From assembly GCA_963793265.1 (NCBI GenBank), contig CAWBZI010000006.1:608001-672000 (forward strand): 64,000 bases of DNA, written 5' to 3'. The notes under the pieces were generated by a model that saw nothing but the letters and a program-made list of their open reading frames with translations, was not told the origin of the DNA and searched no databases. Source of the stretch: an uncultured cyanobacterium. GTDB taxonomy: Bacteria > Cyanobacteriota > Cyanobacteriia > Phormidesmidales > Phormidesmidaceae. A program made the translations under genes and the position numbers. Shown piece after piece: positions 1 through 64,000 of this stretch; within the stretch, counting starts at the first letter, position 1; each line of letters begins with the position of its first letter.

Positions 1-515
1 GGGCGACCCATCAGGGCGCGGGCGATCGCTAACTGCTGCTGCTGCCCCCCACTCAAATCTCCCCCCATCCGCGAAAGCATCTGCTTCAGCACAGGAAAAA
101 GCTGCATAATATCTTCTGGAATAGTGTCGCGATCGCCCTTCTCCCGTGTCGCCTTCGCCTCCAATCCAATAATCAAATTCTCTTTCACCGTCAGTCGAGG
201 AATCACCTCACGCCCCTGCGGCACGTAGCCGATGCCGAGTCTTGCTCTTTTATTAGTGGGTAAAGGGAGTAGCGATCGCCCCTCATACTCAATCCGCCCA
301 CTGCGCGGAGCCAGCAGGCCAATAATTGTCTTAAGCATGGTTGTTTTGCCCACGCCATTGCGCCCAATCAGGCAAACCATCTTGCCTTTTGGAATCGTCA
401 TATCTACGTCGCGCAAGATATGACTTTCTCCGTAATAGACATTGAGTCCAGAAACCTTAAGCGTCGGCGCAGTCGTGGCGGCTGAGACAGGCGGCAATAC
501 AGAAGCTTGAATCAT
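1..515 (-). CDS. urtE: Urea ABC transporter ATP-binding subunit UrtE (3' end runs off the window)
   Basis: Translated by hand from ATG at 515: MIQASVLPP...LKVSGLNVYYGESHILRDV...GRNGVGKTT (Walker A) ...GDLSGGQQQQLAIARAL. Directly downstream of urtD. Not in the ORF track because it is truncated. Confidence 0.93.
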   Translation of the reverse strand, partial: MIQASVLPPVSAATTAPTLKVSGLNVYYGESHILRDVDMTIPKGKMVCLIGRNGVGKTTMLKTIIGLLAPRSGRIEYEGRSLLPLPTNKRARLGIGYVPQGREVIPRLTVKENLIIGLEAKATREKGDRDTIPEDIMQLFPVLKQMLSRMGGDLSGGQQQQLAIARALMGR

Positions 516-523
516 GACAAATA

Positions 524-569
524 TCTCTTATCCCTTGTTCTCTTATTCTCTTATCCCTTGTTCTCTTAT
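524..569. repeat. Perfect 23-bp tandem duplication (TCTCTTATCCCTTGTTCTCTTAT x2) in the urtD-urtE spacer
   Basis: Positions 524-546 are identical to 547-569. Confidence 0.9.
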
Positions 570-595
570 ATAGAGGCAAATTTATGAAGGCAGAT

Positions 596-1375
596 CTAAT
601 GCGCGTCTGGGTCGCCCAAATACACCTTAACCACACGAGGATCAACCTGAATTTCGTCCATTGTCCCCTCACACAGAACGCTGCCCTCATGCAGCACCGT
701 TACCTTATTATCTCGGGCAATCTGACGCACAAATTCCATATCGTGTTCAATCACTATCACCCCATGACTTTGCGCCAAAGAGATCAATAGCTCGCCCGTG
801 CGCTCAGTCTCTTCATCGGTCAATCCTGCCACCGGCTCGTCTACCAGTAGTAGATCTGGCGACTGTGCCACCAGCATTCCAATCTCTAGCCATTGCTTTT
901 CACCATGAGAAAGCAGCGCCGCCGGTACATCGGCCTTAGCACTGAGCCCCACCGTTTCAAGCAACCCACCCACTGTTCGAGACTCCGCTTTTGGCGTCGG
1001 CTTAAATAGCGTATTCCAAACCGTTTTGGTGCGATTGCAAGAAAGTTCTAAATTCTCTCGTGGGGTCAGGTTCAAATACACGCGGGGCGTTTGGAATTTA
1101 CGACCAATGCCAAGGCGGGCGATCGCATGTTCTGGCATCGCCTTAATGTCTTTTCCCTTAAATAAGGCTCGCCCCTCAGTCGGCTGCACTTTCCCCGTAA
1201 TCACATCCAAAAAGGTCGTCTTCCCCGCCCCGTTTGGCCCGATAATCACCCGTAGCTCTTGCGATCGCACCGCAAAATTCAGACCATTAATCGCCTTAAA
1301 GCCATCAAAGCTAACGGTCACATCCTCAATCTTCAACAGGGGAACCGTTGGTTTCTCTAATACATCTGTAGGCAC
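596..1375 (-). CDS. urtD: Urea ABC transporter ATP-binding subunit UrtD
   Basis: GPNGAGKTT Walker A, LSHGEKQWLEIGM, LLLVDEP Walker B; operon context. Confidence 0.95.
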   Translation of the reverse strand: MPTDVLEKPTVPLLKIEDVTVSFDGFKAINGLNFAVRSQELRVIIGPNGAGKTTFLDVITGKVQPTEGRALFKGKDIKAMPEHAIARLGIGRKFQTPRVYLNLTPRENLELSCNRTKTVWNTLFKPTPKAESRTVGGLLETVGLSAKADVPAALLSHGEKQWLEIGMLVAQSPDLLLVDEPVAGLTDEETERTGELLISLAQSHGVIVIEHDMEFVRQIARDNKVTVLHEGSVLCEGTMDEIQVDPRVVKVYLGDPDAH

Positions 1376-1397
1376 AACAGAAATCTCCTTTTAATGG

Positions 1398-2642
1398 CTA
1401 TGAATTAGGCCGCTGAGTCGCAGCCGGATCGGGCTCTACGGTCGTAACTTGGCCAGGCGGCGATACTGACGACGAGCCGTACATCTCCGCTTCCTGACGA
1501 ATTCTCTCGTCCACTTCCAACTGCGGGTAAGTTGCTGACGGCGTAGGTTTGCCAAAGAGCGATCTGAACTGATCTACCGCTCGATACCGCGCCCAGCCAA
1601 CAATTCCATCGGGCAGCACCGTTACGACAATCAAGAACAAAGCACCCTGGAAAAACAGCCAAATCGTCGGATAGTTTTCACTCAGTAGCGCCTGCCCGCC
1701 GCGCACCGCTAGCGCACCAACAATCGCGCCAATCAGCGTACCGCGACCGCCCACCGCCACCCAAATCACCATCTCAATCGAGAAAGCAATATCCATATAC
1801 TGCGGCGACACAATCCCCGATTGCACCGTATACAGCGCCCCCGCAACCCCAGCAATACCGCCCGAAACCGCAAACACCAGCACCTTAAACGCCGTTGGAT
1901 CGTAGCCTGAAAATCGCAGCCGGTTCTCGTCGTCCCGAATTGCAATCAGCATTCGCCCAAAGCGCCCACTGGTTAGCCAGCGACATAGGCCGTATGAGAG
2001 CGCCAGCATCAGCACCGTTATGCAGTAAAAAGTAAACTGCATGTTGTCGCCACCGACTGACTGACCAAACATCGTGGCTGTATTTGTCTTTAGGCCGTTG
2101 GTGCCATTAATTAGCTCTTGCTGACCGTTGAAGAAGTTAAAAAAGACGACTAGCGCGGCCTGCGTGAGGATAGAGAAATAGACGCCGCGAATGCGGTTGC
2201 GAAACACCAGGTAGCCGAGCGCGCCAGCAATCAGCGTTGGAATTAGGAAAATTGCAATTAGCGTGAAAGGGAATGAGTAAAACGGCTTCCAAAACCACGG
2301 TAGCTCGGAGACACCGTACAGGCTAAAGAAATCAGGAATACCGTCTCCGATGCCTTGCAGTTGCAAGAACATGGCAAAGGCATAGCCGCCAAGGGCAAAA
2401 AATATGCCGTGTCCTAAGCTAAGTAGGCCGGTAAAGCCCCAGATTAGGTCAATGCCTAAGGCGACGATTGCCAAAGAGAGAAAGCGACTGAAAAGACCTA
2501 AGCGAAAGTTTGAAATAAATGAGGGGACTACGAAGATGAGAATGAGGGCGATCGCACACACCGCAATCACCTCTAACCGCTTCCGCCCCTTTGCCTTTTT
2601 AGGCGCAGTTGAAATGCCCGAATCTGTTACAACACCAGCCAT
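1398..2642 (-). CDS. urtC: Urea ABC transporter permease UrtC
   Basis: LivM-like permease (GIDLIWGFTGLLSLGHG, AIRDDENRLRFSGY); operon context. Confidence 0.95.
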   Translation of the reverse strand: MAGVVTDSGISTAPKKAKGRKRLEVIAVCAIALILIFVVPSFISNFRLGLFSRFLSLAIVALGIDLIWGFTGLLSLGHGIFFALGGYAFAMFLQLQGIGDGIPDFFSLYGVSELPWFWKPFYSFPFTLIAIFLIPTLIAGALGYLVFRNRIRGVYFSILTQAALVVFFNFFNGQQELINGTNGLKTNTATMFGQSVGGDNMQFTFYCITVLMLALSYGLCRWLTSGRFGRMLIAIRDDENRLRFSGYDPTAFKVLVFAVSGGIAGVAGALYTVQSGIVSPQYMDIAFSIEMVIWVAVGGRGTLIGAIVGALAVRGGQALLSENYPTIWLFFQGALFLIVVTVLPDGIVGWARYRAVDQFRSLFGKPTPSATYPQLEVDERIRQEAEMYGSSSVSPPGQVTTVEPDPAATQRPNS

Positions 2643-2644
2643 CT

Positions 2645-3817
2645 CTATACCTCCGCCGAGCGGCCTTTAGGCGGAAATAGTCCCGCCGGGCGCACCTGTA
2701 AAAACACAATAATCAAGGCAAACACCATCACTTTTGCCATGCTCGTTGTCGCAAAAAAGTTAAAGAAGTCCGTCACCGGCTGCAAGCCTTCATAAGAACT
2801 CAGCAGCAGCGGCACCGTTCCTGAACCCAACAAGTAGGTCAAAACGCCAATGGCCAGCGCTGCAATCACGCTACCCAACAAGTTTCCAACACCGCCTACC
2901 ACCACGACCATAAAGGCGTCCACAATATAGTTCACGCCTAAGTTTGGCCCCACAGAGCCCAGCAGCGTCACCGCAAATCCAGCGACACCTGCTAATCCTG
3001 AACCCAGCGCAAACGTCATCGCATCGACTTGAGCGGTTGGAATACCTAAGCAAGCGCTCATATCCCGGTTTTGAGTCACCGAGCGAATGCGTAAGCCCCA
3101 AGCTGATTTTTGTAAGAACCAATACACGCCAATTAAACACAAGATCGTCAGCGCAATGATAAACAATCTAGAGATTGGAAACTGTAGCGTATCGCTCGCC
3201 GAAAAGCTCCCCTGTAGCCATCGGGGCGCAGTAACGTCCACATTGCGCGTGCTGAACCAGGGTTTTGCCAGGTCTGCATTGTCGTTAAGGCCGTTGCCGA
3301 ACGTCCAGGCGATCGCCCCCGACAGCAAAAACAGCACCGTACTCGCCAAATTCTGCCTGGGCGCACTCAGCCGAGCAAAGCGATCCAGCAGCCATTTACC
3401 GCCAAAGAACAGCCCGCAAAACAGCACCAGCCCCACGACCATCGACCAGCTCACGCTGCGCACAAACTGTCGCAAAATCAGGCTCACGCCCCAGGTTGCC
3501 AGCAGCGTCTCCAAAGGCCGTCCGTACAAAAAGCGAATCACCCCACGTTCTAAAGCCAGCCCCACCAGCGCTGCCACCAAAAAAGCCAGCGGAATCGCCG
3601 CCCAAATATACAGATCTTGCCAGCCCTCCCCCAGCTCCTTGAAGCCGCTTTGCACCACATATGTCGTATAGGCACCTAGCATCATCAGCTCGCCGTGCGC
3701 CAAATTGATCACGCCCATCAGACCAAACACAATCGCCAGTCCGAGCGCCACAATTAACAGCACCGTGCCAATGCTAATGCCGTTAAATACCGTCGTAATT
3801 AACCCGTTTAAATCCAT
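2645..3817 (-). CDS. urtB: Urea ABC transporter permease UrtB
   Basis: LivH-like permease (GLMGVINLAHGELMMLGAY, LYGRPLETLLATWG). Confidence 0.95.
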   Translation of the reverse strand: MDLNGLITTVFNGISIGTVLLIVALGLAIVFGLMGVINLAHGELMMLGAYTTYVVQSGFKELGEGWQDLYIWAAIPLAFLVAALVGLALERGVIRFLYGRPLETLLATWGVSLILRQFVRSVSWSMVVGLVLFCGLFFGGKWLLDRFARLSAPRQNLASTVLFLLSGAIAWTFGNGLNDNADLAKPWFSTRNVDVTAPRWLQGSFSASDTLQFPISRLFIIALTILCLIGVYWFLQKSAWGLRIRSVTQNRDMSACLGIPTAQVDAMTFALGSGLAGVAGFAVTLLGSVGPNLGVNYIVDAFMVVVVGGVGNLLGSVIAALAIGVLTYLLGSGTVPLLLSSYEGLQPVTDFFNFFATTSMAKVMVFALIIVFLQVRPAGLFPPKGRSAEV

Positions 3818-3946
3818 TCCAGCAGCTCTCGTTTTTTGTGTTGATCGCTCACTTTCGCACCTATATAAAAGGGCCGAAAGTCTTAAAAAACCTCCAGCCC
3901 TTCATCGTCAACCTGGCAGAATATCTATCCCAACCAACATACCGAC

Positions 3947-5257
3947 CTAGATTTCCTCAGCCTTGTACTTACCACCCTTCTCAGCATCAGACCAGTCACA
4001 GGCGTAACCCTTTGTGTCTGCAACATACTGATTCCAGGGAATTGGATCTAGCGGCCCATCGGTAGCAGAAACAATATCAAAGAGGCCGTCTTCGCGCACT
4101 TCACCAATTCGTACCGTCTTAGAAATATGGTGGTTAGGCTGCATGGTCACAAGACCTTCAGGCGCATCAAACGTTTGGCCATAAGCCGCCTCACGCACAG
4201 CCGCAATATCTGTTGTACCCGCCTGCTCTACAGCCTGCGCCCACAGATACACCATAATGTAGGCCGCTTCCATCGGGTCATTCGTCACCCGATCGTCGCC
4301 GTACTTCGCCTTAAAGTCAGCCACCCACTTTTCATTCTCAGGGCTCTCAACCGTTTGGAAGTAGTTCCAGGCCGCGTAATGACCTTCTAAAAACTCAGGC
4401 CCAATTGTCCGAACTTCTTCTTCTGCAATACTGACCGACATCACAGGATACTGGTCAGGCCCCATGCCCGCACTCTTCATTTGCTTAAAGAGAGCAACGT
4501 TGCTGTCGCCGTTCAAGCTGTTGAAGATAACGCCGCCATTCGGCATCGCCTGCTTAATTTTATTGATAATCGGTGTGACTTCCGAGTTACCCAAAGGCAA
4601 GTAGTCCTCACCGGCAACCGTGCCACCGTTTGCAGCTAGCTGCTCTTTAATAATATTGTTCGCAGTGCGCGGGAATACATAGTCAGAGCCGACTAAAAAG
4701 AACTCTTTTCCCTTGTTCTCTAGCAGCCAGTCCACCGCAGGCTCAATCTGCTGGTTAGGTGCTGCGCCCGTATAGAAAATATTTTTAGAACACTCCTGGC
4801 CCTCGTACTGTACGGGGTACCAAAGCATGTGGTCTTTTTCTTCAAACACAGGCAGCACGGCTTTGCGGCTAGCCGATGTCCAGCAGCCAAACACCACGGC
4901 AACTTCATCTTGATCAATTAGCTTCTCTGCTTTCTCTGCAAAGGTAGGCCAGTCAGAAGCGCCGTCTTCTTTAACCGCAACAATTTGCTTTCCCAGCACG
5001 CCGCCAGCAGCGTTAATCTCTTCAATCGCCAGCTCTTCAGCATCGACGACGGTGGTTTCACTAATCGCCATCGTGCCGCTCAAAGAGTGCAAAATGCCGA
5101 CCTTAATCACATCATCGCCACCGGCTGCAACGGTCGTTGCATCACTACCGGCATCTGCTGCGGGCTCGCTGCCGCCACCACAGGCGTTTAATAATACGCT
5201 GGCACCCGCTGCTGCTGAGGTGAATGCCAGAAATTTACGTCTACCAAGTTTTCCCAT
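3947..5257 (-). CDS. urtA: Urea ABC transporter substrate-binding lipoprotein UrtA
   Basis: [34 protein letters not shown] motifs. Start placed at ATG 5257 ([14 protein letters not shown], a twin-Arg/lipobox signal). Confidence 0.96.
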
Positions 5258-5348
5258 TAACCGATCTCGAACTCCCTTAAAATCATGCTTAAAACAGATG
5301 CCCAGTCGCGCTTTGCAAGGTATAAGCGCTTTTACTGATCGTGGGGGT

Positions 5349-5390
5349 ATCGTATGGCTCCAACATCGCCAAAGTTGTATCACAAGATAC
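5349..5390 (-). promoter_or_regulatory. Canonical NtcA-activated promoter of urtABCDE
   Basis: GTA-N8-TAC site (5377-5390; minus strand GTATCTTGTGATAC), then exactly 22 nt, then a TAN3T -10 box (TACGAT, 5354-5349). Confidence 0.92.
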
Positions 5391-5442
5391 GAAATATGAT
5401 TACGTTCCTGTAATTGAGCGATCGCCTTCTAGCACAAATCCT

Positions 5443-7179
5443 CTAAAACAAAAAATAACGCTGTGCCATGGGCAGCACATCGGCAGGCTCGCAAGTCAGC
5501 AGCTTGCCATCGACCCGCACCTCAAACGTTTCCGGCGTCACCTCAATGTTGGGCAGCGTTCCATTCAGCTTCAGATCAGTTTTTTTCACAGCCCGCGTAT
5601 CAAACACCGGACGCAGCCTTTTTGCATTCAAGCCCACCTGTTCGGCAATGCCTAAATCCATCGCTGCTTGGGAAACAAAAGTGTAGGCAGTGCTAGCGAT
5701 CGCCTTCCCGTAGCTGCCAAACATGGGCCGCATATACACTGGCCCCGGCGTTGAAATACTCGCATTGGCATCGCCCATCTGCGCCCAAGCAATAAAGCCG
5801 CCTTTGACAACAATATCTGGCTTTACGCCAAAGAAAGCGGGATTCCACAGGCAAAGATCGGCCAGCTTGCCTTCTTCTACTGAGCCGACACAGTGAGAAA
5901 TGCCGTGTGCGATCGCTGGATTAATCGTGTACTTCGCCACATACCGCTTAGCCCGATAGTTATCATGCGTCTCACCGTCATTCTCAGGATTCGGCAGTAG
6001 CCCCTTCTGCACCTTCATCTTGTGCGCCGTCTGCCACGTCCGCGTAATCACCTCACCCACTCGCCCCATCGCCTGTGAGTCAGAAGCCATAATACTAAAA
6101 GCCCCCATGTCATGTAGCAAATCCTCAGCGGCAATTGTCTCACGCCGAATCCGAGACTCTGCAAACTTCACATCTTCAGGAATGTTTTTATCGAGGTGAT
6201 GGCACACCATCAGCATGTCTTTGTGCTCATCAAAGGTGTTGATGGTATAAGGCCGCGTTGGATTAGTAGAGGCGGGTAGAACATTGTTGTATTTGCAAAC
6301 CGTGAGAATATCAGGAGAGTGCCCGCCGCCTGCGCCTTCAGTGTGAAAAGTATGAATCACCCGATCTTTAAAGGCCGCAACTGTCGTTTCAACAAACCCA
6401 GACTCATTCAAGGAATCGGTATGAATCGCCACCTGCACATCGTATTCATCAGCCACAGTTAGGCAGGTATCAATCGCCGCTGCCGTGGTGCCCCAGTCTT
6501 CGTGCAGCTTCAGACTCATCGCCCCCGCCTGCACCTGAGCCACTAGCTCTTGAGGCTGACTAGAATTGCCCTTGCCCATAAAGCCAAGGTTCATCGGGAA
6601 AGCTTCAGCCGCTTCTAACATGCGGTGAATGTTCCAAGCGCCGGGTGTACAGGTGGTTGCCAGGGTGCCTGTCGCTGGGCCAGTGCCGCCGCCGAGCATG
6701 GTGGTGACGCCGGATGCGATCGCCACCTCAATCTGCTGCGGACAAATAAAGTGAATATGCGAATCAATCGCCCCTGCCGTTAAGATCTTGCCCTCACCCG
6801 CAATAATCTCCGTACTCGGCCCAATAATAATGTCAATATCGTTTTGCGTATAAGGATTACCCGCCTTTCCGATTTTGGCAATATTGCCATCCTTAATCCC
6901 CACATCCGCCTTCACCACGCCCCACCAGTCTAAAATCAGCGCGTTCGTAATCACCGCATCCACCGCGCCATCTTCTCTAGAAATTGGCGACTGACCCATA
7001 CCATCGCGAATCACCTTACCGCCGCCAAACTTCACCTCGTCGCCGTAGTAGGTGCCGCCGTAGGTTGTCAGGTCTTGTTCCACTTCAATGAATAGTTCGG
7101 TATCGGCTAGGCGAATGCGATCGCCCACCGTTGGCCCAAACGTATCAGCATAATCTCGGCGGCTAATGTAATTACTCAT
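5443..7179 (-). CDS. ureC: Urease alpha subunit
   Basis: [65 protein letters not shown] at 7179 (GTG at 7182 is an alternative). Confidence 0.98.
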
Positions 7180-7189
7180 CACTCACTCA
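7116..7189. repeat. Direct repeat copy 1: ureC 5' end plus 10 nt of leader
   Basis: 74 bp; matches 8005-8078 with 2 mismatches. Confidence 0.95.
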
Positions 7190-7339
7190 ACCATAAAATT
7201 TAGAAGAACAGTTCAGACGGCGTTTATTTAAACAGCATCTTAGGTAGGCAAAAGAATCGTATCTTTCTAAGGGACGCATGAAAAGCTGAATGCAATCAAT
7301 GAATAGGGCTTCATCAGTTTTCTATGATTTTCTAGGACA

Positions 7340-7357
7340 TAACACATATGTTACTAT
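7340..7357 (+). promoter_or_regulatory. Putative TA operator and -10 box
   Basis: Inverted repeat TAACA-CATA-TGTTA (7340-7353) overlaps TACTAT (7352-7357), 6 nt before the toxin ATG. Confidence 0.6.
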
Positions 7358-7363
7358 CAATCC

Positions 7364-7696
7364 ATGGTGTGGACTATTGAGTACCCTTATCAAGACACTG
7401 AGCAGTTCATTATTGACTTGCCACCTGGCTTGAGCGGGCGATATCTACGACTTGCTGAACTTATGCTGGAGTTTGGATCAAATCTTGGAATGCCTCACAC
7501 TCGGGCGCTGTCTGATGGACTTTTTGAACTGCGCATTAAAGGTAAAGAAGGTATCGCTAGGGTCTTTTACTGCACTCTGGTAAACCAGCGTATCGTCATG
7601 CTCCATGGATTTATAAAGAAATCTCAAAAAACGCCCAAAAAGGAACTAAGGGTTGCTCAGCGCCGTTTAGCAGAGGTCAAAAGCCATGAATCATGA
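7364..7696 (+). CDS. higB: RelE/HigB-family (Gp49-like) toxin
   Basis: LGMPHTRALSDGLFELRIKG..IARVFY..IVMLHGFIKKSQKTPKKEL; toxin-first gene order. Confidence 0.85.
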   Translation: MVWTIEYPYQDTEQFIIDLPPGLSGRYLRLAELMLEFGSNLGMPHTRALSDGLFELRIKGKEGIARVFYCTLVNQRIVMLHGFIKKSQKTPKKELRVAQRRLAEVKSHES

Positions 7697-7985
7697 TGAG
7701 TTGAAGGCAAAGATTCTTTCAAATCCAGAGGTAAAAGCTGCTTATGAAAGTATGAAGCCTGAGTTTGATCTGTTACGACAAATGCTACAGGCCAGGCAAA
7801 ACGCTGGACTGACCCAAGCCGAGGTTGCTGCAAAAATGGGAACTAAAGCGCCTGCTATTACCCGTCTTGAGTCATCTTTAGGGAATGGAAAGCATTCTCC
7901 TTCGCTAGCAACGCTGCAAAGGTACGCTCAAGCCGTAGGTTGCGAACTACAGATAACGTTTGTGCAACAGCCCGATGAGGCTTAA
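7686..7985 (+). CDS. higA: XRE-family HTH antitoxin (HigA-like)
   Basis: RQNAGLTQAEVAAKMGTKAPAITRLE helix-turn-helix; overlaps the toxin stop. Confidence 0.85.
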   Translation: MNHDELKAKILSNPEVKAAYESMKPEFDLLRQMLQARQNAGLTQAEVAAKMGTKAPAITRLESSLGNGKHSPSLATLQRYAQAVGCELQITFVQQPDEA

Positions 7986-8004
7986 TCAACAACGCCTGCG
8001 AGTT

Positions 8005-8078
8005 TGCGATCACCCACCGTCGGCCCAAACGTATCAGCATAATCTCGGCGGCTAATGTAATTACTCATCACTCACTCA
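8005..8078 (-). pseudogene. Direct repeat copy 2: truncated ureC 5' fragment ([21 protein letters not shown], then diverges and stops)
   Basis: Same as 7116-7189 except two synonymous changes. The frame continues KLAGVVD and stops near 7982. Confidence 0.9.
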
Positions 8079-8244
8079 TAAAAAATGGTCAAACTGGCGC
8101 TTAGATAAGCTCTTATTATCAGCATTATCTTGACTGCGAGGCGTTCTGCGCTACTTTGTTCAATAAAAGTAAGCTAGCGCGATCGCCCAGCCTACAAAAG
8201 GTATAATTTTTAGCAGTTTTATCTACGTACAGAGAAATTTCGTC

Positions 8245-8889
8245 ATGGCCCTTTCTCAACTCAATAAGAAAATCACATATAGCACGGCTAGTCTTCTTAC
8301 AGTCGGCATTATTAGCCTGGTCGCTCAGAGCTGTACGGCCGTAGAAGATACCACACTCACTCAAACACCCACGATAGAAAACCCCACAACAGAAACACCT
8401 ACCGCAACAGAAGAACCCGTCGCAGAAAACATCGTCACGATGAACCTGACAGACAAGGACGGCGTAGGCGAAGCAGTCGGCACCGTCACCCTGCAAGACT
8501 CCGAGTACGGCCTGCTCATTACGCCCGATCTCACCGATTTATCTTCCGGCCTCCACGGCTTTCATATCCACGAAAACGCAGCCTGTGGCCCCGGTGAAAA
8601 AGACGGCGAAGTCGTCCCTGGTCTAGCCGCAGGCGGCCACTACGACCCGACAAACACCGGCAGTCACGAAGGCCCTTACGGCAACGGCCACTTGGGCGAT
8701 TTGCCCCCACTTTATGTAGATGCAGATGGTAATGCCACCACCCCAACGCTCGCCCCGCGCCTTACCGTCGCAGATGTCTCAAACCGAGCTTTGATGGTTC
8801 ATATGGATGGCGACAACTTCTCTGATGAACCGGCTGCATTAGGCGGTGGCGGCGCTCGGCTGGCCTGCGGCGTAATTGAGCCAGGATAA
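8245..8889 (+). CDS. sodC: Cu/Zn superoxide dismutase, lipoprotein
   Basis: HGFHIH, GGHYDP, GHLGDLP, GARLACG motifs; signal peptide ending in a lipobox-like AQSC. Confidence 0.95.
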
Positions 8890-8902
8890 ATTTAAAGCCA
8901 TG

Positions 8903-8940
8903 AAAAAGCCCCGGACTCATGCATAAGTCTGGGGCTTTTT
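8903..8940. terminator. Bidirectional intrinsic terminator between convergent sodC and rbp
   Basis: AAAAAGCCCCGGACT-loop-AGTCTGGGGCTTTTT. Confidence 0.88.
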
Positions 8941-8984
8941 ACTTTATGTAGCTAGCAGGCTAGCCGATTGATGAAGCCTACAGC

Positions 8985-9239
8985 TTAGCGACGAGGCTCG
9001 CGAGGCTTGGCTTTATTCACGCGCAAATCGCGGCCCATCCATTCAGCACCGTCAAGTGCATCAATGGCGGCTTGCTCTTCAGCGTCGCTACCCAAGTCTA
9101 CAAAGGCAAAGCCACGTACGCGGCCTGTTTCACGGTCAGTAGGAAGCGTGAGGCGCTTTACAGTGCCATACTCGCCAAATACACCGTTCAAATCGGCCTC
9201 AGTTACATCGTAGGAAAGATTCCCAACATAAACGCCCAT
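8985..9239 (-). CDS. rbp: RRM RNA-binding protein (Rbp), copy 3 in transcription order
   Basis: RNP2 VYVGNL and RNP1 RGFAFV; no Gly-rich tail. Confidence 0.95.
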   Translation of the reverse strand: MGVYVGNLSYDVTEADLNGVFGEYGTVKRLTLPTDRETGRVRGFAFVDLGSDAEEQAAIDALDGAEWMGRDLRVNKAKPREPRR

Positions 9240-9390
9240 ATCAATAGTCTCCGAAAGAAATTAAACAACAGTGGAAGCGGAAGTGGTCATCAGTTGACCA
9301 AGGTTGAAACCAAAGACAGGAAGCTTGACTTGGAAAAAGCAATTCATCACTCTACTTACTAATAGCTTTCTCTTTTACCAAAGAAAGTTC

Positions 9391-9431
9391 GTTGTTTTTG
9401 GTTTGTCTTTTCAGTTCAAACCAAAAACAAC
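9391..9431. terminator. Perfect 15-bp inverted repeat between rbp copies (terminator or processing hairpin)
   Basis: GTTGTTTTTGGTTTG-11 nt-CAAACCAAAAACAAC. The hairpin is certain; its role is inferred. Confidence 0.55.
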
Positions 9432-9500
9432 AGGTCTATAGATAGAGGTTACAGATGAGATTGTTCCTGACGTTAATTATTAGTGATTTTCAAGCGAAAG

Positions 9501-9752
9501 CTATCTAGGCTCGCGAGGCTTAGCTTTGTTGACCCGCAAATCGCGGCCCATCCACTCAGCACCGTCAAGCGCTTCAATCGCAGCGTCTTCTTCAGAATCA
9601 CTGCTCAAATCTACGAAAGCAAAACCCCGTACGCGGCCTGTTTCGCGGTCGGTCGGCAGCGTCACGCGCTTCACCGTACCGTACTCGCCAAAAACGCCGT
9701 TCAGGTCGTCTTGGGTCACATCATAGGAAAGATTTCCTACATAAACGCCCAT
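9501..9752 (-). CDS. rbp: RRM RNA-binding protein (Rbp), copy 2
   Basis: RNP1 and RNP2 motifs. Confidence 0.95.
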   Translation of the reverse strand: MGVYVGNLSYDVTQDDLNGVFGEYGTVKRVTLPTDRETGRVRGFAFVDLSSDSEEDAAIEALDGAEWMGRDLRVNKAKPREPR

Positions 9753-9914
9753 ATCTAATAGTCTCCAAAAAATCGAATGAAATGACGGCCAACAACCAAT
9801 GCAACAAGCCTTAGACTCTCTTGAGAATCCAAGGCAGGTTGAAATATGGGTTAGTCAGCCGGTTGCTGAACACTGAAATGTAACAAAAAGAAATCTAACA
9901 AAAAGGTCAATGGC

Positions 9915-10169
9915 TTAGCGACGCGGTTCGCGAGGCTTGGCTTTGTTGACACGCAGATCGCGGCCCATCCATTCAGCACCGTCGAGCGCTTCAATAGCGG
10001 CATCTTCCTCGGTGTCAGAATCAAGGTCTACGAAGGCAAAACCGCGTACACGACCGGTTTCACGATCAGTAGGTAGGGTGACGCGCTTGACGGTGCCGTA
10101 TTCGGCAAAGACGCTGTTCAAGTCAGCCTCTGTTACGTCATAGGAAAGGTTTCCTACATAAACGCCCAT
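9915..10169 (-). CDS. rbp: RRM RNA-binding protein (Rbp), copy 1
   Basis: RNP1 and RNP2 motifs. Confidence 0.95.
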   Translation of the reverse strand: MGVYVGNLSYDVTEADLNSVFAEYGTVKRVTLPTDRETGRVRGFAFVDLDSDTEEDAAIEALDGAEWMGRDLRVNKAKPREPRR

Positions 10170-10374
10170 GCAAATAAGTCTCCAGAAATTAAAACAGGGT
10201 ATTGAGAATGATGGTCGGACGGAAGCCTGTAGAAATCAAGGGAAACCCTTTGAATTGAAAACAGAAAAGCAAACCTGTAACCGATATCGAGTTCTTCTCT
10301 TTCATCTTATAGCGAATTTGATAAGAGAGCGCATTTGATTGAGAAGATATCGTCACATTTCATTAATTCTGTGC

Positions 10375-11262
10375 TTAACGTATCGACATAATTATCACAC
10401 CGCTGACCATAATCGCTGCGCCCAGCAGCCGCTCTCGCAGTCCTTTTTCACCAAAGAAGAAGTGTCCAAAAGCTACTGATAGCAAAGCGCTCATGCGTTT
10501 TACAGCGATCACTTGAGCAACGGGTGCCATTGGCAGTGCAAGCATTTGGAAAACAATGGCGATCGCATTGAACCCCCCAGTAATTCCTATCAATCGCCAT
10601 TGCAATATCAATGGACGCAGCCCCTGCTTAATGCCTCTACGGAAAACAAAAGGCACCATGCCGCCTGCAATCGTGGCAAAAAGTGCGATCGCCCAACATA
10701 AAGGCGAAGAATTGACCACCCCTATTTTGTCAAAATTAGACGTAATACTCCAAATAAATGCCACGCAAAGCATCAGCCGACTGCCCGGATTTTGCGCCAT
10801 CGCTAGCAGCGGCGACCAAGGGGTGCGATCGCCCACTTCACTAGCAGACACCATCGGCTTTAAGTTCAGCACATACGATCCAATCACCAGCAGCACCACG
10901 CCAACCCCATCAGCCGCCGTTGGCCACTCTTGAACAATCAGCGGCGAAGTCACCAGTAAAAACAGCGGCGTGAGCGTCACCAACGGCACCGTCAAAGACA
11001 AATCGGCCAGCTTGAGGGCTCGAACGTAGAGCGTGAAGGCCAAAATGTTGAGGCTACCGCCGACCAATAGCGCCCACCAAAAATTAGGCTGGATTGGAGG
11101 AAAGCCGCCTGAGAGCAGTATCACAGGAAGGAGTAGCACCACGCCAACGGCCATAAAGCCAAACAGCACTGAATATTCATCTAATGTTTTCAGGCTTTGT
11201 TTGCCCGTAGCATCTTTGCAGGCTTCAAAAAAAGCAGTCAACGAAGCAAAAAATAGCCACAT
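10375..11262 (-). CDS. EamA/DMT family transporter
   Basis: About 10 hydrophobic helices in two EamA-like halves; ends FFGEKGLRERLLGAAIM. Confidence 0.85.
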   Translation of the reverse strand: MWLFFASLTAFFEACKDATGKQSLKTLDEYSVLFGFMAVGVVLLLPVILLSGGFPPIQPNFWWALLVGGSLNILAFTLYVRALKLADLSLTVPLVTLTPLFLLVTSPLIVQEWPTAADGVGVVLLVIGSYVLNLKPMVSASEVGDRTPWSPLLAMAQNPGSRLMLCVAFIWSITSNFDKIGVVNSSPLCWAIALFATIAGGMVPFVFRRGIKQGLRPLILQWRLIGITGGFNAIAIVFQMLALPMAPVAQVIAVKRMSALLSVAFGHFFFGEKGLRERLLGAAIMVSGVIIMSIR

Positions 11263-11308
11263 GTAGGCAACTCAGTTTTTTTATGGGTTCGAGCTAAACA
11301 TTCAACAC

Positions 11309-12274
11309 CTAAACGTTCAGCACAACTGAAAGCGTCATACCCACCAGCAGCACAAAGCCAATCGTCACATTTTGCCGAAAGATATTGCCAAACACCTTGG
11401 GCGACTTTGGCCCTCGCGCGAGCTGACGATACTGCCGGAACCAAAGATAGGCTGCTAGGCCCAAAGATAGCCAGTAGAAAATGCCCAAAGGCAGCACAAT
11501 ACCTAGCCAGGCCAGCATCAGCGTCGTCCCTACAAAAAAAAGTCCTACCGCCTGGGGAGCCCGCCGCCCAAAAAAGATCGCGCTGGAGTTAATACCGAGC
11601 TTCAGATCAAATTCTCGGTCGGGAATGGCGTACACCGTATCGAACCCCAGCGTCCACAGCACCGTTGCCGCCCACAGCAGCCAGGTTGGAAACACAATAC
11701 TGCTGGTAACCGCGCTCCAGCTAATGAGCACCGCGAAGCCCCAGGCTATTGAAAGGACAAGCTGAGGAACGGGGAAAACGCGCTTTGCCAGCGGATAGAG
11801 CACAATCACAGGCACAGCGGCCACACATAGCCAGAAGCTCAGGGAGTTGAGGTAGAAAGACAGCCCCCACGCGCAGAAGAAAGACACTAAAGCAACGCCG
11901 ATGCCGACTTTTACCGAAAGCGCCTTTGCTGCTAAAGGTCTAGTTTTGGTGCGCTCTACCTGCGTGTCAATATCGCGATCCCATAGGTCATTAACAACGC
12001 AACCGCCTGCGCTAGTGGCTAACGTGCCCAGTACAATCACGCCGATCAGAGGCAGCTCGGGCAGTCGCTCAGCTAGCGGCAGTCGTTCGGGTAGTCCGCT
12101 GGCAGCGAGTACGACAGCCCAAAGGGCAGGCACCATTAAAATCAATCTTCCAGCGGGCTTATCCCAGCGCAGCAGGCGGACTACGGTAAGCCACGTGGGC
12201 TCGGAGGAAGCATCTTGGAGCTGGCCGTCTACAGCGGGTTTCATAAAAAGGTTTAATCGTGTATCTCGTATCAC
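11309..12274 (-). CDS. ubiA: 4-hydroxybenzoate solanesyl/polyprenyltransferase (UbiA family; plastoquinone synthesis)
   Basis: LLRWDKPAG, NDLWDRDIDxxVERTKxRPLA, FDTVYAxxDRxxD. True start may be ATG 12244. Confidence 0.92.
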   Translation of the reverse strand: MIRDTRLNLFMKPAVDGQLQDASSEPTWLTVVRLLRWDKPAGRLILMVPALWAVVLAASGLPERLPLAERLPELPLIGVIVLGTLATSAGGCVVNDLWDRDIDTQVERTKTRPLAAKALSVKVGIGVALVSFFCAWGLSFYLNSLSFWLCVAAVPVIVLYPLAKRVFPVPQLVLSIAWGFAVLISWSAVTSSIVFPTWLLWAATVLWTLGFDTVYAIPDREFDLKLGINSSAIFFGRRAPQAVGLFFVGTTLMLAWLGIVLPLGIFYWLSLGLAAYLWFRQYRQLARGPKSPKVFGNIFRQNVTIGFVLLVGMTLSVVLNV

Positions 12275-12354
12275 TCACAATACTTTAGATTTTTCGCTTT
12301 CGTTTTTAAGGTGAGTTGCAAAGAATGGGCAGCGATCGCCCACCCTCTCTATAG

Positions 12355-12375
12355 TTTTGGTCTTACCCACCAAAT
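12355..12375. promoter_or_regulatory. Putative secondary NrtR site
   Basis: TTTTGGT-N7-ACCAAAT, same geometry as the site at 12443. Confidence 0.55.
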
Positions 12376-12442
12376 AGAGCAGCCCTGTAAAGCCATCATT
12401 TGCAAACAAAGTATCCAAAGACCGATGACAATCGCCGCTTAT

Positions 12443-12463
12443 TTATGGTTAAAATGACCATAA
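12443..12463. promoter_or_regulatory. NrtR operator upstream of the NAD operon
   Basis: 21-bp palindrome TTATGGT-TAAAATG-ACCATAA (GT-N7-AC core), 27 nt before pncB; nrtR lies in the same operon. Confidence 0.85.
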
Positions 12464-12490
12464 GTCGTCGAGGTTAGAGATCAAAAGCTC

Positions 12491-13927
12491 ATGGTATCTA
12501 CACAAAATGATTCGCTCAGAGTAGACGTTGCGCTTACATCAAAAGAAGCAGCTCACACGTTGAACACTGCGCCCGCTACCAACTCGTTGACAGTTGCCGA
12601 AGACGAGTATGGGCTACTGACTGACCTGTATCAGCTCACGATGTCGGCCTGCTACGCCGGGGAAGATCTGCATCAGCGGCTTGCTAGCTTTGAGCTATTT
12701 ACCCGTAAGCTACCAGCAGGCTACGGCTATTTAGTCGCGATGGGTCTGGAGCAAGGGCTGGAATATTTAGAGAAGCTGAGCTTTAGTCCAACCCAGATTT
12801 TACATTTGCAGAGAACAAGGATTTTTGAGCACGCGCCCGATAGCTTTTGGGGGATGCTGGAAGATTTTCAGTTTGAAGGCGATGTGTGGGCGGTACCTGA
12901 AGGCACACCAATATTTGCGAATGAGCCGATGCTGCGAATCCAAGCGCCGCTATGGCAGGCGCAGATTGTAGAAACTTATCTGCTCAATACGCTGAACTAT
13001 CAAACCCTAATTGCAACGCGGGCGGCGCGGCTGAGGCAGGCGGCCGGGCCTGATGCGAAACTGTACGAGTTTGGCACCCGGCGAGCCTTTAGCCCGCAAG
13101 GATCGCTTTGGGCAGCGCGGGCGGCTTTGGCAGGCGGACTCGATGCAACCTCTAATGTGCTCGCGGCGCTCAAGCTAGGCCAGCAGCCGGTCGGAACGAT
13201 GGCGCACGCGCTGGTGATGGCAGTTTCGGCCTTGGAAGGCAGTGAAGACAGCGGGTTTGAGGCTTTTCATCGCTATTTTCCTGGCGCGCCTCTATTAATA
13301 GATACCTACGATACGACAGCAGCAGCGGAGCGGCTGGCGAAAAAGGTGGCCGATGGAATGCCTTTGAAGGGCGTACGGATTGATTCAGGGGATTTGGGTG
13401 AGATGGCAAAGGTGGTGCGATCGCATCTCCCCAACACACCCATCTTTGCCAGCGGCGATCTCGATGAGTATGCGATCGCACACCTCCGCCAAAACAACGC
13501 CTGCATCGATGGCTACGGCCTCGGCACAAAGTTGGTCACAGGCTCACCTGTTAATGGCGTCTATAAATTAGTGGATATTGATGGCACGGCAGTGATGAAA
13601 GAATCTAGCGGGAAGGTGACTTACCCAGGGTGCAAGCAGATTTTTCGGCAGTATGAGGGCGGGCAGATTGTGGGCGATCGCCTAGCGCTTAATATTGAAG
13701 CCTCCTACGAGAACGAGCAGCCCTTACTTCAGCGGGTGATGCACAACGGACGCAGGCTTGCAGAGGCTCCAAGTTTAGAAGACATTGCCAAACGTGCGAC
13801 CAAAGCTGTAGCGGCACTACCGGAATCTGTGCGTAGGTTGCAGAAGGCAGAAGCCGCTACCGGTAGAAATCTCTCATGGATTAGACAATCTTCTAGAATC
13901 AACTCGGCGAAAATGATTATTAGATAG
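12491..13927 (+). CDS. pncB: Nicotinate phosphoribosyltransferase (C-terminal tail probably frameshifted)
   Basis: LLTDLYQLTM, EFGTRRA, GTMAH, LIDTYD, GVRIDSGD, GVYKLV. Confidence 0.95.
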   Translation: MVSTQNDSLRVDVALTSKEAAHTLNTAPATNSLTVAEDEYGLLTDLYQLTMSACYAGEDLHQRLASFELFTRKLPAGYGYLVAMGLEQGLEYLEKLSFSPTQILHLQRTRIFEHAPDSFWGMLEDFQFEGDVWAVPEGTPIFANEPMLRIQAPLWQAQIVETYLLNTLNYQTLIATRAARLRQAAGPDAKLYEFGTRRAFSPQGSLWAARAALAGGLDATSNVLAALKLGQQPVGTMAHALVMAVSALEGSEDSGFEAFHRYFPGAPLLIDTYDTTAAAERLAKKVADGMPLKGVRIDSGDLGEMAKVVRSHLPNTPIFASGDLDEYAIAHLRQNNACIDGYGLGTKLVTGSPVNGVYKLVDIDGTAVMKESSGKVTYPGCKQIFRQYEGGQIVGDRLALNIEASYENEQPLLQRVMHNGRRLAEAPSLEDIAKRATKAVAALPESVRRLQKAEAATGRNLSWIRQSSRINSAKMIIR

Positions 13928-13965
13928 GCGCATTTGTTTAACTGTTGTTTAGCTATTTTTTTACT

Positions 13966-14604
13966 ATGGCTTTTTGGATAAAACCAGCACGAGTTGCGCT
14001 CTTTGGAACTAGCGCCGATCCGCCGCATGTTGGACACCAGAGTATTTTGACCTGGCTAGCTGAAGACTTTGATCAGGTGGCGGTATGGGCGGCTGAGAAT
14101 CCGTATAAGAAGAAGCAGTCTCCTCTGGGCGATCGCGCCGAAATGCTGCGGCTACTGATAGAGACTTTGCCAAACAAAGAGAGCGTAGAGGTGTATCAGA
14201 GCTTGAGCGATCGCTACAGTATTCACTCAATTGCGCGTGCGCGTCAGATCTGGCCAAACGCACAATTCACGCTTGTTGTCGGCGCTGATTTAGTTGAACA
14301 GTTGCCTAAGTGGTACCAGGCCAAAGAGATCTTTGAGCAGGTTGAAATACTGGTGTTCCCACGTCCCGGCTATACCATTGGCGGGCCAGCTTTAGCAGCG
14401 CTACAACAGCAGGCCACCGTCACCATTGCGCATCCGCCAACCCAATACAACATTGCCTCTAGCAGCTATCGTGCCACCAACTGTAGTGAAGTACCAGACG
14501 ATCTCCCACCCGTCATTCAGCGCTATATTAGCGAGCACGACCTGTATCCCTGCTTACACACCCCACACACCGCCCCCAAAGAACAAGTCTCGTCGCACCG
14601 ATAA
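13966..14604 (+). CDS. nadD: Nicotinate-nucleotide adenylyltransferase
   Basis: ALFGTSADPPHVGH (HxGH), VVGADL..LPKWY, IASSSYR. Confidence 0.9.
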   Translation: MAFWIKPARVALFGTSADPPHVGHQSILTWLAEDFDQVAVWAAENPYKKKQSPLGDRAEMLRLLIETLPNKESVEVYQSLSDRYSIHSIARARQIWPNAQFTLVVGADLVEQLPKWYQAKEIFEQVEILVFPRPGYTIGGPALAALQQQATVTIAHPPTQYNIASSSYRATNCSEVPDDLPPVIQRYISEHDLYPCLHTPHTAPKEQVSSHR

Positions 14605-14625
14605 AGCCGCTGGCAACCGTTCGCT

Positions 14626-15381
14626 ATGAAACCCACCACCATTCACCTCACCAACCCACTCGCACCATCGTCACCTGTCGCAGAACTCGCTGACTTCAAA
14701 GTAGGGGTAGATACCGTCATTTTTTCAGTAGATACTGAACAAAACCGACTGCTGGTGCTGCTAGTCATGCGGCACGAAGACCCGCACAGCGGCTACTGGA
14801 GCTTGCCAGGCACTTTAGTGCAAGTCGGAGAATCATTAGAAGCTGCTGCCGATCGAGCGCTGACCGAAAAGATTAGGGTGAACAACCTCTATTTAGAACA
14901 ACTCTTTACCTTTGGCGGGCCTAATCGCGACCAGAGAGAGGCCAAAGATGCCTATAACGTTCGCTATCTTTCGGTCAGCTACTTCGCCTTGGTACGCTAC
15001 GAAGACACCGCACTAATCGCTGATGGCGTCAGTGGAATCGCCTGGTATCCACTCAACCGCGTACCCAAGCTCGCCTTCGACCACAATCAAATTTTGACCT
15101 ACGGCTACCAAAGGTTGCGTAACAAGCTCGAATATAGTCCGGTTGCCTTTGACGTACTGCCTGATACCTTTACGCTAAGCGATGTTTATCAGCTCTATGC
15201 AACGGTGTTAGGAGAAGACTTTTCAGACTATTCAAACTTTCGCACAAGGCTGCTGAAGCTGGGAATTTTGCAAGATACGAAAGTGAAAACATCGAGAGGC
15301 GCAGGGCGTCCGGCAAGCCTGTACCGATTTGATGCAGAGGCTTTTGAACCACTTAAAAACAAACCGATGGTATTCCTGTAA
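14626..15381 (+). CDS. nrtR: NUDIX plus winged-HTH transcriptional regulator NrtR
   Basis: WSLPGT...ESLEAAA, LEQLFTFG, LAFDH, FTLSDVYQLY, SNFR, GAGRPASLYRF. Confidence 0.92.
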   Translation: MKPTTIHLTNPLAPSSPVAELADFKVGVDTVIFSVDTEQNRLLVLLVMRHEDPHSGYWSLPGTLVQVGESLEAAADRALTEKIRVNNLYLEQLFTFGGPNRDQREAKDAYNVRYLSVSYFALVRYEDTALIADGVSGIAWYPLNRVPKLAFDHNQILTYGYQRLRNKLEYSPVAFDVLPDTFTLSDVYQLYATVLGEDFSDYSNFRTRLLKLGILQDTKVKTSRGAGRPASLYRFDAEAFEPLKNKPMVFL

Positions 15382-15416
15382 AAGAGATATTTAAGAGAGA
15401 CACTAAGAGATATTTT

Positions 15417-17159
15417 ATGAAGATTGCGATCGCTCAGCTCAACCCCACCATTGGCGACATTTCCGGCAACGCCGACCAGATTCTCTCAGCCGCCCAAGCA
15501 GCAGCAAACCAAGGCGCTGACCTGCTGCTCACCCCTGAGCTTTCCCTATGCGGCTATCCCCCCCGAGATCTCCTCATGCGGCCTAGCTTCGTTCAACAAA
15601 TGGCACAAAAAGTAGCTGATATTGCCAAAGCGCTACCGCCGACGCTCACGGCCTTAGTGGGCCTTGCCGCCGCCAATAAAAACGCTCACCTAAAAGGAGA
15701 GAAACCTGTTTACAACAGCATGGCGCTTTTGCACTCAGGGAAAGTTCAAGCAATCTTTCACAAGCGTTTGCTACCGACCTACGACGTGTTTGACGACGAT
15801 CGCTACTTTGAATCAGGCACTCAGGCCAATAGTTTCACCTTGAAGTGCAAAAGCGGCGCTGTTCATATCGGCGTCACCATCTGCGAAGACCTTTGGAACA
15901 GCGAAGACTTTTGGGGCAAACGCGCCTACCCAATAGATCCGACCAAAGAGCTGGTTGAAAAGGGCGTAGATCTGGTTGTGAACTTGTCAGCATCCCCTTT
16001 TATTGTGGGCAAGCAGTCTTTAAGAGAGCGGATGATTGCACATGCAGCCAAGCAAAACGAGTGCCCTATTGTCTATGTCAATCAGGTTGGCGGCAATGAC
16101 GATTTAATCTTTGACGGTCAGAGTATCGCGGTTGACCGTAAAGGAGAATTAGTCAGCCGGGCTACAGCCTTTGAGAGTGATTTTCAAACGCTAGAATTTG
16201 ACATGGGCTCGAAAGACTTACGCAAAGGTGAGGTGAAAGAGATGCCCGCTGTAGCAGAAGCTGAAATTTGGGCGGCGCTGGTGCTAGGCGTGAAAGATTA
16301 TGCGCGGAAGTGTGGCTTTAGTAAGGCAGTGATTGGCTTAAGTGGTGGTGTAGACTCTGCGGTGGTGAGTGCGATCGCAGCTACCGCCCTTGGCCCCGAA
16401 AACGTACTTGGCATCCTCATGCCCTCCCCTCACAGCTCCGACCACTCAATTAGCGACGCCCAACAGCTTGCAGATAATCTAGGCATCACCACCCAGACCA
16501 TTCCTATTGGCACCCTGATGGCAGGCTACGACAGTACGCTAGATAGTTTATTCGCAGGCACCGAAAGCGGCGTCACCGAAGAAAACTTACAGTCCCGAAT
16601 TCGCGGCAACTTGCTGATGGCTATTAGCAATAAGTTTGGTCATTTGCTGCTGACAACAGGAAACAAATCGGAAGTCGCGGTCGGCTACTGTACGCTGTAT
16701 GGCGATATGAACGGTGGGCTAGCGGTGATCGCAGACGTGCCAAAAACGCGGGTGTATTCACTTTGCCGCTGGCTGAATCACGAGCGTGAAATTATCCCGA
16801 GCAACATTATCACCAAGCCGCCCAGCGCAGAACTCAAGCCAGGTCAGGTCGATCAAGACTCTCTACCTGACTACGATATATTAGACGATATTCTTGAGCG
16901 CTTAGTGCAAAAGCAACAGTCCGCAGAAGATATTATCGCGGCGGGCCACCCGGCAGAAGTTGTGAAAAGAGTGATTCGGCTAGTGACACGCGCGGAGTTT
17001 AAGCGGCGGCAGTCCGCACCTGTGCTAAAAGTCACCGATCGCGCTTTTGGCATGGGATGGCGAATGCCAATTGCGAGCCGATGGGCATTAGAGATTCCCG
17101 GCAATGAAGCGGTTAACGTACGTTCAAACCAGAATGCTAAGGAACTCGCATCAAAATAG
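15417..17159 (+). CDS. nadE: Glutamine-dependent NAD+ synthetase
   Basis: Nitrilase domain (PEL, KRLLPTYDVF, ICEDLW) plus GLSGGVDS, GNKSE, PPSAEL, EFKRRQ. Confidence 0.97.
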   Translation: MKIAIAQLNPTIGDISGNADQILSAAQAAANQGADLLLTPELSLCGYPPRDLLMRPSFVQQMAQKVADIAKALPPTLTALVGLAAANKNAHLKGEKPVYNSMALLHSGKVQAIFHKRLLPTYDVFDDDRYFESGTQANSFTLKCKSGAVHIGVTICEDLWNSEDFWGKRAYPIDPTKELVEKGVDLVVNLSASPFIVGKQSLRERMIAHAAKQNECPIVYVNQVGGNDDLIFDGQSIAVDRKGELVSRATAFESDFQTLEFDMGSKDLRKGEVKEMPAVAEAEIWAALVLGVKDYARKCGFSKAVIGLSGGVDSAVVSAIAATALGPENVLGILMPSPHSSDHSISDAQQLADNLGITTQTIPIGTLMAGYDSTLDSLFAGTESGVTEENLQSRIRGNLLMAISNKFGHLLLTTGNKSEVAVGYCTLYGDMNGGLAVIADVPKTRVYSLCRWLNHEREIIPSNIITKPPSAELKPGQVDQDSLPDYDILDDILERLVQKQQSAEDIIAAGHPAEVVKRVIRLVTRAEFKRRQSAPVLKVTDRAFGMGWRMPIASRWALEIPGNEAVNVRSNQNAKELASK

Positions 17160-17270
17160 AGTATGGCTGACGGTTGCCCTAGAATACAGTTGCAGGCGTA
17201 ATGCGATGCCATCAGGTTATGACCACGAGTTGCTAGGCTATAAGCGCACCCTAAGAGCCCATCAAGTGCT

Positions 17271-17564
17271 ATGACTGTCAGCAGCAAAACCGCGAAAAAA
17301 CTCCTCTACGACTTCATGTTTGAGAACGAAGATGCGAAGGAATGGGTAGAAGACGTATGGGGCTTGAGTCCCTTTTTAGGCCAGGGTGCGGCAAATGCTG
17401 CTGAAGTGCTAGGCGCGCTCATAGAAACCTGTTCAGAACGGCAGCTCAATCAGGTTGTCGCTAGCCTCTATGCAGCACACCAAGAGAGCATCCAAGAGCT
17501 GAGTTCGGCTAGCGAATGGCGCGTGGAAATAGATGCGAAAACGGTTGACTTTAAAGAGAAATAA
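17271..17564 (+). CDS. Hypothetical protein
   Basis: 97-aa ORF filling an intergenic gap; no motif recognised. Confidence 0.6.
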   Translation: MTVSSKTAKKLLYDFMFENEDAKEWVEDVWGLSPFLGQGAANAAEVLGALIETCSERQLNQVVASLYAAHQESIQELSSASEWRVEIDAKTVDFKEK

Positions 17565-17609
17565 GCCGTTCTATCGTTCTCTTATTTGGGCAGCTACGAT
17601 GGCTAATAC

Positions 17610-18830
17610 CTAGCCTTGAGCCTGAGCAGGGAGTGGCTCGGGGCGAATAGAGAAGCTTTGACGGTTGCCTTGGCGATCGACCTCTAGCCGTAAGTCGCGC
17701 TCAAGGCCGTTTGACTCTACCGCGCTTTGCACATCTTTGCCGGTTGCGATCGCCTCACCGTTCACCTGGCTCACCACATCACCAGCTCTTAAGCCCGCCC
17801 TAGCCGCAGGCGAATCAGGCACCACGCTACCCACTAGCACACCGCTCTCAGCATCTACCCTAAAGCCAGTGTTCGGATCTTGGTTTAGCGAGTCGCGCAC
17901 TTCAGGCGTCAAGTTCACCATTTGAATGCCAATAAAAGGATGCTCTACTTTGCCGTTAGCAACAATCTGATCCGAAATTCGCTCTACCGCGTCAATTGGG
18001 ATCGCAAAGCCCAAGCCCTGGGCACCGCTGATAATCGCGGTATTCATACCAATCACTTCGCCCCTCGCATTGAGCAACGGCCCACCAGAGTTACCGGGAT
18101 TGATTGCCGCGTCCGTTTGAATAAAGCCGACACGGTTGTCAGGGATGCCGACCTGGCCGCTGGTGCGTCCGGTGGCGCTAACGATGCCGACTGTGACTGT
18201 ATTATCAAGGCCCAAGGGGTTGCCGATAGCGATCGCAACTTCTCCAGGCAATAGCTCAGCATTACTCACCGCTAACGTTGGCAAATTACTAGAATCGATA
18301 TCAATCACCGCCACATCCGTCAGCGAATCGCTACCGAGCACCCTGCCTTCAAAGGTGCGTCCGTCCTTGAGCGTCACCTGTACGGTATCAGCGCCTTCTA
18401 CCACGTGGGCATTCGTCAAAATGCGGCCATCTTCACTGACGATGAACCCTGAGCCCACGCCACTTCGGCTTCTCTCTTGAGGGGCTGAAGGCAGTCTGCC
18501 ACCAAAAAAGCGGCGAAACTCCTCCGGCATAGCAGAAGACTGACCAGACACGGTACGAGAGGCATTGATTCTTACCACCGCAGGGCCGACAGCCTGCACG
18601 ACTTCAGAGACAGAATTTGCCTCTGTTGGAAGCGTCAAGTTTGCAGGCGTCGTTTGGTAGGCCCGCTGAGCGGTAGCAATCGGCTGAGGCGACTCTTGAC
18701 TCTGGACATAATATGCACCTGTCGTTGCAGCGCCAGCGCCTAGCATTACCAAAGCAAGAGAAGTCGCTAACCGCTTGCTAGCGCCGCCTGATGAACGTTG
18801 ATTGGAATTGGAAGGATGATTGTCTGTCAT
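17610..18830 (-). CDS. HtrA/HhoA-family serine protease with PDZ domain
   Basis: TNAHVV, DVAVI, TDAAINPGNSGGPL catalytic triad; C-terminal PDZ; N-terminal TM segment. Confidence 0.95.
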   Translation of the reverse strand: MTDNHPSNSNQRSSGGASKRLATSLALVMLGAGAATTGAYYVQSQESPQPIATAQRAYQTTPANLTLPTEANSVSEVVQAVGPAVVRINASRTVSGQSSAMPEEFRRFFGGRLPSAPQERSRSGVGSGFIVSEDGRILTNAHVVEGADTVQVTLKDGRTFEGRVLGSDSLTDVAVIDIDSSNLPTLAVSNAELLPGEVAIAIGNPLGLDNTVTVGIVSATGRTSGQVGIPDNRVGFIQTDAAINPGNSGGPLLNARGEVIGMNTAIISGAQGLGFAIPIDAVERISDQIVANGKVEHPFIGIQMVNLTPEVRDSLNQDPNTGFRVDAESGVLVGSVVPDSPAARAGLRAGDVVSQVNGEAIATGKDVQSAVESNGLERDLRLEVDRQGNRQSFSIRPEPLPAQAQG

Positions 18831-19022
18831 AAGAGATTTGATCAGAAGTTAGGATTGACGACTTCATACAGCATAAGCAGCCGGTTTGACAGCGGTATGA
18901 CGAGGGTATAGCAATCATGTGATGAGTCAGCTCGGGCGTAAAGATCACCCCGGCGAAGGACAACGTATGCAAGAGTGGGCTGTTCTAATGGCTATTCGCA
19001 GCAATAGAAGGACATCTGAATT

Positions 19023-19448
19023 ATGGATAGCAAATCAACCGTTGTTTGGCAGGGAAGCGTTAAAGAAGGGAAGGGCGAAATTACGACTGAGAGCGGTGTG
19101 CTCAAGAACTCGGTATATACCTATGGCACTCGCTTTGAAGACAATCCTGGCACTAATCCTGAAGAACTAATTGCCGCTGCTCATGCCGCTTGTTTTACGA
19201 TGGCAACTGCTGACGAGATGGGCAGTGCGGGTGTGACGCCTGAGCGGTTGCAGACGATTGCAACGGTAACGCTCAGCACAGAGGGCAATGAGCCTGAAGT
19301 CTCTCAGATTCATTTAGATGTAACGGCGAAGCTGCCTGCAAGTGATAAAGAAGCTTTTGAGAAAGCAGCTAACTCTGCGAAGGAGAACTGTCCTATTTCT
19401 AGACTGTTGAATGCGGATATTACGATGGATACGCATTTAGAAAGCTAG
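19023..19448 (+). CDS. osmC: OsmC family peroxiredoxin
   Basis: GTNPEELIAAAHAACF, AKENCPIS. Confidence 0.93.
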   Translation: MDSKSTVVWQGSVKEGKGEITTESGVLKNSVYTYGTRFEDNPGTNPEELIAAAHAACFTMATADEMGSAGVTPERLQTIATVTLSTEGNEPEVSQIHLDVTAKLPASDKEAFEKAANSAKENCPISRLLNADITMDTHLES

Positions 19449-19471
19449 GGCGAGATAGGGTGTTTTAGCCG

Positions 19472-19495
19472 GAGGGCGTAATGCCTTACGCCCTC
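19472..19495. repeat. REP-like palindrome
   Basis: GAGGGCGTAA-TGCC-TTACGCCCTC; its 18-bp core is identical to 29733-29750. Confidence 0.75.
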
Positions 19496-19534
19496 TTGCG
19501 CCCAATACAAAGAAATAGATAGGAGAGAATAACT

Positions 19535-20206
19535 ATGGCAAGCATGATCGACTTTCAGCGTCCTGACGGCAAAAGCTGTGCAGGCTACTATGGCGAACCT
19601 GCTGGTGACGATGACGCACCAGGCGTTGTTGTTATTCAAGAATGGTGGGGTCTGACCGATCAGATAAAAGGGGTTGCCGATGCCCTGATTGAATCGGGCT
19701 ATCGTGTGCTGGTGCCCGACCTTTACAAAGGAGACGTTACTTTAGAGGCGGCTGAGGCTCAGCACAAAATGGAAGAACTCGACTTCCAGGAGGCGACACA
19801 GCAAGATATTAAAGGCGCGGCGCAGTATTTGCACAAAAAGAGCCCAGATGTCGGTGTCATGGGATTTTGTATGGGCGGTGTGTTGACGATGCTGGCGGCG
19901 ATGAACCTATCTGAGCTAGATGCGGCAGTCGCTTGGTATGGCGTTCCGCCTGAAGAAGCGGGCGATCCAGGCGACATTGATATTCCGGTACAGGGACACT
20001 TTGGCCAGGCAGACAGCTTTTTCTCGCCGAAGCAGGTAGACGCGCTAGAGGCAAAACTGAAAGCGGACGAGGTTAGCTACGAGTTTTATCGATATGAGGG
20101 CGCGGAGCACGCGTTCGGGAATGAAACTGGCGATAGCTATGATGCTGAGGCAAAGGAAAAGGCTTGGGCGCGATCGCTCGACTTTCTAGAAAAGCACCTT
20201 GGCTAA
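19535..20206 (+). CDS. Dienelactone hydrolase family protein
   Basis: IQEWWGL, GFCMGG nucleophile, HAF catalytic His. Confidence 0.93.
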   Translation: MASMIDFQRPDGKSCAGYYGEPAGDDDAPGVVVIQEWWGLTDQIKGVADALIESGYRVLVPDLYKGDVTLEAAEAQHKMEELDFQEATQQDIKGAAQYLHKKSPDVGVMGFCMGGVLTMLAAMNLSELDAAVAWYGVPPEEAGDPGDIDIPVQGHFGQADSFFSPKQVDALEAKLKADEVSYEFYRYEGAEHAFGNETGDSYDAEAKEKAWARSLDFLEKHLG

Positions 20207-20306
20207 TGGCTAACCACAGCGGCTAACCACAGATTCGCAGCGAGTTTACCCCGACTTTTACGCATCCTGGCACAATAGAGGGGTTCCTTTATTTCCTGAT
20301 AGCTTT

Positions 20307-22955
20307 GTGTTAGCGCCCGAAACCCTTTTTCCCTTTCAGCTAGACGACTTTCAGCTAGAGGCCATAGACGCCCTCAATCAAGGCGAGTCCGTCATTGTCT
20401 GTGCGCCGACTGGCTCAGGAAAGACGCTTGTGGGTGAATATGCCATCCACCGGGCGCTAGCGATGGGCAAAAGGGTTTTTTATACCACGCCTCTCAAAGC
20501 CCTCTCTAACCAGAAATTACGAGACTTCAGGCGCATCTTCGGTGACGAAAACGTGGGCTTGCTCACAGGCGATAGCTCCGTCAACCGCGACGCGCCAGTC
20601 GTCGTCATGACCACCGAAATTTTCCGCAATATGCTCTACGGCACAACGATTGGCGAGGTCGGCACCTCCCTACATGACGTACAGGCCGTTGTGCTAGACG
20701 AATGTCACTATATGAACGACCGGCAGCGCGGCACCGTCTGGGAAGAGTCGGTGATCTATTGCCCGCCCGAAATCCAAATTGTCGGACTCTCGGCCACCGT
20801 CGCCAATGGCGGTCAGCTCACCGACTGGATTAGTGAAGTTCACGGCCCCACCCGCCTGATTTATTCAGACTATCGCCCGGTGCCGCTCACCTTCCACTTT
20901 GCCGCCGAAAAAGGCGTTTTCCCGCTCCTGAATCCCAAGCACACGGGCATTCACCCCCGGCTCAAGAACTATCGCAAGCCGCCTCGTCGCCAGCGCGGAC
21001 AGAAGAAACAGGCGGCTGGGCCGACCTTACCGAGCATCGTCAGCAGGCTTCAGCAGAATGACATGCTGCCTGCGATTTATTTTATTTTCAGCCGTAAGGG
21101 GTGTGATCGCTCAGTAGATGTGATCGCTCACATGACCCTGGTTACCCCCGCCGAATCCGAACTGCTCAAGCGCCGCATTGACGACTTTGTAGACCGCAAC
21201 CCCGAAGCCGTCAGATCCAATCAGCTCGTGCCTCTATACGGCGGCATCGCAGCTCACCATGCAGGCATTCTACCAGCCTGGAAAGGCTTAGTAGAGCAGC
21301 TTTTCCAAGCGGGCCTAATCAAAGTCGTATTCGCCACCGAAACCCTGGCCGCAGGAATTAATATGCCTGCGAGGACGACCGTGATTGCCAGCCTTTCTAA
21401 ACGAACTGACGACGGGCACCGGCTACTACACGCCTCTGAGTTTTTGCAGATGTCGGGCCGAGCCGGACGCCGGGGCATGGATGAACAAGGCTACGTGGTA
21501 ACGGTAGAGTCGCCGTTTGAAGGGGCAAAAGAAGCTTCCAGGCTTGCGCTATCGCCGCCCGATCCTTTGGTGAGCCAGTTTACGCCGAGCTATGGCATGG
21601 TGCTTAATCTGTTGCAGGTGCATACGGTTGAAGAGGCGCAAGAGCTGGTTGAGCGTAGCTTTGGGCAGTATCTAGCGACGCTGCATTTAGCGCCGCAGCG
21701 ACACGCGATTGAGGCGGTAGAGCGTGAGATTGCGGTGTTGGAAGATCAGCTTGCGTTTGTAGATGATGAGGCGATCGCTGAATACGAAAAGCTGCGCGGC
21801 TGGCGAAAAGAAGAATACCGGCTGCTAGATATTTTGCAAAAGCAGGCCGAACAGACATTGGGCGGCGGTGACCCGGTAGCGGCTTCTTTTGCAATGGCAG
21901 GCACTGTGCTCTCGCTCAAGGGTAAATATGTGAAAGTATCTATGCCTTTACCGGCCGTGCTCGTGAGCAAGGTGCCTGGGCCAGGTCAGTTTCCATATTT
22001 AGTGTGCCTGGGGCAGGACAATCGCTGGTATGTGGCGACAGTGAAAGATGTGGCAATACTGCATGATGATCTCGACCGTGTGCAAGAAGCTGACTCACTC
22101 TCACTACCTGAACACTGGCGAATGACGCCGGGTGCGAACTGTAAAGGGAATGAAGCTACTGCCGCCGTGGTTGAGAAAATGCCGCAGATTTCTGATTTTG
22201 ATGAGCTAGCGCCTGAGGTGAAGGCGCAAAAGGAGAAAGTTGCGGCAGTAGAAGAGAAGCTGGCGCTGAATCCGGTAGGGGCGTTGGCGAAGCCCAAGGC
22301 GGTGGTGAAGCAGCGGAACCGGCTGGTGCGGCTGAAAGAAGAGAAGAAGGATAGAGAGAGTAAGTACGAGAATCATACGCATCGCTACTGGCAGGAGTTT
22401 GTTGGCCTGATGCAGGTGCTTGAAAACTTTGAGTGCTTAGACGATGAGGGGCCGACTGATTTGGGCCAAATGTGCGCGGCTATTCGAGGAGAGAATGAGC
22501 TATGGCTAGGGTTAGCGCTAGCTTCAGGAGAGTTTGACGCACTAGAACCGCAGCAGTTCGCCGCTGCCTGCGCAGGCATTTTGATGGAGAACAATCGCCC
22601 TGATACTTGGATTCGCTATCAGCCTACAGGCCCAGTCATAGAAGCCTTAGAAGGTTTGCGTGGATTGAGGCGGCGAATTTTTCAAGAACAAAGACGGCAG
22701 GATATTCACATCCCCGTTGCCCTAGAGTGGGACTTAATCGCAATCGTGGAGCAGTGGGCCTTAGACGTGGAGTGGATTGATCTGTGCGACAATACTAGCC
22801 TTGATGAAGGAGACATTGTACGCATTCTACGCCGCACTTTAGACTTCCTTTCACAGATTCCGCACGTGCCTTATCTATCAGACGAAGTGAGAAGAACTGC
22901 CCGGCAGGCTGCTTTTTTAATCGACAGCTTTCCTGTGAAAGAGAGTGCAGAATGA
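20307..22955 (+). CDS. Ski2-like DEAH-box RNA helicase (HelY-like, DSHCT C-terminus)
   Basis: APTGSGKT, PLKALSNQK, DECH, LSAT, QMSGRAGRRG, DEGDIVR. Confidence 0.95.
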   Translation: MLAPETLFPFQLDDFQLEAIDALNQGESVIVCAPTGSGKTLVGEYAIHRALAMGKRVFYTTPLKALSNQKLRDFRRIFGDENVGLLTGDSSVNRDAPVVVMTTEIFRNMLYGTTIGEVGTSLHDVQAVVLDECHYMNDRQRGTVWEESVIYCPPEIQIVGLSATVANGGQLTDWISEVHGPTRLIYSDYRPVPLTFHFAAEKGVFPLLNPKHTGIHPRLKNYRKPPRRQRGQKKQAAGPTLPSIVSRLQQNDMLPAIYFIFSRKGCDRSVDVIAHMTLVTPAESELLKRRIDDFVDRNPEAVRSNQLVPLYGGIAAHHAGILPAWKGLVEQLFQAGLIKVVFATETLAAGINMPARTTVIASLSKRTDDGHRLLHASEFLQMSGRAGRRGMDEQGYVVTVESPFEGAKEASRLALSPPDPLVSQFTPSYGMVLNLLQVHTVEEAQELVERSFGQYLATLHLAPQRHAIEAVEREIAVLEDQLAFVDDEAIAEYEKLRGWRKEEYRLLDILQKQAEQTLGGGDPVAASFAMAGTVLSLKGKYVKVSMPLPAVLVSKVPGPGQFPYLVCLGQDNRWYVATVKDVAILHDDLDRVQEADSLSLPEHWRMTPGANCKGNEATAAVVEKMPQISDFDELAPEVKAQKEKVAAVEEKLALNPVGALAKPKAVVKQRNRLVRLKEEKKDRESKYENHTHRYWQEFVGLMQVLENFECLDDEGPTDLGQMCAAIRGENELWLGLALASGEFDALEPQQFAAACAGILMENNRPDTWIRYQPTGPVIEALEGLRGLRRRIFQEQRRQDIHIPVALEWDLIAIVEQWALDVEWIDLCDNTSLDEGDIVRILRRTLDFLSQIPHVPYLSDEVRRTARQAAFLIDSFPVKESAE

Positions 22956-22980
22956 TATTGATTCTACCAAGTCCTCTCTT

Positions 22981-23484
22981 CTAGAAAGCGCAGCCGTTTG
23001 GCTGTGGCTCAGCTTCAGCGATCGCTACCGCGAATTCGGGCGTTAGCGTCACGGGCTCGAAGCCTCCAGCGATAGTACCTTTCATGGCTTGGGGGCTGTA
23101 GCCGGTTGGATAGGTGTGTGATCGCACCACCAGCACATCATCCACATCTGCGACAACTGGCCCCCCTGATCGGGTAAAAGGTTGTTCATCTACATGAGAG
23201 TGCGCCAAAGTTCGTCGATACAACAGCTCTCCCTCTTCGGTAACGACTTCCCACCAGTTTGTGTAGCGATTGCACCCCGTATCCCCGCTTTCTATCGTCA
23301 CCAAAAACGTATACCCATCCTCTTCAGAACCATTCACCTCTACTGCGCTCACCGCATCGCTTTCATCTGTAGCAGTGATTTCAGATTTATCATTAAAAAC
23401 TGGAGAGGAACCCCCAGCTTCTACTTCAGGCGCGCAGCTAGACAGCAGAAGCACGAGTGCAAAGATACCGGCGATATACTTCAT
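22981..23484 (-). CDS. Hypothetical lipoprotein
   Basis: Lipobox LSSC; conserved-looking segment GCNRYTNWWEV...HSHVDEQPFTRS. Confidence 0.75.
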   Translation of the reverse strand: MKYIAGIFALVLLLSSCAPEVEAGGSSPVFNDKSEITATDESDAVSAVEVNGSEEDGYTFLVTIESGDTGCNRYTNWWEVVTEEGELLYRRTLAHSHVDEQPFTRSGGPVVADVDDVLVVRSHTYPTGYSPQAMKGTIAGGFEPVTLTPEFAVAIAEAEPQPNGCAF

Positions 23485-23550
23485 TCTTTGTGATTCCTCG
23501 AATAGAATTTAGGTGCGATCGCTTCAGCATACTATCTTTAAGAAGGCGCT

Positions 23551-25056
23551 CTAAGAAGGCGACTTATGCCAATCTTTTGCGCGCTGACGAATCTCATTCA
23601 GCTCATCATCAGACATTCTATCTAAGTTTTTCAAAATAAAATTCATGCGCCCCTGACTACTCAGCTTCTCTCGATGGCGATCTAAAAAGTCCCAATAAAA
23701 GAAGTTAAAAGGACAGGCGTCTTCTCCTATTCGCGCCTTCTTATCGTACGAGCAGCCCTTGCAATAGTCACTCATCTTATTCACGTAGTTAGCGCTAGCC
23801 GCATAGGGCTTTGTTGCCAGTACGCCCCCATCGGCAAACAAACCCATCCCAATCACATTCGTTTGCATTACCCAGTCGTAGGCATCTATAAAAGCAGCAT
23901 GGAACCAGTCTTCTACTTCTTGAGGAGAGAGCCCGGCAATCAGAGAGAAGTTGGCTAATATCATCAGGCGCTGAATGTGGTGAGCGTAGCCTGTGCGCTT
24001 GAGGGTGCTAACCGTTTGGTGCAGACAGTTCATTTGAGTGTCGCCGTGCCAAAAGAAATCGGGCACGGGTTGAATATGCTCGAAGTAGTTGCGTGAGGGA
24101 TAGTCGGCATCGACATGGTTATAAACGCCGCGCATGTATTCTCGCCAGCCCATTACCTGCCGGATAAAGCCTTCTACGCAGTTGAGTGGAATGTCGTTGT
24201 TATCATAAGCGTCTTCTACGGCGGTGATTACCTCCATCGGCTGCAACAGACCAATATTCAGGTAGGGCGAGAGCAGTGCGTGCCACATGGTATCTTCGCC
24301 TGCGACCATGGCGTCTTGGTAGGGGCCGAAGGTGTTGAGGCGATCGCTCACAAAATAATCCAAAACCTGCAATGCCTGCGCCCGGTTCACCGCCCACGCA
24401 AAAGTATCAGAGTCTCCAAATGTCGGATAGTCAGCCGCTTCCACCAGCTCAATGACTGCCCGCGTAATCTCATCTGGCTCAAACTCTAAAGGGGCAGGCG
24501 GCGTAATCTTTCCCTTTGGTGGCTTACGATTTTCCTTATCAAAGTTCCACTTCTCACCCACCGGCTTTTTGCCATTCATCAAAATGTTAAAGCGCTTTCT
24601 CCCTTCCCGATAAAAAGACTCCATCAAAAGACTTTTTCGCGTAGCGGCCCACTCTTCAAATTCTTCAGTAGACCAAAGGAAGTGATTGTTCGGCGTTTGT
24701 ACCAATGGGCAAGGCAGCTTCACATCAGCGAGGAATTGAGCAAAGGGCTTATCGGCAGGCTGCATTACCCTTAATTCATCGATTGAGTCCTTCTTAACCC
24801 ACTCAGCTAAAGGCGCTTCAAAACTATCCGCTGTCTCATAAGTTACCGTCCAGCCTTCAGCCTTTAGCTCTTCGGCAAAATGGCGCATCGCTGACCATAT
24901 GAGTATCAACTTTTGCTTATGGTAGCGCCGCTCTTTAACATGCTCTAGCGATTCAATGAGAATGACATGCGCATTGTCCTTATCTTCCTGACAGCTTTCT
25001 ATCGCAGACTGCCCTTGCCATAGCTGATCGCCCAATACCCAAATACCAACCGTCAT
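23551..25056 (-). CDS. FeS-cluster cryptochrome/photolyase (PhrB/CryB-like, probable (6-4) photolyase)
   Basis: LGDQL, HKQKL, GWREY, HHIQRLM, four Cys (MNCL; SDYCKGC; ACPFN), KPYAASANY. Confidence 0.92.
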   Translation of the reverse strand: MTVGIWVLGDQLWQGQSAIESCQEDKDNAHVILIESLEHVKERRYHKQKLILIWSAMRHFAEELKAEGWTVTYETADSFEAPLAEWVKKDSIDELRVMQPADKPFAQFLADVKLPCPLVQTPNNHFLWSTEEFEEWAATRKSLLMESFYREGRKRFNILMNGKKPVGEKWNFDKENRKPPKGKITPPAPLEFEPDEITRAVIELVEAADYPTFGDSDTFAWAVNRAQALQVLDYFVSDRLNTFGPYQDAMVAGEDTMWHALLSPYLNIGLLQPMEVITAVEDAYDNNDIPLNCVEGFIRQVMGWREYMRGVYNHVDADYPSRNYFEHIQPVPDFFWHGDTQMNCLHQTVSTLKRTGYAHHIQRLMILANFSLIAGLSPQEVEDWFHAAFIDAYDWVMQTNVIGMGLFADGGVLATKPYAASANYVNKMSDYCKGCSYDKKARIGEDACPFNFFYWDFLDRHREKLSSQGRMNFILKNLDRMSDDELNEIRQRAKDWHKSPS

Positions 25057-25131
25057 GAATCATCCTAAACGCCGTCTGCCACAGTGTATCGCGACTAAGA
25101 AAGCTAGGCAGAAGCCTTTAGACGGAGAAAA

Positions 25132-26652
25132 TCATGACTCTTGCCGACTCATTAAGTCGCTGTTCCACTGGGAGATATAGGTGTAAAGCCATTGCAGCTC
25201 GTGGTTGCTGCCGGAAATTTGTAGGCGATCGCTCCTAGAGCCATTGTCACGAGTGAGATATAGGCTCATGCAGGTGCCCGATACGGAGTCAGTGTCGAGA
25301 AAAAGCGATCGCACTGGCACCTCTAAGAGGTGCATGGTGTAGTCTTGCAAAATAGGGCTTCTTATGGCGGCGGAAGGCACAGTTGATAGGCTGATAATTG
25401 CTTTGCCTTCAGATGATCGCGATAGCTTTATGCGAGCTTCTCTTTTGCTACCGAGGTTGGTAGCGACTATGGTTGGATAGAGAATCGCAAAGGCCATAGC
25501 AAGCAATAAGATGGCTACTATTAAAAAGTCGGTGGCTGCTACGGTAACGATCAGTATTGCTAGAGAAAGGGCAATCACTGTCAGCTTTAAGTCTTTGGAA
25601 GAGATAGCGTTTTCTGAAAAGTTAATAGGTTTTGCAAGGATGAAGTTTTCTGAGAGGCGAAACTGCAAGCATCGAATTTCTAAAGATTGAGGCGTTGTGA
25701 GAATCTTGAAGTCGCTGAGAGTTTGCTTTAGGGGCGGGGGCGAAGGTGTGCGGGTAATAGAGATGGAATGTTGTGGAACAGACGGCGCTTTGATCGCAGG
25801 TTGAGGGCGGGCGAACTGCGAGAGGACGGGCTGAGGGCGGACGGGCTGAGGGCGGGTGAGCTGGGAAAGGGCGGCGGTGGTTGAGGGTGTTCTTCTGGCT
25901 AGGTCGGTGTAGGTGAGCCGTTTTATCCAGTGGGTGAAGGCGGGGGAGAGGGTTGAGTAGGGCTCGAAAGCAATTTGGAGATTGGCGGCAGTGAGGTCGG
26001 CGGGGTGTCTGCCGGTGGCCAGGTAGATGAGGGTTGCACCTAAGCTGTAGAGGTCGGAGGCGGGTTGGGCGCGACCGCCGAATTGCTCGGGGGGCATGTA
26101 GCCGTAGGTGCCGACGATGGTCATGGTGCCGCTAGTGTGGGCGATTTGGACGGAGCCGAAGTCTACAAGGTAGAGGGTTTCTCCGGTGAGCAGGATGTTG
26201 CTGGGCTTGATGTCGCGGTGGATGACGGGGGGATTGCGGTGGTGGAGGTAGTGGAGGATTTTGAGTAGGGACTGGGCGATCGCGCTCAAATCATGTTCAC
26301 TAAACGTTCGCCCGGCACTCACCCAGTCTTGCAGCGATCTTGCTTCTATATAGGTCTGCACGAGCGCAAACCCTCGACCCCAGTCCATTTCGACTTCAAA
26401 TGAGTCTAGATATTTTGGGATTGCAGGATGGTCTAAAGACTGTAGCGTTTCGGCTTCGCGCTCGAATAGCTTGAGGTCTTGCCAGTCGAAGTCAGGAGAA
26501 AATAGCACGAGCTTAACAACAACTTGCTGCCGTGTTTGGCAGTCTTGAGCGAGAAAGGTACGCCGACCTGACTGTTTGCCCAATAAAGACTCAAGTTTAT
26601 AGCGATTATTTGTAGCGCTGCCACCAATACGCTGCCCTATAAGTTGTTCCAT
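25132..26652 (-). CDS. Hanks-type Ser/Thr protein kinase K1 with two-TM C-terminal domain
   Basis: VVVK, HRDIKPSN, DFG, GTYGYMPPEQ, DLYSLG. Confidence 0.93.
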   Translation of the reverse strand: MEQLIGQRIGGSATNNRYKLESLLGKQSGRRTFLAQDCQTRQQVVVKLVLFSPDFDWQDLKLFEREAETLQSLDHPAIPKYLDSFEVEMDWGRGFALVQTYIEARSLQDWVSAGRTFSEHDLSAIAQSLLKILHYLHHRNPPVIHRDIKPSNILLTGETLYLVDFGSVQIAHTSGTMTIVGTYGYMPPEQFGGRAQPASDLYSLGATLIYLATGRHPADLTAANLQIAFEPYSTLSPAFTHWIKRLTYTDLARRTPSTTAALSQLTRPQPVRPQPVLSQFARPQPAIKAPSVPQHSISITRTPSPPPLKQTLSDFKILTTPQSLEIRCLQFRLSENFILAKPINFSENAISSKDLKLTVIALSLAILIVTVAATDFLIVAILLLAMAFAILYPTIVATNLGSKREARIKLSRSSEGKAIISLSTVPSAAIRSPILQDYTMHLLEVPVRSLFLDTDSVSGTCMSLYLTRDNGSRSDRLQISGSNHELQWLYTYISQWNSDLMSRQES

Positions 26653-26664
26653 TATCTTTCTAGC

Positions 26665-28257
26665 TCAGCGAAGTTCTTTAATGGGAAAGGGATATTCTGT
26701 AGTCGGGTTGACGATGGTGCTATCCCATTCACCGATATACCTGAGTAGTGTTTTTAGCTCGCGCCGACTGCCGCTTACGCTGAGCTGAGAGTTCCATACG
26801 GATTTATTATCTTCAGAAAATATGAAAAGAGCTGTGTAACCAAAAGTATCAGGAACTACTTTAATAGATCTCATGGGCACGTCAATAAATTGGGTAGGCT
26901 GTCGTGAGTGCTCATTCCAAGATTTAACAGCATCAGTGCTTGTTATTCCCTGAGAAACCTCTACAGTCAGATTTATAGAATCGCTTCTTATTTTTGTCAA
27001 AGCAACTTCTACAACACCAGGATATTGAGAAAAATCACTATCAGAGAACTTTACAAGTAAAGCAATAATTATGCTCACGAAGATAATGCTAGTAATTATC
27101 AAAATTACAGCAGCAGGCGATCCTGAAACAGCCACGAGAAGCAATGACATAAATAGCACAGCCATCAGAAAAAAAGAGAACAAACGGCTATCTGAGTTTG
27201 GAGAATTCTTAGACCTTTCTTCAGGCTGCTGCTGTGTAAGAAATTTCTCTCTAATGCGATACTGAGAAAATCGTAGCAAGAGAGATTGCTCATCTGACTG
27301 CGCTATAAATGCTCCGTCCGCAATAGATACAGAGGTTTTATGATTTGGCAATGCGAGCCGAGAACTGGCTGAGGGTGCGATCGCCTTCGCGGAAGCCTTT
27401 TCTACACTGGGTTCTATAGCCGCTGGTGCGATCGCCGCCTGCCCCTGTGGCGCATGACTAAGCTGATGAAAGGCCAGCGCCGCCGAAGAGATCCGCTTGT
27501 GAGCCTCGGCATAGGTGAGCTGACGAATCCAGTGGGTGAAGTGAGAAGAGAGCGTTGGGTGCGTAGAAATCGCCTGCGCCAAACTGTTCTCTCCTAAGTC
27601 CGCCGGATGTTGGCCCGTGGCTAAATACACTAAAGTCGCACCCAGGCTGTAAAGGTCTGAAGCAGGCGTTGCTCGTCCGCCGAACTGCTCTGGCGGCATG
27701 TAGCCGTAAGTGCCCACGACAGTCATGGTGCCGCCATGCTGAGCCACCTGCACCGAGCCAAAATCAACCAGATATATTTTGCCTGCCGAGTGAGCCGTGT
27801 AGTCGCCCATCAAAATGTTGCTCGGCTTAATATCTCGATGCACTACCGCTGGATGACGGCTGTGTAGGTATTGCAAAATGACCAATATCGACTGCGCAAT
27901 CTCCTTCAGGTTTGGCTCACTAAAGCGACGACCTGAAGTCATCCAGTCCTGAAGCGATCTGGCCTCAATGTAGGTTTGCACCAGCACAAAGCCTTTGCCA
28001 AGGTCTGTTTCAACTTCAAATGAGTCTAGGTACTTCGGAATCGCCGCGTGGTTTAGTGACTTAAGCGTTTCAGCTTCACGCTCAAATAGTTTGAGATCTT
28101 CCCATGTGAAATCAGGCCCAAAGAGAATTAGCTTGAGCACCACTAAAGCGCGAGTCTCAATATCCTCAGCCAGAAAAGTTCTGCGACCTCTTTGTTTGCC
28201 GAGCAGAGACTTTATCTGGTAGCGGCGGGTGATGGTTTGGCCTATAAGCTGTCTCAT
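26665..28257 (-). CDS. Ser/Thr protein kinase K2 with two-TM C-terminal domain
   Basis: Same kinase motifs; divergent, AT-richer C-terminus. Confidence 0.93.
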   Translation of the reverse strand: MRQLIGQTITRRYQIKSLLGKQRGRRTFLAEDIETRALVVLKLILFGPDFTWEDLKLFEREAETLKSLNHAAIPKYLDSFEVETDLGKGFVLVQTYIEARSLQDWMTSGRRFSEPNLKEIAQSILVILQYLHSRHPAVVHRDIKPSNILMGDYTAHSAGKIYLVDFGSVQVAQHGGTMTVVGTYGYMPPEQFGGRATPASDLYSLGATLVYLATGQHPADLGENSLAQAISTHPTLSSHFTHWIRQLTYAEAHKRISSAALAFHQLSHAPQGQAAIAPAAIEPSVEKASAKAIAPSASSRLALPNHKTSVSIADGAFIAQSDEQSLLLRFSQYRIREKFLTQQQPEERSKNSPNSDSRLFSFFLMAVLFMSLLLVAVSGSPAAVILIITSIIFVSIIIALLVKFSDSDFSQYPGVVEVALTKIRSDSINLTVEVSQGITSTDAVKSWNEHSRQPTQFIDVPMRSIKVVPDTFGYTALFIFSEDNKSVWNSQLSVSGSRRELKTLLRYIGEWDSTIVNPTTEYPFPIKELR

Positions 28258-29687
28258 CGGCCTTTCTCCTGCGCTTGAATGCTATCAGTCCACCGATCCA
28301 ATGATTTGAATAGCCAGCGAACGTCTTCTGAACTTGCTGCGATCGCAACCGTCTTCCACTTTAATCGCCGGTCATACTCACACTCAAAAATCATAGATTT
28401 CCCAAATGTACCCGATACGATTTTTCGTACGGGCACTTCAGAAAGATGCTCAGTAGTGATCCTTAAACCGTTCTGGTAAGAGGTCACATCTAGATTGAGT
28501 AAAAAAGACCCTTCAGAGAGTTCTCGTAGTCTCAGATGGGCAAATTTAGCATTCTTCAAATTTTTCTGGACTCTACTGTTTGATGTCGCTATCAGCCATA
28601 GCACTATAGAAATTGCTCCCCAGAAAAGGCCACTTGAACTGATAATAAAAGCCAATAGACAGAGCCAGAGAATAACAAAGAAACCAGAAGTTTCACTAGG
28701 AACAGAGTTCTTTTTTAAGCGCAGCGAAGAGAACTGCACTTTAAATTCGCTAGGCGTCGAATTGATTTCAAAATCTTTGTGAGACAGTTGAAAGGATAAG
28801 TTTGAGCCGCTGCGAGGTTTGGCCGCAACTGGAACGATAGGCTTTGCTGTCTGAATAGGATTGTTTAGCTGGTGTAGTGCTTGCGAGGCTGAAGCAGTTC
28901 GCTTTGATAAGTCGGTGTAGGTGAGCTGCTGAATCCATTTTGCAAACGCAGGCGAGAGATTGCGAGGCGGCTCAAATGCAATTTGCAGATTGTCTTGGGT
29001 TAGCTCTGCTGGATGCTGCCCGGTGGATAGATAGATGAGCGTCGCACCCAGACTGTATAGGTCTGAAGCGGGTTGGGCGCGACCGCCGAACTGCTCGGGG
29101 GGCATGTAGCCGTAGGTGCCCACAACGGTCATGGTGCCGCTAGAAGGTACGGTTTGTACCGAGCCAAAATCAACCAGATAGATACCGCCCGCCGTTGAAT
29201 TACCTTTACTGGGGAGGAGGATATTGCTGGGTTTGATGTCGCGATGGATGACGGGCGGCTGGCGCTGATGCAAGTAGGTGAGAATGTTGAGTAGGCCGGT
29301 TGCGATCGCTCGCAAATCCCCTTCGCCAAACGTATGCCCCGAACTTACCCAGGCTTGCAGCGACTGCGCCTCAATATAGGTCTGCACTAGCGCGAACCCT
29401 TTACCTAAAGGCATTTCTACGTCGAAAGAATCCAGGTATTTCGGAATTGCTAGGTGCTGTAGCGATCGCAGCGTTTGCGCCTCGCGCTGAAATAGTTTGA
29501 GCTGATCCCAGGTGAAATCTGGGCCAAACAGCACCAGTTTTATCACCACCAGGGTTTGCGTTTGGCTATCTTCAGCCAAGAAAGTGCGGCGGCCTATTTG
29601 CTTGCCTAATAGAGACTTTATTTGGTAGCGCTGAGCGCCTGTGCTTTCGACAGGGGTACCTAAGTGCTGCCCGATTAATTGCTCCAT
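28254..29687 (-). CDS. Ser/Thr protein kinase K3 with two-TM C-terminal domain
   Basis: Same kinase motifs; stop overlaps the K2 start (ATGA). Confidence 0.93.
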   Translation of the reverse strand: MEQLIGQHLGTPVESTGAQRYQIKSLLGKQIGRRTFLAEDSQTQTLVVIKLVLFGPDFTWDQLKLFQREAQTLRSLQHLAIPKYLDSFDVEMPLGKGFALVQTYIEAQSLQAWVSSGHTFGEGDLRAIATGLLNILTYLHQRQPPVIHRDIKPSNILLPSKGNSTAGGIYLVDFGSVQTVPSSGTMTVVGTYGYMPPEQFGGRAQPASDLYSLGATLIYLSTGQHPAELTQDNLQIAFEPPRNLSPAFAKWIQQLTYTDLSKRTASASQALHQLNNPIQTAKPIVPVAAKPRSGSNLSFQLSHKDFEINSTPSEFKVQFSSLRLKKNSVPSETSGFFVILWLCLLAFIISSSGLFWGAISIVLWLIATSNSRVQKNLKNAKFAHLRLRELSEGSFLLNLDVTSYQNGLRITTEHLSEVPVRKIVSGTFGKSMIFECEYDRRLKWKTVAIAASSEDVRWLFKSLDRWTDSIQAQEKGR

Positions 29688-29730
29688 AACGTTTTGAGAG
29701 ATCGGTGCGTGAATAATGTACTGGATCGGA

Positions 29731-29754
29731 GAGCGTAATGCCTTACGCCCCTAC
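29731..29754. repeat. REP-like palindrome with GTAG end
   Basis: Minus strand reads GTAGGGGCGTAAGGCATTACGCTC. Confidence 0.75.
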
Positions 29755-29793
29755 GAGAAACACTGGAAACCCTGCTAATTTCCAATGTAACTA

Positions 29794-31353
29794 CTAATTA
29801 ATATATTCAATTGGAATGTCCTTCCACTGTGTCAAGTGGTCGCACAGCCATTGAATCTCCTCGTCGCTAGCTCGCAGGCTCAGCCGTCCGGTGCCCGCAC
29901 CGTCATTACGAACAAAGTGAAAGTTTATCTGTCGCTGATTTCGACTTAGCCAAGGGCCTACTTGAATCAACTGCACCGCCATGTGAGAAAGCTGCGGGTC
30001 GCGATTCGAGCTATTTCCCTGGCTAACTAGGCTATCTGAATCACCTGCGGCTGAGAGCAAATCTAAGCTGAGCAGCAGAGGCCCGCCAGATGGAAACCAC
30101 AGCCCGATTTTTGCCAGTCCTTGATGGCTAAGCGCTCTTTTTTTCTTCTTTTTTGAACGGGGAAATGCAAAGGCTATAATCATAACTGCTAGCCAGAATC
30201 CTATCCAACCATAGGCCAGCAAAAGTAATATCAACACTGTGGGCGAAACAATGAAGATAAACTCTGAGAAAGTTGAACGAGCTTTTTCAGTGATCTTGCC
30301 TTTAATACGAGAACGAAAGAACGATATCTCAAGCTCCTGATCGTTTGAAGAAACGCTGAAATCGTTGAATGTTTTTTGTAAAAACAAAGGCAACTGACGG
30401 CGCGAGCTATCTCGTTTTGCCAGCGGCTCACCAGCGACTTCAGCAGCAGGTGCTAAGTCTACCTGTTCCGGTCGATCTAACTGTTGTAGCGCCTGCGTCG
30501 CAGAGGCCGTTCGCTGCGCCAAGTCGGCATACGTAAGCCGCCGAATCCACGCGGCAAACGGGGGAGAAAGCTGGGTGTGCGCCTCAAACTCTATTTGCAT
30601 ATTGGTCTGCGTTAGCGCCGCCGGATGCTGCCCCGACGACAGATAGATCAGCGTTGCACCCAAGCTGTACAAGTCTGAAGCCGGTTGCGCGCGGCCCCCA
30701 AACTGCTCAGGCGGCATATAGCCATAGGTGCCCACCACCGTCATCGTGCCCGTAGAGTGCATGGCCTGCACCGAGCCAAAATCTACTAAATACACGTGTC
30801 GGGGCGCATGGCTGATATGCTCACTCAACAGAATATTGCTCGGCTTAATGTCTCTGTGCACCACGGCAGGATGGCGGCTGTGGAGATATTGCAGAATGGT
30901 GAGTAGCGATCGCACAATCACCTTCAGCTCCTGCTCGCTAAACCGATAGCCCGACTCCACCCAAGCCTGCAAAGAGCGCGCTTCAATATACGTTTGCACC
31001 AGCACAAACCCAGCCCCCAAAGGCGTCTCCACCTCAAAAGACTCTAAATATTGAGGAATCGCCTGATGATCTAGCGACTTAAGCGTTTGCGCCTCGCGTT
31101 CAAACAGCTTCAAATCTTCCCAGGTAAAATCAGGCCCAAACAGCAGCAGCTTCACCACCACCTGAGACTGATTGCGCGTGTCTGTCGCCAAAAAAGTTCT
31201 GCGCCCCGTTTGTCGGCCCAGCAGCGATTCCAAACGATAGCGAGGTTCTTTTAAAGGAGCGCTCGAAGCAGTGTTCAAAGTATCACTTAGAAAGTCACCT
31301 GAGGGGCTAATCGTTTGGCCCAGCATCTCATCTGTCTTATCGACACGGTTCAT
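29794..31353 (-). CDS. Ser/Thr protein kinase K4 with two-TM C-terminal domain
   Basis: Same kinase motifs; start overlaps the upstream gene's stop. Confidence 0.93.
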   Translation of the reverse strand: MNRVDKTDEMLGQTISPSGDFLSDTLNTASSAPLKEPRYRLESLLGRQTGRRTFLATDTRNQSQVVVKLLLFGPDFTWEDLKLFEREAQTLKSLDHQAIPQYLESFEVETPLGAGFVLVQTYIEARSLQAWVESGYRFSEQELKVIVRSLLTILQYLHSRHPAVVHRDIKPSNILLSEHISHAPRHVYLVDFGSVQAMHSTGTMTVVGTYGYMPPEQFGGRAQPASDLYSLGATLIYLSSGQHPAALTQTNMQIEFEAHTQLSPPFAAWIRRLTYADLAQRTASATQALQQLDRPEQVDLAPAAEVAGEPLAKRDSSRRQLPLFLQKTFNDFSVSSNDQELEISFFRSRIKGKITEKARSTFSEFIFIVSPTVLILLLLAYGWIGFWLAVMIIAFAFPRSKKKKKRALSHQGLAKIGLWFPSGGPLLLSLDLLSAAGDSDSLVSQGNSSNRDPQLSHMAVQLIQVGPWLSRNQRQINFHFVRNDGAGTGRLSLRASDEEIQWLCDHLTQWKDIPIEYIN

Positions 31354-32042
31354 GTAAAAGTGTTGTTGGCCTTATTCCATTGAGAGATACGAGCGTGCAG
31401 CCAGCGGATTTCTTGACGAGAGCCGGTAATGCGCAGCTTGTTTTTGCCGTTGCGATCGCTCTCATGCAGCATCAGGCTCACCTGACCGCCCATCATATAA
31501 GTTCTAGCAGAGATCAACCTAACTGCCCGGTTCGCAAAATGAACGGTGGGCCTGAGGTGGCGCGGGCTACGTCCTCTAGCCGCCGGAAGCGTCGTCATCG
31601 TGAGCAGGGTGCGACCGTTAGGCGCATTCACAAATCTAAGCGTAACGAGGCGATCGCTCTCCTTATCTTGCTCCGACTTCACCACCCGGTACAGCACCGG
31701 CAGCGCAGCGGCCATCACCACCCCAAAAATAGCAGAGCTAGTAATCGCAACCGCGCCACCCACAATCGCTACCGTTGCGAGTGCAAAGCGCCAGCTCAGC
31801 CCCGAAGATTTTGTAGCTTCCTGAGGTGACGCGGTAAAGACTAAACCCTTGCGAACACGGCGCTGCTCAAACTGCACCTCTAAACCATAGGGCGTCGTAC
31901 GCAGCTTGAAGTCGGCTAGTGAGTTTTGCGGGCGAGTCGTGAGGCCAGCGCGAACGATTGTCAGGTTGGGCTGCGCCTCTAAAGAAGGAGGCTGAGAAGT
32001 TTGGTTGTATCGGTTCATAAAGGTAAAGAGACGCGATTTCAA
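31350..32042 (-). CDS. Membrane protein homologous to the kinases' C-terminal domain, with no kinase domain
   Basis: SLADFKLRTTPYGLEVQF...TM hairpin...LRITGSRQEIRWLHARISQWN aligns by eye with the K1-K4 tails. Start may be ATG 32018. Confidence 0.82.
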   Translation of the reverse strand: MKSRLFTFMNRYNQTSQPPSLEAQPNLTIVRAGLTTRPQNSLADFKLRTTPYGLEVQFEQRRVRKGLVFTASPQEATKSSGLSWRFALATVAIVGGAVAITSSAIFGVVMAAALPVLYRVVKSEQDKESDRLVTLRFVNAPNGRTLLTMTTLPAARGRSPRHLRPTVHFANRAVRLISARTYMMGGQVSLMLHESDRNGKNKLRITGSRQEIRWLHARISQWNKANNTFT

Positions 32043-32367
32043 TATAGGAGATCGCGCTGTAGATGATAGGTATTTTCGACAATCAATGTTTCAATTGAGA
32101 TGTTTCAACGGATAGTGCACTACCTAGATCTATTAAATTGATCTACTTAAATAGTCCATGGTACACACACATCATCGACAGAAAGTAGGTATAAAAAAAC
32201 ACATCTCACAAATACCCGGCAGATATGTAAAGACTGCTCAGCATTTCATGAAATCGGGAACTTACAGCGAGAGCGCCATTCGGAAGCAGAATAGCCCTTT
32301 CAAACGGAAGCCATCAGTTTGTATGCTAGGCATTCCACACCAGGCACCTCACACCAGGCTGAGCACC

Positions 32368-33219
32368 ATGCAAAACCCAAGCGATCGCCCTACACCTATA
32401 GATACGCTCATAGACTGCATTGCCCAAACCTTTATCATTGCCTACAAAGAGCCCACCGAGCAGCTCACAGCTACGCTCTCTGACTACGGCTGTCAGTGCA
32501 CCGTCCTCAGACAGGTGCATCAGCCTGGCTACGAAACCTACTCTCCTAGCTTTTTATGCCTGCTCAATCACCGCAGTGCCTGGGAGCTAGCCCTACGCTC
32601 CGAAAAACCCACGCTTATCGTAGAAGCCGACTTTGTACCTGTTAAAAACTTTGCCGAGCTACCGCCACCGTTCAATCCCGCAGATGACAAGATCGGGATT
32701 GCCTGGCTCTATACCTGCGCCGCTCAGGTCTACAACGTTTCAGACACTTACGCCCAAGGCTACTCTACGTCGATGGTAGCCTATGTTGTTACTGCCCAAA
32801 GCGCTCGATTGCTCATAGATTTAGCTGCCCAGGTCGAAAAAGATCCTGGCCCGAGAGCGTATTCACCTTGGGACTCTGGCATTGAATATTACTTAAGAGA
32901 TAAGAATCTGCACAACTATGTGCCCTTTCGCAACTATGGCGAACACGGCGGGCTTCCAAATCCTGAGCATGGCCGCAACAAACTCAGTAAGGCGCATAGG
33001 GCTGATGTGCTGTATGGCAAGCTGGCTTTTGCGCCGATGTATGCAGAGGTCGGCGGACAGGTGAATCGCTGGGCTTGGATGAAAGGAAGGGCGTACGGGC
33101 GGATTAAAGGATTTGGGAGATTGTTGTTGTTGAAGTATTTGCGGGGTGAGGTGGTGAAGAAGTCGGCGCAGGGAAGTGATTTGGTGAAGTGGGCGATCGC
33201 CCGACAAATTACCCTATAG
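32368..33219 (+). CDS. Putative glycosyltransferase (GT25-like, LPS biosynthesis type)
   Basis: CLLNHRSAW...LIVEADF...SMVAYVV resembles the GT25 pattern CxxSH/EDD/xxAY. Start taken at MQNPSDR. Confidence 0.65.
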   Translation: MQNPSDRPTPIDTLIDCIAQTFIIAYKEPTEQLTATLSDYGCQCTVLRQVHQPGYETYSPSFLCLLNHRSAWELALRSEKPTLIVEADFVPVKNFAELPPPFNPADDKIGIAWLYTCAAQVYNVSDTYAQGYSTSMVAYVVTAQSARLLIDLAAQVEKDPGPRAYSPWDSGIEYYLRDKNLHNYVPFRNYGEHGGLPNPEHGRNKLSKAHRADVLYGKLAFAPMYAEVGGQVNRWAWMKGRAYGRIKGFGRLLLLKYLRGEVVKKSAQGSDLVKWAIARQITL

Positions 33220-33233
33220 CAGAGCGCATATTC

Positions 33234-33710
33234 TTAATCGGCAAGCTTTTCTAATGCATTGCCTGTTACACGACATCCTGTCCATTCATCCATCAAAATA
33301 GCCCCGATTCGCTTATAAAAAGTGATAGCGCTTTCATTCCAATCGAGTACGCTCCATTCCAGCCGTCCGCAGCCTTTGCTCAGCGCATGATTCGCTAGAT
33401 ACTTTAATAGATCTGTTGCAATGCCCTGCCGACGATAGTCAGGCGATACAAAAAGATCTTCTAAATAGACACCTGGCTTCATTAAGAAGGTGGAGAAGTT
33501 GTAGAAGTACAGCGCGAACCCAGCCACTTTGCCATTTACTTCAGCCACAATCGCCTCTGCATAAGCAGGCGAACCAAAAAGCCCTTTATACAAATCGGCC
33601 TCAGTACCAACGAGTTCGTGAGCGAGCTTTTCATATTCGCTTAAGGCACGAATGAGTGAAAAAATATCGGAAACATCGTCGGGCGTTGCGATGCGTATAG
33701 TAGCGGCCAT
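33234..33710 (-). CDS. GNAT N-acetyltransferase (diamine acetyltransferase-like)
   Basis: NFSTFLMKPGVYLEDLFV..YRRQGIA; GRLEWSVLDWN. Confidence 0.93.
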   Translation of the reverse strand: MAATIRIATPDDVSDIFSLIRALSEYEKLAHELVGTEADLYKGLFGSPAYAEAIVAEVNGKVAGFALYFYNFSTFLMKPGVYLEDLFVSPDYRRQGIATDLLKYLANHALSKGCGRLEWSVLDWNESAITFYKRIGAILMDEWTGCRVTGNALEKLAD

Positions 33711-33743
33711 ATACTTTTTCTCTCTTTTCTTCTTTGTTTTTAA

Positions 33744-34085
33744 TTAAACTAATCGGCTAGTCACCTTACCAACAATCAGCGATCTATCAACTACGCCAAA
33801 AGAACGGCTATCAGTTCCCTCATTTTCGTTGTCGCTTATCACATAGCAGCCACCATCATAAAAGGTTTCGCGGATGCGCTTGACCATTCTTATATCAGTC
33901 TTAAAAGGATGAAAGCAAACAACGATATCGTTAGGTGAAAGTTGCGTAGCGCTGCTAACGGGTATGACTAAAACGTCTTCGCCTGATTTGATCGTGGGCA
34001 GCATGGAATTACCGGTCACGTGGAAGCGCCAGCGTTTACCCAGTACCCATAGGCCAATTTCTGACCAGTTGCGTTTTAGTTTCAC
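33744..34085 (-). CDS. sodX: NiSOD maturation protease (S26 family)
   Basis: VTGNSMLPT (catalytic Ser), MVKRI (Lys), SDN..GTDSRSFG; directly downstream of sodN. GTG at 34085 is the likely start. Confidence 0.9.
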   Translation of the reverse strand: MKLKRNWSEIGLWVLGKRWRFHVTGNSMLPTIKSGEDVLVIPVSSATQLSPNDIVVCFHPFKTDIRMVKRIRETFYDGGCYVISDNENEGTDSRSFGVVDRSLIVGKVTSRLV

Positions 34086-34086
34086 G

Positions 34087-34146
34087 GATCGGTAGATAGC
34101 AGATCGGTAGATGGCAGATCGGTAGATGGCAGATCGGTAGATGGCA
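34087..34146. repeat. Four tandem copies of the 15-mer GATCGGTAGAT(A/G)GCA
   Basis: Units begin at 34087, 34102, 34117 and 34132. Confidence 0.95.
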
Positions 34147-34160
34147 TACGCACATAGAAG

Positions 34161-34186
34161 AGGGCACAGCGATGCTGTGCCCCTAC
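34161..34186. repeat. REP-like palindrome with GTAG end
   Basis: Minus strand reads GTAGGGGCACAGCATCGCTGTGCCCT. Confidence 0.7.
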
Positions 34187-34226
34187 GGTTGATCGACCGG
34201 GCAATCAATTCAGTTAATCTGACAGA

Positions 34227-34700
34227 CTAGCTGGCGGTGTACCAGGACACATCACGGCTCTTAGTCTCCCAGAAGATGTTGTGAATCTTTTGAACGGCGT
34301 CCATTAGCTCTGAACAGTGCTGGTTACTAACTTCTACTTTACAAGCAGAGCAAGTTTTGGCTGCTTTCCAGAAAGTATCATGCAAATCAGGATACTTCTC
34401 TAGGTGAACGGGCTTGAAGTAGTCAGTCCAAAGAATCAACAGCTCATCTTTAGTGATTTGGGCCTGCTCTTCTTTGATGGCCACATAGCGAGACATGGTG
34501 TTTTGGTAAGTCGCCATAGCCTGCTGATCGCTGTCGTCTGGATGCTGCAAGTCGAGGATTTTCTTTGTCATCGAAACAACGGCTTCAGCAGCGATGCGAG
34601 CAGAAGACGGGTCGTAGACGCCGCAAGGGCCGTCGCAGTGGGCTTGCGCTTCGGGGGCGGGAAACTGGGCCTTAAGCGTGGAAATAACTGTGCTGAACAT
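34227..34700 (-). CDS. sodN: Nickel superoxide dismutase precursor
   Basis: Ni-hook HCDGPCGVYDP after an N-terminal propeptide; LWTDYFKP. Confidence 0.97.
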   Translation of the reverse strand: MFSTVISTLKAQFPAPEAQAHCDGPCGVYDPSSARIAAEAVVSMTKKILDLQHPDDSDQQAMATYQNTMSRYVAIKEEQAQITKDELLILWTDYFKPVHLEKYPDLHDTFWKAAKTCSACKVEVSNQHCSELMDAVQKIHNIFWETKSRDVSWYTAS

Positions 34701-34913
34701 AAGCTATGAGTATCAGGTGAACGGTGCCTTGAATTACCTTTTGTAAAATTGGCGTCAAGGTCATTACGAATTTAAGTATACCGCTCATGCTTTTCAAGTG
34801 GCACAACTATTAAAAAGGCCGCTGAAACGGTGTTCAGGATGACGGCGCTCATGTATTTTGTAGAACGCACGTATTCAATTGGGCGGCTCAAATTCAGCGG
34901 CGTTTACATCTCT

Positions 34914-35888
34914 ATGCAACGGTTTAAATGGTTTCAGTTGACGCAGCGCTGCGTGGTTTTTGCACTGGTTGTAACCGTTGCAGGCTGCGACTCGGCGGGT
35001 ACCGATTTTGCGAGCCTGCCGCCCTGTGTAGATAGCTACTGCGACTGTAGCGATTTTGCCAGTCAGGATCTGGCGCAGCTTGTTCTAGATTCTTTCATCG
35101 AGGACGAGTACGGGCTTGATCGCGATGGGAATGGGGCGGCCTGTGAAAGCTTGCCGCAGGTGGACTTGAGCGCGGACTGGGCGACCTACTTTTCAAATAG
35201 CGAGCATCTGGTATTTGGCAATCCGAGTAGTGCGGGCAAGGATAATTTAGACAACTACCTGATTGAGCGAGAGCAGTATGCGCTTTCGTATGACGCCTCG
35301 CGTAATGTTTTGAACTGGGCGAGCTGGTGGGTGGACGACCGCTGGCTGGGTCGTACGGAGCGGCAGGATGATTTTCGGCCTGATGGGGGGCTGCCGAAGG
35401 GGGTGTATCAGGTGACGCCGGGGGAGTATCGGCGCAGTGGATATGACAGGGGGCATATGGTGCCCTCGGGCGATCGCACCGCAAACCCCAAAGATAACTC
35501 CCTCACCTTCCTCATGAGCAATATCTTCCCACAGGCTCCTGAGAACAACCGCGGCCCCTGGCGCGAGCTAGAGCAGTACGGGCGCGATTTGGTGCGGGAG
35601 CAGGGCAAAGCAGTTTATGTGATTAGCGGTATTTATGGCGATAAGGGTGAGGTTGGGCGGGTGACGGTGCCCGGTCGGGTGTGGAAGGTGATGGTGGTGC
35701 TAGGTAGCCCGGATGATGAGGTGAGACGAGGGACTGAGGTGATTGCGGTGGACATGCCGAATAGCGATCGCGTTACCGAAGACTGGCAAACCTACCGCAC
35801 TACAGTAGACCGTATCGAAATTGCGACGGGTTACGATCTGCTCTCAGAGGTGTCTACAGGTGTCCAGGCGACTATTGAAAGCCGTTAG
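34914..35888 (+). CDS. nucA: DNA/RNA non-specific endonuclease (NucA-type) with lipoprotein signal and Excalibur-like Ca-binding domain
   Basis: YDRGHMVPSGDR, TFLMSNIFPQ, NRGPW; lipobox VAGC; CDCSDF...LDRDGNGAACESLP. Confidence 0.88.
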   Translation: MQRFKWFQLTQRCVVFALVVTVAGCDSAGTDFASLPPCVDSYCDCSDFASQDLAQLVLDSFIEDEYGLDRDGNGAACESLPQVDLSADWATYFSNSEHLVFGNPSSAGKDNLDNYLIEREQYALSYDASRNVLNWASWWVDDRWLGRTERQDDFRPDGGLPKGVYQVTPGEYRRSGYDRGHMVPSGDRTANPKDNSLTFLMSNIFPQAPENNRGPWRELEQYGRDLVREQGKAVYVISGIYGDKGEVGRVTVPGRVWKVMVVLGSPDDEVRRGTEVIAVDMPNSDRVTEDWQTYRTTVDRIEIATGYDLLSEVSTGVQATIESR

Positions 35889-35922
35889 TCTTTAACAGCC
35901 TCTGTTGTCGAAAAGTATTGAG

Positions 35923-36204
35923 CTAGTCGATCCAACGCCAAGAAGGCATTGGGTTGTCATTGGTAGATTCCGCTGTAGAAGACAGTGTTCTTTTAGGCGG
36001 CTGGCTAACGGCTGGCTCCTGTGAATTGACAGACACAGATAGATTTGCAAAGAGAATAGATATGAAGATACCAATGCCGACACCAATACCTAAAGCCCAG
36101 CCGTGAGAAGGTTCGAGCGTGCAGCATAGATGGCGATCGCCATCATAAACATGAACAGACCAGCCTTCGCTAGTAGGGGGCGGTGTGACCTTGAGCGTTT
36201 TCAT
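35923..36204 (-). CDS. Small hypothetical membrane protein
   Basis: ATG start, one TM segment (WALGIGVGIGIFISILF). Confidence 0.6.
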   Translation of the reverse strand: MKTLKVTPPPTSEGWSVHVYDGDRHLCCTLEPSHGWALGIGVGIGIFISILFANLSVSVNSQEPAVSQPPKRTLSSTAESTNDNPMPSWRWID

Positions 36205-36445
36205 GAAAACTTCTAATGTGAAAGATTTTCTTCATCATGCCTGAAATCTTTGAGCCGAACAGTCTCAGACTATAACAATCCTAAAATACAGAAATAAGCC
36301 GCCCGTATCAGTCGGCAGGGCCGCGCATGATTGTTGTTAACCGAGCAATCACAACAGTCCTGAGTGATTGCATGCAAACAAAAGAGAAATCGTCAAAAAA
36401 AGCATCTTTTTACATTTTTAGAACTTATTTTTTAGCTCGTTATAT

Positions 36446-36460
36446 ATAAGTTTTAATTAT
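36446..36460. promoter_or_regulatory. Possible LysR-type (CcmR/NdhR-like) box upstream of flv4
   Basis: ATAA-N7-TTAT dyad (T-N11-A) in an AT-rich promoter. flv4-flv2 is NdhR-repressed in Synechocystis. Could arise by chance in AT-rich DNA. Confidence 0.35.
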
Positions 36461-36561
36461 AAGGAAATTTTAAGATTGACATTTTACAGCTTATGAAGGC
36501 TACGCCAACATGAATGTATTGATAAATAGATAACGACCTCGTTACATAGGAGAAAAGTCCC

Positions 36562-38298
36562 ATGGTTGCACTGGTTGACACATCTCGTTCCATTCAGACT
36601 CACAGGCGTTTGACGCTGCAGGTGGCTGCGATTGCTGCTGATACAACAGCGCTACGCTGCTTAGACTGGGATCGTGAAAGATTCGATATTGAGTTTGAGC
36701 TTAAAAATGGCACAACCTACAATTCCTTTCTCATTCGCGGTGAAAAGGGTGCGCTGATTGACACCTCTCACGGTAAGTTCCAAGAGCAATACGTAGAGTA
36801 CATTATGCGGCATCTCAATCCGCAAGATATCACCTATCTAATTGTGAACCACACTGAGCCCGACCACAGCGGCCTGATCAAAGATATTTTGGCTTGGGCT
36901 CCTCATATTGTTGTTGTTGGATCTAAAGTAGCCATTAAGTTTTTAACGGGGATGGTTCACCAGCCCTTTAATACGCTCGTGGTAAAAAGCGGAGATACGT
37001 TAGATTTGGGTAAAGGGCACGAGCTATTGTTTGTCAGTGCGCCTAACTTACACTGGCCAGACACTATTTTTACCTACGATTCGCTGACGCGCGTACTCTA
37101 TACCTGCGATGTGTTTGGGATGCACTACTGTGATGACTTTCTCTTTGATGAGTCTCCCCATCTGCTAAGTGCCGATTTTCAGTATTACTATGACTGCCTG
37201 ATGGGGCCGAATGCTCGCTCTGTGCTGATGGCGCTTAAGCGAATTGCCAAGTTTCCTATTGATATTGTTGCAACTGGACACGGCCCCTTGCTAAAACATC
37301 ATCGGGAAAGTTGGATTGAACGGTACCGCACCTGGAGCGAAAGCCAGACCAAGGCAGAAACCTTTGTCGCGCTGTTTTATATGGAAGACTATGGCTATAG
37401 CGATCGCATCGTCAAAACCATTGCCGAAGGCATCACCAAAACTGGGGTAGAGGTGGAGCTAGTTGAGCTATCTGTCGCAGATTCGCATGAGGTGCGCGCG
37501 TTAGCTGATAGCGCTGCCGGTATTGTGATTGGGATGCCACCTCAGCAAAAGCAAGGTGCAGCAATGCACCCTGCTCTGAGTACGCTGCTGACATCGGTAA
37601 ATAAAAAACAAGCCGTGGGCCTGTTTGAAACGGGGGGCGGCCACGATGAGCCGATTTATCCGCTGCGCAATCAACTGCAATCGATGGAATTAAAGGAAGC
37701 TTTTCCGCCTATTGCGATTAAGCACGCGCCGGATGAGAGCACCGATCAGCTTTGCCATGAATCAGGCGTTGATTTGGGTCACTGGCTGACCAGAGACAAA
37801 ACGGTGCGGCAGAGCAAGCAGATGGATGCTAGCTTGAATCGAGCGCTGGGGCGAATTAGCAGCGGGCTCTATATTATTACCGCTCAAAAGGGCGATGTCT
37901 CTAGCGCGATGTTTGCTTCTTGGGTGATGCAGGCGAGCTTTGAGCCGCTGGGTATTGCGCTTTCTGTAGCGAAAGATCGGGCGATTGAATCGCTGTTGCA
38001 AAGTGGCGATCGCTTTGTGCTCAACATTTTAGAAGAAGGTCACTATCAGTCACTCATGAAGCACTTTTTAAGGCGTTTTCCGCCTGGGGCAGATCGCTTT
38101 AGCGGCATAGAAACGCATCCAGCGAAAAATGGCGCACCGATTTTGGCACAGGCTTTGGCCTATATAGAGTGCGATGTTACCAGCCGGTATGAATGCAGCG
38201 ACCACATGATTGTGTACGCCACCGTGCAAGCCGGACGCGTTGCCAAAAGAGATGGACTCACGGCGGTGCATCACCGCAAGGCAGGCAACCATTACTAA
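36562..38298 (+). CDS. flv4: Flavodiiron protein, Flv4 type
   Basis: RCLDWDRERFDIEFEL..GTTYNS, HTEPDH, HWPD; flavodoxin and flavin-reductase domains. Confidence 0.85.
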   Translation: MVALVDTSRSIQTHRRLTLQVAAIAADTTALRCLDWDRERFDIEFELKNGTTYNSFLIRGEKGALIDTSHGKFQEQYVEYIMRHLNPQDITYLIVNHTEPDHSGLIKDILAWAPHIVVVGSKVAIKFLTGMVHQPFNTLVVKSGDTLDLGKGHELLFVSAPNLHWPDTIFTYDSLTRVLYTCDVFGMHYCDDFLFDESPHLLSADFQYYYDCLMGPNARSVLMALKRIAKFPIDIVATGHGPLLKHHRESWIERYRTWSESQTKAETFVALFYMEDYGYSDRIVKTIAEGITKTGVEVELVELSVADSHEVRALADSAAGIVIGMPPQQKQGAAMHPALSTLLTSVNKKQAVGLFETGGGHDEPIYPLRNQLQSMELKEAFPPIAIKHAPDESTDQLCHESGVDLGHWLTRDKTVRQSKQMDASLNRALGRISSGLYIITAQKGDVSSAMFASWVMQASFEPLGIALSVAKDRAIESLLQSGDRFVLNILEEGHYQSLMKHFLRRFPPGADRFSGIETHPAKNGAPILAQALAYIECDVTSRYECSDHMIVYATVQAGRVAKRDGLTAVHHRKAGNHY

Positions 38299-38379
38299 TG
38301 CGCCAGTATCCATCTCACGCGCTTAAGCGCAATTCTCTCTCATATTCTGTTGTTTTACTGACCCCACAGGCTCTTTCAC

Positions 38380-40194
38380 ATGCTACTGGATACACCACAC
38401 TCCTCTATACCGCAATCATCTGCACGGCTCTGTGCACAGCTATCCTCTGCGCCGCCATCTTCTACACCGCCCGCCCGTGACGTACAGATTACAGAAGTAG
38501 GCGACGATACGCTTACTTTTCGCTCGCGCGCCTGGGAGCGGCTGAAGTTTGAGGTAGAGTACAGCCGCCGCCAGGGCACTACGGCTAATGCCTACCTTGT
38601 TCAAGGCGATCGCACCGCCCTCATCGATCCACCGGGAGCCTCTTTCACCTCTATTTTTTTAGAAGCGATCGCGCCCTACCTAAAGCAAACGCCGCTCGAC
38701 TATATCGTTCTTAGCCACGTTAACCCTAACCGCATGGTCACCCTAGCGGCCCTGCTAGAGCGACAGCCACAGGCCGTCGTTATCTGTTCTCGCCCTGCGG
38801 CCCAAGCGCTCAAAGCAGCCTTTCCCGCGTGGGAAGAGAATCGCATTCGGCCCATCTGCCCGCCCTGCTCAAGTCTGGACTTAGGCGAAGGGCACTGCCT
38901 GCAACTGCTGACGATACCCACCCCCCGCTGGCCAGACGGACTGTGCAGCTACGACCCGCTGACGCAAACGCTTTTTAGCGACAAGCTGTTTGGCGCTCAC
39001 GTGTGTGGAGAAAGCGTGTTGGATGAGGACTGGCGATCGCTTGAAGAAGACAGACGCTATTATTTTGACTGTCTGCACGCTGCTCAGACCAAACAGGTAG
39101 AAACAACCCTAGATCAGATCGATGGGCTGAGGCTGAAATGCATCGCGCCCGGCCACGGTTCACTCGTACGCTACAGCCTTAGCCGACTAAAAGACGACTA
39201 CCGGCAGTGGTGTCAGCAGCAGGAGCAACAGAGTTTTCAGGTAGCGCTACTGTACGCTTCGGCCTATGGTAATACAGCGACGCTAGCGAATGCGATCGCC
39301 CAGGGATTAATCCAGTCTAATATTGCCGTTGAACTGGTGAACTGTGAGTCGGTTGAGCCAGACGAGCTAGCCCATATTGTTCGATCGAGTGACGGATTTA
39401 TCATCGGCTCGCCCACCTTGGCCGGACATGCCCCCGTACAGGTTCAGACTGCACTTGGCACGGTGCTCTCATCGGCAGTAAAAACCAAGCTAGCAGGCGT
39501 GTTTGGCTCCTACGGCTGGAGCGGAGAAGCCATCGACATGCTAGAGCAAAAGCTGCGAGATTCTAACTATCGCTTTGGCTTTGAAACCATTCGCGTTCGC
39601 TTTAGCCCTGAGCTAGAGACGCTACAAAGCTGTCAGCAGGCGGGCATTGAGTTTGCGCAGCAGCTTAGGAAACAGAAAAAACAGCAGGGGCCGCGTCAGG
39701 CTATCACCGAGGTACAAGCAGGGCGAACAGAGCAGGCGGTGGGTCGGATTGTAGGGTCTATTAGCGTACTTACCACCTACCAGGGCGATCGCCACAGCGG
39801 CGTACTCACCTCCTGGATTTCTCAGGCGACCTTTAACCCACCCGGCATTATGGTTGCGATCGCCTCCAACTCAGCAGCTCAGCACCTAGCCCAGCCCGGC
39901 ACCCCGTTTGTTCTAAATCTGTTGAAGGAAGGACGCGCCCTACGAAGGCACTTTCAGCATAGCGATCAAGGTGCCTCCCCCGACGAAAACCCTTTTGCCC
40001 ATCTTGAACATCGAGCGGCTGACAATGGCTGTCTCATTTTAGAAGACTCGCTAGCCTACTTAGAATGTAGCGTGCAGGGCCGAGTAGACTGCGGCGACCA
40101 CCAGCTTATTTATGCAACCGTTAATGCGGGTGATGTGCTAGAAGACCAGGGCGTGACCGCTGTTCAGCATCGAAAATCGGGGGGTCAATACTAA
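38380..40194 (+). CDS. flv2: Flavodiiron protein, Flv2 type
   Basis: RLKFEVEY..QGTT, non-canonical metal site HVNPNR, RWPD, SDKLFGAH; follows flv4. Confidence 0.85.
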   Translation: MLLDTPHSSIPQSSARLCAQLSSAPPSSTPPARDVQITEVGDDTLTFRSRAWERLKFEVEYSRRQGTTANAYLVQGDRTALIDPPGASFTSIFLEAIAPYLKQTPLDYIVLSHVNPNRMVTLAALLERQPQAVVICSRPAAQALKAAFPAWEENRIRPICPPCSSLDLGEGHCLQLLTIPTPRWPDGLCSYDPLTQTLFSDKLFGAHVCGESVLDEDWRSLEEDRRYYFDCLHAAQTKQVETTLDQIDGLRLKCIAPGHGSLVRYSLSRLKDDYRQWCQQQEQQSFQVALLYASAYGNTATLANAIAQGLIQSNIAVELVNCESVEPDELAHIVRSSDGFIIGSPTLAGHAPVQVQTALGTVLSSAVKTKLAGVFGSYGWSGEAIDMLEQKLRDSNYRFGFETIRVRFSPELETLQSCQQAGIEFAQQLRKQKKQQGPRQAITEVQAGRTEQAVGRIVGSISVLTTYQGDRHSGVLTSWISQATFNPPGIMVAIASNSAAQHLAQPGTPFVLNLLKEGRALRRHFQHSDQGASPDENPFAHLEHRAADNGCLILEDSLAYLECSVQGRVDCGDHQLIYATVNAGDVLEDQGVTAVQHRKSGGQY

Positions 40195-40261
40195 CCAAAC
40201 AGTTCCACTTACAGAGCAGCTTTTATACTGTTGGTGCCCTTGTTTGCCGACCGGCATTGAT

Positions 40262-41128
40262 ATGTCTGCTACGTCTTCCTTTTTTGCTAATCGAACCGCT
40301 GTGATCGCGACAATGCATCGTAAAGAGCAGGCGATCGCCCCTCTAATAGAAACCGCTCTAGAGGTTAAAACGCTTGTGCCTTCACACTTCGACACCGACA
40401 AGCTCGGCACCTTTACCCGAGACATTCAGCGCCCCGCCGATCAGCTTACAACTGCTCGACTTAAGGCCCGAGCTGCATTAGAGCTGACGGGTGAGACGTT
40501 AGCGATCGCCAGTGAGGGCAGTTTTGGGCCACATCCTCAAATACCTTTTGTGGGGTGCGATCGCGAAATCGTTCTTCTGTTGGATTCTCAGCATCAGCTC
40601 GAAATTGTCGGAGAAACTCTCTCCACGCAAACGAATCATCAGGGCCAAACCATTCGTAGCGTTCAGGCTGCTTTAGACTTTGCTCAGCAGGTAGGGTTTC
40701 CTGAGCATGGACTGATTGTGATGGAATCTGAGCAAAGGTTTGAGCCAGGGAAGAGTGTTAAAGGCATCACAACAGAGTCTGATTTGATTGCAGCCGTTGA
40801 AGCCACTTTAGAAAGATCGCCTGACGGGCAAGTGCATATTGAAACCGACATGCGAGCGCTTTACAATCCCACTCGAATGCGGGCAATTGCCGAAGCAACA
40901 GCAGCGCTAATAAAACAGATAGGGCAGCATTGCCCCGAATGTGGATATCCAGGGTTTAGCCTGGTTCAGCGTTTACCTGGCCTTCCTTGCAACCTTTGCG
41001 GCGCAGCCACACTATTGACGCTGACAAATATTTATGGCTGCCAGCACTGCCAGTTTCAACAGAATCAGCGCTTTCCTGAAGGCACTCGAGCTGCCGATCC
41101 GGCCTATTGCCCGTTCTGCAATCCTTAG
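40262..41128 (+). CDS. Conserved hypothetical protein with Cys-rich C-terminus (DUF6671-like)
   Basis: ATMHRKE, ASEGSFGPHP, ETDMRA..NPTRM, four CxxC pairs. Confidence 0.75.
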   Translation: MSATSSFFANRTAVIATMHRKEQAIAPLIETALEVKTLVPSHFDTDKLGTFTRDIQRPADQLTTARLKARAALELTGETLAIASEGSFGPHPQIPFVGCDREIVLLLDSQHQLEIVGETLSTQTNHQGQTIRSVQAALDFAQQVGFPEHGLIVMESEQRFEPGKSVKGITTESDLIAAVEATLERSPDGQVHIETDMRALYNPTRMRAIAEATAALIKQIGQHCPECGYPGFSLVQRLPGLPCNLCGAATLLTLTNIYGCQHCQFQQNQRFPEGTRAADPAYCPFCNP

Positions 41129-41145
41129 CGAAGCGCCAGAGCGTC

Positions 41146-42684
41146 CTAAGACAGCAGCCTTTCCTTCAAATGATCGCCCACTCGCAGCGCATTTGCCATA
41201 ATCGTCAGCGCCGGGCCAACGCTCGCACATGAGGGAAAAAAGCTGCTGTCCACCACGTATAGATTGTCAATCTCGTGCGTCCGACAGTTCAAATCTAGCA
41301 CCGACGTTTCAGGGTCGGTGCCCATCCGGCAGGTGCCGCTTTGATAGCCCACAACCTGAATAGGCGACTCACCTCTAGGATAAACGGTACTCTGCCGCAT
41401 TCCTATCGAAGATCCTTCAAGATTTTTGAGTATCCCCATCCAGCGATAGACTAGCCGGTCATGAGCTTCAAGATTATTGGGCGTAAACTCATAGCGCAGC
41501 TTCTTGCGCTTGCGAGAGTCTTTTAAGTAAACGCGATTCTCGGCCTTGGGTAGCGTGCCCGTTTGTGCCCACCAGCCAATAGAGCTGGTTGCTAGCTGCG
41601 ATAACCCTACACCCGGTACCAGGCGAGCGAGTACCGACAGCAAAGGGGGCGATTCAGCAAAGATAATATCTTGCAGCAACCCGCCCGTATTTTCGATATG
41701 GCCCATAGGATAGGGGAAGTTGTAAAAGTCGTTATCGCCCCAGTAAAAGTCGTTAATGCTGACGCTGCGAGGAAATTTACCGTCATTTTTTGCGGCCCCG
41801 CGCTCTACAATCACCGTCATCAGGTGCTTCATCAGGTTACGACCTAGCTGATCGGATTTATTAGCAAGACCGTGCGGATGTTTGTCATTCGCAGAAATCA
41901 GCATAATGGCGGCTGAGTTGACGGCTCCACAGGCGAGTACAACAATGTCAGATTTAAACAACACTGGCTGATCGCCTACTTCAGCCTGTACGCCTTTAAT
42001 TTCGGTGCCAGTAGTGTTGGTGTGTAGGCTGATGACCTTGGCGTTGGTCTTAAGGGTGACGTTTTCGTGGGCAACAGCTACGTCTATGCCAAATACCTCC
42101 GCATCGCCAGTGGGATCATCCTCTTGCTGGGTAAGGCTCATGGGTAGAGAGGTGGGATGCAAGCCTTCTTTGTTTGCGATCGCCGCCACAATCGGCTGCA
42201 TCACAGGCGCATGATCTACCGCCGCATGAGGATAATCGCTGCTGCGCTCCGGTTCAGTCGGATCGCTGGCCTGATCGCCATGCACCTTGTACAGGTGCTC
42301 AGCAGCCGTGTAATAAGGCTCCCAGTCTTTATACTTTAAGGGCCACTCGGGCGTGACGCCGTTTTGGTATTCAACCGCTTCAAAGTCGCGATCGCGCATC
42401 CGCATCAACGTCGCATTATAAACCTTGGTATTCCCGCCCACCGCATAGTTCGTCTGTGGCGAAAACGGCTCCCCCGTCTCGTCATACCACTGCTCCGGGG
42501 CATGATAGCGCTCCTTTTTAAACACATCCACATCCGCCCGGTTTTGATCCTCAAGCGCCATCCTCCCACCGCGCTCCAAAATCAAAATCCGCTTGCCCGT
42601 AGGCGCTAGCTTTTGCGCCAGGGTGCCGCCACCTGCGCCCGTGCCGACAATAATGATGTCGTAGTGTTGGTCATCAATAATCAT
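41146..42684 (-). CDS. GMC family oxidoreductase
   Basis: IIVGTGAGGG Rossmann motif, VGGNTK, GTCRMG, NLYVVDSSFFP. Confidence 0.92.
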   Translation of the reverse strand: MIIDDQHYDIIIVGTGAGGGTLAQKLAPTGKRILILERGGRMALEDQNRADVDVFKKERYHAPEQWYDETGEPFSPQTNYAVGGNTKVYNATLMRMRDRDFEAVEYQNGVTPEWPLKYKDWEPYYTAAEHLYKVHGDQASDPTEPERSSDYPHAAVDHAPVMQPIVAAIANKEGLHPTSLPMSLTQQEDDPTGDAEVFGIDVAVAHENVTLKTNAKVISLHTNTTGTEIKGVQAEVGDQPVLFKSDIVVLACGAVNSAAIMLISANDKHPHGLANKSDQLGRNLMKHLMTVIVERGAAKNDGKFPRSVSINDFYWGDNDFYNFPYPMGHIENTGGLLQDIIFAESPPLLSVLARLVPGVGLSQLATSSIGWWAQTGTLPKAENRVYLKDSRKRKKLRYEFTPNNLEAHDRLVYRWMGILKNLEGSSIGMRQSTVYPRGESPIQVVGYQSGTCRMGTDPETSVLDLNCRTHEIDNLYVVDSSFFPSCASVGPALTIMANALRVGDHLKERLLS

Positions 42685-42687
42685 GTG

Positions 42688-43299
42688 CTACTGCCACAGA
42701 TAGATCAAAATAAACAACATAATCCAAATAACATCGACGAAGTGCCAGAACAGCGAAGTTGCGGCAACCCCATATTCTCCCTCTTCGTAGTTATTTGGAA
42801 TAAAAGAGCGGCCCAGCATCACGCCTTGCAACAACACACCCGTGAGCACGTGCAGCCCGTGAAACCCGGTCAGCAAATAAAATATGCCGCCAAACACACC
42901 CGAGGTAAAGCCAAAGGGCAAGCCCATCCACTCCACCGCCTGACCGTACAGAAAAAAGGTGCCCATCGCCATTGTCAGCAGCCAGAATATCCGAAAGCCC
43001 CAGAGGTTTTCTTTATGCAAAAAGCGCTCGGCAAAGTAGATAACAAAGCTACTGGAAACTAGCACGACTGTGTTGATCAAAGGCTCTCGAACCTCTAAGC
43101 CCTCAAAGCCTTCAGGAAGCCAGTTTGCCGTGCCCGTTTTGAAGACAATGTAGCCGACAAAAAAGCTGAGGAAAATCACGCTCTCTGAAAGCAAAAAGAC
43201 AATAAAGCCAAACATGCGATTGTCTTCTTCAGCTTCCTCCAGATGCTCGGAGACAGGCACCTGTGAGTTCAGCGTAGGATCTACGTTTGTTGTACTCAT
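42688..43299 (-). CDS. ctaE: Heme-copper oxidase subunit III (ARTO-type operon)
   Basis: FLLSESVIF, LTGFHGLHV, FWHFVDVIW. Confidence 0.93.
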   Translation of the reverse strand: MSTTNVDPTLNSQVPVSEHLEEAEEDNRMFGFIVFLLSESVIFLSFFVGYIVFKTGTANWLPEGFEGLEVREPLINTVVLVSSSFVIYFAERFLHKENLWGFRIFWLLTMAMGTFFLYGQAVEWMGLPFGFTSGVFGGIFYLLTGFHGLHVLTGVLLQGVMLGRSFIPNNYEEGEYGVAATSLFWHFVDVIWIMLFILIYLWQ

Positions 43300-45020
43300 G
43301 CTAGTGCCCCCTCTGCCGTGCTGCCTTCAGGATTGCCCACCGGATGCCCGGCAGGCTCATTAGACACCAGCGGTTCATCGCTGCCATACCCGTACGGCGG
43401 CGACACCACAATCGGAATCTCTTCAAAATTCTCATGCGGCGGCGGCGAAGACACCAGCCACTCCAGTCCAATCGCTCGCCACGGATTATCACCCGCTTCT
43501 TCACCGCGTACCCAAGAACTCAGCATGTTCAAGATAAAGGGCAAGGTCGAAACGCCGAGTAAAAAGCCGCCGAGACTTGCAATCACGTTATAGAAGGCAA
43601 ACTCAGGATCGTAGGAAGCCACGCGCCGGGGCATTCCCATCAGGCCCAGCGGGTGCATCGGCAAAAAGATCATGTTAATGCCGATAAAAGTGAGCGCAAA
43701 GTGCAGCTTGCCTAAGCCTTCGTAATACATCCTTCCTGTCATCTTCGGGAACCAGTGATAGATCGCCGCATAAAAGCCCATCACCACCGCACCGTTGATC
43801 ACGTAATGGAAGTGACCCACCACAAAATATGTGTTGTTGACGTGGATATCAAACGGCGTTGAGGCCAGCATGATGCCGGTAATGCCTGCAAACAGAAACG
43901 TTGTCAGTCCGCCTAAAGCAAACAGCATTGCCGAGGTCAGCCTGATTTTACCGCCCCACACCGTCGCCACCCAGGCAAACACCTTAATCCCGGTTGGAAT
44001 TGAGATTGCCATGGTGGTGAACATGAACAACATCCGCATCCAGCCGGGCGTACCGCTAGCAAACATGTGGTGCACCCACACCACCAAGCTAAACAGCGTA
44101 ATCAGCAAAGAAGAGATCGTAACGACCCTATAGCCAAAAAGTGGCTTGCGAGAGTACACCGGAAAGACTTCGGAGAACACTCCGAAGATCGGCAGGATAA
44201 TCACATATACCGCTGGGTGAGAGTAGAACCAAAAGAAGTGCTGATACAGCACCGGATCGCCGCCGCGAGTAGGGTCAAAAAAGCTTGTGCCCACCGTTAA
44301 ATCGAGCAGCAGCATTACCGCTCCTGCCGTTAGGGCAGGCAGTCCAATGAGCTGAATGAGCTGCGCTGATAGCACCGTCCAGCAAAAAGCAGGCATTCTG
44401 AACCAGCTCATCCCCGGCGCGCGCATTCTGAATATAGTGGTGACAATATTCACCGCGCCCATAATAGAAGACACGCCCGATAGCGCCACCGCCACCAGCC
44501 AAAGCGCCTGCCCGTTGATCAAATTGCCAGTGGGATTTTGCAGGCTTACGGGCGGATAGGCCCACCAGCCAGATTGCGAAGGGCCACCGGGAATGAAGAA
44601 GCTAGCGATCAGGATGACACCGAATACAGGCACAAGCCAGAAGGCCACTGCGTTCAATCTTGGAAAGGCCATATCCCGCGCCCCGATCTGCAACGGCACC
44701 AAATAGTTCGCCAGCCCGTTCAGCATTGGAAACGTCCACATGAACAGCATAATTGTGCCGTGCATCGTGAACAAACCGTTATACACCGTGCGATCTACCA
44801 GGTCTGGCTCAGGGGTAATTAGCTCACCGCGCATCACCATCGCCAGCAGCCCGCCAAACAAAAAGAAGGCAAAGGCCGTGACAATATACTGAATGCCAAT
44901 CACCTTATGGTCGGTGCTAAAGGTGAAAAACCGCCGCCAGTTGTCAGGGGCTCCCGGCTCAGGCGTCAGGTTTTGCTGTGGCTGGTCAGGCTTTACCTTC
45001 TCCAACGTTGCATTACTCAT
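43296..45020 (-). CDS. ctaD: Heme-copper oxidase subunit I
   Basis: TDHKVIG, HGTIM, WFYSHPAVY, WVHHMF, GHFHYV, GMPRR. Confidence 0.96.
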   Translation of the reverse strand: MSNATLEKVKPDQPQQNLTPEPGAPDNWRRFFTFSTDHKVIGIQYIVTAFAFFLFGGLLAMVMRGELITPEPDLVDRTVYNGLFTMHGTIMLFMWTFPMLNGLANYLVPLQIGARDMAFPRLNAVAFWLVPVFGVILIASFFIPGGPSQSGWWAYPPVSLQNPTGNLINGQALWLVAVALSGVSSIMGAVNIVTTIFRMRAPGMSWFRMPAFCWTVLSAQLIQLIGLPALTAGAVMLLLDLTVGTSFFDPTRGGDPVLYQHFFWFYSHPAVYVIILPIFGVFSEVFPVYSRKPLFGYRVVTISSLLITLFSLVVWVHHMFASGTPGWMRMLFMFTTMAISIPTGIKVFAWVATVWGGKIRLTSAMLFALGGLTTFLFAGITGIMLASTPFDIHVNNTYFVVGHFHYVINGAVVMGFYAAIYHWFPKMTGRMYYEGLGKLHFALTFIGINMIFLPMHPLGLMGMPRRVASYDPEFAFYNVIASLGGFLLGVSTLPFILNMLSSWVRGEEAGDNPWRAIGLEWLVSSPPPHENFEEIPIVVSPPYGYGSDEPLVSNEPAGHPVGNPEGSTAEGALA

Positions 45021-46032
45021 AAGAATCCTCTTTTGAACTGGTGTAGTTGACCATGGGGGCAGGCGCAGGCTTCACAGTCGCCCAGCCTAAGCTAATCGAG
45101 CCTGCTTCAGACTCAGCAGCAATATTTTGAGCGGCGTAGGGCGTGGTAGCAGCGGCCTCTGCTAGCCACTGCTTGTAGTCTTCTTCAGACTCGACAACAA
45201 CGTTGGTTTGGTTGTCAGCAAAGTAAGTGCCGCTGTAGGCAGAATCTCTCAGCCGGTAGCGCCCTTCTCGAATCGGCGTAAATGAAAAGTCAATTTCTCT
45301 ACCGGGGATAATGTCTTGCTTTACTCGAAAAGCGGGGACATAAAACCCGTGTAAAACATCATCTGAAGTCAGCTTGAAGCGGGCGCGCTGGTTTACTGGA
45401 ACATGAAGCTCCGTGCTGCTCACATTGTCTTCAGGGTAGCGAAACTCCCAAGACCACTGCCGAGAATGGACTTCAATCGGGGGAAAATCTTGCGCGGCCT
45501 GCTCCAAATCGCCCGGCACCTTCTCAGTCGGATCGCCTGGCACCGTGCCCACTGTACTCATCACCTGCGGCGCAAACGATTCGAGCAGGCTCATCTGATC
45601 GTAAGTTTGAAAGCTCACCGTACCAATCCACAAAATCAGCATAATCGGCACCGCCGTCCACACAATCTCTAGCTTAGTGTTGCCTTCAATCGGCGGGCCA
45701 TCGGTCGGATCGTACTTAGCCGCCCGCTGGTAGATCATTGAGTACAAGAGCGTACCAGTGACCCCAATAAAAATGAACGTACCGACAGCCGTCATAAAGC
45801 TAAAAAGTTTGTCTACCAGCACCGCTTCAGACGACGCCTGAGGTGGCAACCAGCCATAAGCCTGCTGGCCCATCCAAAAGCTAATCGCGAAGTTTCCACT
45901 CGCCAGCGCCGAAAGACCAACTATTCTGCGCCAGTTCAGGACGCGGCCTAAATCTCTTGTGCGTTCAGGCTCAGCCTGATTTTCGACTCGCTGCCTTTCA
46001 ACCTGCTGCTTAATTTCTTCGTTCTCACTCAT
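45013..46032 (-). CDS. ctaC: Heme-copper oxidase subunit II lacking the CuA site (ARTO/cox3 type)
   Basis: LEIVWT, QWSWEF, DVLHGF; the CuA motif is replaced by DSAYSGTYFADN. Confidence 0.9.
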   Translation of the reverse strand: MSENEEIKQQVERQRVENQAEPERTRDLGRVLNWRRIVGLSALASGNFAISFWMGQQAYGWLPPQASSEAVLVDKLFSFMTAVGTFIFIGVTGTLLYSMIYQRAAKYDPTDGPPIEGNTKLEIVWTAVPIMLILWIGTVSFQTYDQMSLLESFAPQVMSTVGTVPGDPTEKVPGDLEQAAQDFPPIEVHSRQWSWEFRYPEDNVSSTELHVPVNQRARFKLTSDDVLHGFYVPAFRVKQDIIPGREIDFSFTPIREGRYRLRDSAYSGTYFADNQTNVVVESEEDYKQWLAEAAATTPYAAQNIAAESEAGSISLGWATVKPAPAPMVNYTSSKEDSYE

Positions 46033-46720
46033 GCAAATCCTCCGGGCCAGAATCTGGGCCAAACTCTCTAGGGCCTACTACGCGAGGCTGTTCTATCACC
46101 TCGGTCACAGGCGTATCTGCCATCGTCTTAGTAATCTCTTGATTGGGATTGATCCCCGCATAAATTAGCCGGTCGGCAGTCACATGTACACCAAAATCAC
46201 CGCCCAAATGCGCACCCAATGTTCCTTGTGCAAACATCAGCCCAAAGATCACGAGCCCTGCGCCCAAGTAGCTCCACTGCACCTGCCGGGCTCTGTCTTC
46301 TCGCCACACATAGCGCTGAAACCCTCGCCAAATTGTCATCCCGACAATCAGCGTCAGCAGCAAAACGCCACCGAGCCCGTGCCATACCATCGTGTCTGTC
46401 GCATTCAATCCCCACGGGCTGATAATGTCGTCAGGCGGGTCGGCTAATAGAATCTCGTAGAAGCCAGCGGCGACGGTAAAAAAGGTGACGACCGCAGCAG
46501 CGACCATGTTATACCAGCCCACGTCGTAGAGGCCAGAGCTGGTGGCGGGGATCGCCAGAAATTTGAAGATAGGTTTTTCGAGCGGGTAGAGGGCGGCTAC
46601 GATGTCGAAGGCGATCGCAACAATAAAAAGCCCCAGCGTCAGGTGCACAAAATTAGGATGAATCGGAATGCCATAAGGCAGCCCGTTCGCTTCTAGCAGT
46701 AAAGGCATTAGAGAAATCAT
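46025..46720 (-). CDS. DUF2231-like membrane protein
   Basis: HPNFVHL, conserved His residues in TM helices, LGAHLGGDFGVH; typical of genes upstream of cyanobacterial ARTO operons. Confidence 0.8.
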   Translation of the reverse strand: MISLMPLLLEANGLPYGIPIHPNFVHLTLGLFIVAIAFDIVAALYPLEKPIFKFLAIPATSSGLYDVGWYNMVAAAVVTFFTVAAGFYEILLADPPDDIISPWGLNATDTMVWHGLGGVLLLTLIVGMTIWRGFQRYVWREDRARQVQWSYLGAGLVIFGLMFAQGTLGAHLGGDFGVHVTADRLIYAGINPNQEITKTMADTPVTEVIEQPRVVGPREFGPDSGPEDLHE

Positions 46721-47223
46721 CAGTTCAGCAAACCACTCCGCGCCGCTTCAACCACTGGCTCTGAGTGCAAACCATACACCCACACCAGCTTGTCACCTAA
46801 ATAAACCTGAAAAATAACCAGCACCGTCAAAAATGCGTTCATACCCATGTAGGCAGCCGGTAGCGATCCCGGCGACTTCAGCCGGATGATATAGCGCCAG
46901 CCTGTAATCGCCGCCAAAATCCCTGATAGCGACCAGCCTAGTAGCGTATGCAGGTTCAAATCACCTGCTGCTGCTGCATAGGGCGTTGCCAGTCCGGCCT
47001 CTATTTGGCCAAACACAATCGCAATAAAAATAGAAATCGTCGCAAACACCATATTCCACCAACCCACCTCATGCAGGCTCTTATTCTTGGTGAAATAGCC
47101 AATGCCGTCACAGACTACGGCAAACAGAACCATGGCAATCACGAAATGCACCACAATCGGATGAATAGTGTCGGGATAGGGCAGGTTGTGATTATTTAGC
47201 GGTGGAAGCAAATTCTCGAACAC
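46720..47223 (-). CDS. DUF2231-like membrane protein
   Basis: HPIVVHFVIAM, LHTLLGW, LGDKLVWVYGLH; GTG start after a GGAG RBS. Confidence 0.8.
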   Translation of the reverse strand: MFENLLPPLNNHNLPYPDTIHPIVVHFVIAMVLFAVVCDGIGYFTKNKSLHEVGWWNMVFATISIFIAIVFGQIEAGLATPYAAAAGDLNLHTLLGWSLSGILAAITGWRYIIRLKSPGSLPAAYMGMNAFLTVLVIFQVYLGDKLVWVYGLHSEPVVEAARSGLLN

Positions 47224-47408
47224 GTCGCTCTCCTTTTAGCATTAGCAGTCGTTTAGAGTTTTACACGGACTTAATTTATATGCCTTCTACTGTCGTAGGT
47301 AGTTGTAATAGATGGCTTAAAATTCGATCTATAAATCAAACGTCGTCAAAATTATAGCGTCTTAATTTAAAGCGCTTGCAGACGTGCTGTCGAGGTGAGG
47401 ATCAGCTT

Positions 47409-47876
47409 TTACGTCTCTATCAAAATAGTTTTGACCCCTGCAATGATATTGTTCGGCGCGTTGCCAAGAACGTATACCTTAATTTCTACTGCGCCACAGC
47501 GATATACCTGCAAATGCGTTAGCGAATCGGTTAGTAGTGTTTTGAGCGATCGCAGCCGAGCTATCTGCACTTCATCCTCGTCGGTATGCCAACTCTTGAT
47601 AGCCGTTGCCCGCTCAAAAAAATCTTCTACATCAACGATCTCTATTTCTGTGTCTTCTGCATGATCGAATAGCTCGCGCACAACTGATTGCTCGATTGAA
47701 CGGTCAGCTAACGCCACAGATTCCCAAACGACCTCAACCGGATAGTCACTTTCACTACTCCACCACAGATCATCGCAGGCAGCCTCCAAACTTGTCCTAA
47801 GCTCATCTGCATTAAATTCATCCACCGCTTTCCCCTCCACTGTTTCCCCCTTTATGCAGTAGCATCTGAGCTTCAT
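47409..47876 (-). CDS. nuiA: Nuclease A inhibitor family protein
   Basis: LWWSSESDYP, FFERAT, LQVYRCG..EIKVYVLG, GVKTILIET. True start probably a downstream GTG. Confidence 0.85.
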   Translation of the reverse strand: MKLRCYCIKGETVEGKAVDEFNADELRTSLEAACDDLWWSSESDYPVEVVWESVALADRSIEQSVVRELFDHAEDTEIEIVDVEDFFERATAIKSWHTDEDEVQIARLRSLKTLLTDSLTHLQVYRCGAVEIKVYVLGNAPNNIIAGVKTILIET

Positions 47877-47928
47877 TTGCTCTACGATCTTTAGCCTACG
47901 ATCTAACTGCTCCGGCCCTTAAATTTTC

Positions 47929-49401
47929 ATGCGCATTCTCATCTGGCTCCGTAACGACCTTCGCCTCCACGACCACGAACCTCTACACAGAGCCCTCGAA
48001 AACAACGCTGAGGTGATTGGGCTGTACTGCTTCGATCCGCGTCAGTTTGGCGAAACGTCTTATGGGTTTGCGAAAACAGGTGCGTATCGGGCGAAGTTTT
48101 TGCTAGAGACGGTGGCGGACTTGAGAGAAGGGTGGCGATCGCGCGGCAGCGATTTAGTCATTCGCCAAGGCAAACCTGAGACAGAAATACCTAAGCTCGT
48201 AAAAGCGCTCAACATCGACGCGGTGTACTGGCACGAAGAAGTCGCTAAAGAAGAAACTGACGTAGAGCGCAGCGTTGAGCAGGCGCTTAAAGAACTTAAG
48301 GTAGCTTCAGAAGTGTACTGGGGCGCTACGCTATATCATCCCGACGACCTACCTTTTGAGATTAATAAACTACCGGAAGTATTCACACAGTTTCGTAAAG
48401 CCGTTGAGAAAGAGACGCAGATTTCACCGACGTTTCCTACACCCGAAAAGCTGCCTGCACTGCCTGACGAAGTAGAGCCTGGCGAATTGCCTACGCTTGC
48501 CGCTTTTGGTCTAGAAGAGAATCCAATAGATCCGAGAGGCGTGTTGAACTTTAAAGGCGGAGAAACAGAAGCCTTCAAGCGTCTACAGCATTACTTTTGG
48601 GATGCCGACCGGCTGCAAGTTTATAAAGAGACTCGGAATGGAATGCTGGGTGCAGATTATTCTTCTAAGTTCTCGGCTTGGCTAGCAAATGGAAGTCTCT
48701 CACCTCGAAGGATTTACGAAGAGGTACAGAAATACGAGAATCAGAGAAGAAAAAATAATTCTACGTATTGGATGATATTTGAGCTGATATGGCGAGATTA
48801 CTTCAGGTTCGTATGTGCAAAGTATGGCCGCAAGATATTTCGCAAAGGCGGTATTCGAGGTTTACCAATTGATTGGCAGGAAGACCAGAAGCGCTTTGAC
48901 AAATGGCGCGATGGCGAAACCGGCTATCCGCTGGTAGATGCCAACATGAAAGAGATTGCAGCAACTGGCTTTATGTCTAATCGGGGGCGGCAAAACGTGG
49001 CGAGCTTTTTGACAAAAAATTTGGGCATTGACTGGCGCTGGGGCGCGGAGTGGTTTGAGTCGCTGCTGATAGACTATGACGTGTGCAGCAACTGGGGCAA
49101 CTGGAACTACACAGCAGGCGTAGGCAATGACGCTCGCGGCTTTCGCTACTTCAATATTCCAAAGCAGTCAAAAGATTATGACGCCGATGGCTCATATGTA
49201 AAGCATTGGCTTCCTGAGTTAGAGGATCTGCCTGCAAAAAAGGTACATAGCCCCTGGAAGCTACAGCCTGTAGAGCAAAAGCGGTTTAACGTTCGTTTGG
49301 GCGTTGATTATCCTAATCCAGTGGTGGACTTGCAAAAGTCTGCTGATGCGAATCAGCGGAAGTATGAGGAGGCATGGGATAAAAAGAAAGGGAAACGCTA
49401 A
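47929..49401 (+). CDS. Cryptochrome DASH
   Basis: WLRNDLRLHD, YKETRNGMLGADYSSKFSAWL, TGFMSNRGRQNVASFL, DYDVCSNWGNW. Confidence 0.93.
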   Translation: MRILIWLRNDLRLHDHEPLHRALENNAEVIGLYCFDPRQFGETSYGFAKTGAYRAKFLLETVADLREGWRSRGSDLVIRQGKPETEIPKLVKALNIDAVYWHEEVAKEETDVERSVEQALKELKVASEVYWGATLYHPDDLPFEINKLPEVFTQFRKAVEKETQISPTFPTPEKLPALPDEVEPGELPTLAAFGLEENPIDPRGVLNFKGGETEAFKRLQHYFWDADRLQVYKETRNGMLGADYSSKFSAWLANGSLSPRRIYEEVQKYENQRRKNNSTYWMIFELIWRDYFRFVCAKYGRKIFRKGGIRGLPIDWQEDQKRFDKWRDGETGYPLVDANMKEIAATGFMSNRGRQNVASFLTKNLGIDWRWGAEWFESLLIDYDVCSNWGNWNYTAGVGNDARGFRYFNIPKQSKDYDADGSYVKHWLPELEDLPAKKVHSPWKLQPVEQKRFNVRLGVDYPNPVVDLQKSADANQRKYEEAWDKKKGKR

Positions 49402-49447
49402 AGTGACCACTTGAGACAATTACCTATAGCTTCGATTCATGTGTCAC

Positions 49448-49867
49448 TTATGTAGACTTTTCGTGAGCGGTGCTATTTTCTTCCAACTGGGCTAGTTCAC
49501 TTATACGGTCGTGAAGATCTTGAATCTGAGAAATGATGCTTCCCCGAGCAATGGGTTCTGCATCATCGTCTAAGCCGACGTATCGTATCTGCGCAGCAAA
49601 AATGCTATAAGCCGAAAAATCTTTATATGCAGAAACCTCACAGCCTGCATCTGTTAGCCTATCGAGCAGAAGGTTTATATCATGTGTATACGGATAGATT
49701 TCGTTTAATAGTGCTAGCCATGCCTTCAAGCACTTTTCTACAGCCTGTTGCACATGAAATCCAAATATTTCATCTGTGAATAGGTCAATGTTGATCATTG
49801 CTGTTAGAGCTGTCAAATCGCGTTGGGCTGCGTTTAATAAAGTTTTAGCTTGAAGTAGATCGCTCAT
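49448..49867 (-). CDS. HEPN domain protein (copy B)
   Basis: FHVQQAVEKCLKAWL...YTHDI...RY. Confidence 0.88.
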   Translation of the reverse strand: MSDLLQAKTLLNAAQRDLTALTAMINIDLFTDEIFGFHVQQAVEKCLKAWLALLNEIYPYTHDINLLLDRLTDAGCEVSAYKDFSAYSIFAAQIRYVGLDDDAEPIARGSIISQIQDLHDRISELAQLEENSTAHEKST

Positions 49868-50213
49868 AGAGCACTTTTCCCTCCCTGAGTGCGCAAGCAA
49901 CAACGTTGTTAAGGCTTTGGCTCCAGTACTCTACCTCGTCGGCGTTGTACATTAGCACGTCAGCAGGTACTCTAAATGGGCTTAATGCATTCCACACTTT
50001 ACCTGCCGTTTCGCGGCGGCTGTGCTCTTTGCCAAACGGCGTCGGGTCGATGATGAGAAAGTCGTAATCGGAATGGATATTGGCGGTGCCTCTCGCTTGT
50101 GAGCCGAAGAGGATGATTTTGTCGGGGGCGATCGCCTCAACTATCGCATTAGCCATATCGTCAAGTAGCTGCGACTTTTCATCTCGTTTGATATCGACCT
50201 GTTCTAGCACCAT
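49845..50213 (-). CDS. Minimal nucleotidyltransferase (MNT, copy B)
   Basis: IILFGSQARG...SDYDFLII; GKVLYE end. Confidence 0.9.
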   Translation of the reverse strand: MVLEQVDIKRDEKSQLLDDMANAIVEAIAPDKIILFGSQARGTANIHSDYDFLIIDPTPFGKEHSRRETAGKVWNALSPFRVPADVLMYNADEVEYWSQSLNNVVACALREGKVLYERSTSS

Positions 50214-50266
50214 CGTTTTAAGCGTTTTTGGTGTTCACTGACTGTATAGCCCCATACTACACTTGT

Positions 50267-50686
50267 CTACTCAGACTCAGCTTTGGACTCTCTGTCTGAT
50301 ATGGATTGGAAGATATAACTTACTCGATCGTAAAGGCTTTGGACTTGCTCGATTGTGCCTTCGCGATCGATGGGTTCTGCATCACTACCTAGCCCTACAT
50401 ACCGTACCTGAGCGGCAAAAATACTGTACGCAACAAAGTTCTCGTAGTTAGAAACATCACAGTCTAGTTTCTCTAGTCTTTCAAGTAAGCGGTTCAAATC
50501 ATGCGTATAGGGATAGACTTCTCCCAACGCTGCTAGCCATGCTTTGAGACACTTCTCTACAGACTGCTGCACATGATAACCAAACGTTTCATCATCAATC
50601 AGCTCAGCGTCAATTATCACAGGTAGCGTTTTTAGATCTCGAAAGGCTGCATCTAATAACGTTTTAGCTTGAAGCAGGTCGCTCAT
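50267..50686 (-). CDS. HEPN domain protein (copy A)
   Basis: YHVQQSVEKCLKAWL...YTHDL. Confidence 0.88.
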   Translation of the reverse strand: MSDLLQAKTLLDAAFRDLKTLPVIIDAELIDDETFGYHVQQSVEKCLKAWLAALGEVYPYTHDLNRLLERLEKLDCDVSNYENFVAYSIFAAQVRYVGLGSDAEPIDREGTIEQVQSLYDRVSYIFQSISDRESKAESE

Positions 50687-51059
50687 AAAGTACCTTACCC
50701 TCTCTAAGAGCACAGGAAACAACGTTATTAAGGCTTTGGCTCCAATACTCTACCTCCTCTGCGTTATACATCAAAACGTCGGCAGCGATTGCAAACGGAC
50801 GCAGGGCTCGCCACACCTTGACTGCTGTTTTTCGGCGGCTGTGCTCTTTACCGAATGGCGTGGGGTCAATGATGAGAAAGTCGTAGTCGGAATGGATGTT
50901 GGCGGTGCCTCTCGCTTGTGAGCCGAAGAGGATGATTTTGTCGGGGGCGATCGCCTCAACTATCGCTTTAGCCATATCGTCAAGTAGCTGCGACTTTTCA
51001 TCTTGTTTGGGAGCGGTCTGTTTTAGCACCATTGTCTTAGGTGGGTTTGGAGCGTTCAT
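50664..51059 (-). CDS. Minimal nucleotidyltransferase (MNT, copy A)
   Basis: Near-identical to copy B; alternative start at 51032. Confidence 0.9.
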   Translation of the reverse strand: MNAPNPPKTMVLKQTAPKQDEKSQLLDDMAKAIVEAIAPDKIILFGSQARGTANIHSDYDFLIIDPTPFGKEHSRRKTAVKVWRALRPFAIAADVLMYNAEEVEYWSQSLNNVVSCALREGKVLYERPASS

Positions 51060-51087
51060 TGATGACGTAGCTTTATACTACACCCGC

Positions 51088-51954
51088 CTAGCTTTGAAAA
51101 GTGTTGCACTGATCGACATCGCCGGAAGTAAAGCCGCGTCTGAACCACTCGACGCGCTGGGCAGAAGTGCCGTGAGTGAAAGAGTCGGGGTTTACGTAGC
51201 CGCGCTGTTGCTTTTGTAGGCTGTCGTCACCGATTTGGCTAGCGGCGTTTAGGGCTTCTTCAATATCACCGGCTTCTAAAATGTTGCGCTCGCGATCGGC
51301 GTGGTGCGCCCATATGCCAGAGAAACAGTCGGCTTGTAATTCTTGTAACACGGAGAGCTGGTTGGCCTCTGTTTCACTGACGCGGCGTTGAGCCGCGCGA
51401 ACTTGTTCAGAAACGCCTATCAGGTTTTGAACATGGTGGCCGACTTCGTGAGCAATGACGTAGGCTTGAGCAAAATCGCCAGGCGCGCCTAATTTGTATT
51501 TAAGATCTCGGTAGAAGTCGAGATCGATATAGACCTGCTGGTCGGCGGGGCAGTAGAAGGGGCCGACAGCGGCAGTTGCCCTGCCGCAGGCAGATTGGAC
51601 TGCGCCTGTGAAAAGAACAAGTTCCGGCTCGCGGTAGCTGCCGCCAAACTCGCGAGGAAAAATATTGTTCCAAGTGTCTTCGGTATCAGCAAGTACCACA
51701 GAAACGAAGTCTGCTAGCTGATCTTGTTCTGGAGAAGTAGTCTGATACGGGCCACCTGCGGGGCTTTGTCTGGGCGGCTGCGCACCAGAGTCTAGTAAGA
51801 CAGTGGGATCGCCGCCCAATAGCGTAATTACGATAGCTACCACAACCATACCGAGGCCACCGCCGCCAACCACCATCGGACTGCCACCACCCCGATAGCT
51901 TCGTCCTCGACGGTCTTGAATATTTTGACTACGACGGCCCGTTTTCCAGCGCAT
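51088..51954 (-). CDS. Neutral zinc metallopeptidase (YpfJ-like)
   Basis: GPFYCPAD, AHEVGHHVQ (HExxH), ELQADC, FTHGTS. Confidence 0.92.
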   Translation of the reverse strand: MRWKTGRRSQNIQDRRGRSYRGGGSPMVVGGGGLGMVVVAIVITLLGGDPTVLLDSGAQPPRQSPAGGPYQTTSPEQDQLADFVSVVLADTEDTWNNIFPREFGGSYREPELVLFTGAVQSACGRATAAVGPFYCPADQQVYIDLDFYRDLKYKLGAPGDFAQAYVIAHEVGHHVQNLIGVSEQVRAAQRRVSETEANQLSVLQELQADCFSGIWAHHADRERNILEAGDIEEALNAASQIGDDSLQKQQRGYVNPDSFTHGTSAQRVEWFRRGFTSGDVDQCNTFQS

Positions 51955-52140
51955 AACTCTAATGACTCTGTGACTTACCTAGCAGCCCAGACCACCCATA
52001 GACTACCATCTGATTCTCCATAAGTCTGTCACCGTAATCTATTGACCCAAAGTAGGTTTTTTCTTACTTAAGAAACGTTAAAACCGGGAACAAAACGGCT
52101 ACCTTTTAAACTTTAGATTTCCTTAATAATCTCCTGTTTT

Positions 52141-52167
52141 CATAACTTATGTATGTGATAAGTTATG
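52141..52167. promoter_or_regulatory. Perfect 10-bp-arm palindrome, putative operator of the downstream cluster
   Basis: CATAACTTAT-GTATGTG-ATAAGTTATG. Confidence 0.55.
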
Positions 52168-52242
52168 GTCAGATTAAATGCACAAGCCTATAGCCTTTAT
52201 CAATAAGCCCTACGGATACTTAAGAAGGCTGAAGGTACTGCC

Positions 52243-53457
52243 GTGATAATTATGGAACAGCGAAGGGTCATCAATATCGTTACCGGACAGGGTGGCGCAG
52301 GTCACTACGCGACTTACTACGCCATTCGAGCACTGGCCGAGCAGCAGAATCTGCCTTGGAAATTTCAAGTGACCGATATGGATGAGATTATTACGAATCT
52401 CTCCGAGCGAAAACAGATTGAAAATGCATATGAGAGGTTTGGCTTTTCAGGACATGACCTGTACAACCTGATGGTGAAAGGTGGGTGGACTTGGCTATGG
52501 CCACTGAAGATGAGGCTCAATAAGCTGCTGGTGAAGATAAACCATGAGACTGGTGTAAAAATCTTTACGGAGTACTGGCGGCAGCAACGGCCAGATTTGG
52601 TAGTGTCGGTGATGCCGCTCTACAACAAAGGTCTGTGGCAAAGCCTGCAGAAAGCGCAGCCGAGCACGCCCTACATTACGGTAATGACCGACTTTGCCGA
52701 TAGTCCACCTGACTTTTGGATAGATACAGATATTCAAAACGTTTTGGTGTGTGGTACGAGGAAGGCTGCTAGGCAGGCGTGGCAAGTAGGCGTAGCAGAG
52801 AGTCGGATAAAGGCGACTTCTGGGCTTGTTGTTCATCCTAATTTTTGTGAGGCCAACGAGCGTGAGGAAGAGAAAAGTCGACGGCGATCGCGTCTCGGCT
52901 TAGAACCTAACGTACCTACAGGTATAGTCATGTTTGGCGGCAACGGCTCAGCCAAAATGGAAGAGATTGCTAGTCGTCTTGAACGATTCAAAGAGAATAT
53001 TCAGCTTATCTTTTTGTGTGGTAGAAATTTCGAACTTGCGGCGGTGCTACGACAATATAACGGCCTGCAAAATCGGTGCGTTGTTGAATTTACAGATCGG
53101 GTGCATAACTATCTATCTATGGCTGATTTCTTTATTGGTAAGCCTGGGAACGTCAGCGTTAGCGAGGCGATCGCAATGCACGTGCCCGTCATTACTGAGC
53201 GCAATCGATTCACGATGGTGCAGGAAAAAGACTGTGCTGATTGGGTAGAAGCGCAGGAATGCGGCATTGTTCTTTCTAGATTTAAGACGGTCGATAAGGC
53301 AGTCGAACAAATGCTAGATCAGCGCGTTTACAGCCGCTATCAGCAGGCTATACAAAAGCATAATAATCGTGCTGTCTATGAGGTCGTAGAGATTATGAAA
53401 CAGTCGCTACAGCCCGAATACGCTACGAAAACACCTATTTCGCAGGCTATTGCATAG
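52243..53457 (+). CDS. GT28/MGDG-synthase-like glycosyltransferase
   Basis: GAGH, PDLVVSVMP, VMTDF, MFGGNG, LCGRN, ADFFIGKPG..SVSEA, QE. Start is GTG 52243 or ATG 52252. Confidence 0.88.
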   Translation: MIIMEQRRVINIVTGQGGAGHYATYYAIRALAEQQNLPWKFQVTDMDEIITNLSERKQIENAYERFGFSGHDLYNLMVKGGWTWLWPLKMRLNKLLVKINHETGVKIFTEYWRQQRPDLVVSVMPLYNKGLWQSLQKAQPSTPYITVMTDFADSPPDFWIDTDIQNVLVCGTRKAARQAWQVGVAESRIKATSGLVVHPNFCEANEREEEKSRRRSRLGLEPNVPTGIVMFGGNGSAKMEEIASRLERFKENIQLIFLCGRNFELAAVLRQYNGLQNRCVVEFTDRVHNYLSMADFFIGKPGNVSVSEAIAMHVPVITERNRFTMVQEKDCADWVEAQECGIVLSRFKTVDKAVEQMLDQRVYSRYQQAIQKHNNRAVYEVVEIMKQSLQPEYATKTPISQAIA

Positions 53458-53498
53458 GCAACCTAGACCCTCTTGAGCATCTACTATGGCACTTTTAC

Positions 53499-55010
53499 AT
53501 GGCACTTCCTTTAGTACAAACGCGCGAAGCTGACGCCGCAGACATCACCCGCCAAATTACTCAGATGGTTGCGGCCAGCGGCATTTCAAGAGAAAAGGTG
53601 CCTGCACTTTTAGGTGGCGTACCTGTGCGAACAGCACCATATCCTAGCTGGCCCACGCTAGACGAGGCGGCTGTTAAGGCGGATATTGAGGCGGTGAGTG
53701 CGGTTTTGCGCTCGAGGCAGTGGGGCGGTGCACCTTATCCGGGGGTGCACACTCGAGCGTTTGCAGCGGCGTTCTTAGCGATGCAGGTTGGAAACAATCA
53801 GCCTGATAAAGAGACTTTTTTTGCGGTGCCGATGATGAATGGCACTTTGACGATGGAGGTAGCGCTGCGAGCGGCTGATATTGGCTGGGGTGATGAGGTG
53901 ATTGTGCCTGCCTACACGTTTCAGGCGACGGCGACAGCTCCGATTGCGATTGGCGCAGTTCCGGTGCTGGTTGATGTTGATCCTGATACGTATTGCATTA
54001 GTCCCATTGCTATTGAGGCTGCGATTACAGATAGAACAAAGGCGATTATGCCGGTGCATTTGGGCGCGCAGATGGCGGATATGGATGAGATTATGGCGAT
54101 CGCATCCCGTCATAATCTTGTTGTCATTGAAGACTGTGCTCATGCTCATGGGGCCGAGTGGAACGGGCGTGGGGCCGGGACGATAGGGCACTTTGGCTCG
54201 TTTAGCTTGCAGTCTTCTAAGCTGCTGACGACTGGGGAAGGGGGCGTTTTAATCGGTAGAGGTGAGGACACCTGGCGAAAGGTGGTGGGGTTGGTGGACT
54301 GTGGGCGATCGCCTACGTCTTCACAAGGTTCAACCCCACATAGTCCAATCTCACTAACCCAAGATCCCACCGGCTTGATGAGTTCACTCATCGGCCAGCT
54401 ACGCACGCAGGTGAATTCGCATAGTCTCGAAGGCGCTGTAGGCATAGGCAGCAACTATCGCATGACTGAACTACAGGCGGCGCTGGGCCGTACGGCCTTG
54501 CAAAGATTCCCACAACAGCAGCTACAGCGGGCAGCTATGGCCGATTATTTAGAGCAACAGTTTGAAGGGGTTGAAGGCGTACGACTGCTAAAGCGACAGA
54601 AAAATCATACTCGGCGGTCTGTTTATCGGTATATTTTTGCGATTGATCCTGAGCTGTTCGGCGTCGATCATCAGGTAGTAGCGCTGGCCCTGCATTTAGA
54701 AGGCATTGCCTGCTGGCAAGGGTATGCGGCTCTGCATTGTCATGAGAGTTTTCAGCCGTTGCGATCGCGTCTCCCGGTACCGAGCGTATACCCTCAAGCC
54801 TTTAACTTTGAGGCCATGAGCTTTCCTGAAGCTGAAAGCGCCAGCGAAGCGGAAGCCATCTGGTTAGAAGAGTCTGTTTTTAGAGCAGGAAAGCAGGGTA
54901 TAGACGACGTGGTAAGGGCGCTAAAGAAAATTCAAGCAAGCGCGCCGTTGCTAAAAGCGGCTAGGGTTTATTTCTTAGAAGCTGTTGCAACGCAGGGGGT
55001 ATCCAGATGA
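53499..55010 (+). CDS. DegT/DnrJ/EryC1/StrS family PLP aminotransferase
   Basis: NGT, GDEVIVPAYTFQAT, IEDCAHAHG, FSLQSSK (PLP Lys) LLTTGEGG, GSNYRMTE. Confidence 0.93.
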   Translation: MALPLVQTREADAADITRQITQMVAASGISREKVPALLGGVPVRTAPYPSWPTLDEAAVKADIEAVSAVLRSRQWGGAPYPGVHTRAFAAAFLAMQVGNNQPDKETFFAVPMMNGTLTMEVALRAADIGWGDEVIVPAYTFQATATAPIAIGAVPVLVDVDPDTYCISPIAIEAAITDRTKAIMPVHLGAQMADMDEIMAIASRHNLVVIEDCAHAHGAEWNGRGAGTIGHFGSFSLQSSKLLTTGEGGVLIGRGEDTWRKVVGLVDCGRSPTSSQGSTPHSPISLTQDPTGLMSSLIGQLRTQVNSHSLEGAVGIGSNYRMTELQAALGRTALQRFPQQQLQRAAMADYLEQQFEGVEGVRLLKRQKNHTRRSVYRYIFAIDPELFGVDHQVVALALHLEGIACWQGYAALHCHESFQPLRSRLPVPSVYPQAFNFEAMSFPEAESASEAEAIWLEESVFRAGKQGIDDVVRALKKIQASAPLLKAARVYFLEAVATQGVSR

Positions 55011-57637
55011 AGACTAAACAGATCGCATCTCAAAGAGATACCCACAAAGAGAGCAGCTTACAGCCAATAAAAAAAACTATTCACGTGCTTGTACTTCGCG
55101 GTGGCGGCGGTCACTATGCAACCTATAGAGCACTTCAGGCCGTGATTGAACAGCAGCAGCTTCCCTGGAATTTGGAGCTGACATTTGCTGATGATATTGG
55201 TGGCAATGGTATAGATACATCAGAAGCTCGCCCTGGTATAGCAAGAGCGCTATCTCGACTATCAGGCTACGTTGCCGATATAGTCTATGACCTTATCTTG
55301 AAGAAAGGGTGGAACTGGATACATCTTTTTACCCTGCCTTTGCACAAGCAAATCGTTAAGCTCCGAGGCCCAGTCGATCGGCAAATGCTCAGCGAAAAGT
55401 GGCAAGTGCATCCACCGGATCTAATTCTCTCGGTGGTGCCTTTTCACAACCGCTGCCTGTGGGAAAGTTTATCAGAACAATCTATTCCCATCGTCACACT
55501 GCTTACCGATTTCGGAGACTCCCCACCGGCTTACTGGATAGAGCCTGACACCGACAACTATCTGATTTGCGGCACCGCAATCGCGTCGCAGCAGGCACTT
55601 GCGCAGGGCGTTCAACCTGAGCGAATTTTGCCGACATCGGGGCTGGTCATCGATCCCAGCTTTTATGAGCCGCCCAAGTCGGCGTCGTGGATTTGTCAGG
55701 AGAGAGAAAAGCTGGGACTAGAGGCAGATCGCCCGACGGCGCTGGTTCTTTTTGGTGCGAATGGGTCTTTGGCGATGATTGATATTGCTGAGCAGCTAGA
55801 GGCTTTGGGCGATCACCTCCAAATCATCTTCGTCTGCGGGCGCAATCTCGCCGTTGAGCAGACGCTGTGGAAGCGCGAAACTGCGCAGAAGAGAGTGGTG
55901 GTTGGCTTTACGCAGGAAATTGCACACTACATGGCGATCGCTGACTTCTTTATCGGCAAGCCCGGCAACGTCAGCATCAGTGAAGCGCTCAAAATGGGCC
56001 TGCCTGTTATCGTCAATCGCAACTGGCTCACCATGCCTCAAGAGCGCCATGTTGCTGGTTGGATAAAAGATCAGCAGGTCGGCCTTACGGTTCAAAACTT
56101 TAAGCAGACTCGCGCTGCCGTTGAGCAAATGTTACAGCCCGGCGCACTCGCTCGCTATCAAAGCAATGTGGAAAAGTTCGAGAATCAGGCAGTGTTTGAA
56201 GTCGTTGAGATTTTGCAGGCGCTTTTACAGCGTGAGCCCTTGCCGTATCAGCTTTCTGAGACAGGCATTCTAGAGCAACAGATTGATACAAACAAACCGC
56301 TACAAATTCTAAGCAGCGCGGTTTCGCTCTATCAATTTACGCCACGGGCCGTCTTTCATCCAGCCACCGAAGCCGATTTGGCGCAGGCAGTTCAGCTAGC
56401 CGCTAAAGAAGGTCTGAAGATTCGAGCGATTGGCGCGCTACATTCAGCCGTACCGATTCCGGCGACTGACGGCGTTTGTATTATGCTCGATCGCTACCAA
56501 AAGCTGTTGAAAGTCGAAGGCACTCAGGTTACTGTGCAGGCAGGCATTCAGATCTGTCAGCTCAATGAGGTGCTAGCAGAAAAAGGGCTTGCCTTACCGA
56601 TTCTCGGGACTATCGATCAACAGACGATTGCGGGCGCTATTTCGACGGGTACCCACGGTGGCTCGCTTCATCGGCCTAGCCTGAGTAGCTACGTTAGCGC
56701 CGTGAGTCTCATTAAAGCAGACGGCTCAATCGTGACAATCTCGCGAAATCAGCCAGCATTTAAAGCGGTCGGCATCTCTTTAGGTCTTTTAGGCATTCTC
56801 TCTACCGTCACAATCGACTGTGTGCCTGCTTTCTCTTTAAGGGCAAAGACTTATGCTTTTAGTTTTGAGCAGCTTATTAAAAACTTTGAGCGCATTCATC
56901 AAGACAACGACTTTGTTGATATCCGATACTCACCAATCACTAACACTGCCCATGCGGTGCTGATTAATCAGCCCGAGCAGCCCATTGCTAAAAATGGCGG
57001 ATGGGAGCCGGTTAAGCAAAGCAAGCTAACCTGGCGAGCCACTGAAACAGTCAACAAAATGGCGCAGCGGGTGTTTCAACAGCTACCCGTCAATGGCTTA
57101 CAGCGCTGGTGCTTAAATCGGTACGAACAGTCGGTTTATTCAGCGCCCTATGGTCGTAGCGATTTTGTACTCACGCACTTTGATGCGACTTCAGATGATT
57201 TGATTAGCAACAAAGCCTCAGTTGATCTTGACCCGGTGGCGGACATGGAACTAGCCGTGCCTTATGGGCGGGCGATCGCGGCCCTGCAAGCCATCAGAGA
57301 TCACTTTCACAAAACCCAACGCTATCCCACCATGCAAATTCACATTCGCTGTTCGGCAGGCGAAGATTTTTGGCTTAGCCCGAGTCAAAGTGAGCCCATT
57401 TGCTGGCTAGAGTTTTGGGAATATCCCTGTACAGGCGAATTCTTTGCAGAGATGGTGGCGCTGCTCAAACCCTTTGGACTTAGGGGTCACTGGGGTAAAC
57501 AGATTCCGATAGAGACTAATTACTTGCAGGCTCAATATCCGCGCTGGCAAGACTTTTGTCAGCTTGTCAAACAGTGGGATGCTGACGGGCGTTTTAGCAA
57601 CTCGACGCTGACTCATTATTTTAGAACAGAGGGTTGA
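55007..57637 (+). CDS. Fusion of a GT28-like glycosyltransferase and an FAD-linked aldonolactone-oxidase-like domain
   Basis: N-terminal half is paralogous to 52243; C-terminal half has RAIGALHS, QTIAGAISTGTHG, GISLGLLGI, RGHWGK. One uninterrupted ORF. Confidence 0.88.
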   Translation: MKTKQIASQRDTHKESSLQPIKKTIHVLVLRGGGGHYATYRALQAVIEQQQLPWNLELTFADDIGGNGIDTSEARPGIARALSRLSGYVADIVYDLILKKGWNWIHLFTLPLHKQIVKLRGPVDRQMLSEKWQVHPPDLILSVVPFHNRCLWESLSEQSIPIVTLLTDFGDSPPAYWIEPDTDNYLICGTAIASQQALAQGVQPERILPTSGLVIDPSFYEPPKSASWICQEREKLGLEADRPTALVLFGANGSLAMIDIAEQLEALGDHLQIIFVCGRNLAVEQTLWKRETAQKRVVVGFTQEIAHYMAIADFFIGKPGNVSISEALKMGLPVIVNRNWLTMPQERHVAGWIKDQQVGLTVQNFKQTRAAVEQMLQPGALARYQSNVEKFENQAVFEVVEILQALLQREPLPYQLSETGILEQQIDTNKPLQILSSAVSLYQFTPRAVFHPATEADLAQAVQLAAKEGLKIRAIGALHSAVPIPATDGVCIMLDRYQKLLKVEGTQVTVQAGIQICQLNEVLAEKGLALPILGTIDQQTIAGAISTGTHGGSLHRPSLSSYVSAVSLIKADGSIVTISRNQPAFKAVGISLGLLGILSTVTIDCVPAFSLRAKTYAFSFEQLIKNFERIHQDNDFVDIRYSPITNTAHAVLINQPEQPIAKNGGWEPVKQSKLTWRATETVNKMAQRVFQQLPVNGLQRWCLNRYEQSVYSAPYGRSDFVLTHFDATSDDLISNKASVDLDPVADMELAVPYGRAIAALQAIRDHFHKTQRYPTMQIHIRCSAGEDFWLSPSQSEPICWLEFWEYPCTGEFFAEMVALLKPFGLRGHWGKQIPIETNYLQAQYPRWQDFCQLVKQWDADGRFSNSTLTHYFRTEG

Positions 57638-57646
57638 GTGGCCATT

Positions 57647-59200
57647 ATGCAACATATTGAAAGCAAGTATGCGATCGCTCCACCACTGATGCCACCGCGC
57701 CGGTTGATCTTAAGCGCAATGTGCCTGGCTTTATTTATCACTAACTTTGACGGTACCGCTATGGACGTGGCGCTGCCGGTTGTGCAGAAAAGCTTGGGCG
57801 CGAATATGACTGGGCTTCAGTGGATTTTGAACGCCTATAACTTGCCGATTGCAAGCCTGTTGTTAGTGAGTGGAACGCTGGGCGATCGCTATGGTCGCAA
57901 GCGTATTTTTCTCTTTGGCCTCGGTTTATTCACCATCGCCTCTATTATCTGCGGCTGCGCGACGACGCTACCGGGCCTTATTGTCGGCAGAACCCTACAG
58001 GGCTTTGGTGCTGCCGCGCTTGTGCCTTTATCTCTAACCATCTTGAGTGCGACCTTTGTTGAAGCCGATGAAAAGACTAAGGCAATCGGCATTTGGTCTG
58101 CAATATCAGCCTTTGCACTCATCGCGGGCCCTGGGCTCGGCGGCATTCTCATCAGCACGCTTAACTGGCAAAGTATCTTCTGGCTCAACGTGCCTTTAGG
58201 ACTGTTGACCTGGGGTTTAGCAGCCTACGCGGTGCCCGCCGATCAGTCACAGGCTGATCGCAACAAACCTCAGCTAGACTGGCCGGGCCTAATATTCAGC
58301 ATTTCTATGCTCTCAACTTTTGCCTTAGCGCTCAGTGCGGGCGGTGAAGGGCAGTGGCTCTCAGGTTCTGTAGTGAAACTCGCAGCGGCTTCTGTGCTTA
58401 GCCTGGTGGGCTTTGTCGTGGTAGAGTCTCTCGCACGACACCCCATGCTGCCGCTGCCGCTGTTGAAAAATGCGGTGTTCTCAGTGGCCACGGTGGCGCA
58501 GGGGCTGGTGTTCTTTGCCTCGGGCAGCCTGGTGTTTCTCTTTAGCCTGTTTCTACAGCAGGTGCAGGGCTACTCTCCACTGCAAACAGGGCTGCGCTTT
58601 TTGCCGATGAACGCAGCTATTATTACAGCCGCTTTTCTCTCTGGCTGGCTGGCAAATCGCTTTGGCTGGCGGGTGCCCGTTATCGGTGGCTTTATGCTGG
58701 CGAGCGGCGCTATTTTCACACTCACCTCTATCGGGGTCGAAACACCCTACAGCAAACTGTTGTTTGGGCTAGTACTCTCTGGATTTGGCGGCGGGCTGAC
58801 CATCGCCCCGCTCACCGCACAGGCGATGGCCGCAGTGCCTACGGGACTCTCCGGTATCGCCTCTGCTGTGCTGAATGTGGGGATTCAGCTCGGGGGAATT
58901 TTGGGAATTTCATTGCAGGGAACGCTGTTGGCGCGGCGGCTAGAGGGTGCGATCGCGCTACAGCTTACCGAGTGGAATGTGCCCTTGGCGCTACAGCCCG
59001 AGATTATTCAGGGCGCTTTAGAGAATCAGGTGCGGGTGCCAGTGGCAAGTGCGCTGTCTGCTGCTGAGGTGCAAATTGCTATTCAACAGTCTTTTGTGGT
59101 TGGCTTGCAGGCAGCTTTGTGGGTGGCAGCGCTGGCTTTGTTTAGCGGGGCTGTGCTGGTTGGGATGCTCAGGCGATCGCAATTCGAGAAAATAAAATAG
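57647..59200 (+). CDS. DHA2 (14-TM) MFS efflux transporter
   Basis: LQWILNAY, GTLGDRYGRKR, GRTLQGFG, WQSIFWLNVP. GTG 57638 is an alternative start. Confidence 0.92.
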   Translation: MQHIESKYAIAPPLMPPRRLILSAMCLALFITNFDGTAMDVALPVVQKSLGANMTGLQWILNAYNLPIASLLLVSGTLGDRYGRKRIFLFGLGLFTIASIICGCATTLPGLIVGRTLQGFGAAALVPLSLTILSATFVEADEKTKAIGIWSAISAFALIAGPGLGGILISTLNWQSIFWLNVPLGLLTWGLAAYAVPADQSQADRNKPQLDWPGLIFSISMLSTFALALSAGGEGQWLSGSVVKLAAASVLSLVGFVVVESLARHPMLPLPLLKNAVFSVATVAQGLVFFASGSLVFLFSLFLQQVQGYSPLQTGLRFLPMNAAIITAAFLSGWLANRFGWRVPVIGGFMLASGAIFTLTSIGVETPYSKLLFGLVLSGFGGGLTIAPLTAQAMAAVPTGLSGIASAVLNVGIQLGGILGISLQGTLLARRLEGAIALQLTEWNVPLALQPEIIQGALENQVRVPVASALSAAEVQIAIQQSFVVGLQAALWVAALALFSGAVLVGMLRRSQFEKIK

Positions 59201-59212
59201 AAAATTCTTGCT

Positions 59213-60742
59213 ATGAAACAAATTCGAGACGGTAAGGTTACAGTCCTCTGCGCAATGTGCCTGGCGCTGTTTATGACTAACTTCAACGCCACCGCAGCAG
59301 ATGTGGCCCTGCCTCAAATGCAACAGAACTTGGGCGCTGACATGCTTGGGGTGCAGTGGATTCTAAACGCATACCTTTTACCCGTTGCCAGCCTGCTATT
59401 GGTGACTGGCAAACTAGGCGATAGGTACGGTCGCAAGCGCATATTTTTAGCCGGTATTCTACTATTTAGCATCGCCACCGTAGTCTGTGGGCTCGCGCCT
59501 AACTTAGCCGTGCTGATTGTTGGACGCGGTTTGCAAGGCATCGGTGCAGCGGCGGTAATTCCTTTATCGCTCACGATTGTGACGGCGACCTTTAGTGACC
59601 ATCAGGCGCGGGCAAAAGCAATTGGGATATGGTCGGCAGTTTCAGCGATCGCACTTGTCGCGGGCCCCGGCTTAGGCGGCTTTTTGGTAGACGGCTTAGG
59701 CTGGCGCAGCATCTTTTTTATTACGCTTCCTTTAGGCTTAGTCACGTTTGCGATGACGGCTCGGGCCTTTAAAGAACAATTAAGAGAAAAAGCTGTGGTT
59801 AGCTGGGTTGGGTTGGGGTTGAGTGTGGTTGCGATCACCTCCCTTGTATACGTTCTCACCCAGGGCAGCATAGCAGCCTGGCAATCCACCCGAACCCTCG
59901 GCCTACTCACTATTACCGGCCTCAGCTTCACCGCCTTCTGGCAGGTCAACGCCCGCAGCAACACGCCCGTCATTCCACCAACTCTGCTTAGAAACAGAAA
60001 ATTCCTCACGCTCTGCTTCGTACAAACCTTGGTTTTCTTCACCTCTGGCGGATTGTTCTTCATTCTGAGCTTGTTCTTACAGCAGGTTCAAGGCTATTCC
60101 GCTGCCGCTACCGGCCTGTGCTTCATCCCGATGAACATCGCAATCGTTTCAGCCTCCTTCGCCTCCGGGTGGATTGCGGCCAAGCTAGGCTGGCGCTTCC
60201 CCATTCTCAGCGGCCTTACAATTGCGAGCATTGCACTATTCTCACTCACTCGCATCAGCATCAATACGCCCTACCTCACCACGCTATCGACCCTCATATT
60301 CTCAGGATTCGGCGGTGGCCTGACCATCGCCCCCCTCGCTGCTGCCGCGATGAATTCCGTACGTCCGGTAGAAGAAGGCATCGCCTCAGCCGTTTCGAGC
60401 ATCAGCATTCAATTTGGCGGCATTCTAGGCATTGGCTTACAGGGTGCGCTGTTCTCAGGCAGGCTCACCGCTGCGCTAAAAGACACAATGCTCGACTGGA
60501 ATTTATCGTCCGATCTCCAAGAGAAAATTTTAGCGGACGGCATCCAAAACCTGTCCAATTCCCCTGTTAATTTACCGCCCACCCTCTCTTCAGCAGCATT
60601 AGAACAAGCGGTCAAACTAGCGTTCGTCTCAGGGCTACAGTCCGTAGTACTCATAGCCGCGCTCTCACTGGTTTTCGGCGTACTACTCATATTTACCTTA
60701 GTTCCTTCAATCGTTCGGTCTTCTGTCCATGAACAAGTTTAA
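59213..60742 (+). CDS. DHA2 MFS efflux transporter (paralog)
   Basis: GKLGDRYGRKR, GRGLQGIG, GWRSIFF. Confidence 0.92.
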   Translation: MKQIRDGKVTVLCAMCLALFMTNFNATAADVALPQMQQNLGADMLGVQWILNAYLLPVASLLLVTGKLGDRYGRKRIFLAGILLFSIATVVCGLAPNLAVLIVGRGLQGIGAAAVIPLSLTIVTATFSDHQARAKAIGIWSAVSAIALVAGPGLGGFLVDGLGWRSIFFITLPLGLVTFAMTARAFKEQLREKAVVSWVGLGLSVVAITSLVYVLTQGSIAAWQSTRTLGLLTITGLSFTAFWQVNARSNTPVIPPTLLRNRKFLTLCFVQTLVFFTSGGLFFILSLFLQQVQGYSAAATGLCFIPMNIAIVSASFASGWIAAKLGWRFPILSGLTIASIALFSLTRISINTPYLTTLSTLIFSGFGGGLTIAPLAAAAMNSVRPVEEGIASAVSSISIQFGGILGIGLQGALFSGRLTAALKDTMLDWNLSSDLQEKILADGIQNLSNSPVNLPPTLSSAALEQAVKLAFVSGLQSVVLIAALSLVFGVLLIFTLVPSIVRSSVHEQV

Positions 60743-61859
60743 CTTTGAGCCTCATCTCATCGACTCAGACCTACCCAAACGCCGCTTTTACGCTCAAACT
60801 GCCCTGGCCGACTTAGACAACGACGGCCGGTTAGAGGTAATTATGGGTCAGCGCCACGGCAACATTTACTACTACAAATATCACGACAACAAAACATGGT
60901 CGCGTCATCTGCTGGGCAAAAACTCACCGTCAGACGTCGGAGCCTGCGCCTTTGATGTAGACGGCGATGGCTGGATAGACTTTGTAGCGGGCGGGGCATG
61001 GTATCAAAACTCTCGCGATCCTAATAAGCCCTTTACGCGGCATGTGTTTGATCGGCGGCTCAAAGCTGTTCATGATTTAGTAGCGGCTGATATTGATGGA
61101 GACGGACAAAAAGAAGTGCTCACTATGTCTGATAAAAACAATTTGCGCTGGTACAAAGTGCCGGTTGATCCAACCCAACCTTGGATTCGGCATGATATTG
61201 CGACTTCTGTTCATGCTGGACTCAGCGTCGGAGATATTGACGGCGATGGCGATTTAGACATTGTGCGAACGGATATATGGCTTGAAAACATCAGAGGTGA
61301 CGGTACGCTTTGGGTAGAGCATCCTATTGGGCCAAGTACACCGCCGCCGAAAGACTTTCGTCCGTCGTATGCGTTTAATGCAACCTGTAGCGTGGTGTGC
61401 GATGTGAATAAAGACGGTAAGAACGACGTTGTTTTTACTGACTCAGAGATTCCGGGCGGGCAGGTGTGGTGGATGGAGAATGTGGATGGTAAGGGGCGCG
61501 AGTGGCGGCGGCATGAGATTTATTGCCGTGGGGATGAGCCTAGACGGGGGGCGTATCACAGCCTTTTTGTAGGCGATTTGGATGGCGATGGTGACTGGGA
61601 TGTTTTTAGCTGTGAGATGGAGGCGGTGAGCGGTGAGGAAGGGCCGCGTTTTTATATTTGGGAGAATGTGGATGGCTACGGGCAAGCGTGGAAGGAGCAC
61701 GTCATTTTAGATGTAAATTTGGGGGGACATGCAACTCTCGTGGGCGATATTTCGGGAAATGGGTGGCTAGATATGTTTACGAAGCCCTGGCGCGCGAGTC
61801 GGAAGAATGCGCTGGGGGGGAAGATGTATGCAATGTTTTTGGAGAATATTGGGTGGTAG
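60729..61859 (+). CDS. FG-GAP/VCBS repeat beta-propeller protein
   Basis: About seven DxDxDG-type repeats (DLDNDG, DVDGDG, DIDGDG x2, DVNKDG, DLDGDG, DISGNG); no obvious signal peptide. Confidence 0.85.
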   Translation: MNKFNFEPHLIDSDLPKRRFYAQTALADLDNDGRLEVIMGQRHGNIYYYKYHDNKTWSRHLLGKNSPSDVGACAFDVDGDGWIDFVAGGAWYQNSRDPNKPFTRHVFDRRLKAVHDLVAADIDGDGQKEVLTMSDKNNLRWYKVPVDPTQPWIRHDIATSVHAGLSVGDIDGDGDLDIVRTDIWLENIRGDGTLWVEHPIGPSTPPPKDFRPSYAFNATCSVVCDVNKDGKNDVVFTDSEIPGGQVWWMENVDGKGREWRRHEIYCRGDEPRRGAYHSLFVGDLDGDGDWDVFSCEMEAVSGEEGPRFYIWENVDGYGQAWKEHVILDVNLGGHATLVGDISGNGWLDMFTKPWRASRKNALGGKMYAMFLENIGW

Positions 61860-61860
61860 C

Positions 61861-64000
61861 CTAAACCAACATTAAGAACAACTTAATCAGTAGCTGGGTT
61901 CGATCTAAAGGCTTACCTAAACAGGCAGAGGCACCATACCACTTTGCTTTGAGTCTTGTAAACCAGTTTGCCTTCGGCACCATCAGTAGAATAGGAACCG
62001 TGCGGAAGGTGGGATTTTTGCGGAGGCGATCGCACACCTCAAACGCATTTAACCCCGGCATAGAGGTCGTGAGCAAAATAATATCTGGCTGATAATACAC
62101 CAAATCAGTCAGCGCCGTGACCGGATCATCAACCGGCAATAGAGAGAAAACAGTATCGCCTAGATAGTTGTGAATGTTGCACAGCGTTGGAAAGTCATCT
62201 TCAATGCAGGCAATGGTGTAAACCGTTTTCTCGGGCTCGCTGAGCCTATCTGGCTGCGGCTTAATTGCGATCGCTGCTGACGTTTTCATAGCTTCTCTCC
62301 TTTCACTATCATCTATAGGCGCTGAATCTCTTGAGGCCAAATCTTTCGAGGCTAGATCCTTCACCGCCAAAAGCTTATCTTTGTGCTGAGACTCAGTGAT
62401 AAAAGGCGATCCCTCGGGCTGCGCCCCCCCATAGGCATAGGCCAAATTGCTATCTAATCGTCGGTTAAACAACTGCCCTATTTTGTAAGTCCAACGGCCC
62501 AAACGCTGCTGCAATCCGGCGATATAGGTAAAGCAAACGGGTACGACGACTAACGTTAGCAAGGTTGCCGTTGAAAAGCCACCAATGACTGCGATCGCCA
62601 TCGGACTTCTCACCTCTCCGCCCGCCCCTAGCTCCAAGGCAATCGGCACCATGCCCGCCACAGTAGAAATCGAGGTCATCAAAATAGGCCGTAGCCGGGT
62701 AACGCCCGAAGAAATTGCCGCCTGCTTCAAAGACTGACCGCTCTCTTTCGCCTGCAACGCATAGTCCACCAGCAAAATAGAGTTTTTAGTCACCAGCCCC
62801 ATCAGCAGCACAATACCGATAAGCGCGTAAAGATCGAGCGGTTTGTGCGTGAGCATCAGGGCAATGAAGGTGCCGCCAATGCTGAGGGGCAGCGCTGACA
62901 TGACTGCTAAAGGGTAAATAAAACTGTTGTACAAAAGCACCAGTACCGCGTAGATCATGACGATAGCAGTGCCAAGGGCGATCGCGAACCGACTAAACAC
63001 ATCTTGCAAAATATCGGCATCGCCAGCAGTTTGCTCGCTCACATCGTCAGGGAGATTCTGCAAAACAGGCAGCGCATAAACCGCATCTAGCGCCTGGCCT
63101 AAGCTAATGCCCTGGAGATTTGCGCCCACCGTAACCTGACGGGCGCGATCGAACCGTTCAATTTCAGCAGTGCCGCCGCCGATAGAGACTTCGGCTACCG
63201 CCGAGAGCGGCACAAGCTGCTGCCGGTTGCTGGCGACTTGAATATTGCTGATAGCCGCCAGGTCTGTTCTAAACTCGGGGGCGAGCCGGGTACGGATAGG
63301 AATTTGGCGATCGCCCGCATCAATTTCAGACAGGTTAGCATCGCGATCGCCCAGAGTCGCCAGTGTCGCCGTCGTCGCAATATCCCTCAGCTTCACGCCC
63401 AAATCCGCCGCCTGCTGAGCATTGGGCCGAATCAACAGTTCAGGCTTTACCAGCCCAATACTCGTACTCACCTCCACCAGTCCGGGAATCTCTCGCATCT
63501 GCTGCGCGAGCTGATTAGCCGTTTGGTTTAAGCTTTGCGGATTCGCACTTTTGAGCACTACGCTAAACGCCTCAGAGCCCCCGCCCGGACTCTGGTTGTC
63601 AAAGCCGAATCGAATATCTGGCACCCTTTGCAGTTGCCCTCTCACTTGCTGCTCAAAATCTTGCCGAGAAATATCACGTTCTCCCTTTGGCTTCAGACGA
63701 ATCACCATCTCCGACTCGTCTACATTTTGAGCCACATAAACGCTTTCGACCGCTGGATGCGTTAGCAGGCGATCGCTCAGTCCCCGCGTAATCTCATCGG
63801 CCCGCTCAAACGTGGTTCCCGGCGGCAGCTCAATTTTCAGTTGCGAGAGATCCGTATCACCTGCGCCGTAAAGTCCCGTTGGAATATGTGGAATCAGCGC
63901 CAGGCTAGAAGCAAAAATTGCGATCGCTACTCCTAAAGTCACCAGCCGATGCCGCAACGCTCGCCCCAAAAGCCATCGATAGCCCCCTCTTTGCGATGTA
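61861..64000 (-). CDS. AcrB-family RND efflux permease (5' part outside the window) with C-terminal receiver-like domain
   Basis: GIVLLMGLVTKNSILLVD, RLRPILMTS, PMAIAVIGG; frame is open to the window edge; tail IACIEDD...PDIILLT..MPG...GKP. Confidence 0.92.
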   Translation of the reverse strand, partial: TSQRGGYRWLLGRALRHRLVTLGVAIAIFASSLALIPHIPTGLYGAGDTDLSQLKIELPPGTTFERADEITRGLSDRLLTHPAVESVYVAQNVDESEMVIRLKPKGERDISRQDFEQQVRGQLQRVPDIRFGFDNQSPGGGSEAFSVVLKSANPQSLNQTANQLAQQMREIPGLVEVSTSIGLVKPELLIRPNAQQAADLGVKLRDIATTATLATLGDRDANLSEIDAGDRQIPIRTRLAPEFRTDLAAISNIQVASNRQQLVPLSAVAEVSIGGGTAEIERFDRARQVTVGANLQGISLGQALDAVYALPVLQNLPDDVSEQTAGDADILQDVFSRFAIALGTAIVMIYAVLVLLYNSFIYPLAVMSALPLSIGGTFIALMLTHKPLDLYALIGIVLLMGLVTKNSILLVDYALQAKESGQSLKQAAISSGVTRLRPILMTSISTVAGMVPIALELGAGGEVRSPMAIAVIGGFSTATLLTLVVVPVCFTYIAGLQQRLGRWTYKIGQLFNRRLDSNLAYAYGGAQPEGSPFITESQHKDKLLAVKDLASKDLASRDSAPIDDSERREAMKTSAAIAIKPQPDRLSEPEKTVYTIACIEDDFPTLCNIHNYLGDTVFSLLPVDDPVTALTDLVYYQPDIILLTTSMPGLNAFEVCDRLRKNPTFRTVPILLMVPKANWFTRLKAKWYGASACLGKPLDRTQLLIKLFLMLV

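What the first reader, a model, noticed from the sequence alone, without database searches (positions are those of the whole stretch)
2400..62100. G/C strand skew flips at HIP1 sites, independent of coding strand
Seen: on the + strand, sequence approaching many GCGATCGC sites is G-rich and becomes C-rich immediately afterwards. Hand counts: site 16371 (in + strand nadE) 21G/5C in 16321-16370 versus 8G/23C in 16381-16430; site 35470 (+ strand nuclease) 24G/8C in 35411-35460 versus 4G/20C in 35481-35530; site 26276 (- strand kinase) 27G/2C in 26221-26270 versus 6G/15C in 26291-26330. The same flip is visible at 2548, 6716, 13417, 24340, 33193, 46611, 54305, 62026 and at the variant GCGATCAC at 59831. 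Tracts can extend hundreds of bp (59840-60700 is C-rich, 61450-61860 is G-rich). The pattern is strand-symmetric: each strand is C-rich 3' of the site. Established: HIP1 is methylated and its function is unresolved; methyl-directed repair or recombination has been proposed. Inference: a polar DNA process (nicking, resection or resynthesis during repair or transformation) starts at HIP1 and leaves a directional mutational footprint. I do not know of a description of this, but could not search the literature. The examples were picked by eye.
Basis: partly seen in the sequence, partly recalled or inferred. Interest (0 to 1): 0.85.

Follow-up and report, generated by a model that had tools for sequence, protein, structure and literature searches.

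The report
G-to-C strand flip at HIP1
In this cyanobacterium the DNA is G-rich just before and C-rich just after most copies of the abundant palindrome GCGATCGC (HIP1), on either strand, which looks like the scar of a one-directional DNA process that starts at this long-unexplained word.

Summary
All six hand counts are exact. In the window 66 of 83 scorable HIP1 sites flip from G-rich to C-rich, and random positions split 47%/49%. Genome-wide, 81.4% of 6,887 sites flip.

- **Where it is written:** mainly at fourfold-degenerate sites, with GC skew +0.45/-0.47 at 11-20 nt, equal in genes of both orientations. It fades over about 1 kb.
- **Specificity:** 63 other 6-mer palindromes, 102 other 8-mer palindromes and CGATCG outside HIP1 show no such flip.
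- **Dependence on HIP1:** at orthologous positions in a relative, the flip follows whichever genome carries HIP1.
- **Composition:** the change fits extra loss of C on the strand 5' of the site. Transition-only models fail.

My best reading (about 0.5): a strand break at HIP1, then 5'->3' removal of one strand, then cytosine loss on the exposed strand. No break or enzyme was shown.

Two qualifications are new. Intergenic positions carry only about a third of the fourfold-site skew. Only 6 of 27 other scorable cyanobacterial genomes flip clearly and 13 do not, some of them very HIP1-rich.

This scan has reported the same flip before, in this genome and in others. Three literature searches found no published description.

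The parts
1..64000 (.). 85 HIP1 (GCGATCGC) sites. Each is the candidate anchor of a G-rich to C-rich switch as read on either strand.
   Evidence: 85 sites against 1.9 expected; of 83 scorable sites, 66 flip the stated way and 17 the other way, with a median difference of 12 (G-C, 90-nt flanks).
16321..16430 (.). Flip at HIP1 16371-16378, inside the plus-strand NAD synthase gene (15417-17159).
   Evidence: 21G/5C upstream and 8G/23C downstream. Pfam NAD_synthase; codon third positions switch from G/T-ending to C/A-ending.
26221..26330 (.). Flip at HIP1 26276-26283, inside a minus-strand protein kinase gene (25132-26652).
   Evidence: 27G/2C and 6G/15C. Pfam Pkinase.
35411..35530 (.). Flip at HIP1 35470-35477, inside a plus-strand ORF (34830-35888).
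Evidence: 24G/8C and 4G/20C. The ORF is listed.
59831..59838 (.). GCGATCAC, a C-to-T decay product of HIP1 that still carries the flip.
   Evidence: 18G/3C upstream and 10G/20C downstream; genome-wide this variant (n=386, at least 300 bp from any HIP1) keeps +0.094/-0.098, and the other 11 one-mismatch variants are near zero.
59840..60700 (.). Long C-rich tract 3' of the 59831 variant. It is the first half of a 2.2-kb sawtooth that ends at HIP1 62026.
   Evidence: G 177 / C 286; the sawtooth between neighbouring sites crosses zero at mid-interval.
61450..61860 (.). Long G-rich tract 5' of HIP1 62026. It is the second half of the same sawtooth.
   Evidence: G 168 / C 55.
31650..31657 (.). HIP1 site that is polymorphic in nature. 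A near-identical metagenome strain reads T at 31651, giving GTGATCGC.
   Evidence: table 3: 31651 C>T in run X1, one contig at depth 10.4.

Best explanation
HIP1 is the start point of a frequent, polar process that acts on DNA itself, not on mRNA. A strand is broken at HIP1 (a nick or a double-strand break). The strand that runs 3' from the site is then removed 5'->3' and later resynthesised. During this time the complementary strand is single-stranded or serves as the only template. That complementary strand is the stretch lying 5' of HIP1 when read on its own strand. Cytosines on it are lost faster, by deamination or other damage followed by inaccurate copying, while damage on the removed strand is erased. 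Over evolutionary time each strand therefore becomes C-poor and G-rich 5' of HIP1 and C-rich and G-poor 3' of it. The effect decays with the length distribution of the removed tracts, with scales of about 75 nt and about 1 kb. Because HIP1 is a palindrome, both strands do this, which produces a sawtooth between neighbouring sites. What is shown: anchoring on the octamer, polarity, independence from genes, dependence on HIP1 in cis, and C-specific composition change. What is inferred: the break, the 5'->3' removal, the damage chemistry, and that the skew is a by-product. The responsible enzyme is unknown, and it must vary between lineages.
For: (1) Anchoring. An agnostic scan found 179 sharp G->C junctions. 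Of these, 141 have HIP1 within 30 nt (median offset -1, IQR -3..+3) and 15 more have GYGATCRC, against a 6.4% background. There are only 31 sharp C->G junctions and none has HIP1. HIP1 scores z=75 among 103 8-mer palindromes; the next best scores 2.1. CGATCG outside HIP1 (n=530) gives -0.002.
(2) A DNA-level, gene-blind effect. Fourfold-site skew is +0.447/-0.467 in plus-strand genes and +0.463/-0.484 in minus-strand genes at 11-20 nt. Fourfold sites in the neighbouring gene, across a spacer, carry the same skew as those in the same gene at equal distance (0.256 vs 0.259 at 61-100 nt; 0.105 vs 0.101 at 201-300 nt). The flanks are not mirror-complementary (0.254 observed vs 0.2545 with permuted pairing), so this is not a hairpin.
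(3) Dependence in cis, from 270 kb aligned to relative G001 at 74% identity. Where both genomes have HIP1 (189 positions), 88% of G000 sites and 80% of G001 sites flip. Where only G000 has it (105), G000 flips at 78% and G001 at 45%. Where only G001 has it (115), G001 flips at 69% and G000 at 54%. Conserved sites flip about twice as strongly.
(4) Sign. [quoted passage not shown] 2023, PMC7615360, passages read). That is the polarity seen here.
(5) Spectrum. Fourfold sites before HIP1 read A .185, C .131, G .443, T .242. After it they read A .185, C .450, G .136, T .229. Far away they read about .20/.28/.25/.27. Scaling all C>N by 1.56 and all G>N by 0.54 fits with SSE 2e-5 and predicts twofold-site usage (R-ending 0.660 vs 0.658 observed; Y-ending 0.387 vs 0.323). 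Transition-only models give SSE about 0.02.
(6) Initiation at each site. Flank skew does not depend on the distance to the neighbour on the opposite side (0.295 at 0-100 nt; 0.274 at >1,600 nt).
(7) Tract scale. In 309 isolated flanks the fourfold skew is 0.63 at 5 nt, 0.47 at 50 nt, 0.15 at 350-575 nt and 0.05-0.10 at 0.9-1.4 kb.
(8) No added constraint. Residual fourfold identity to relatives is slightly lower near HIP1 (0.138 vs 0.157 for G001; 0.166 vs 0.200 for G132).
(9) A RecJ-type 5'->3' exonuclease domain is present in the genome.
Against: No break, nick or single-stranded DNA at HIP1 was observed. Only metagenome contigs were available, and these cannot show molecule ends.

Intergenic positions carry only about a quarter to a third of the fourfold-site skew (+0.09/-0.15 vs +0.45/-0.47 at 11-20 nt), whether HIP1 itself lies in a gene or in a spacer. 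A pure mutation bias should be as strong at any unconstrained site, so this needs strong constraint or fast turnover of spacers, which I did not show.

The C>N model is mathematically the same as a fixation bias or selection against C, so composition alone cannot tell mutation from selection.

Only 6 of 27 scorable other genomes flip clearly, and 13 do not. One non-flipping genome has 2.9 HIP1 per kb and scores 274:279. So the process is not a general property of HIP1.

No candidate nuclease was found. Restriction-type genes next to three of the m5C methyltransferase genes are not shared by other flipping genomes. No Vsr or MutH was found.

My gene calls come from a crude ORF caller.
Confidence: 0.5

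Rival explanations
1. HIP1-directed post-replicative mismatch repair (Elhai's model). A MutH-like enzyme reads G-m5C at hemimethylated HIP1 and nicks the new strand. Excision runs only 5'->3', so replication errors are corrected on one strand on each side of the site, and the uncorrected errors of the other strand build the skew.
For: Elhai 2015 (PMC4390886, passages read) proposes such a nick at G-m5C with a reach of about 1,000 nt. The flip needs the outer G and C of the octamer: CGATCG alone and ACGATCGC-type variants do not flip. The footprint reaches about 1 kb. The commonest decay variant is the C-to-T product at the cytosine that the literature gives as methylated (766 copies against 348 and 243 for the two other C-to-T variants counted).
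Against: No MutH homologue was found in this genome, and the 2026 GBE paper's introduction says none is known in cyanobacteria. Uncorrected replication errors are mainly transitions affecting all four bases. Models with only C>T, or with C>T plus A>G asymmetry, fit the fourfold data about 1,000 times worse than a C-specific loss that includes transversions. A and T hardly change.
Confidence: 0.15
2. HIP1 acts as a palindromic Chi-like site. Breaks happen anywhere. A helicase-nuclease degrades DNA until it meets HIP1 and from there leaves a 3' single-stranded tail, which has the same polarity as observed.
For: The polarity is identical to that of a Chi-made tail. Kamoku and Nielsen (bioRxiv 10.1101/2024.09.10.611283, passages read) found that homologous HIP1 raises transformation more than 100-fold, and they discuss a Chi-like role.
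Against: RecC was found in 0 of 28 cyanobacterial genomes searched, this one included. In this genome the PD-(D/E)XK nuclease domain occurs only in ORFs of 199-284 aa, so no AddAB-sized protein was seen with this family model. A site that captures enzymes arriving from one side should have a footprint that grows with the interval on that side. It does not: 0.295 with the neighbour at 0-100 nt, 0.274 at >1,600 nt. In the preprint, deleting addAB did not remove the HIP1 effect.
Confidence: 0.08
3. The skew is itself selected. G-rich/C-poor DNA before HIP1 and the reverse after it serve a function, for example keeping each flank unstructured when single-stranded, or setting up R-loop-prone and R-loop-resistant zones.
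For: Skew per nucleotide is similar in coding DNA as a whole (+0.18 at 11-20 nt) and in spacers (+0.09 to +0.16), as if a regional target were met mainly through silent sites. The composition change equals a simple preference for G and against C. Protein composition is bent by it: Met, Glu, Val and Gly rise before the site, and Thr, Asn, Pro and Ile rise after it.
Against: Thirteen HIP1-bearing genomes sampled, most with 1-3 sites per kb in the piece read, show no clear flip, so HIP1 does not need it. Decayed sites keep the flip. Lineage-specific sites have about half the skew of conserved ones, as expected of slow accumulation. Fourfold sites near HIP1 are not more conserved. Uniform weak selection would also act equally on unconstrained spacer sites, so it does not explain the spacer deficit either.
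Confidence: 0.1
4. Reverse causality. Sharp G-to-C junctions arise for another reason, and HIP1, whose left half is G-rich and right half C-rich, is preferentially created there.
For: The octamer's own halves have the same polarity as the flanks.
Against: The composition of the flanks would raise the chance of a HIP1-like word only about 1.3-fold (my estimate from the frequencies). Yet 87% of the sharpest junctions carry HIP1 or its decay variant within 30 nt, with HIP1 centred within about 3 nt of the junction. Where only one species has HIP1, the other shows no junction at the orthologous place (45% and 54%). No other process is known that would make such junctions inside genes.
Confidence: 0.04
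5. The cause is a transcript-level or translation-level effect on codon choice around HIP1 in mRNA.
For: In mRNA coordinates the pattern is always G before and C after. It is weaker in spacers.
Against: It crosses into neighbouring genes unweakened. It is present, though weaker, in spacers. G before the site and C after it are mirror-equal (.443 vs .450.131 vs .136), which a DNA-level symmetric process explains and an mRNA process does not.
Confidence: 0.03

Closest known systems
Strand-asymmetric mutation around meiotic double-strand-break hotspots in humans (Hinch et al. 2023, PMC7615360; passages read)
   Same: Both show a mirror-image strand asymmetry centred on a defined site and extending 1-2 kb. 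[quoted passage not shown] The polarity and the dominance of cytosine loss match what is seen here.
   Different: There it is seen as new mutations at PRDM9/SPO11 hotspots in a eukaryote. Here it is a standing composition bias at about 6,900 copies of an 8-bp palindrome in a bacterium. No break has been shown, A>N is minor, and the enzymes (SPO11, REV1, APOBEC) have no known counterparts here.
HIP1 and Elhai's methylation-directed repair model (Elhai 2015, PMC4390886; Xu et al. 2018, PMC5861425; GBE 2026, PMC13756078)
   Same: The word is the same, and it is hyper-abundant and conserved (64% of aligned G000 sites are shared with a relative at 74% identity). Elhai postulates a nick at G-m5C and strand removal over about 1,000 nt. 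The flip indeed needs the outer G and C and reaches about 1 kb.
   Different: None of the passages I searched in these three papers (terms skew, flank, asymmetr, strand, neighbo) describes flanking strand asymmetry. The spectrum found here is C-specific and includes transversions, which is not what uncorrected replication errors predict. No MutH was found.
Replication-associated GC skew, and the sawtooth 'N-domains' of mammalian genomes (recalled from general knowledge, not read here)
   Same: Both show a G/C (and weaker T/A) asymmetry between complementary strands that switches sign at defined points, with a sharp jump and a gradual return.
   Different: The jump at HIP1 goes from plus to minus, like a terminus and unlike an origin. 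The period is about 0.8 kb, not megabases. The genome has no clean replichore-scale skew, and the flip rides unchanged on each contig's baseline.
Chi sites with RecBCD/AddAB
   Same: Both are over-represented short words linked to recombination. Chi would give a 3' single-stranded tail of the observed polarity. HIP1 has been called Chi-like.
   Different: Chi is asymmetric and unmethylated. RecC was not found in 28 genomes and no AddAB-sized nuclease was seen here. The footprint does not scale with the catchment interval.

Membership tests
HIP1 (highly iterated palindrome 1) | GCGATCGC far above chance in a cyanobacterial genome | tested here: met
   85 in the window against 1.9 expected. 6,888 in 5.68 Mb, against 307 for the same word read backwards.
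HIP1 (highly iterated palindrome 1) | Sites conserved between species beyond neutral expectation | tested here: met
   189 of 294 aligned G000 sites are HIP1 in G001 too, although fourfold sites are only 41-43% identical.
Resection footprint of a site-specific break (as at meiotic DSB hotspots) | Mirror-image strand asymmetry centred on the site | tested here: met
   Skew is +0.36/-0.36 flipping at the site. Junction offset has median -1 nt.
Resection footprint of a site-specific break (as at meiotic DSB hotspots) | The strand left single by 5'->3' resection loses cytosine | tested here: met
   The C>N / G>N scaling model fits with SSE 2e-5, against about 0.02 for transition-only models. Composition cannot separate mutation from fixation bias.
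Resection footprint of a site-specific break (as at meiotic DSB hotspots) | Extent of hundreds of bases to kilobases | tested here: met
   Isolated flanks have decay scales of about 75 nt and about 970 nt, and are still 0.05-0.10 at 0.9-1.4 kb.
Resection footprint of a site-specific break (as at meiotic DSB hotspots) | Breaks or nicks actually occur at the site | not testable with these tools
   Only assembled metagenome contigs were on offer, and these carry no molecule ends.
Methyl-directed mismatch repair (Dam/MutH type, or Elhai's G-m5C variant) | A MutH-family nicking endonuclease | tested here: not met
   PF02976 was not found in this genome (98.97% complete). The control rang in E. coli.
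Methyl-directed mismatch repair (Dam/MutH type, or Elhai's G-m5C variant) | A footprint made of uncorrected replication errors (chiefly transitions) | tested here: not met
   Transition-only asymmetry models fail. A and T are nearly unchanged at fourfold sites.
Methyl-directed mismatch repair (Dam/MutH type, or Elhai's G-m5C variant) | Dependence on methylation of the site | not testable with these tools
   Seven or eight m5C methyltransferase genes are present. Which one acts on CGATCG was not determined.
Chi / RecBCD-AddAB recombination hotspot | RecBCD or AddAB helicase-nuclease present | tested here: not met
   RecC (PF04257) was found in 0 of 28 genomes. PDDEXK_1 occurs only in ORFs of 284, 199 and 241 aa here. 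An unknown machine is not excluded.
Chi / RecBCD-AddAB recombination hotspot | The site acts on enzymes arriving from a distant break (effect scales with the interval on the entry side) | tested here: not met
   Flank skew is 0.295 / 0.279 / 0.285 / 0.268 / 0.237 / 0.274 across opposite-side intervals from 0-100 nt to >1,600 nt.
Very-short-patch repair (Vsr) | Vsr endonuclease | tested here: not met
   PF03852 was not found. The footprint is also far longer than a very short patch.
Replication origin/terminus GC-skew switch | Chromosome-scale switch, minus to plus at the origin | tested here: not met
   The switch goes plus to minus, occurs at about 6,900 sites and has a median spacing of 585 bp. 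There is no clean replichore pattern.

The most novel reading that the evidence does not exclude
In some cyanobacterial lineages HIP1 is a programmed self-incision site. A still unidentified, lineage-variable nuclease cuts or nicks the cell's own HIP1 copies. RecJ-type 5'->3' resection follows, and the break is repaired from another chromosome copy. HIP1 would then be the bacterial counterpart of a meiotic recombination hotspot. It would drive constant gene conversion among the many genome copies of these polyploid cells (polyploidy is recalled, not tested here). It might also seed recombination-dependent replication, which would fit the lack of a clean replichore skew in this genome. The flank skew would then be a genome-wide read-out of initiation frequency and tract length at each site. 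Its patchy occurrence across genomes would give a way to find the enzyme by phylogenetic profiling.
Probability: 0.3. Interest if true: 0.9.

Novelty: new variant of a known kind. Interest (0 to 1): 0.8.

Why it matters
HIP1 has been known for three decades, and its function is still called elusive in a 2026 paper.

- **A new class of evidence.** A polar footprint anchored at the site, reaching about 1 kb, is evidence that the HIP1 papers I searched do not mention. It says that in these lineages something acts on DNA at HIP1, says in which direction it runs and on which strand, and gives its tract length.
- **It makes current ideas testable.** The Chi-like, mismatch-repair-ratchet and transformation-signal proposals now predict different things for end-mapping, mutation spectra and gene association.
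- **A natural contrast set.** The flip is strong in some HIP1-rich genomes and absent in others, which can be used to find the enzyme.
- **A practical consequence.** Within about 100 nt of each of roughly 6,900 sites, codon choice, and to a smaller degree amino-acid choice, depends on distance to HIP1. Codon-usage, selection and horizontal-transfer analyses in such genomes should take this into account.

Tried and rejected
- **Hairpin or inverted repeat centred on HIP1: rejected.** Mirror positions pair no more than chance. The positions directly flanking the site pair less than chance (0.193 vs 0.267).
- **Amino-acid composition as the cause: rejected.** Codon positions 1 and 2 shift by about 0.065 against 0.41 at fourfold sites.
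- **Polarising substitutions with close relatives: not possible.** The closest genomes held are 74-76% identical, so no direct mutation spectrum could be measured.
- **Restriction-type neighbours of the m5C methyltransferases as the HIP1 nuclease: rejected as the shared factor.**
  - An HNH protein had matches of E about 1e-30 only in G018 and G024; G001 matched weakly (1e-7) and G132 not at all.
  - Unknown proteins of 261 aa and 265 aa were found in none of five flipping genomes.
  - The SinI-type and the broken SmaI-type systems have other specificities.
  - A 189-aa neighbour was not followed up.
- **RecC, Vsr, MutH:** not found.
- **Public reads:** the only holders were metagenome contigs, so molecule ends could not be seen. 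Only 40 of 297 variant places were listed, too few to test asymmetry of recent changes.
- **Ratio of the C-to-T decay variant to other variants as a proxy for methylation across genomes:** counts in 40-kb pieces are too small, and the ratio is confounded by lineage-specific abundance of ACGATCGC-type words.
- **Not used:** protein structure, complex and atlas tools have no bearing on a compositional feature.

Full report
**1. The observation**

The window (G000:C6:608001-672000) holds 85 copies of GCGATCGC, where shuffles give 1.9. All twelve sites it named lean the stated way, three of them only weakly. The two long tracts it named are real: 59840-60700 holds G 177 / C 286, and 61450-61860 holds G 168 / C 55.

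- In the window, 66 of 83 scorable sites have more (G-C) in the 90 nt before the site than in the 90 nt after it, and 17 have less. Random positions split 46.8% / 48.6%.
- Over the whole 5.68-Mb genome the meta-plot of 6,881 sites flips from +0.36 to -0.36 next to the site. It is +0.18/-0.19 at 11-20 nt and +0.06/-0.08 at 76-100 nt, and it reaches baseline near 300 nt. A much weaker T/A flip runs in parallel.
- 81.4% of 6,887 sites are positive and 16.7% negative. Each of the seven contigs gives 81-85%, riding on its own baseline skew.

**2. Controls**
- The 63 other 6-mer palindromes, taken at least 300 bp from any HIP1, show no such flip. Those with at least 100 copies range from -0.06 to +0.02, and CGATCG outside HIP1 (n=530) gives -0.002.
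- Among 103 8-mer palindromes with at least 25 copies, HIP1 has z=75 and the next best 2.1.
- Of the twelve one-mismatch variant pairs, only GTGATCGC/GCGATCAC keeps the flip (n=386; +0.094/-0.098; 74%). It is the commonest variant, and it is the C-to-T product at the cytosine that the literature gives as methylated. I read these as recently decayed sites.
- Working without any motif, I found 179 sharp G-to-C junctions. Of these, 141 have HIP1 within 30 nt (offset median -1, IQR -3 to +3) and 15 more have the decay variant, against 6.4% expected. Only 31 equally sharp C-to-G junctions exist, and none has HIP1.

**3. Anatomy**

I used my own crude ORF caller (4,794 genes, 86-88% coding).
- The flip is written chiefly into silent positions. 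Fourfold-site skew is +0.447/-0.467 at 11-20 nt in plus-strand genes and +0.463/-0.484 in minus-strand genes. Codon positions 1 and 2 shift by about 0.065.
- That small shift is enough to bend protein composition. Met, Glu, Val and Gly are commoner before the site, and Thr, Asn, Pro and Ile after it (log2 0.3-0.5). Amino-acid usage is therefore a consequence, not the cause.
- Between neighbouring sites the skew forms a sawtooth that crosses zero at mid-interval.
- On 309 flanks whose next HIP1 is at least 3 kb away, the fourfold skew falls from 0.63 to 0.15 by 350-575 nt and is still 0.05-0.10 at 0.9-1.4 kb. This gives two scales, about 75 nt and about 1 kb.
- The flanks are not complementary to each other, so this is not a hairpin.

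**4. DNA-level or transcript-level?**

In mRNA coordinates the pattern is always 'G before, C after', so a transcript-level cause had to be considered.
- Fourfold sites in the neighbouring gene, across a spacer, carry the same skew as sites in the same gene at the same distance (0.256 vs 0.259 at 61-100 nt; 0.105 vs 0.101 at 201-300 nt).
- Spacers also flip, though weakly.
- G before the site and C after it are mirror-equal.

The process therefore acts on DNA and ignores gene boundaries.

**5. Dependence on HIP1 in cis**

I aligned 400 kb of relative G001 to this genome (270 kb aligned, 74% identity).

| HIP1 present in | Positions | G000 flips | G001 flips |
|---|---|---|---|
| both genomes | 189 | 88% | 80% |
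| G000 only | 105 | 78% | 45% |
| G001 only | 115 | 54% | 69% |

Conserved sites flip about twice as strongly as lineage-specific ones. The flip thus follows the word, not the gene or the protein, and it grows with the age of the site.

**6. What kind of change**

| Fourfold sites | A | C | G | T |
|---|---|---|---|---|
| before HIP1 | .185 | .131 | .443 | .242 |
| after HIP1 | .185 | .450 | .136 | .229 |
| far from HIP1 | ~.20 | ~.28 | ~.25 | ~.27 |

- At twofold sites C falls to 27.5% of C/T before the site and rises to about 60% after it. G rises to 66% of A/G before the site and falls to 36% after it.
- A model that scales all changes away from C by 1.56 and all changes away from G by 0.54 on the 5' side (mirrored as 0.57 and 1.32 on the 3' side) fits the fourfold data with SSE 2e-5. 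It also predicts the twofold data.
- Models with only transition asymmetry miss by about three orders of magnitude.

So the asymmetry is specific to cytosine and its partner guanine, and it includes transversions. The caveat is that this model is mathematically the same as a fixation bias against C.

**7. Mechanism**

The strand that becomes C-poor is the one lying 5' of HIP1. That is the strand left single, or used as sole template, if the other strand is broken at HIP1 and removed 5'->3'.

The same geometry and the same kind of asymmetry are described for resected flanks of human meiotic break hotspots. [quoted passage not shown] 2023, PMC7615360, passages read).

By the same exposure logic, an origin-like or Okazaki-start role for HIP1 would give the opposite sign; this is my inference. 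Three rivals were tested.
- **Chi-like site.** This has the right sign. However, RecC was found in 0 of 28 genomes, no AddAB-sized PD-(D/E)XK protein is seen here, and the footprint does not grow with the interval from which enzymes would arrive (0.295 at 0-100 nt; 0.274 at >1,600 nt). In PCC 7002, deleting addAB left the HIP1 effect on transformation intact (preprint passages).
- **Elhai's HIP1-directed mismatch repair.** This explains the need for the outer G and C and the reach of about 1 kb. However, no MutH is found, and uncorrected replication errors should be transition-type, which does not fit.
- **Selection on the skew.** This is not excluded, but it is made less likely by HIP1-rich genomes without any flip, by decayed sites that keep the flip, and by slightly lower, not higher, residual identity of fourfold sites near HIP1 (0.138 vs 0.157; 0.166 vs 0.200).

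A RecJ-type domain is present, but it is also present in genomes that do not flip.

**8. Two things that do not fit neatly**

First, intergenic positions carry only +0.09/-0.15 at 11-20 nt, against +0.45/-0.47 at fourfold sites. This holds whether the HIP1 itself lies in a gene or in a spacer. The tracts do pass through spacers, so the deficit is local. Constraint or rapid turnover of spacers could explain it, but I did not show either.

Second, the flip is not a general property of HIP1. I read pieces of 32 other genomes of the class, 40-400 kb each. Five pieces had at most one HIP1. Of the 27 scorable genomes:

| Group | Number | Genomes (sites flipping : not) |
|---|---|---|
| Flip clearly (72-82% of sites) | 6 | G132 252:55, G001 338:112, G028 46:14, G033 35:9, G053 43:17, G082 13:3 |
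| In between (60-66%) | 8 | G018, G021, G063, G023, G024, G037, G076, G116 |
| Do not flip (42-59%) | 13 | includes G017 274:279 (2.9 HIP1 per kb), G014 122:96, G016 78:72 |

Differences occur within families: in f1, G046 gives 55% against 81% in this genome, and in f16, G028 gives 77% against 49% in G124. The 40-kb samples are small, so the middle group is uncertain. A lineage-variable factor is needed, and I did not find it.

**9. What is known**

I ran three full-text searches: HIP1 + GC skew + cyanobacteria; highly iterated palindrome + skew; and GCGATCGC + strand + asymmetr. I also searched within Elhai 2015, Xu et al. 2018 and the 2026 GBE paper. None of these gave a description of flanking strand asymmetry. 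I read only passages, not whole papers or supplements, and subscription journals are not covered.

Within this scan the same flip has been reported before: twice on other pieces of this genome (e1-7817684, e1-7687214) and on at least four other genomes. My results agree with those reports. They add the gain/loss comparison, the C-specific fit, the gene-boundary test, the neighbour-distance test and the spacer deficit. They also qualify 'many others': most sampled HIP1-rich genomes outside this genus show little or no flip.

**10. Verdict**

This is a real and very strong footprint (z=75), anchored on HIP1. I found no description of it in the literature I could search. The best explanation is a break at HIP1 followed by 5'->3' strand removal and cytosine loss on the exposed strand. 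The break, the enzyme and the biological purpose remain to be shown.

Noticed in passing
window 31650-31657: In metagenome run X1 a near-identical strain reads T at 31651, turning this HIP1 into GTGATCGC. That is the same C-to-T decay variant that is the commonest one-mismatch form in the genome (766 copies).
   Followed up: partly
whole genome (G000), positions directly flanking HIP1: The bases directly before and after HIP1 are complementary less often than their composition predicts (0.193 vs 0.267). Extension of the palindrome to 10 bp is therefore avoided.
   Followed up: no
G000:C1:810031-812443 (locus L070): A decayed SmaI-type restriction-modification system: the m5C methyltransferase carries two in-frame stops, and the SmaI-like endonuclease is split into ORFs of 120 and 200 aa. 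CCCGGG is very rare, with 5 copies at least 300 bp from HIP1. GGCGCC (3), GCCGGC (5) and GAGCTC (6) are also very rare.
   Followed up: no
whole genome (G000): HIP1 sites closer than 100 bp to each other are fewer than a random scatter predicts (8.2% of spacings against 11.4%). HIP1 is about twice as dense in coding DNA as in spacers (1.29 vs 0.69 per kb). Its preferred frame is GCG-ATC-GCN (2,974 of 6,350 coding sites).
   Followed up: no
pieces of G018 (C6:1-300000) and G020 (C1:1-200000): In these genomes ACGATCGC/GCGATCGT is nearly as common as HIP1 itself (177 vs 199; 123 vs 210). The iterated word there seems to be looser at its outer positions. Both genomes show little or no flip at HIP1.
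   Followed up: no
G000 contigs C4 and C6: Contig-wide baseline GC skew differs (C4 +0.044, C6 -0.033), and the HIP1 flip is offset by it (C4 +0.150/-0.052; C6 +0.090/-0.155). No clean origin/terminus pattern is visible in 50-kb windows.
   Followed up: partly
window 1398-7182, 12491-17159, 36562-40194, 43296-45020: The genes in the window are ordinary: urea ABC transporter parts and urease alpha subunit, nicotinate phosphoribosyltransferase and NAD synthase, two flavodiiron proteins, and cytochrome oxidase subunit I.
   Followed up: yes
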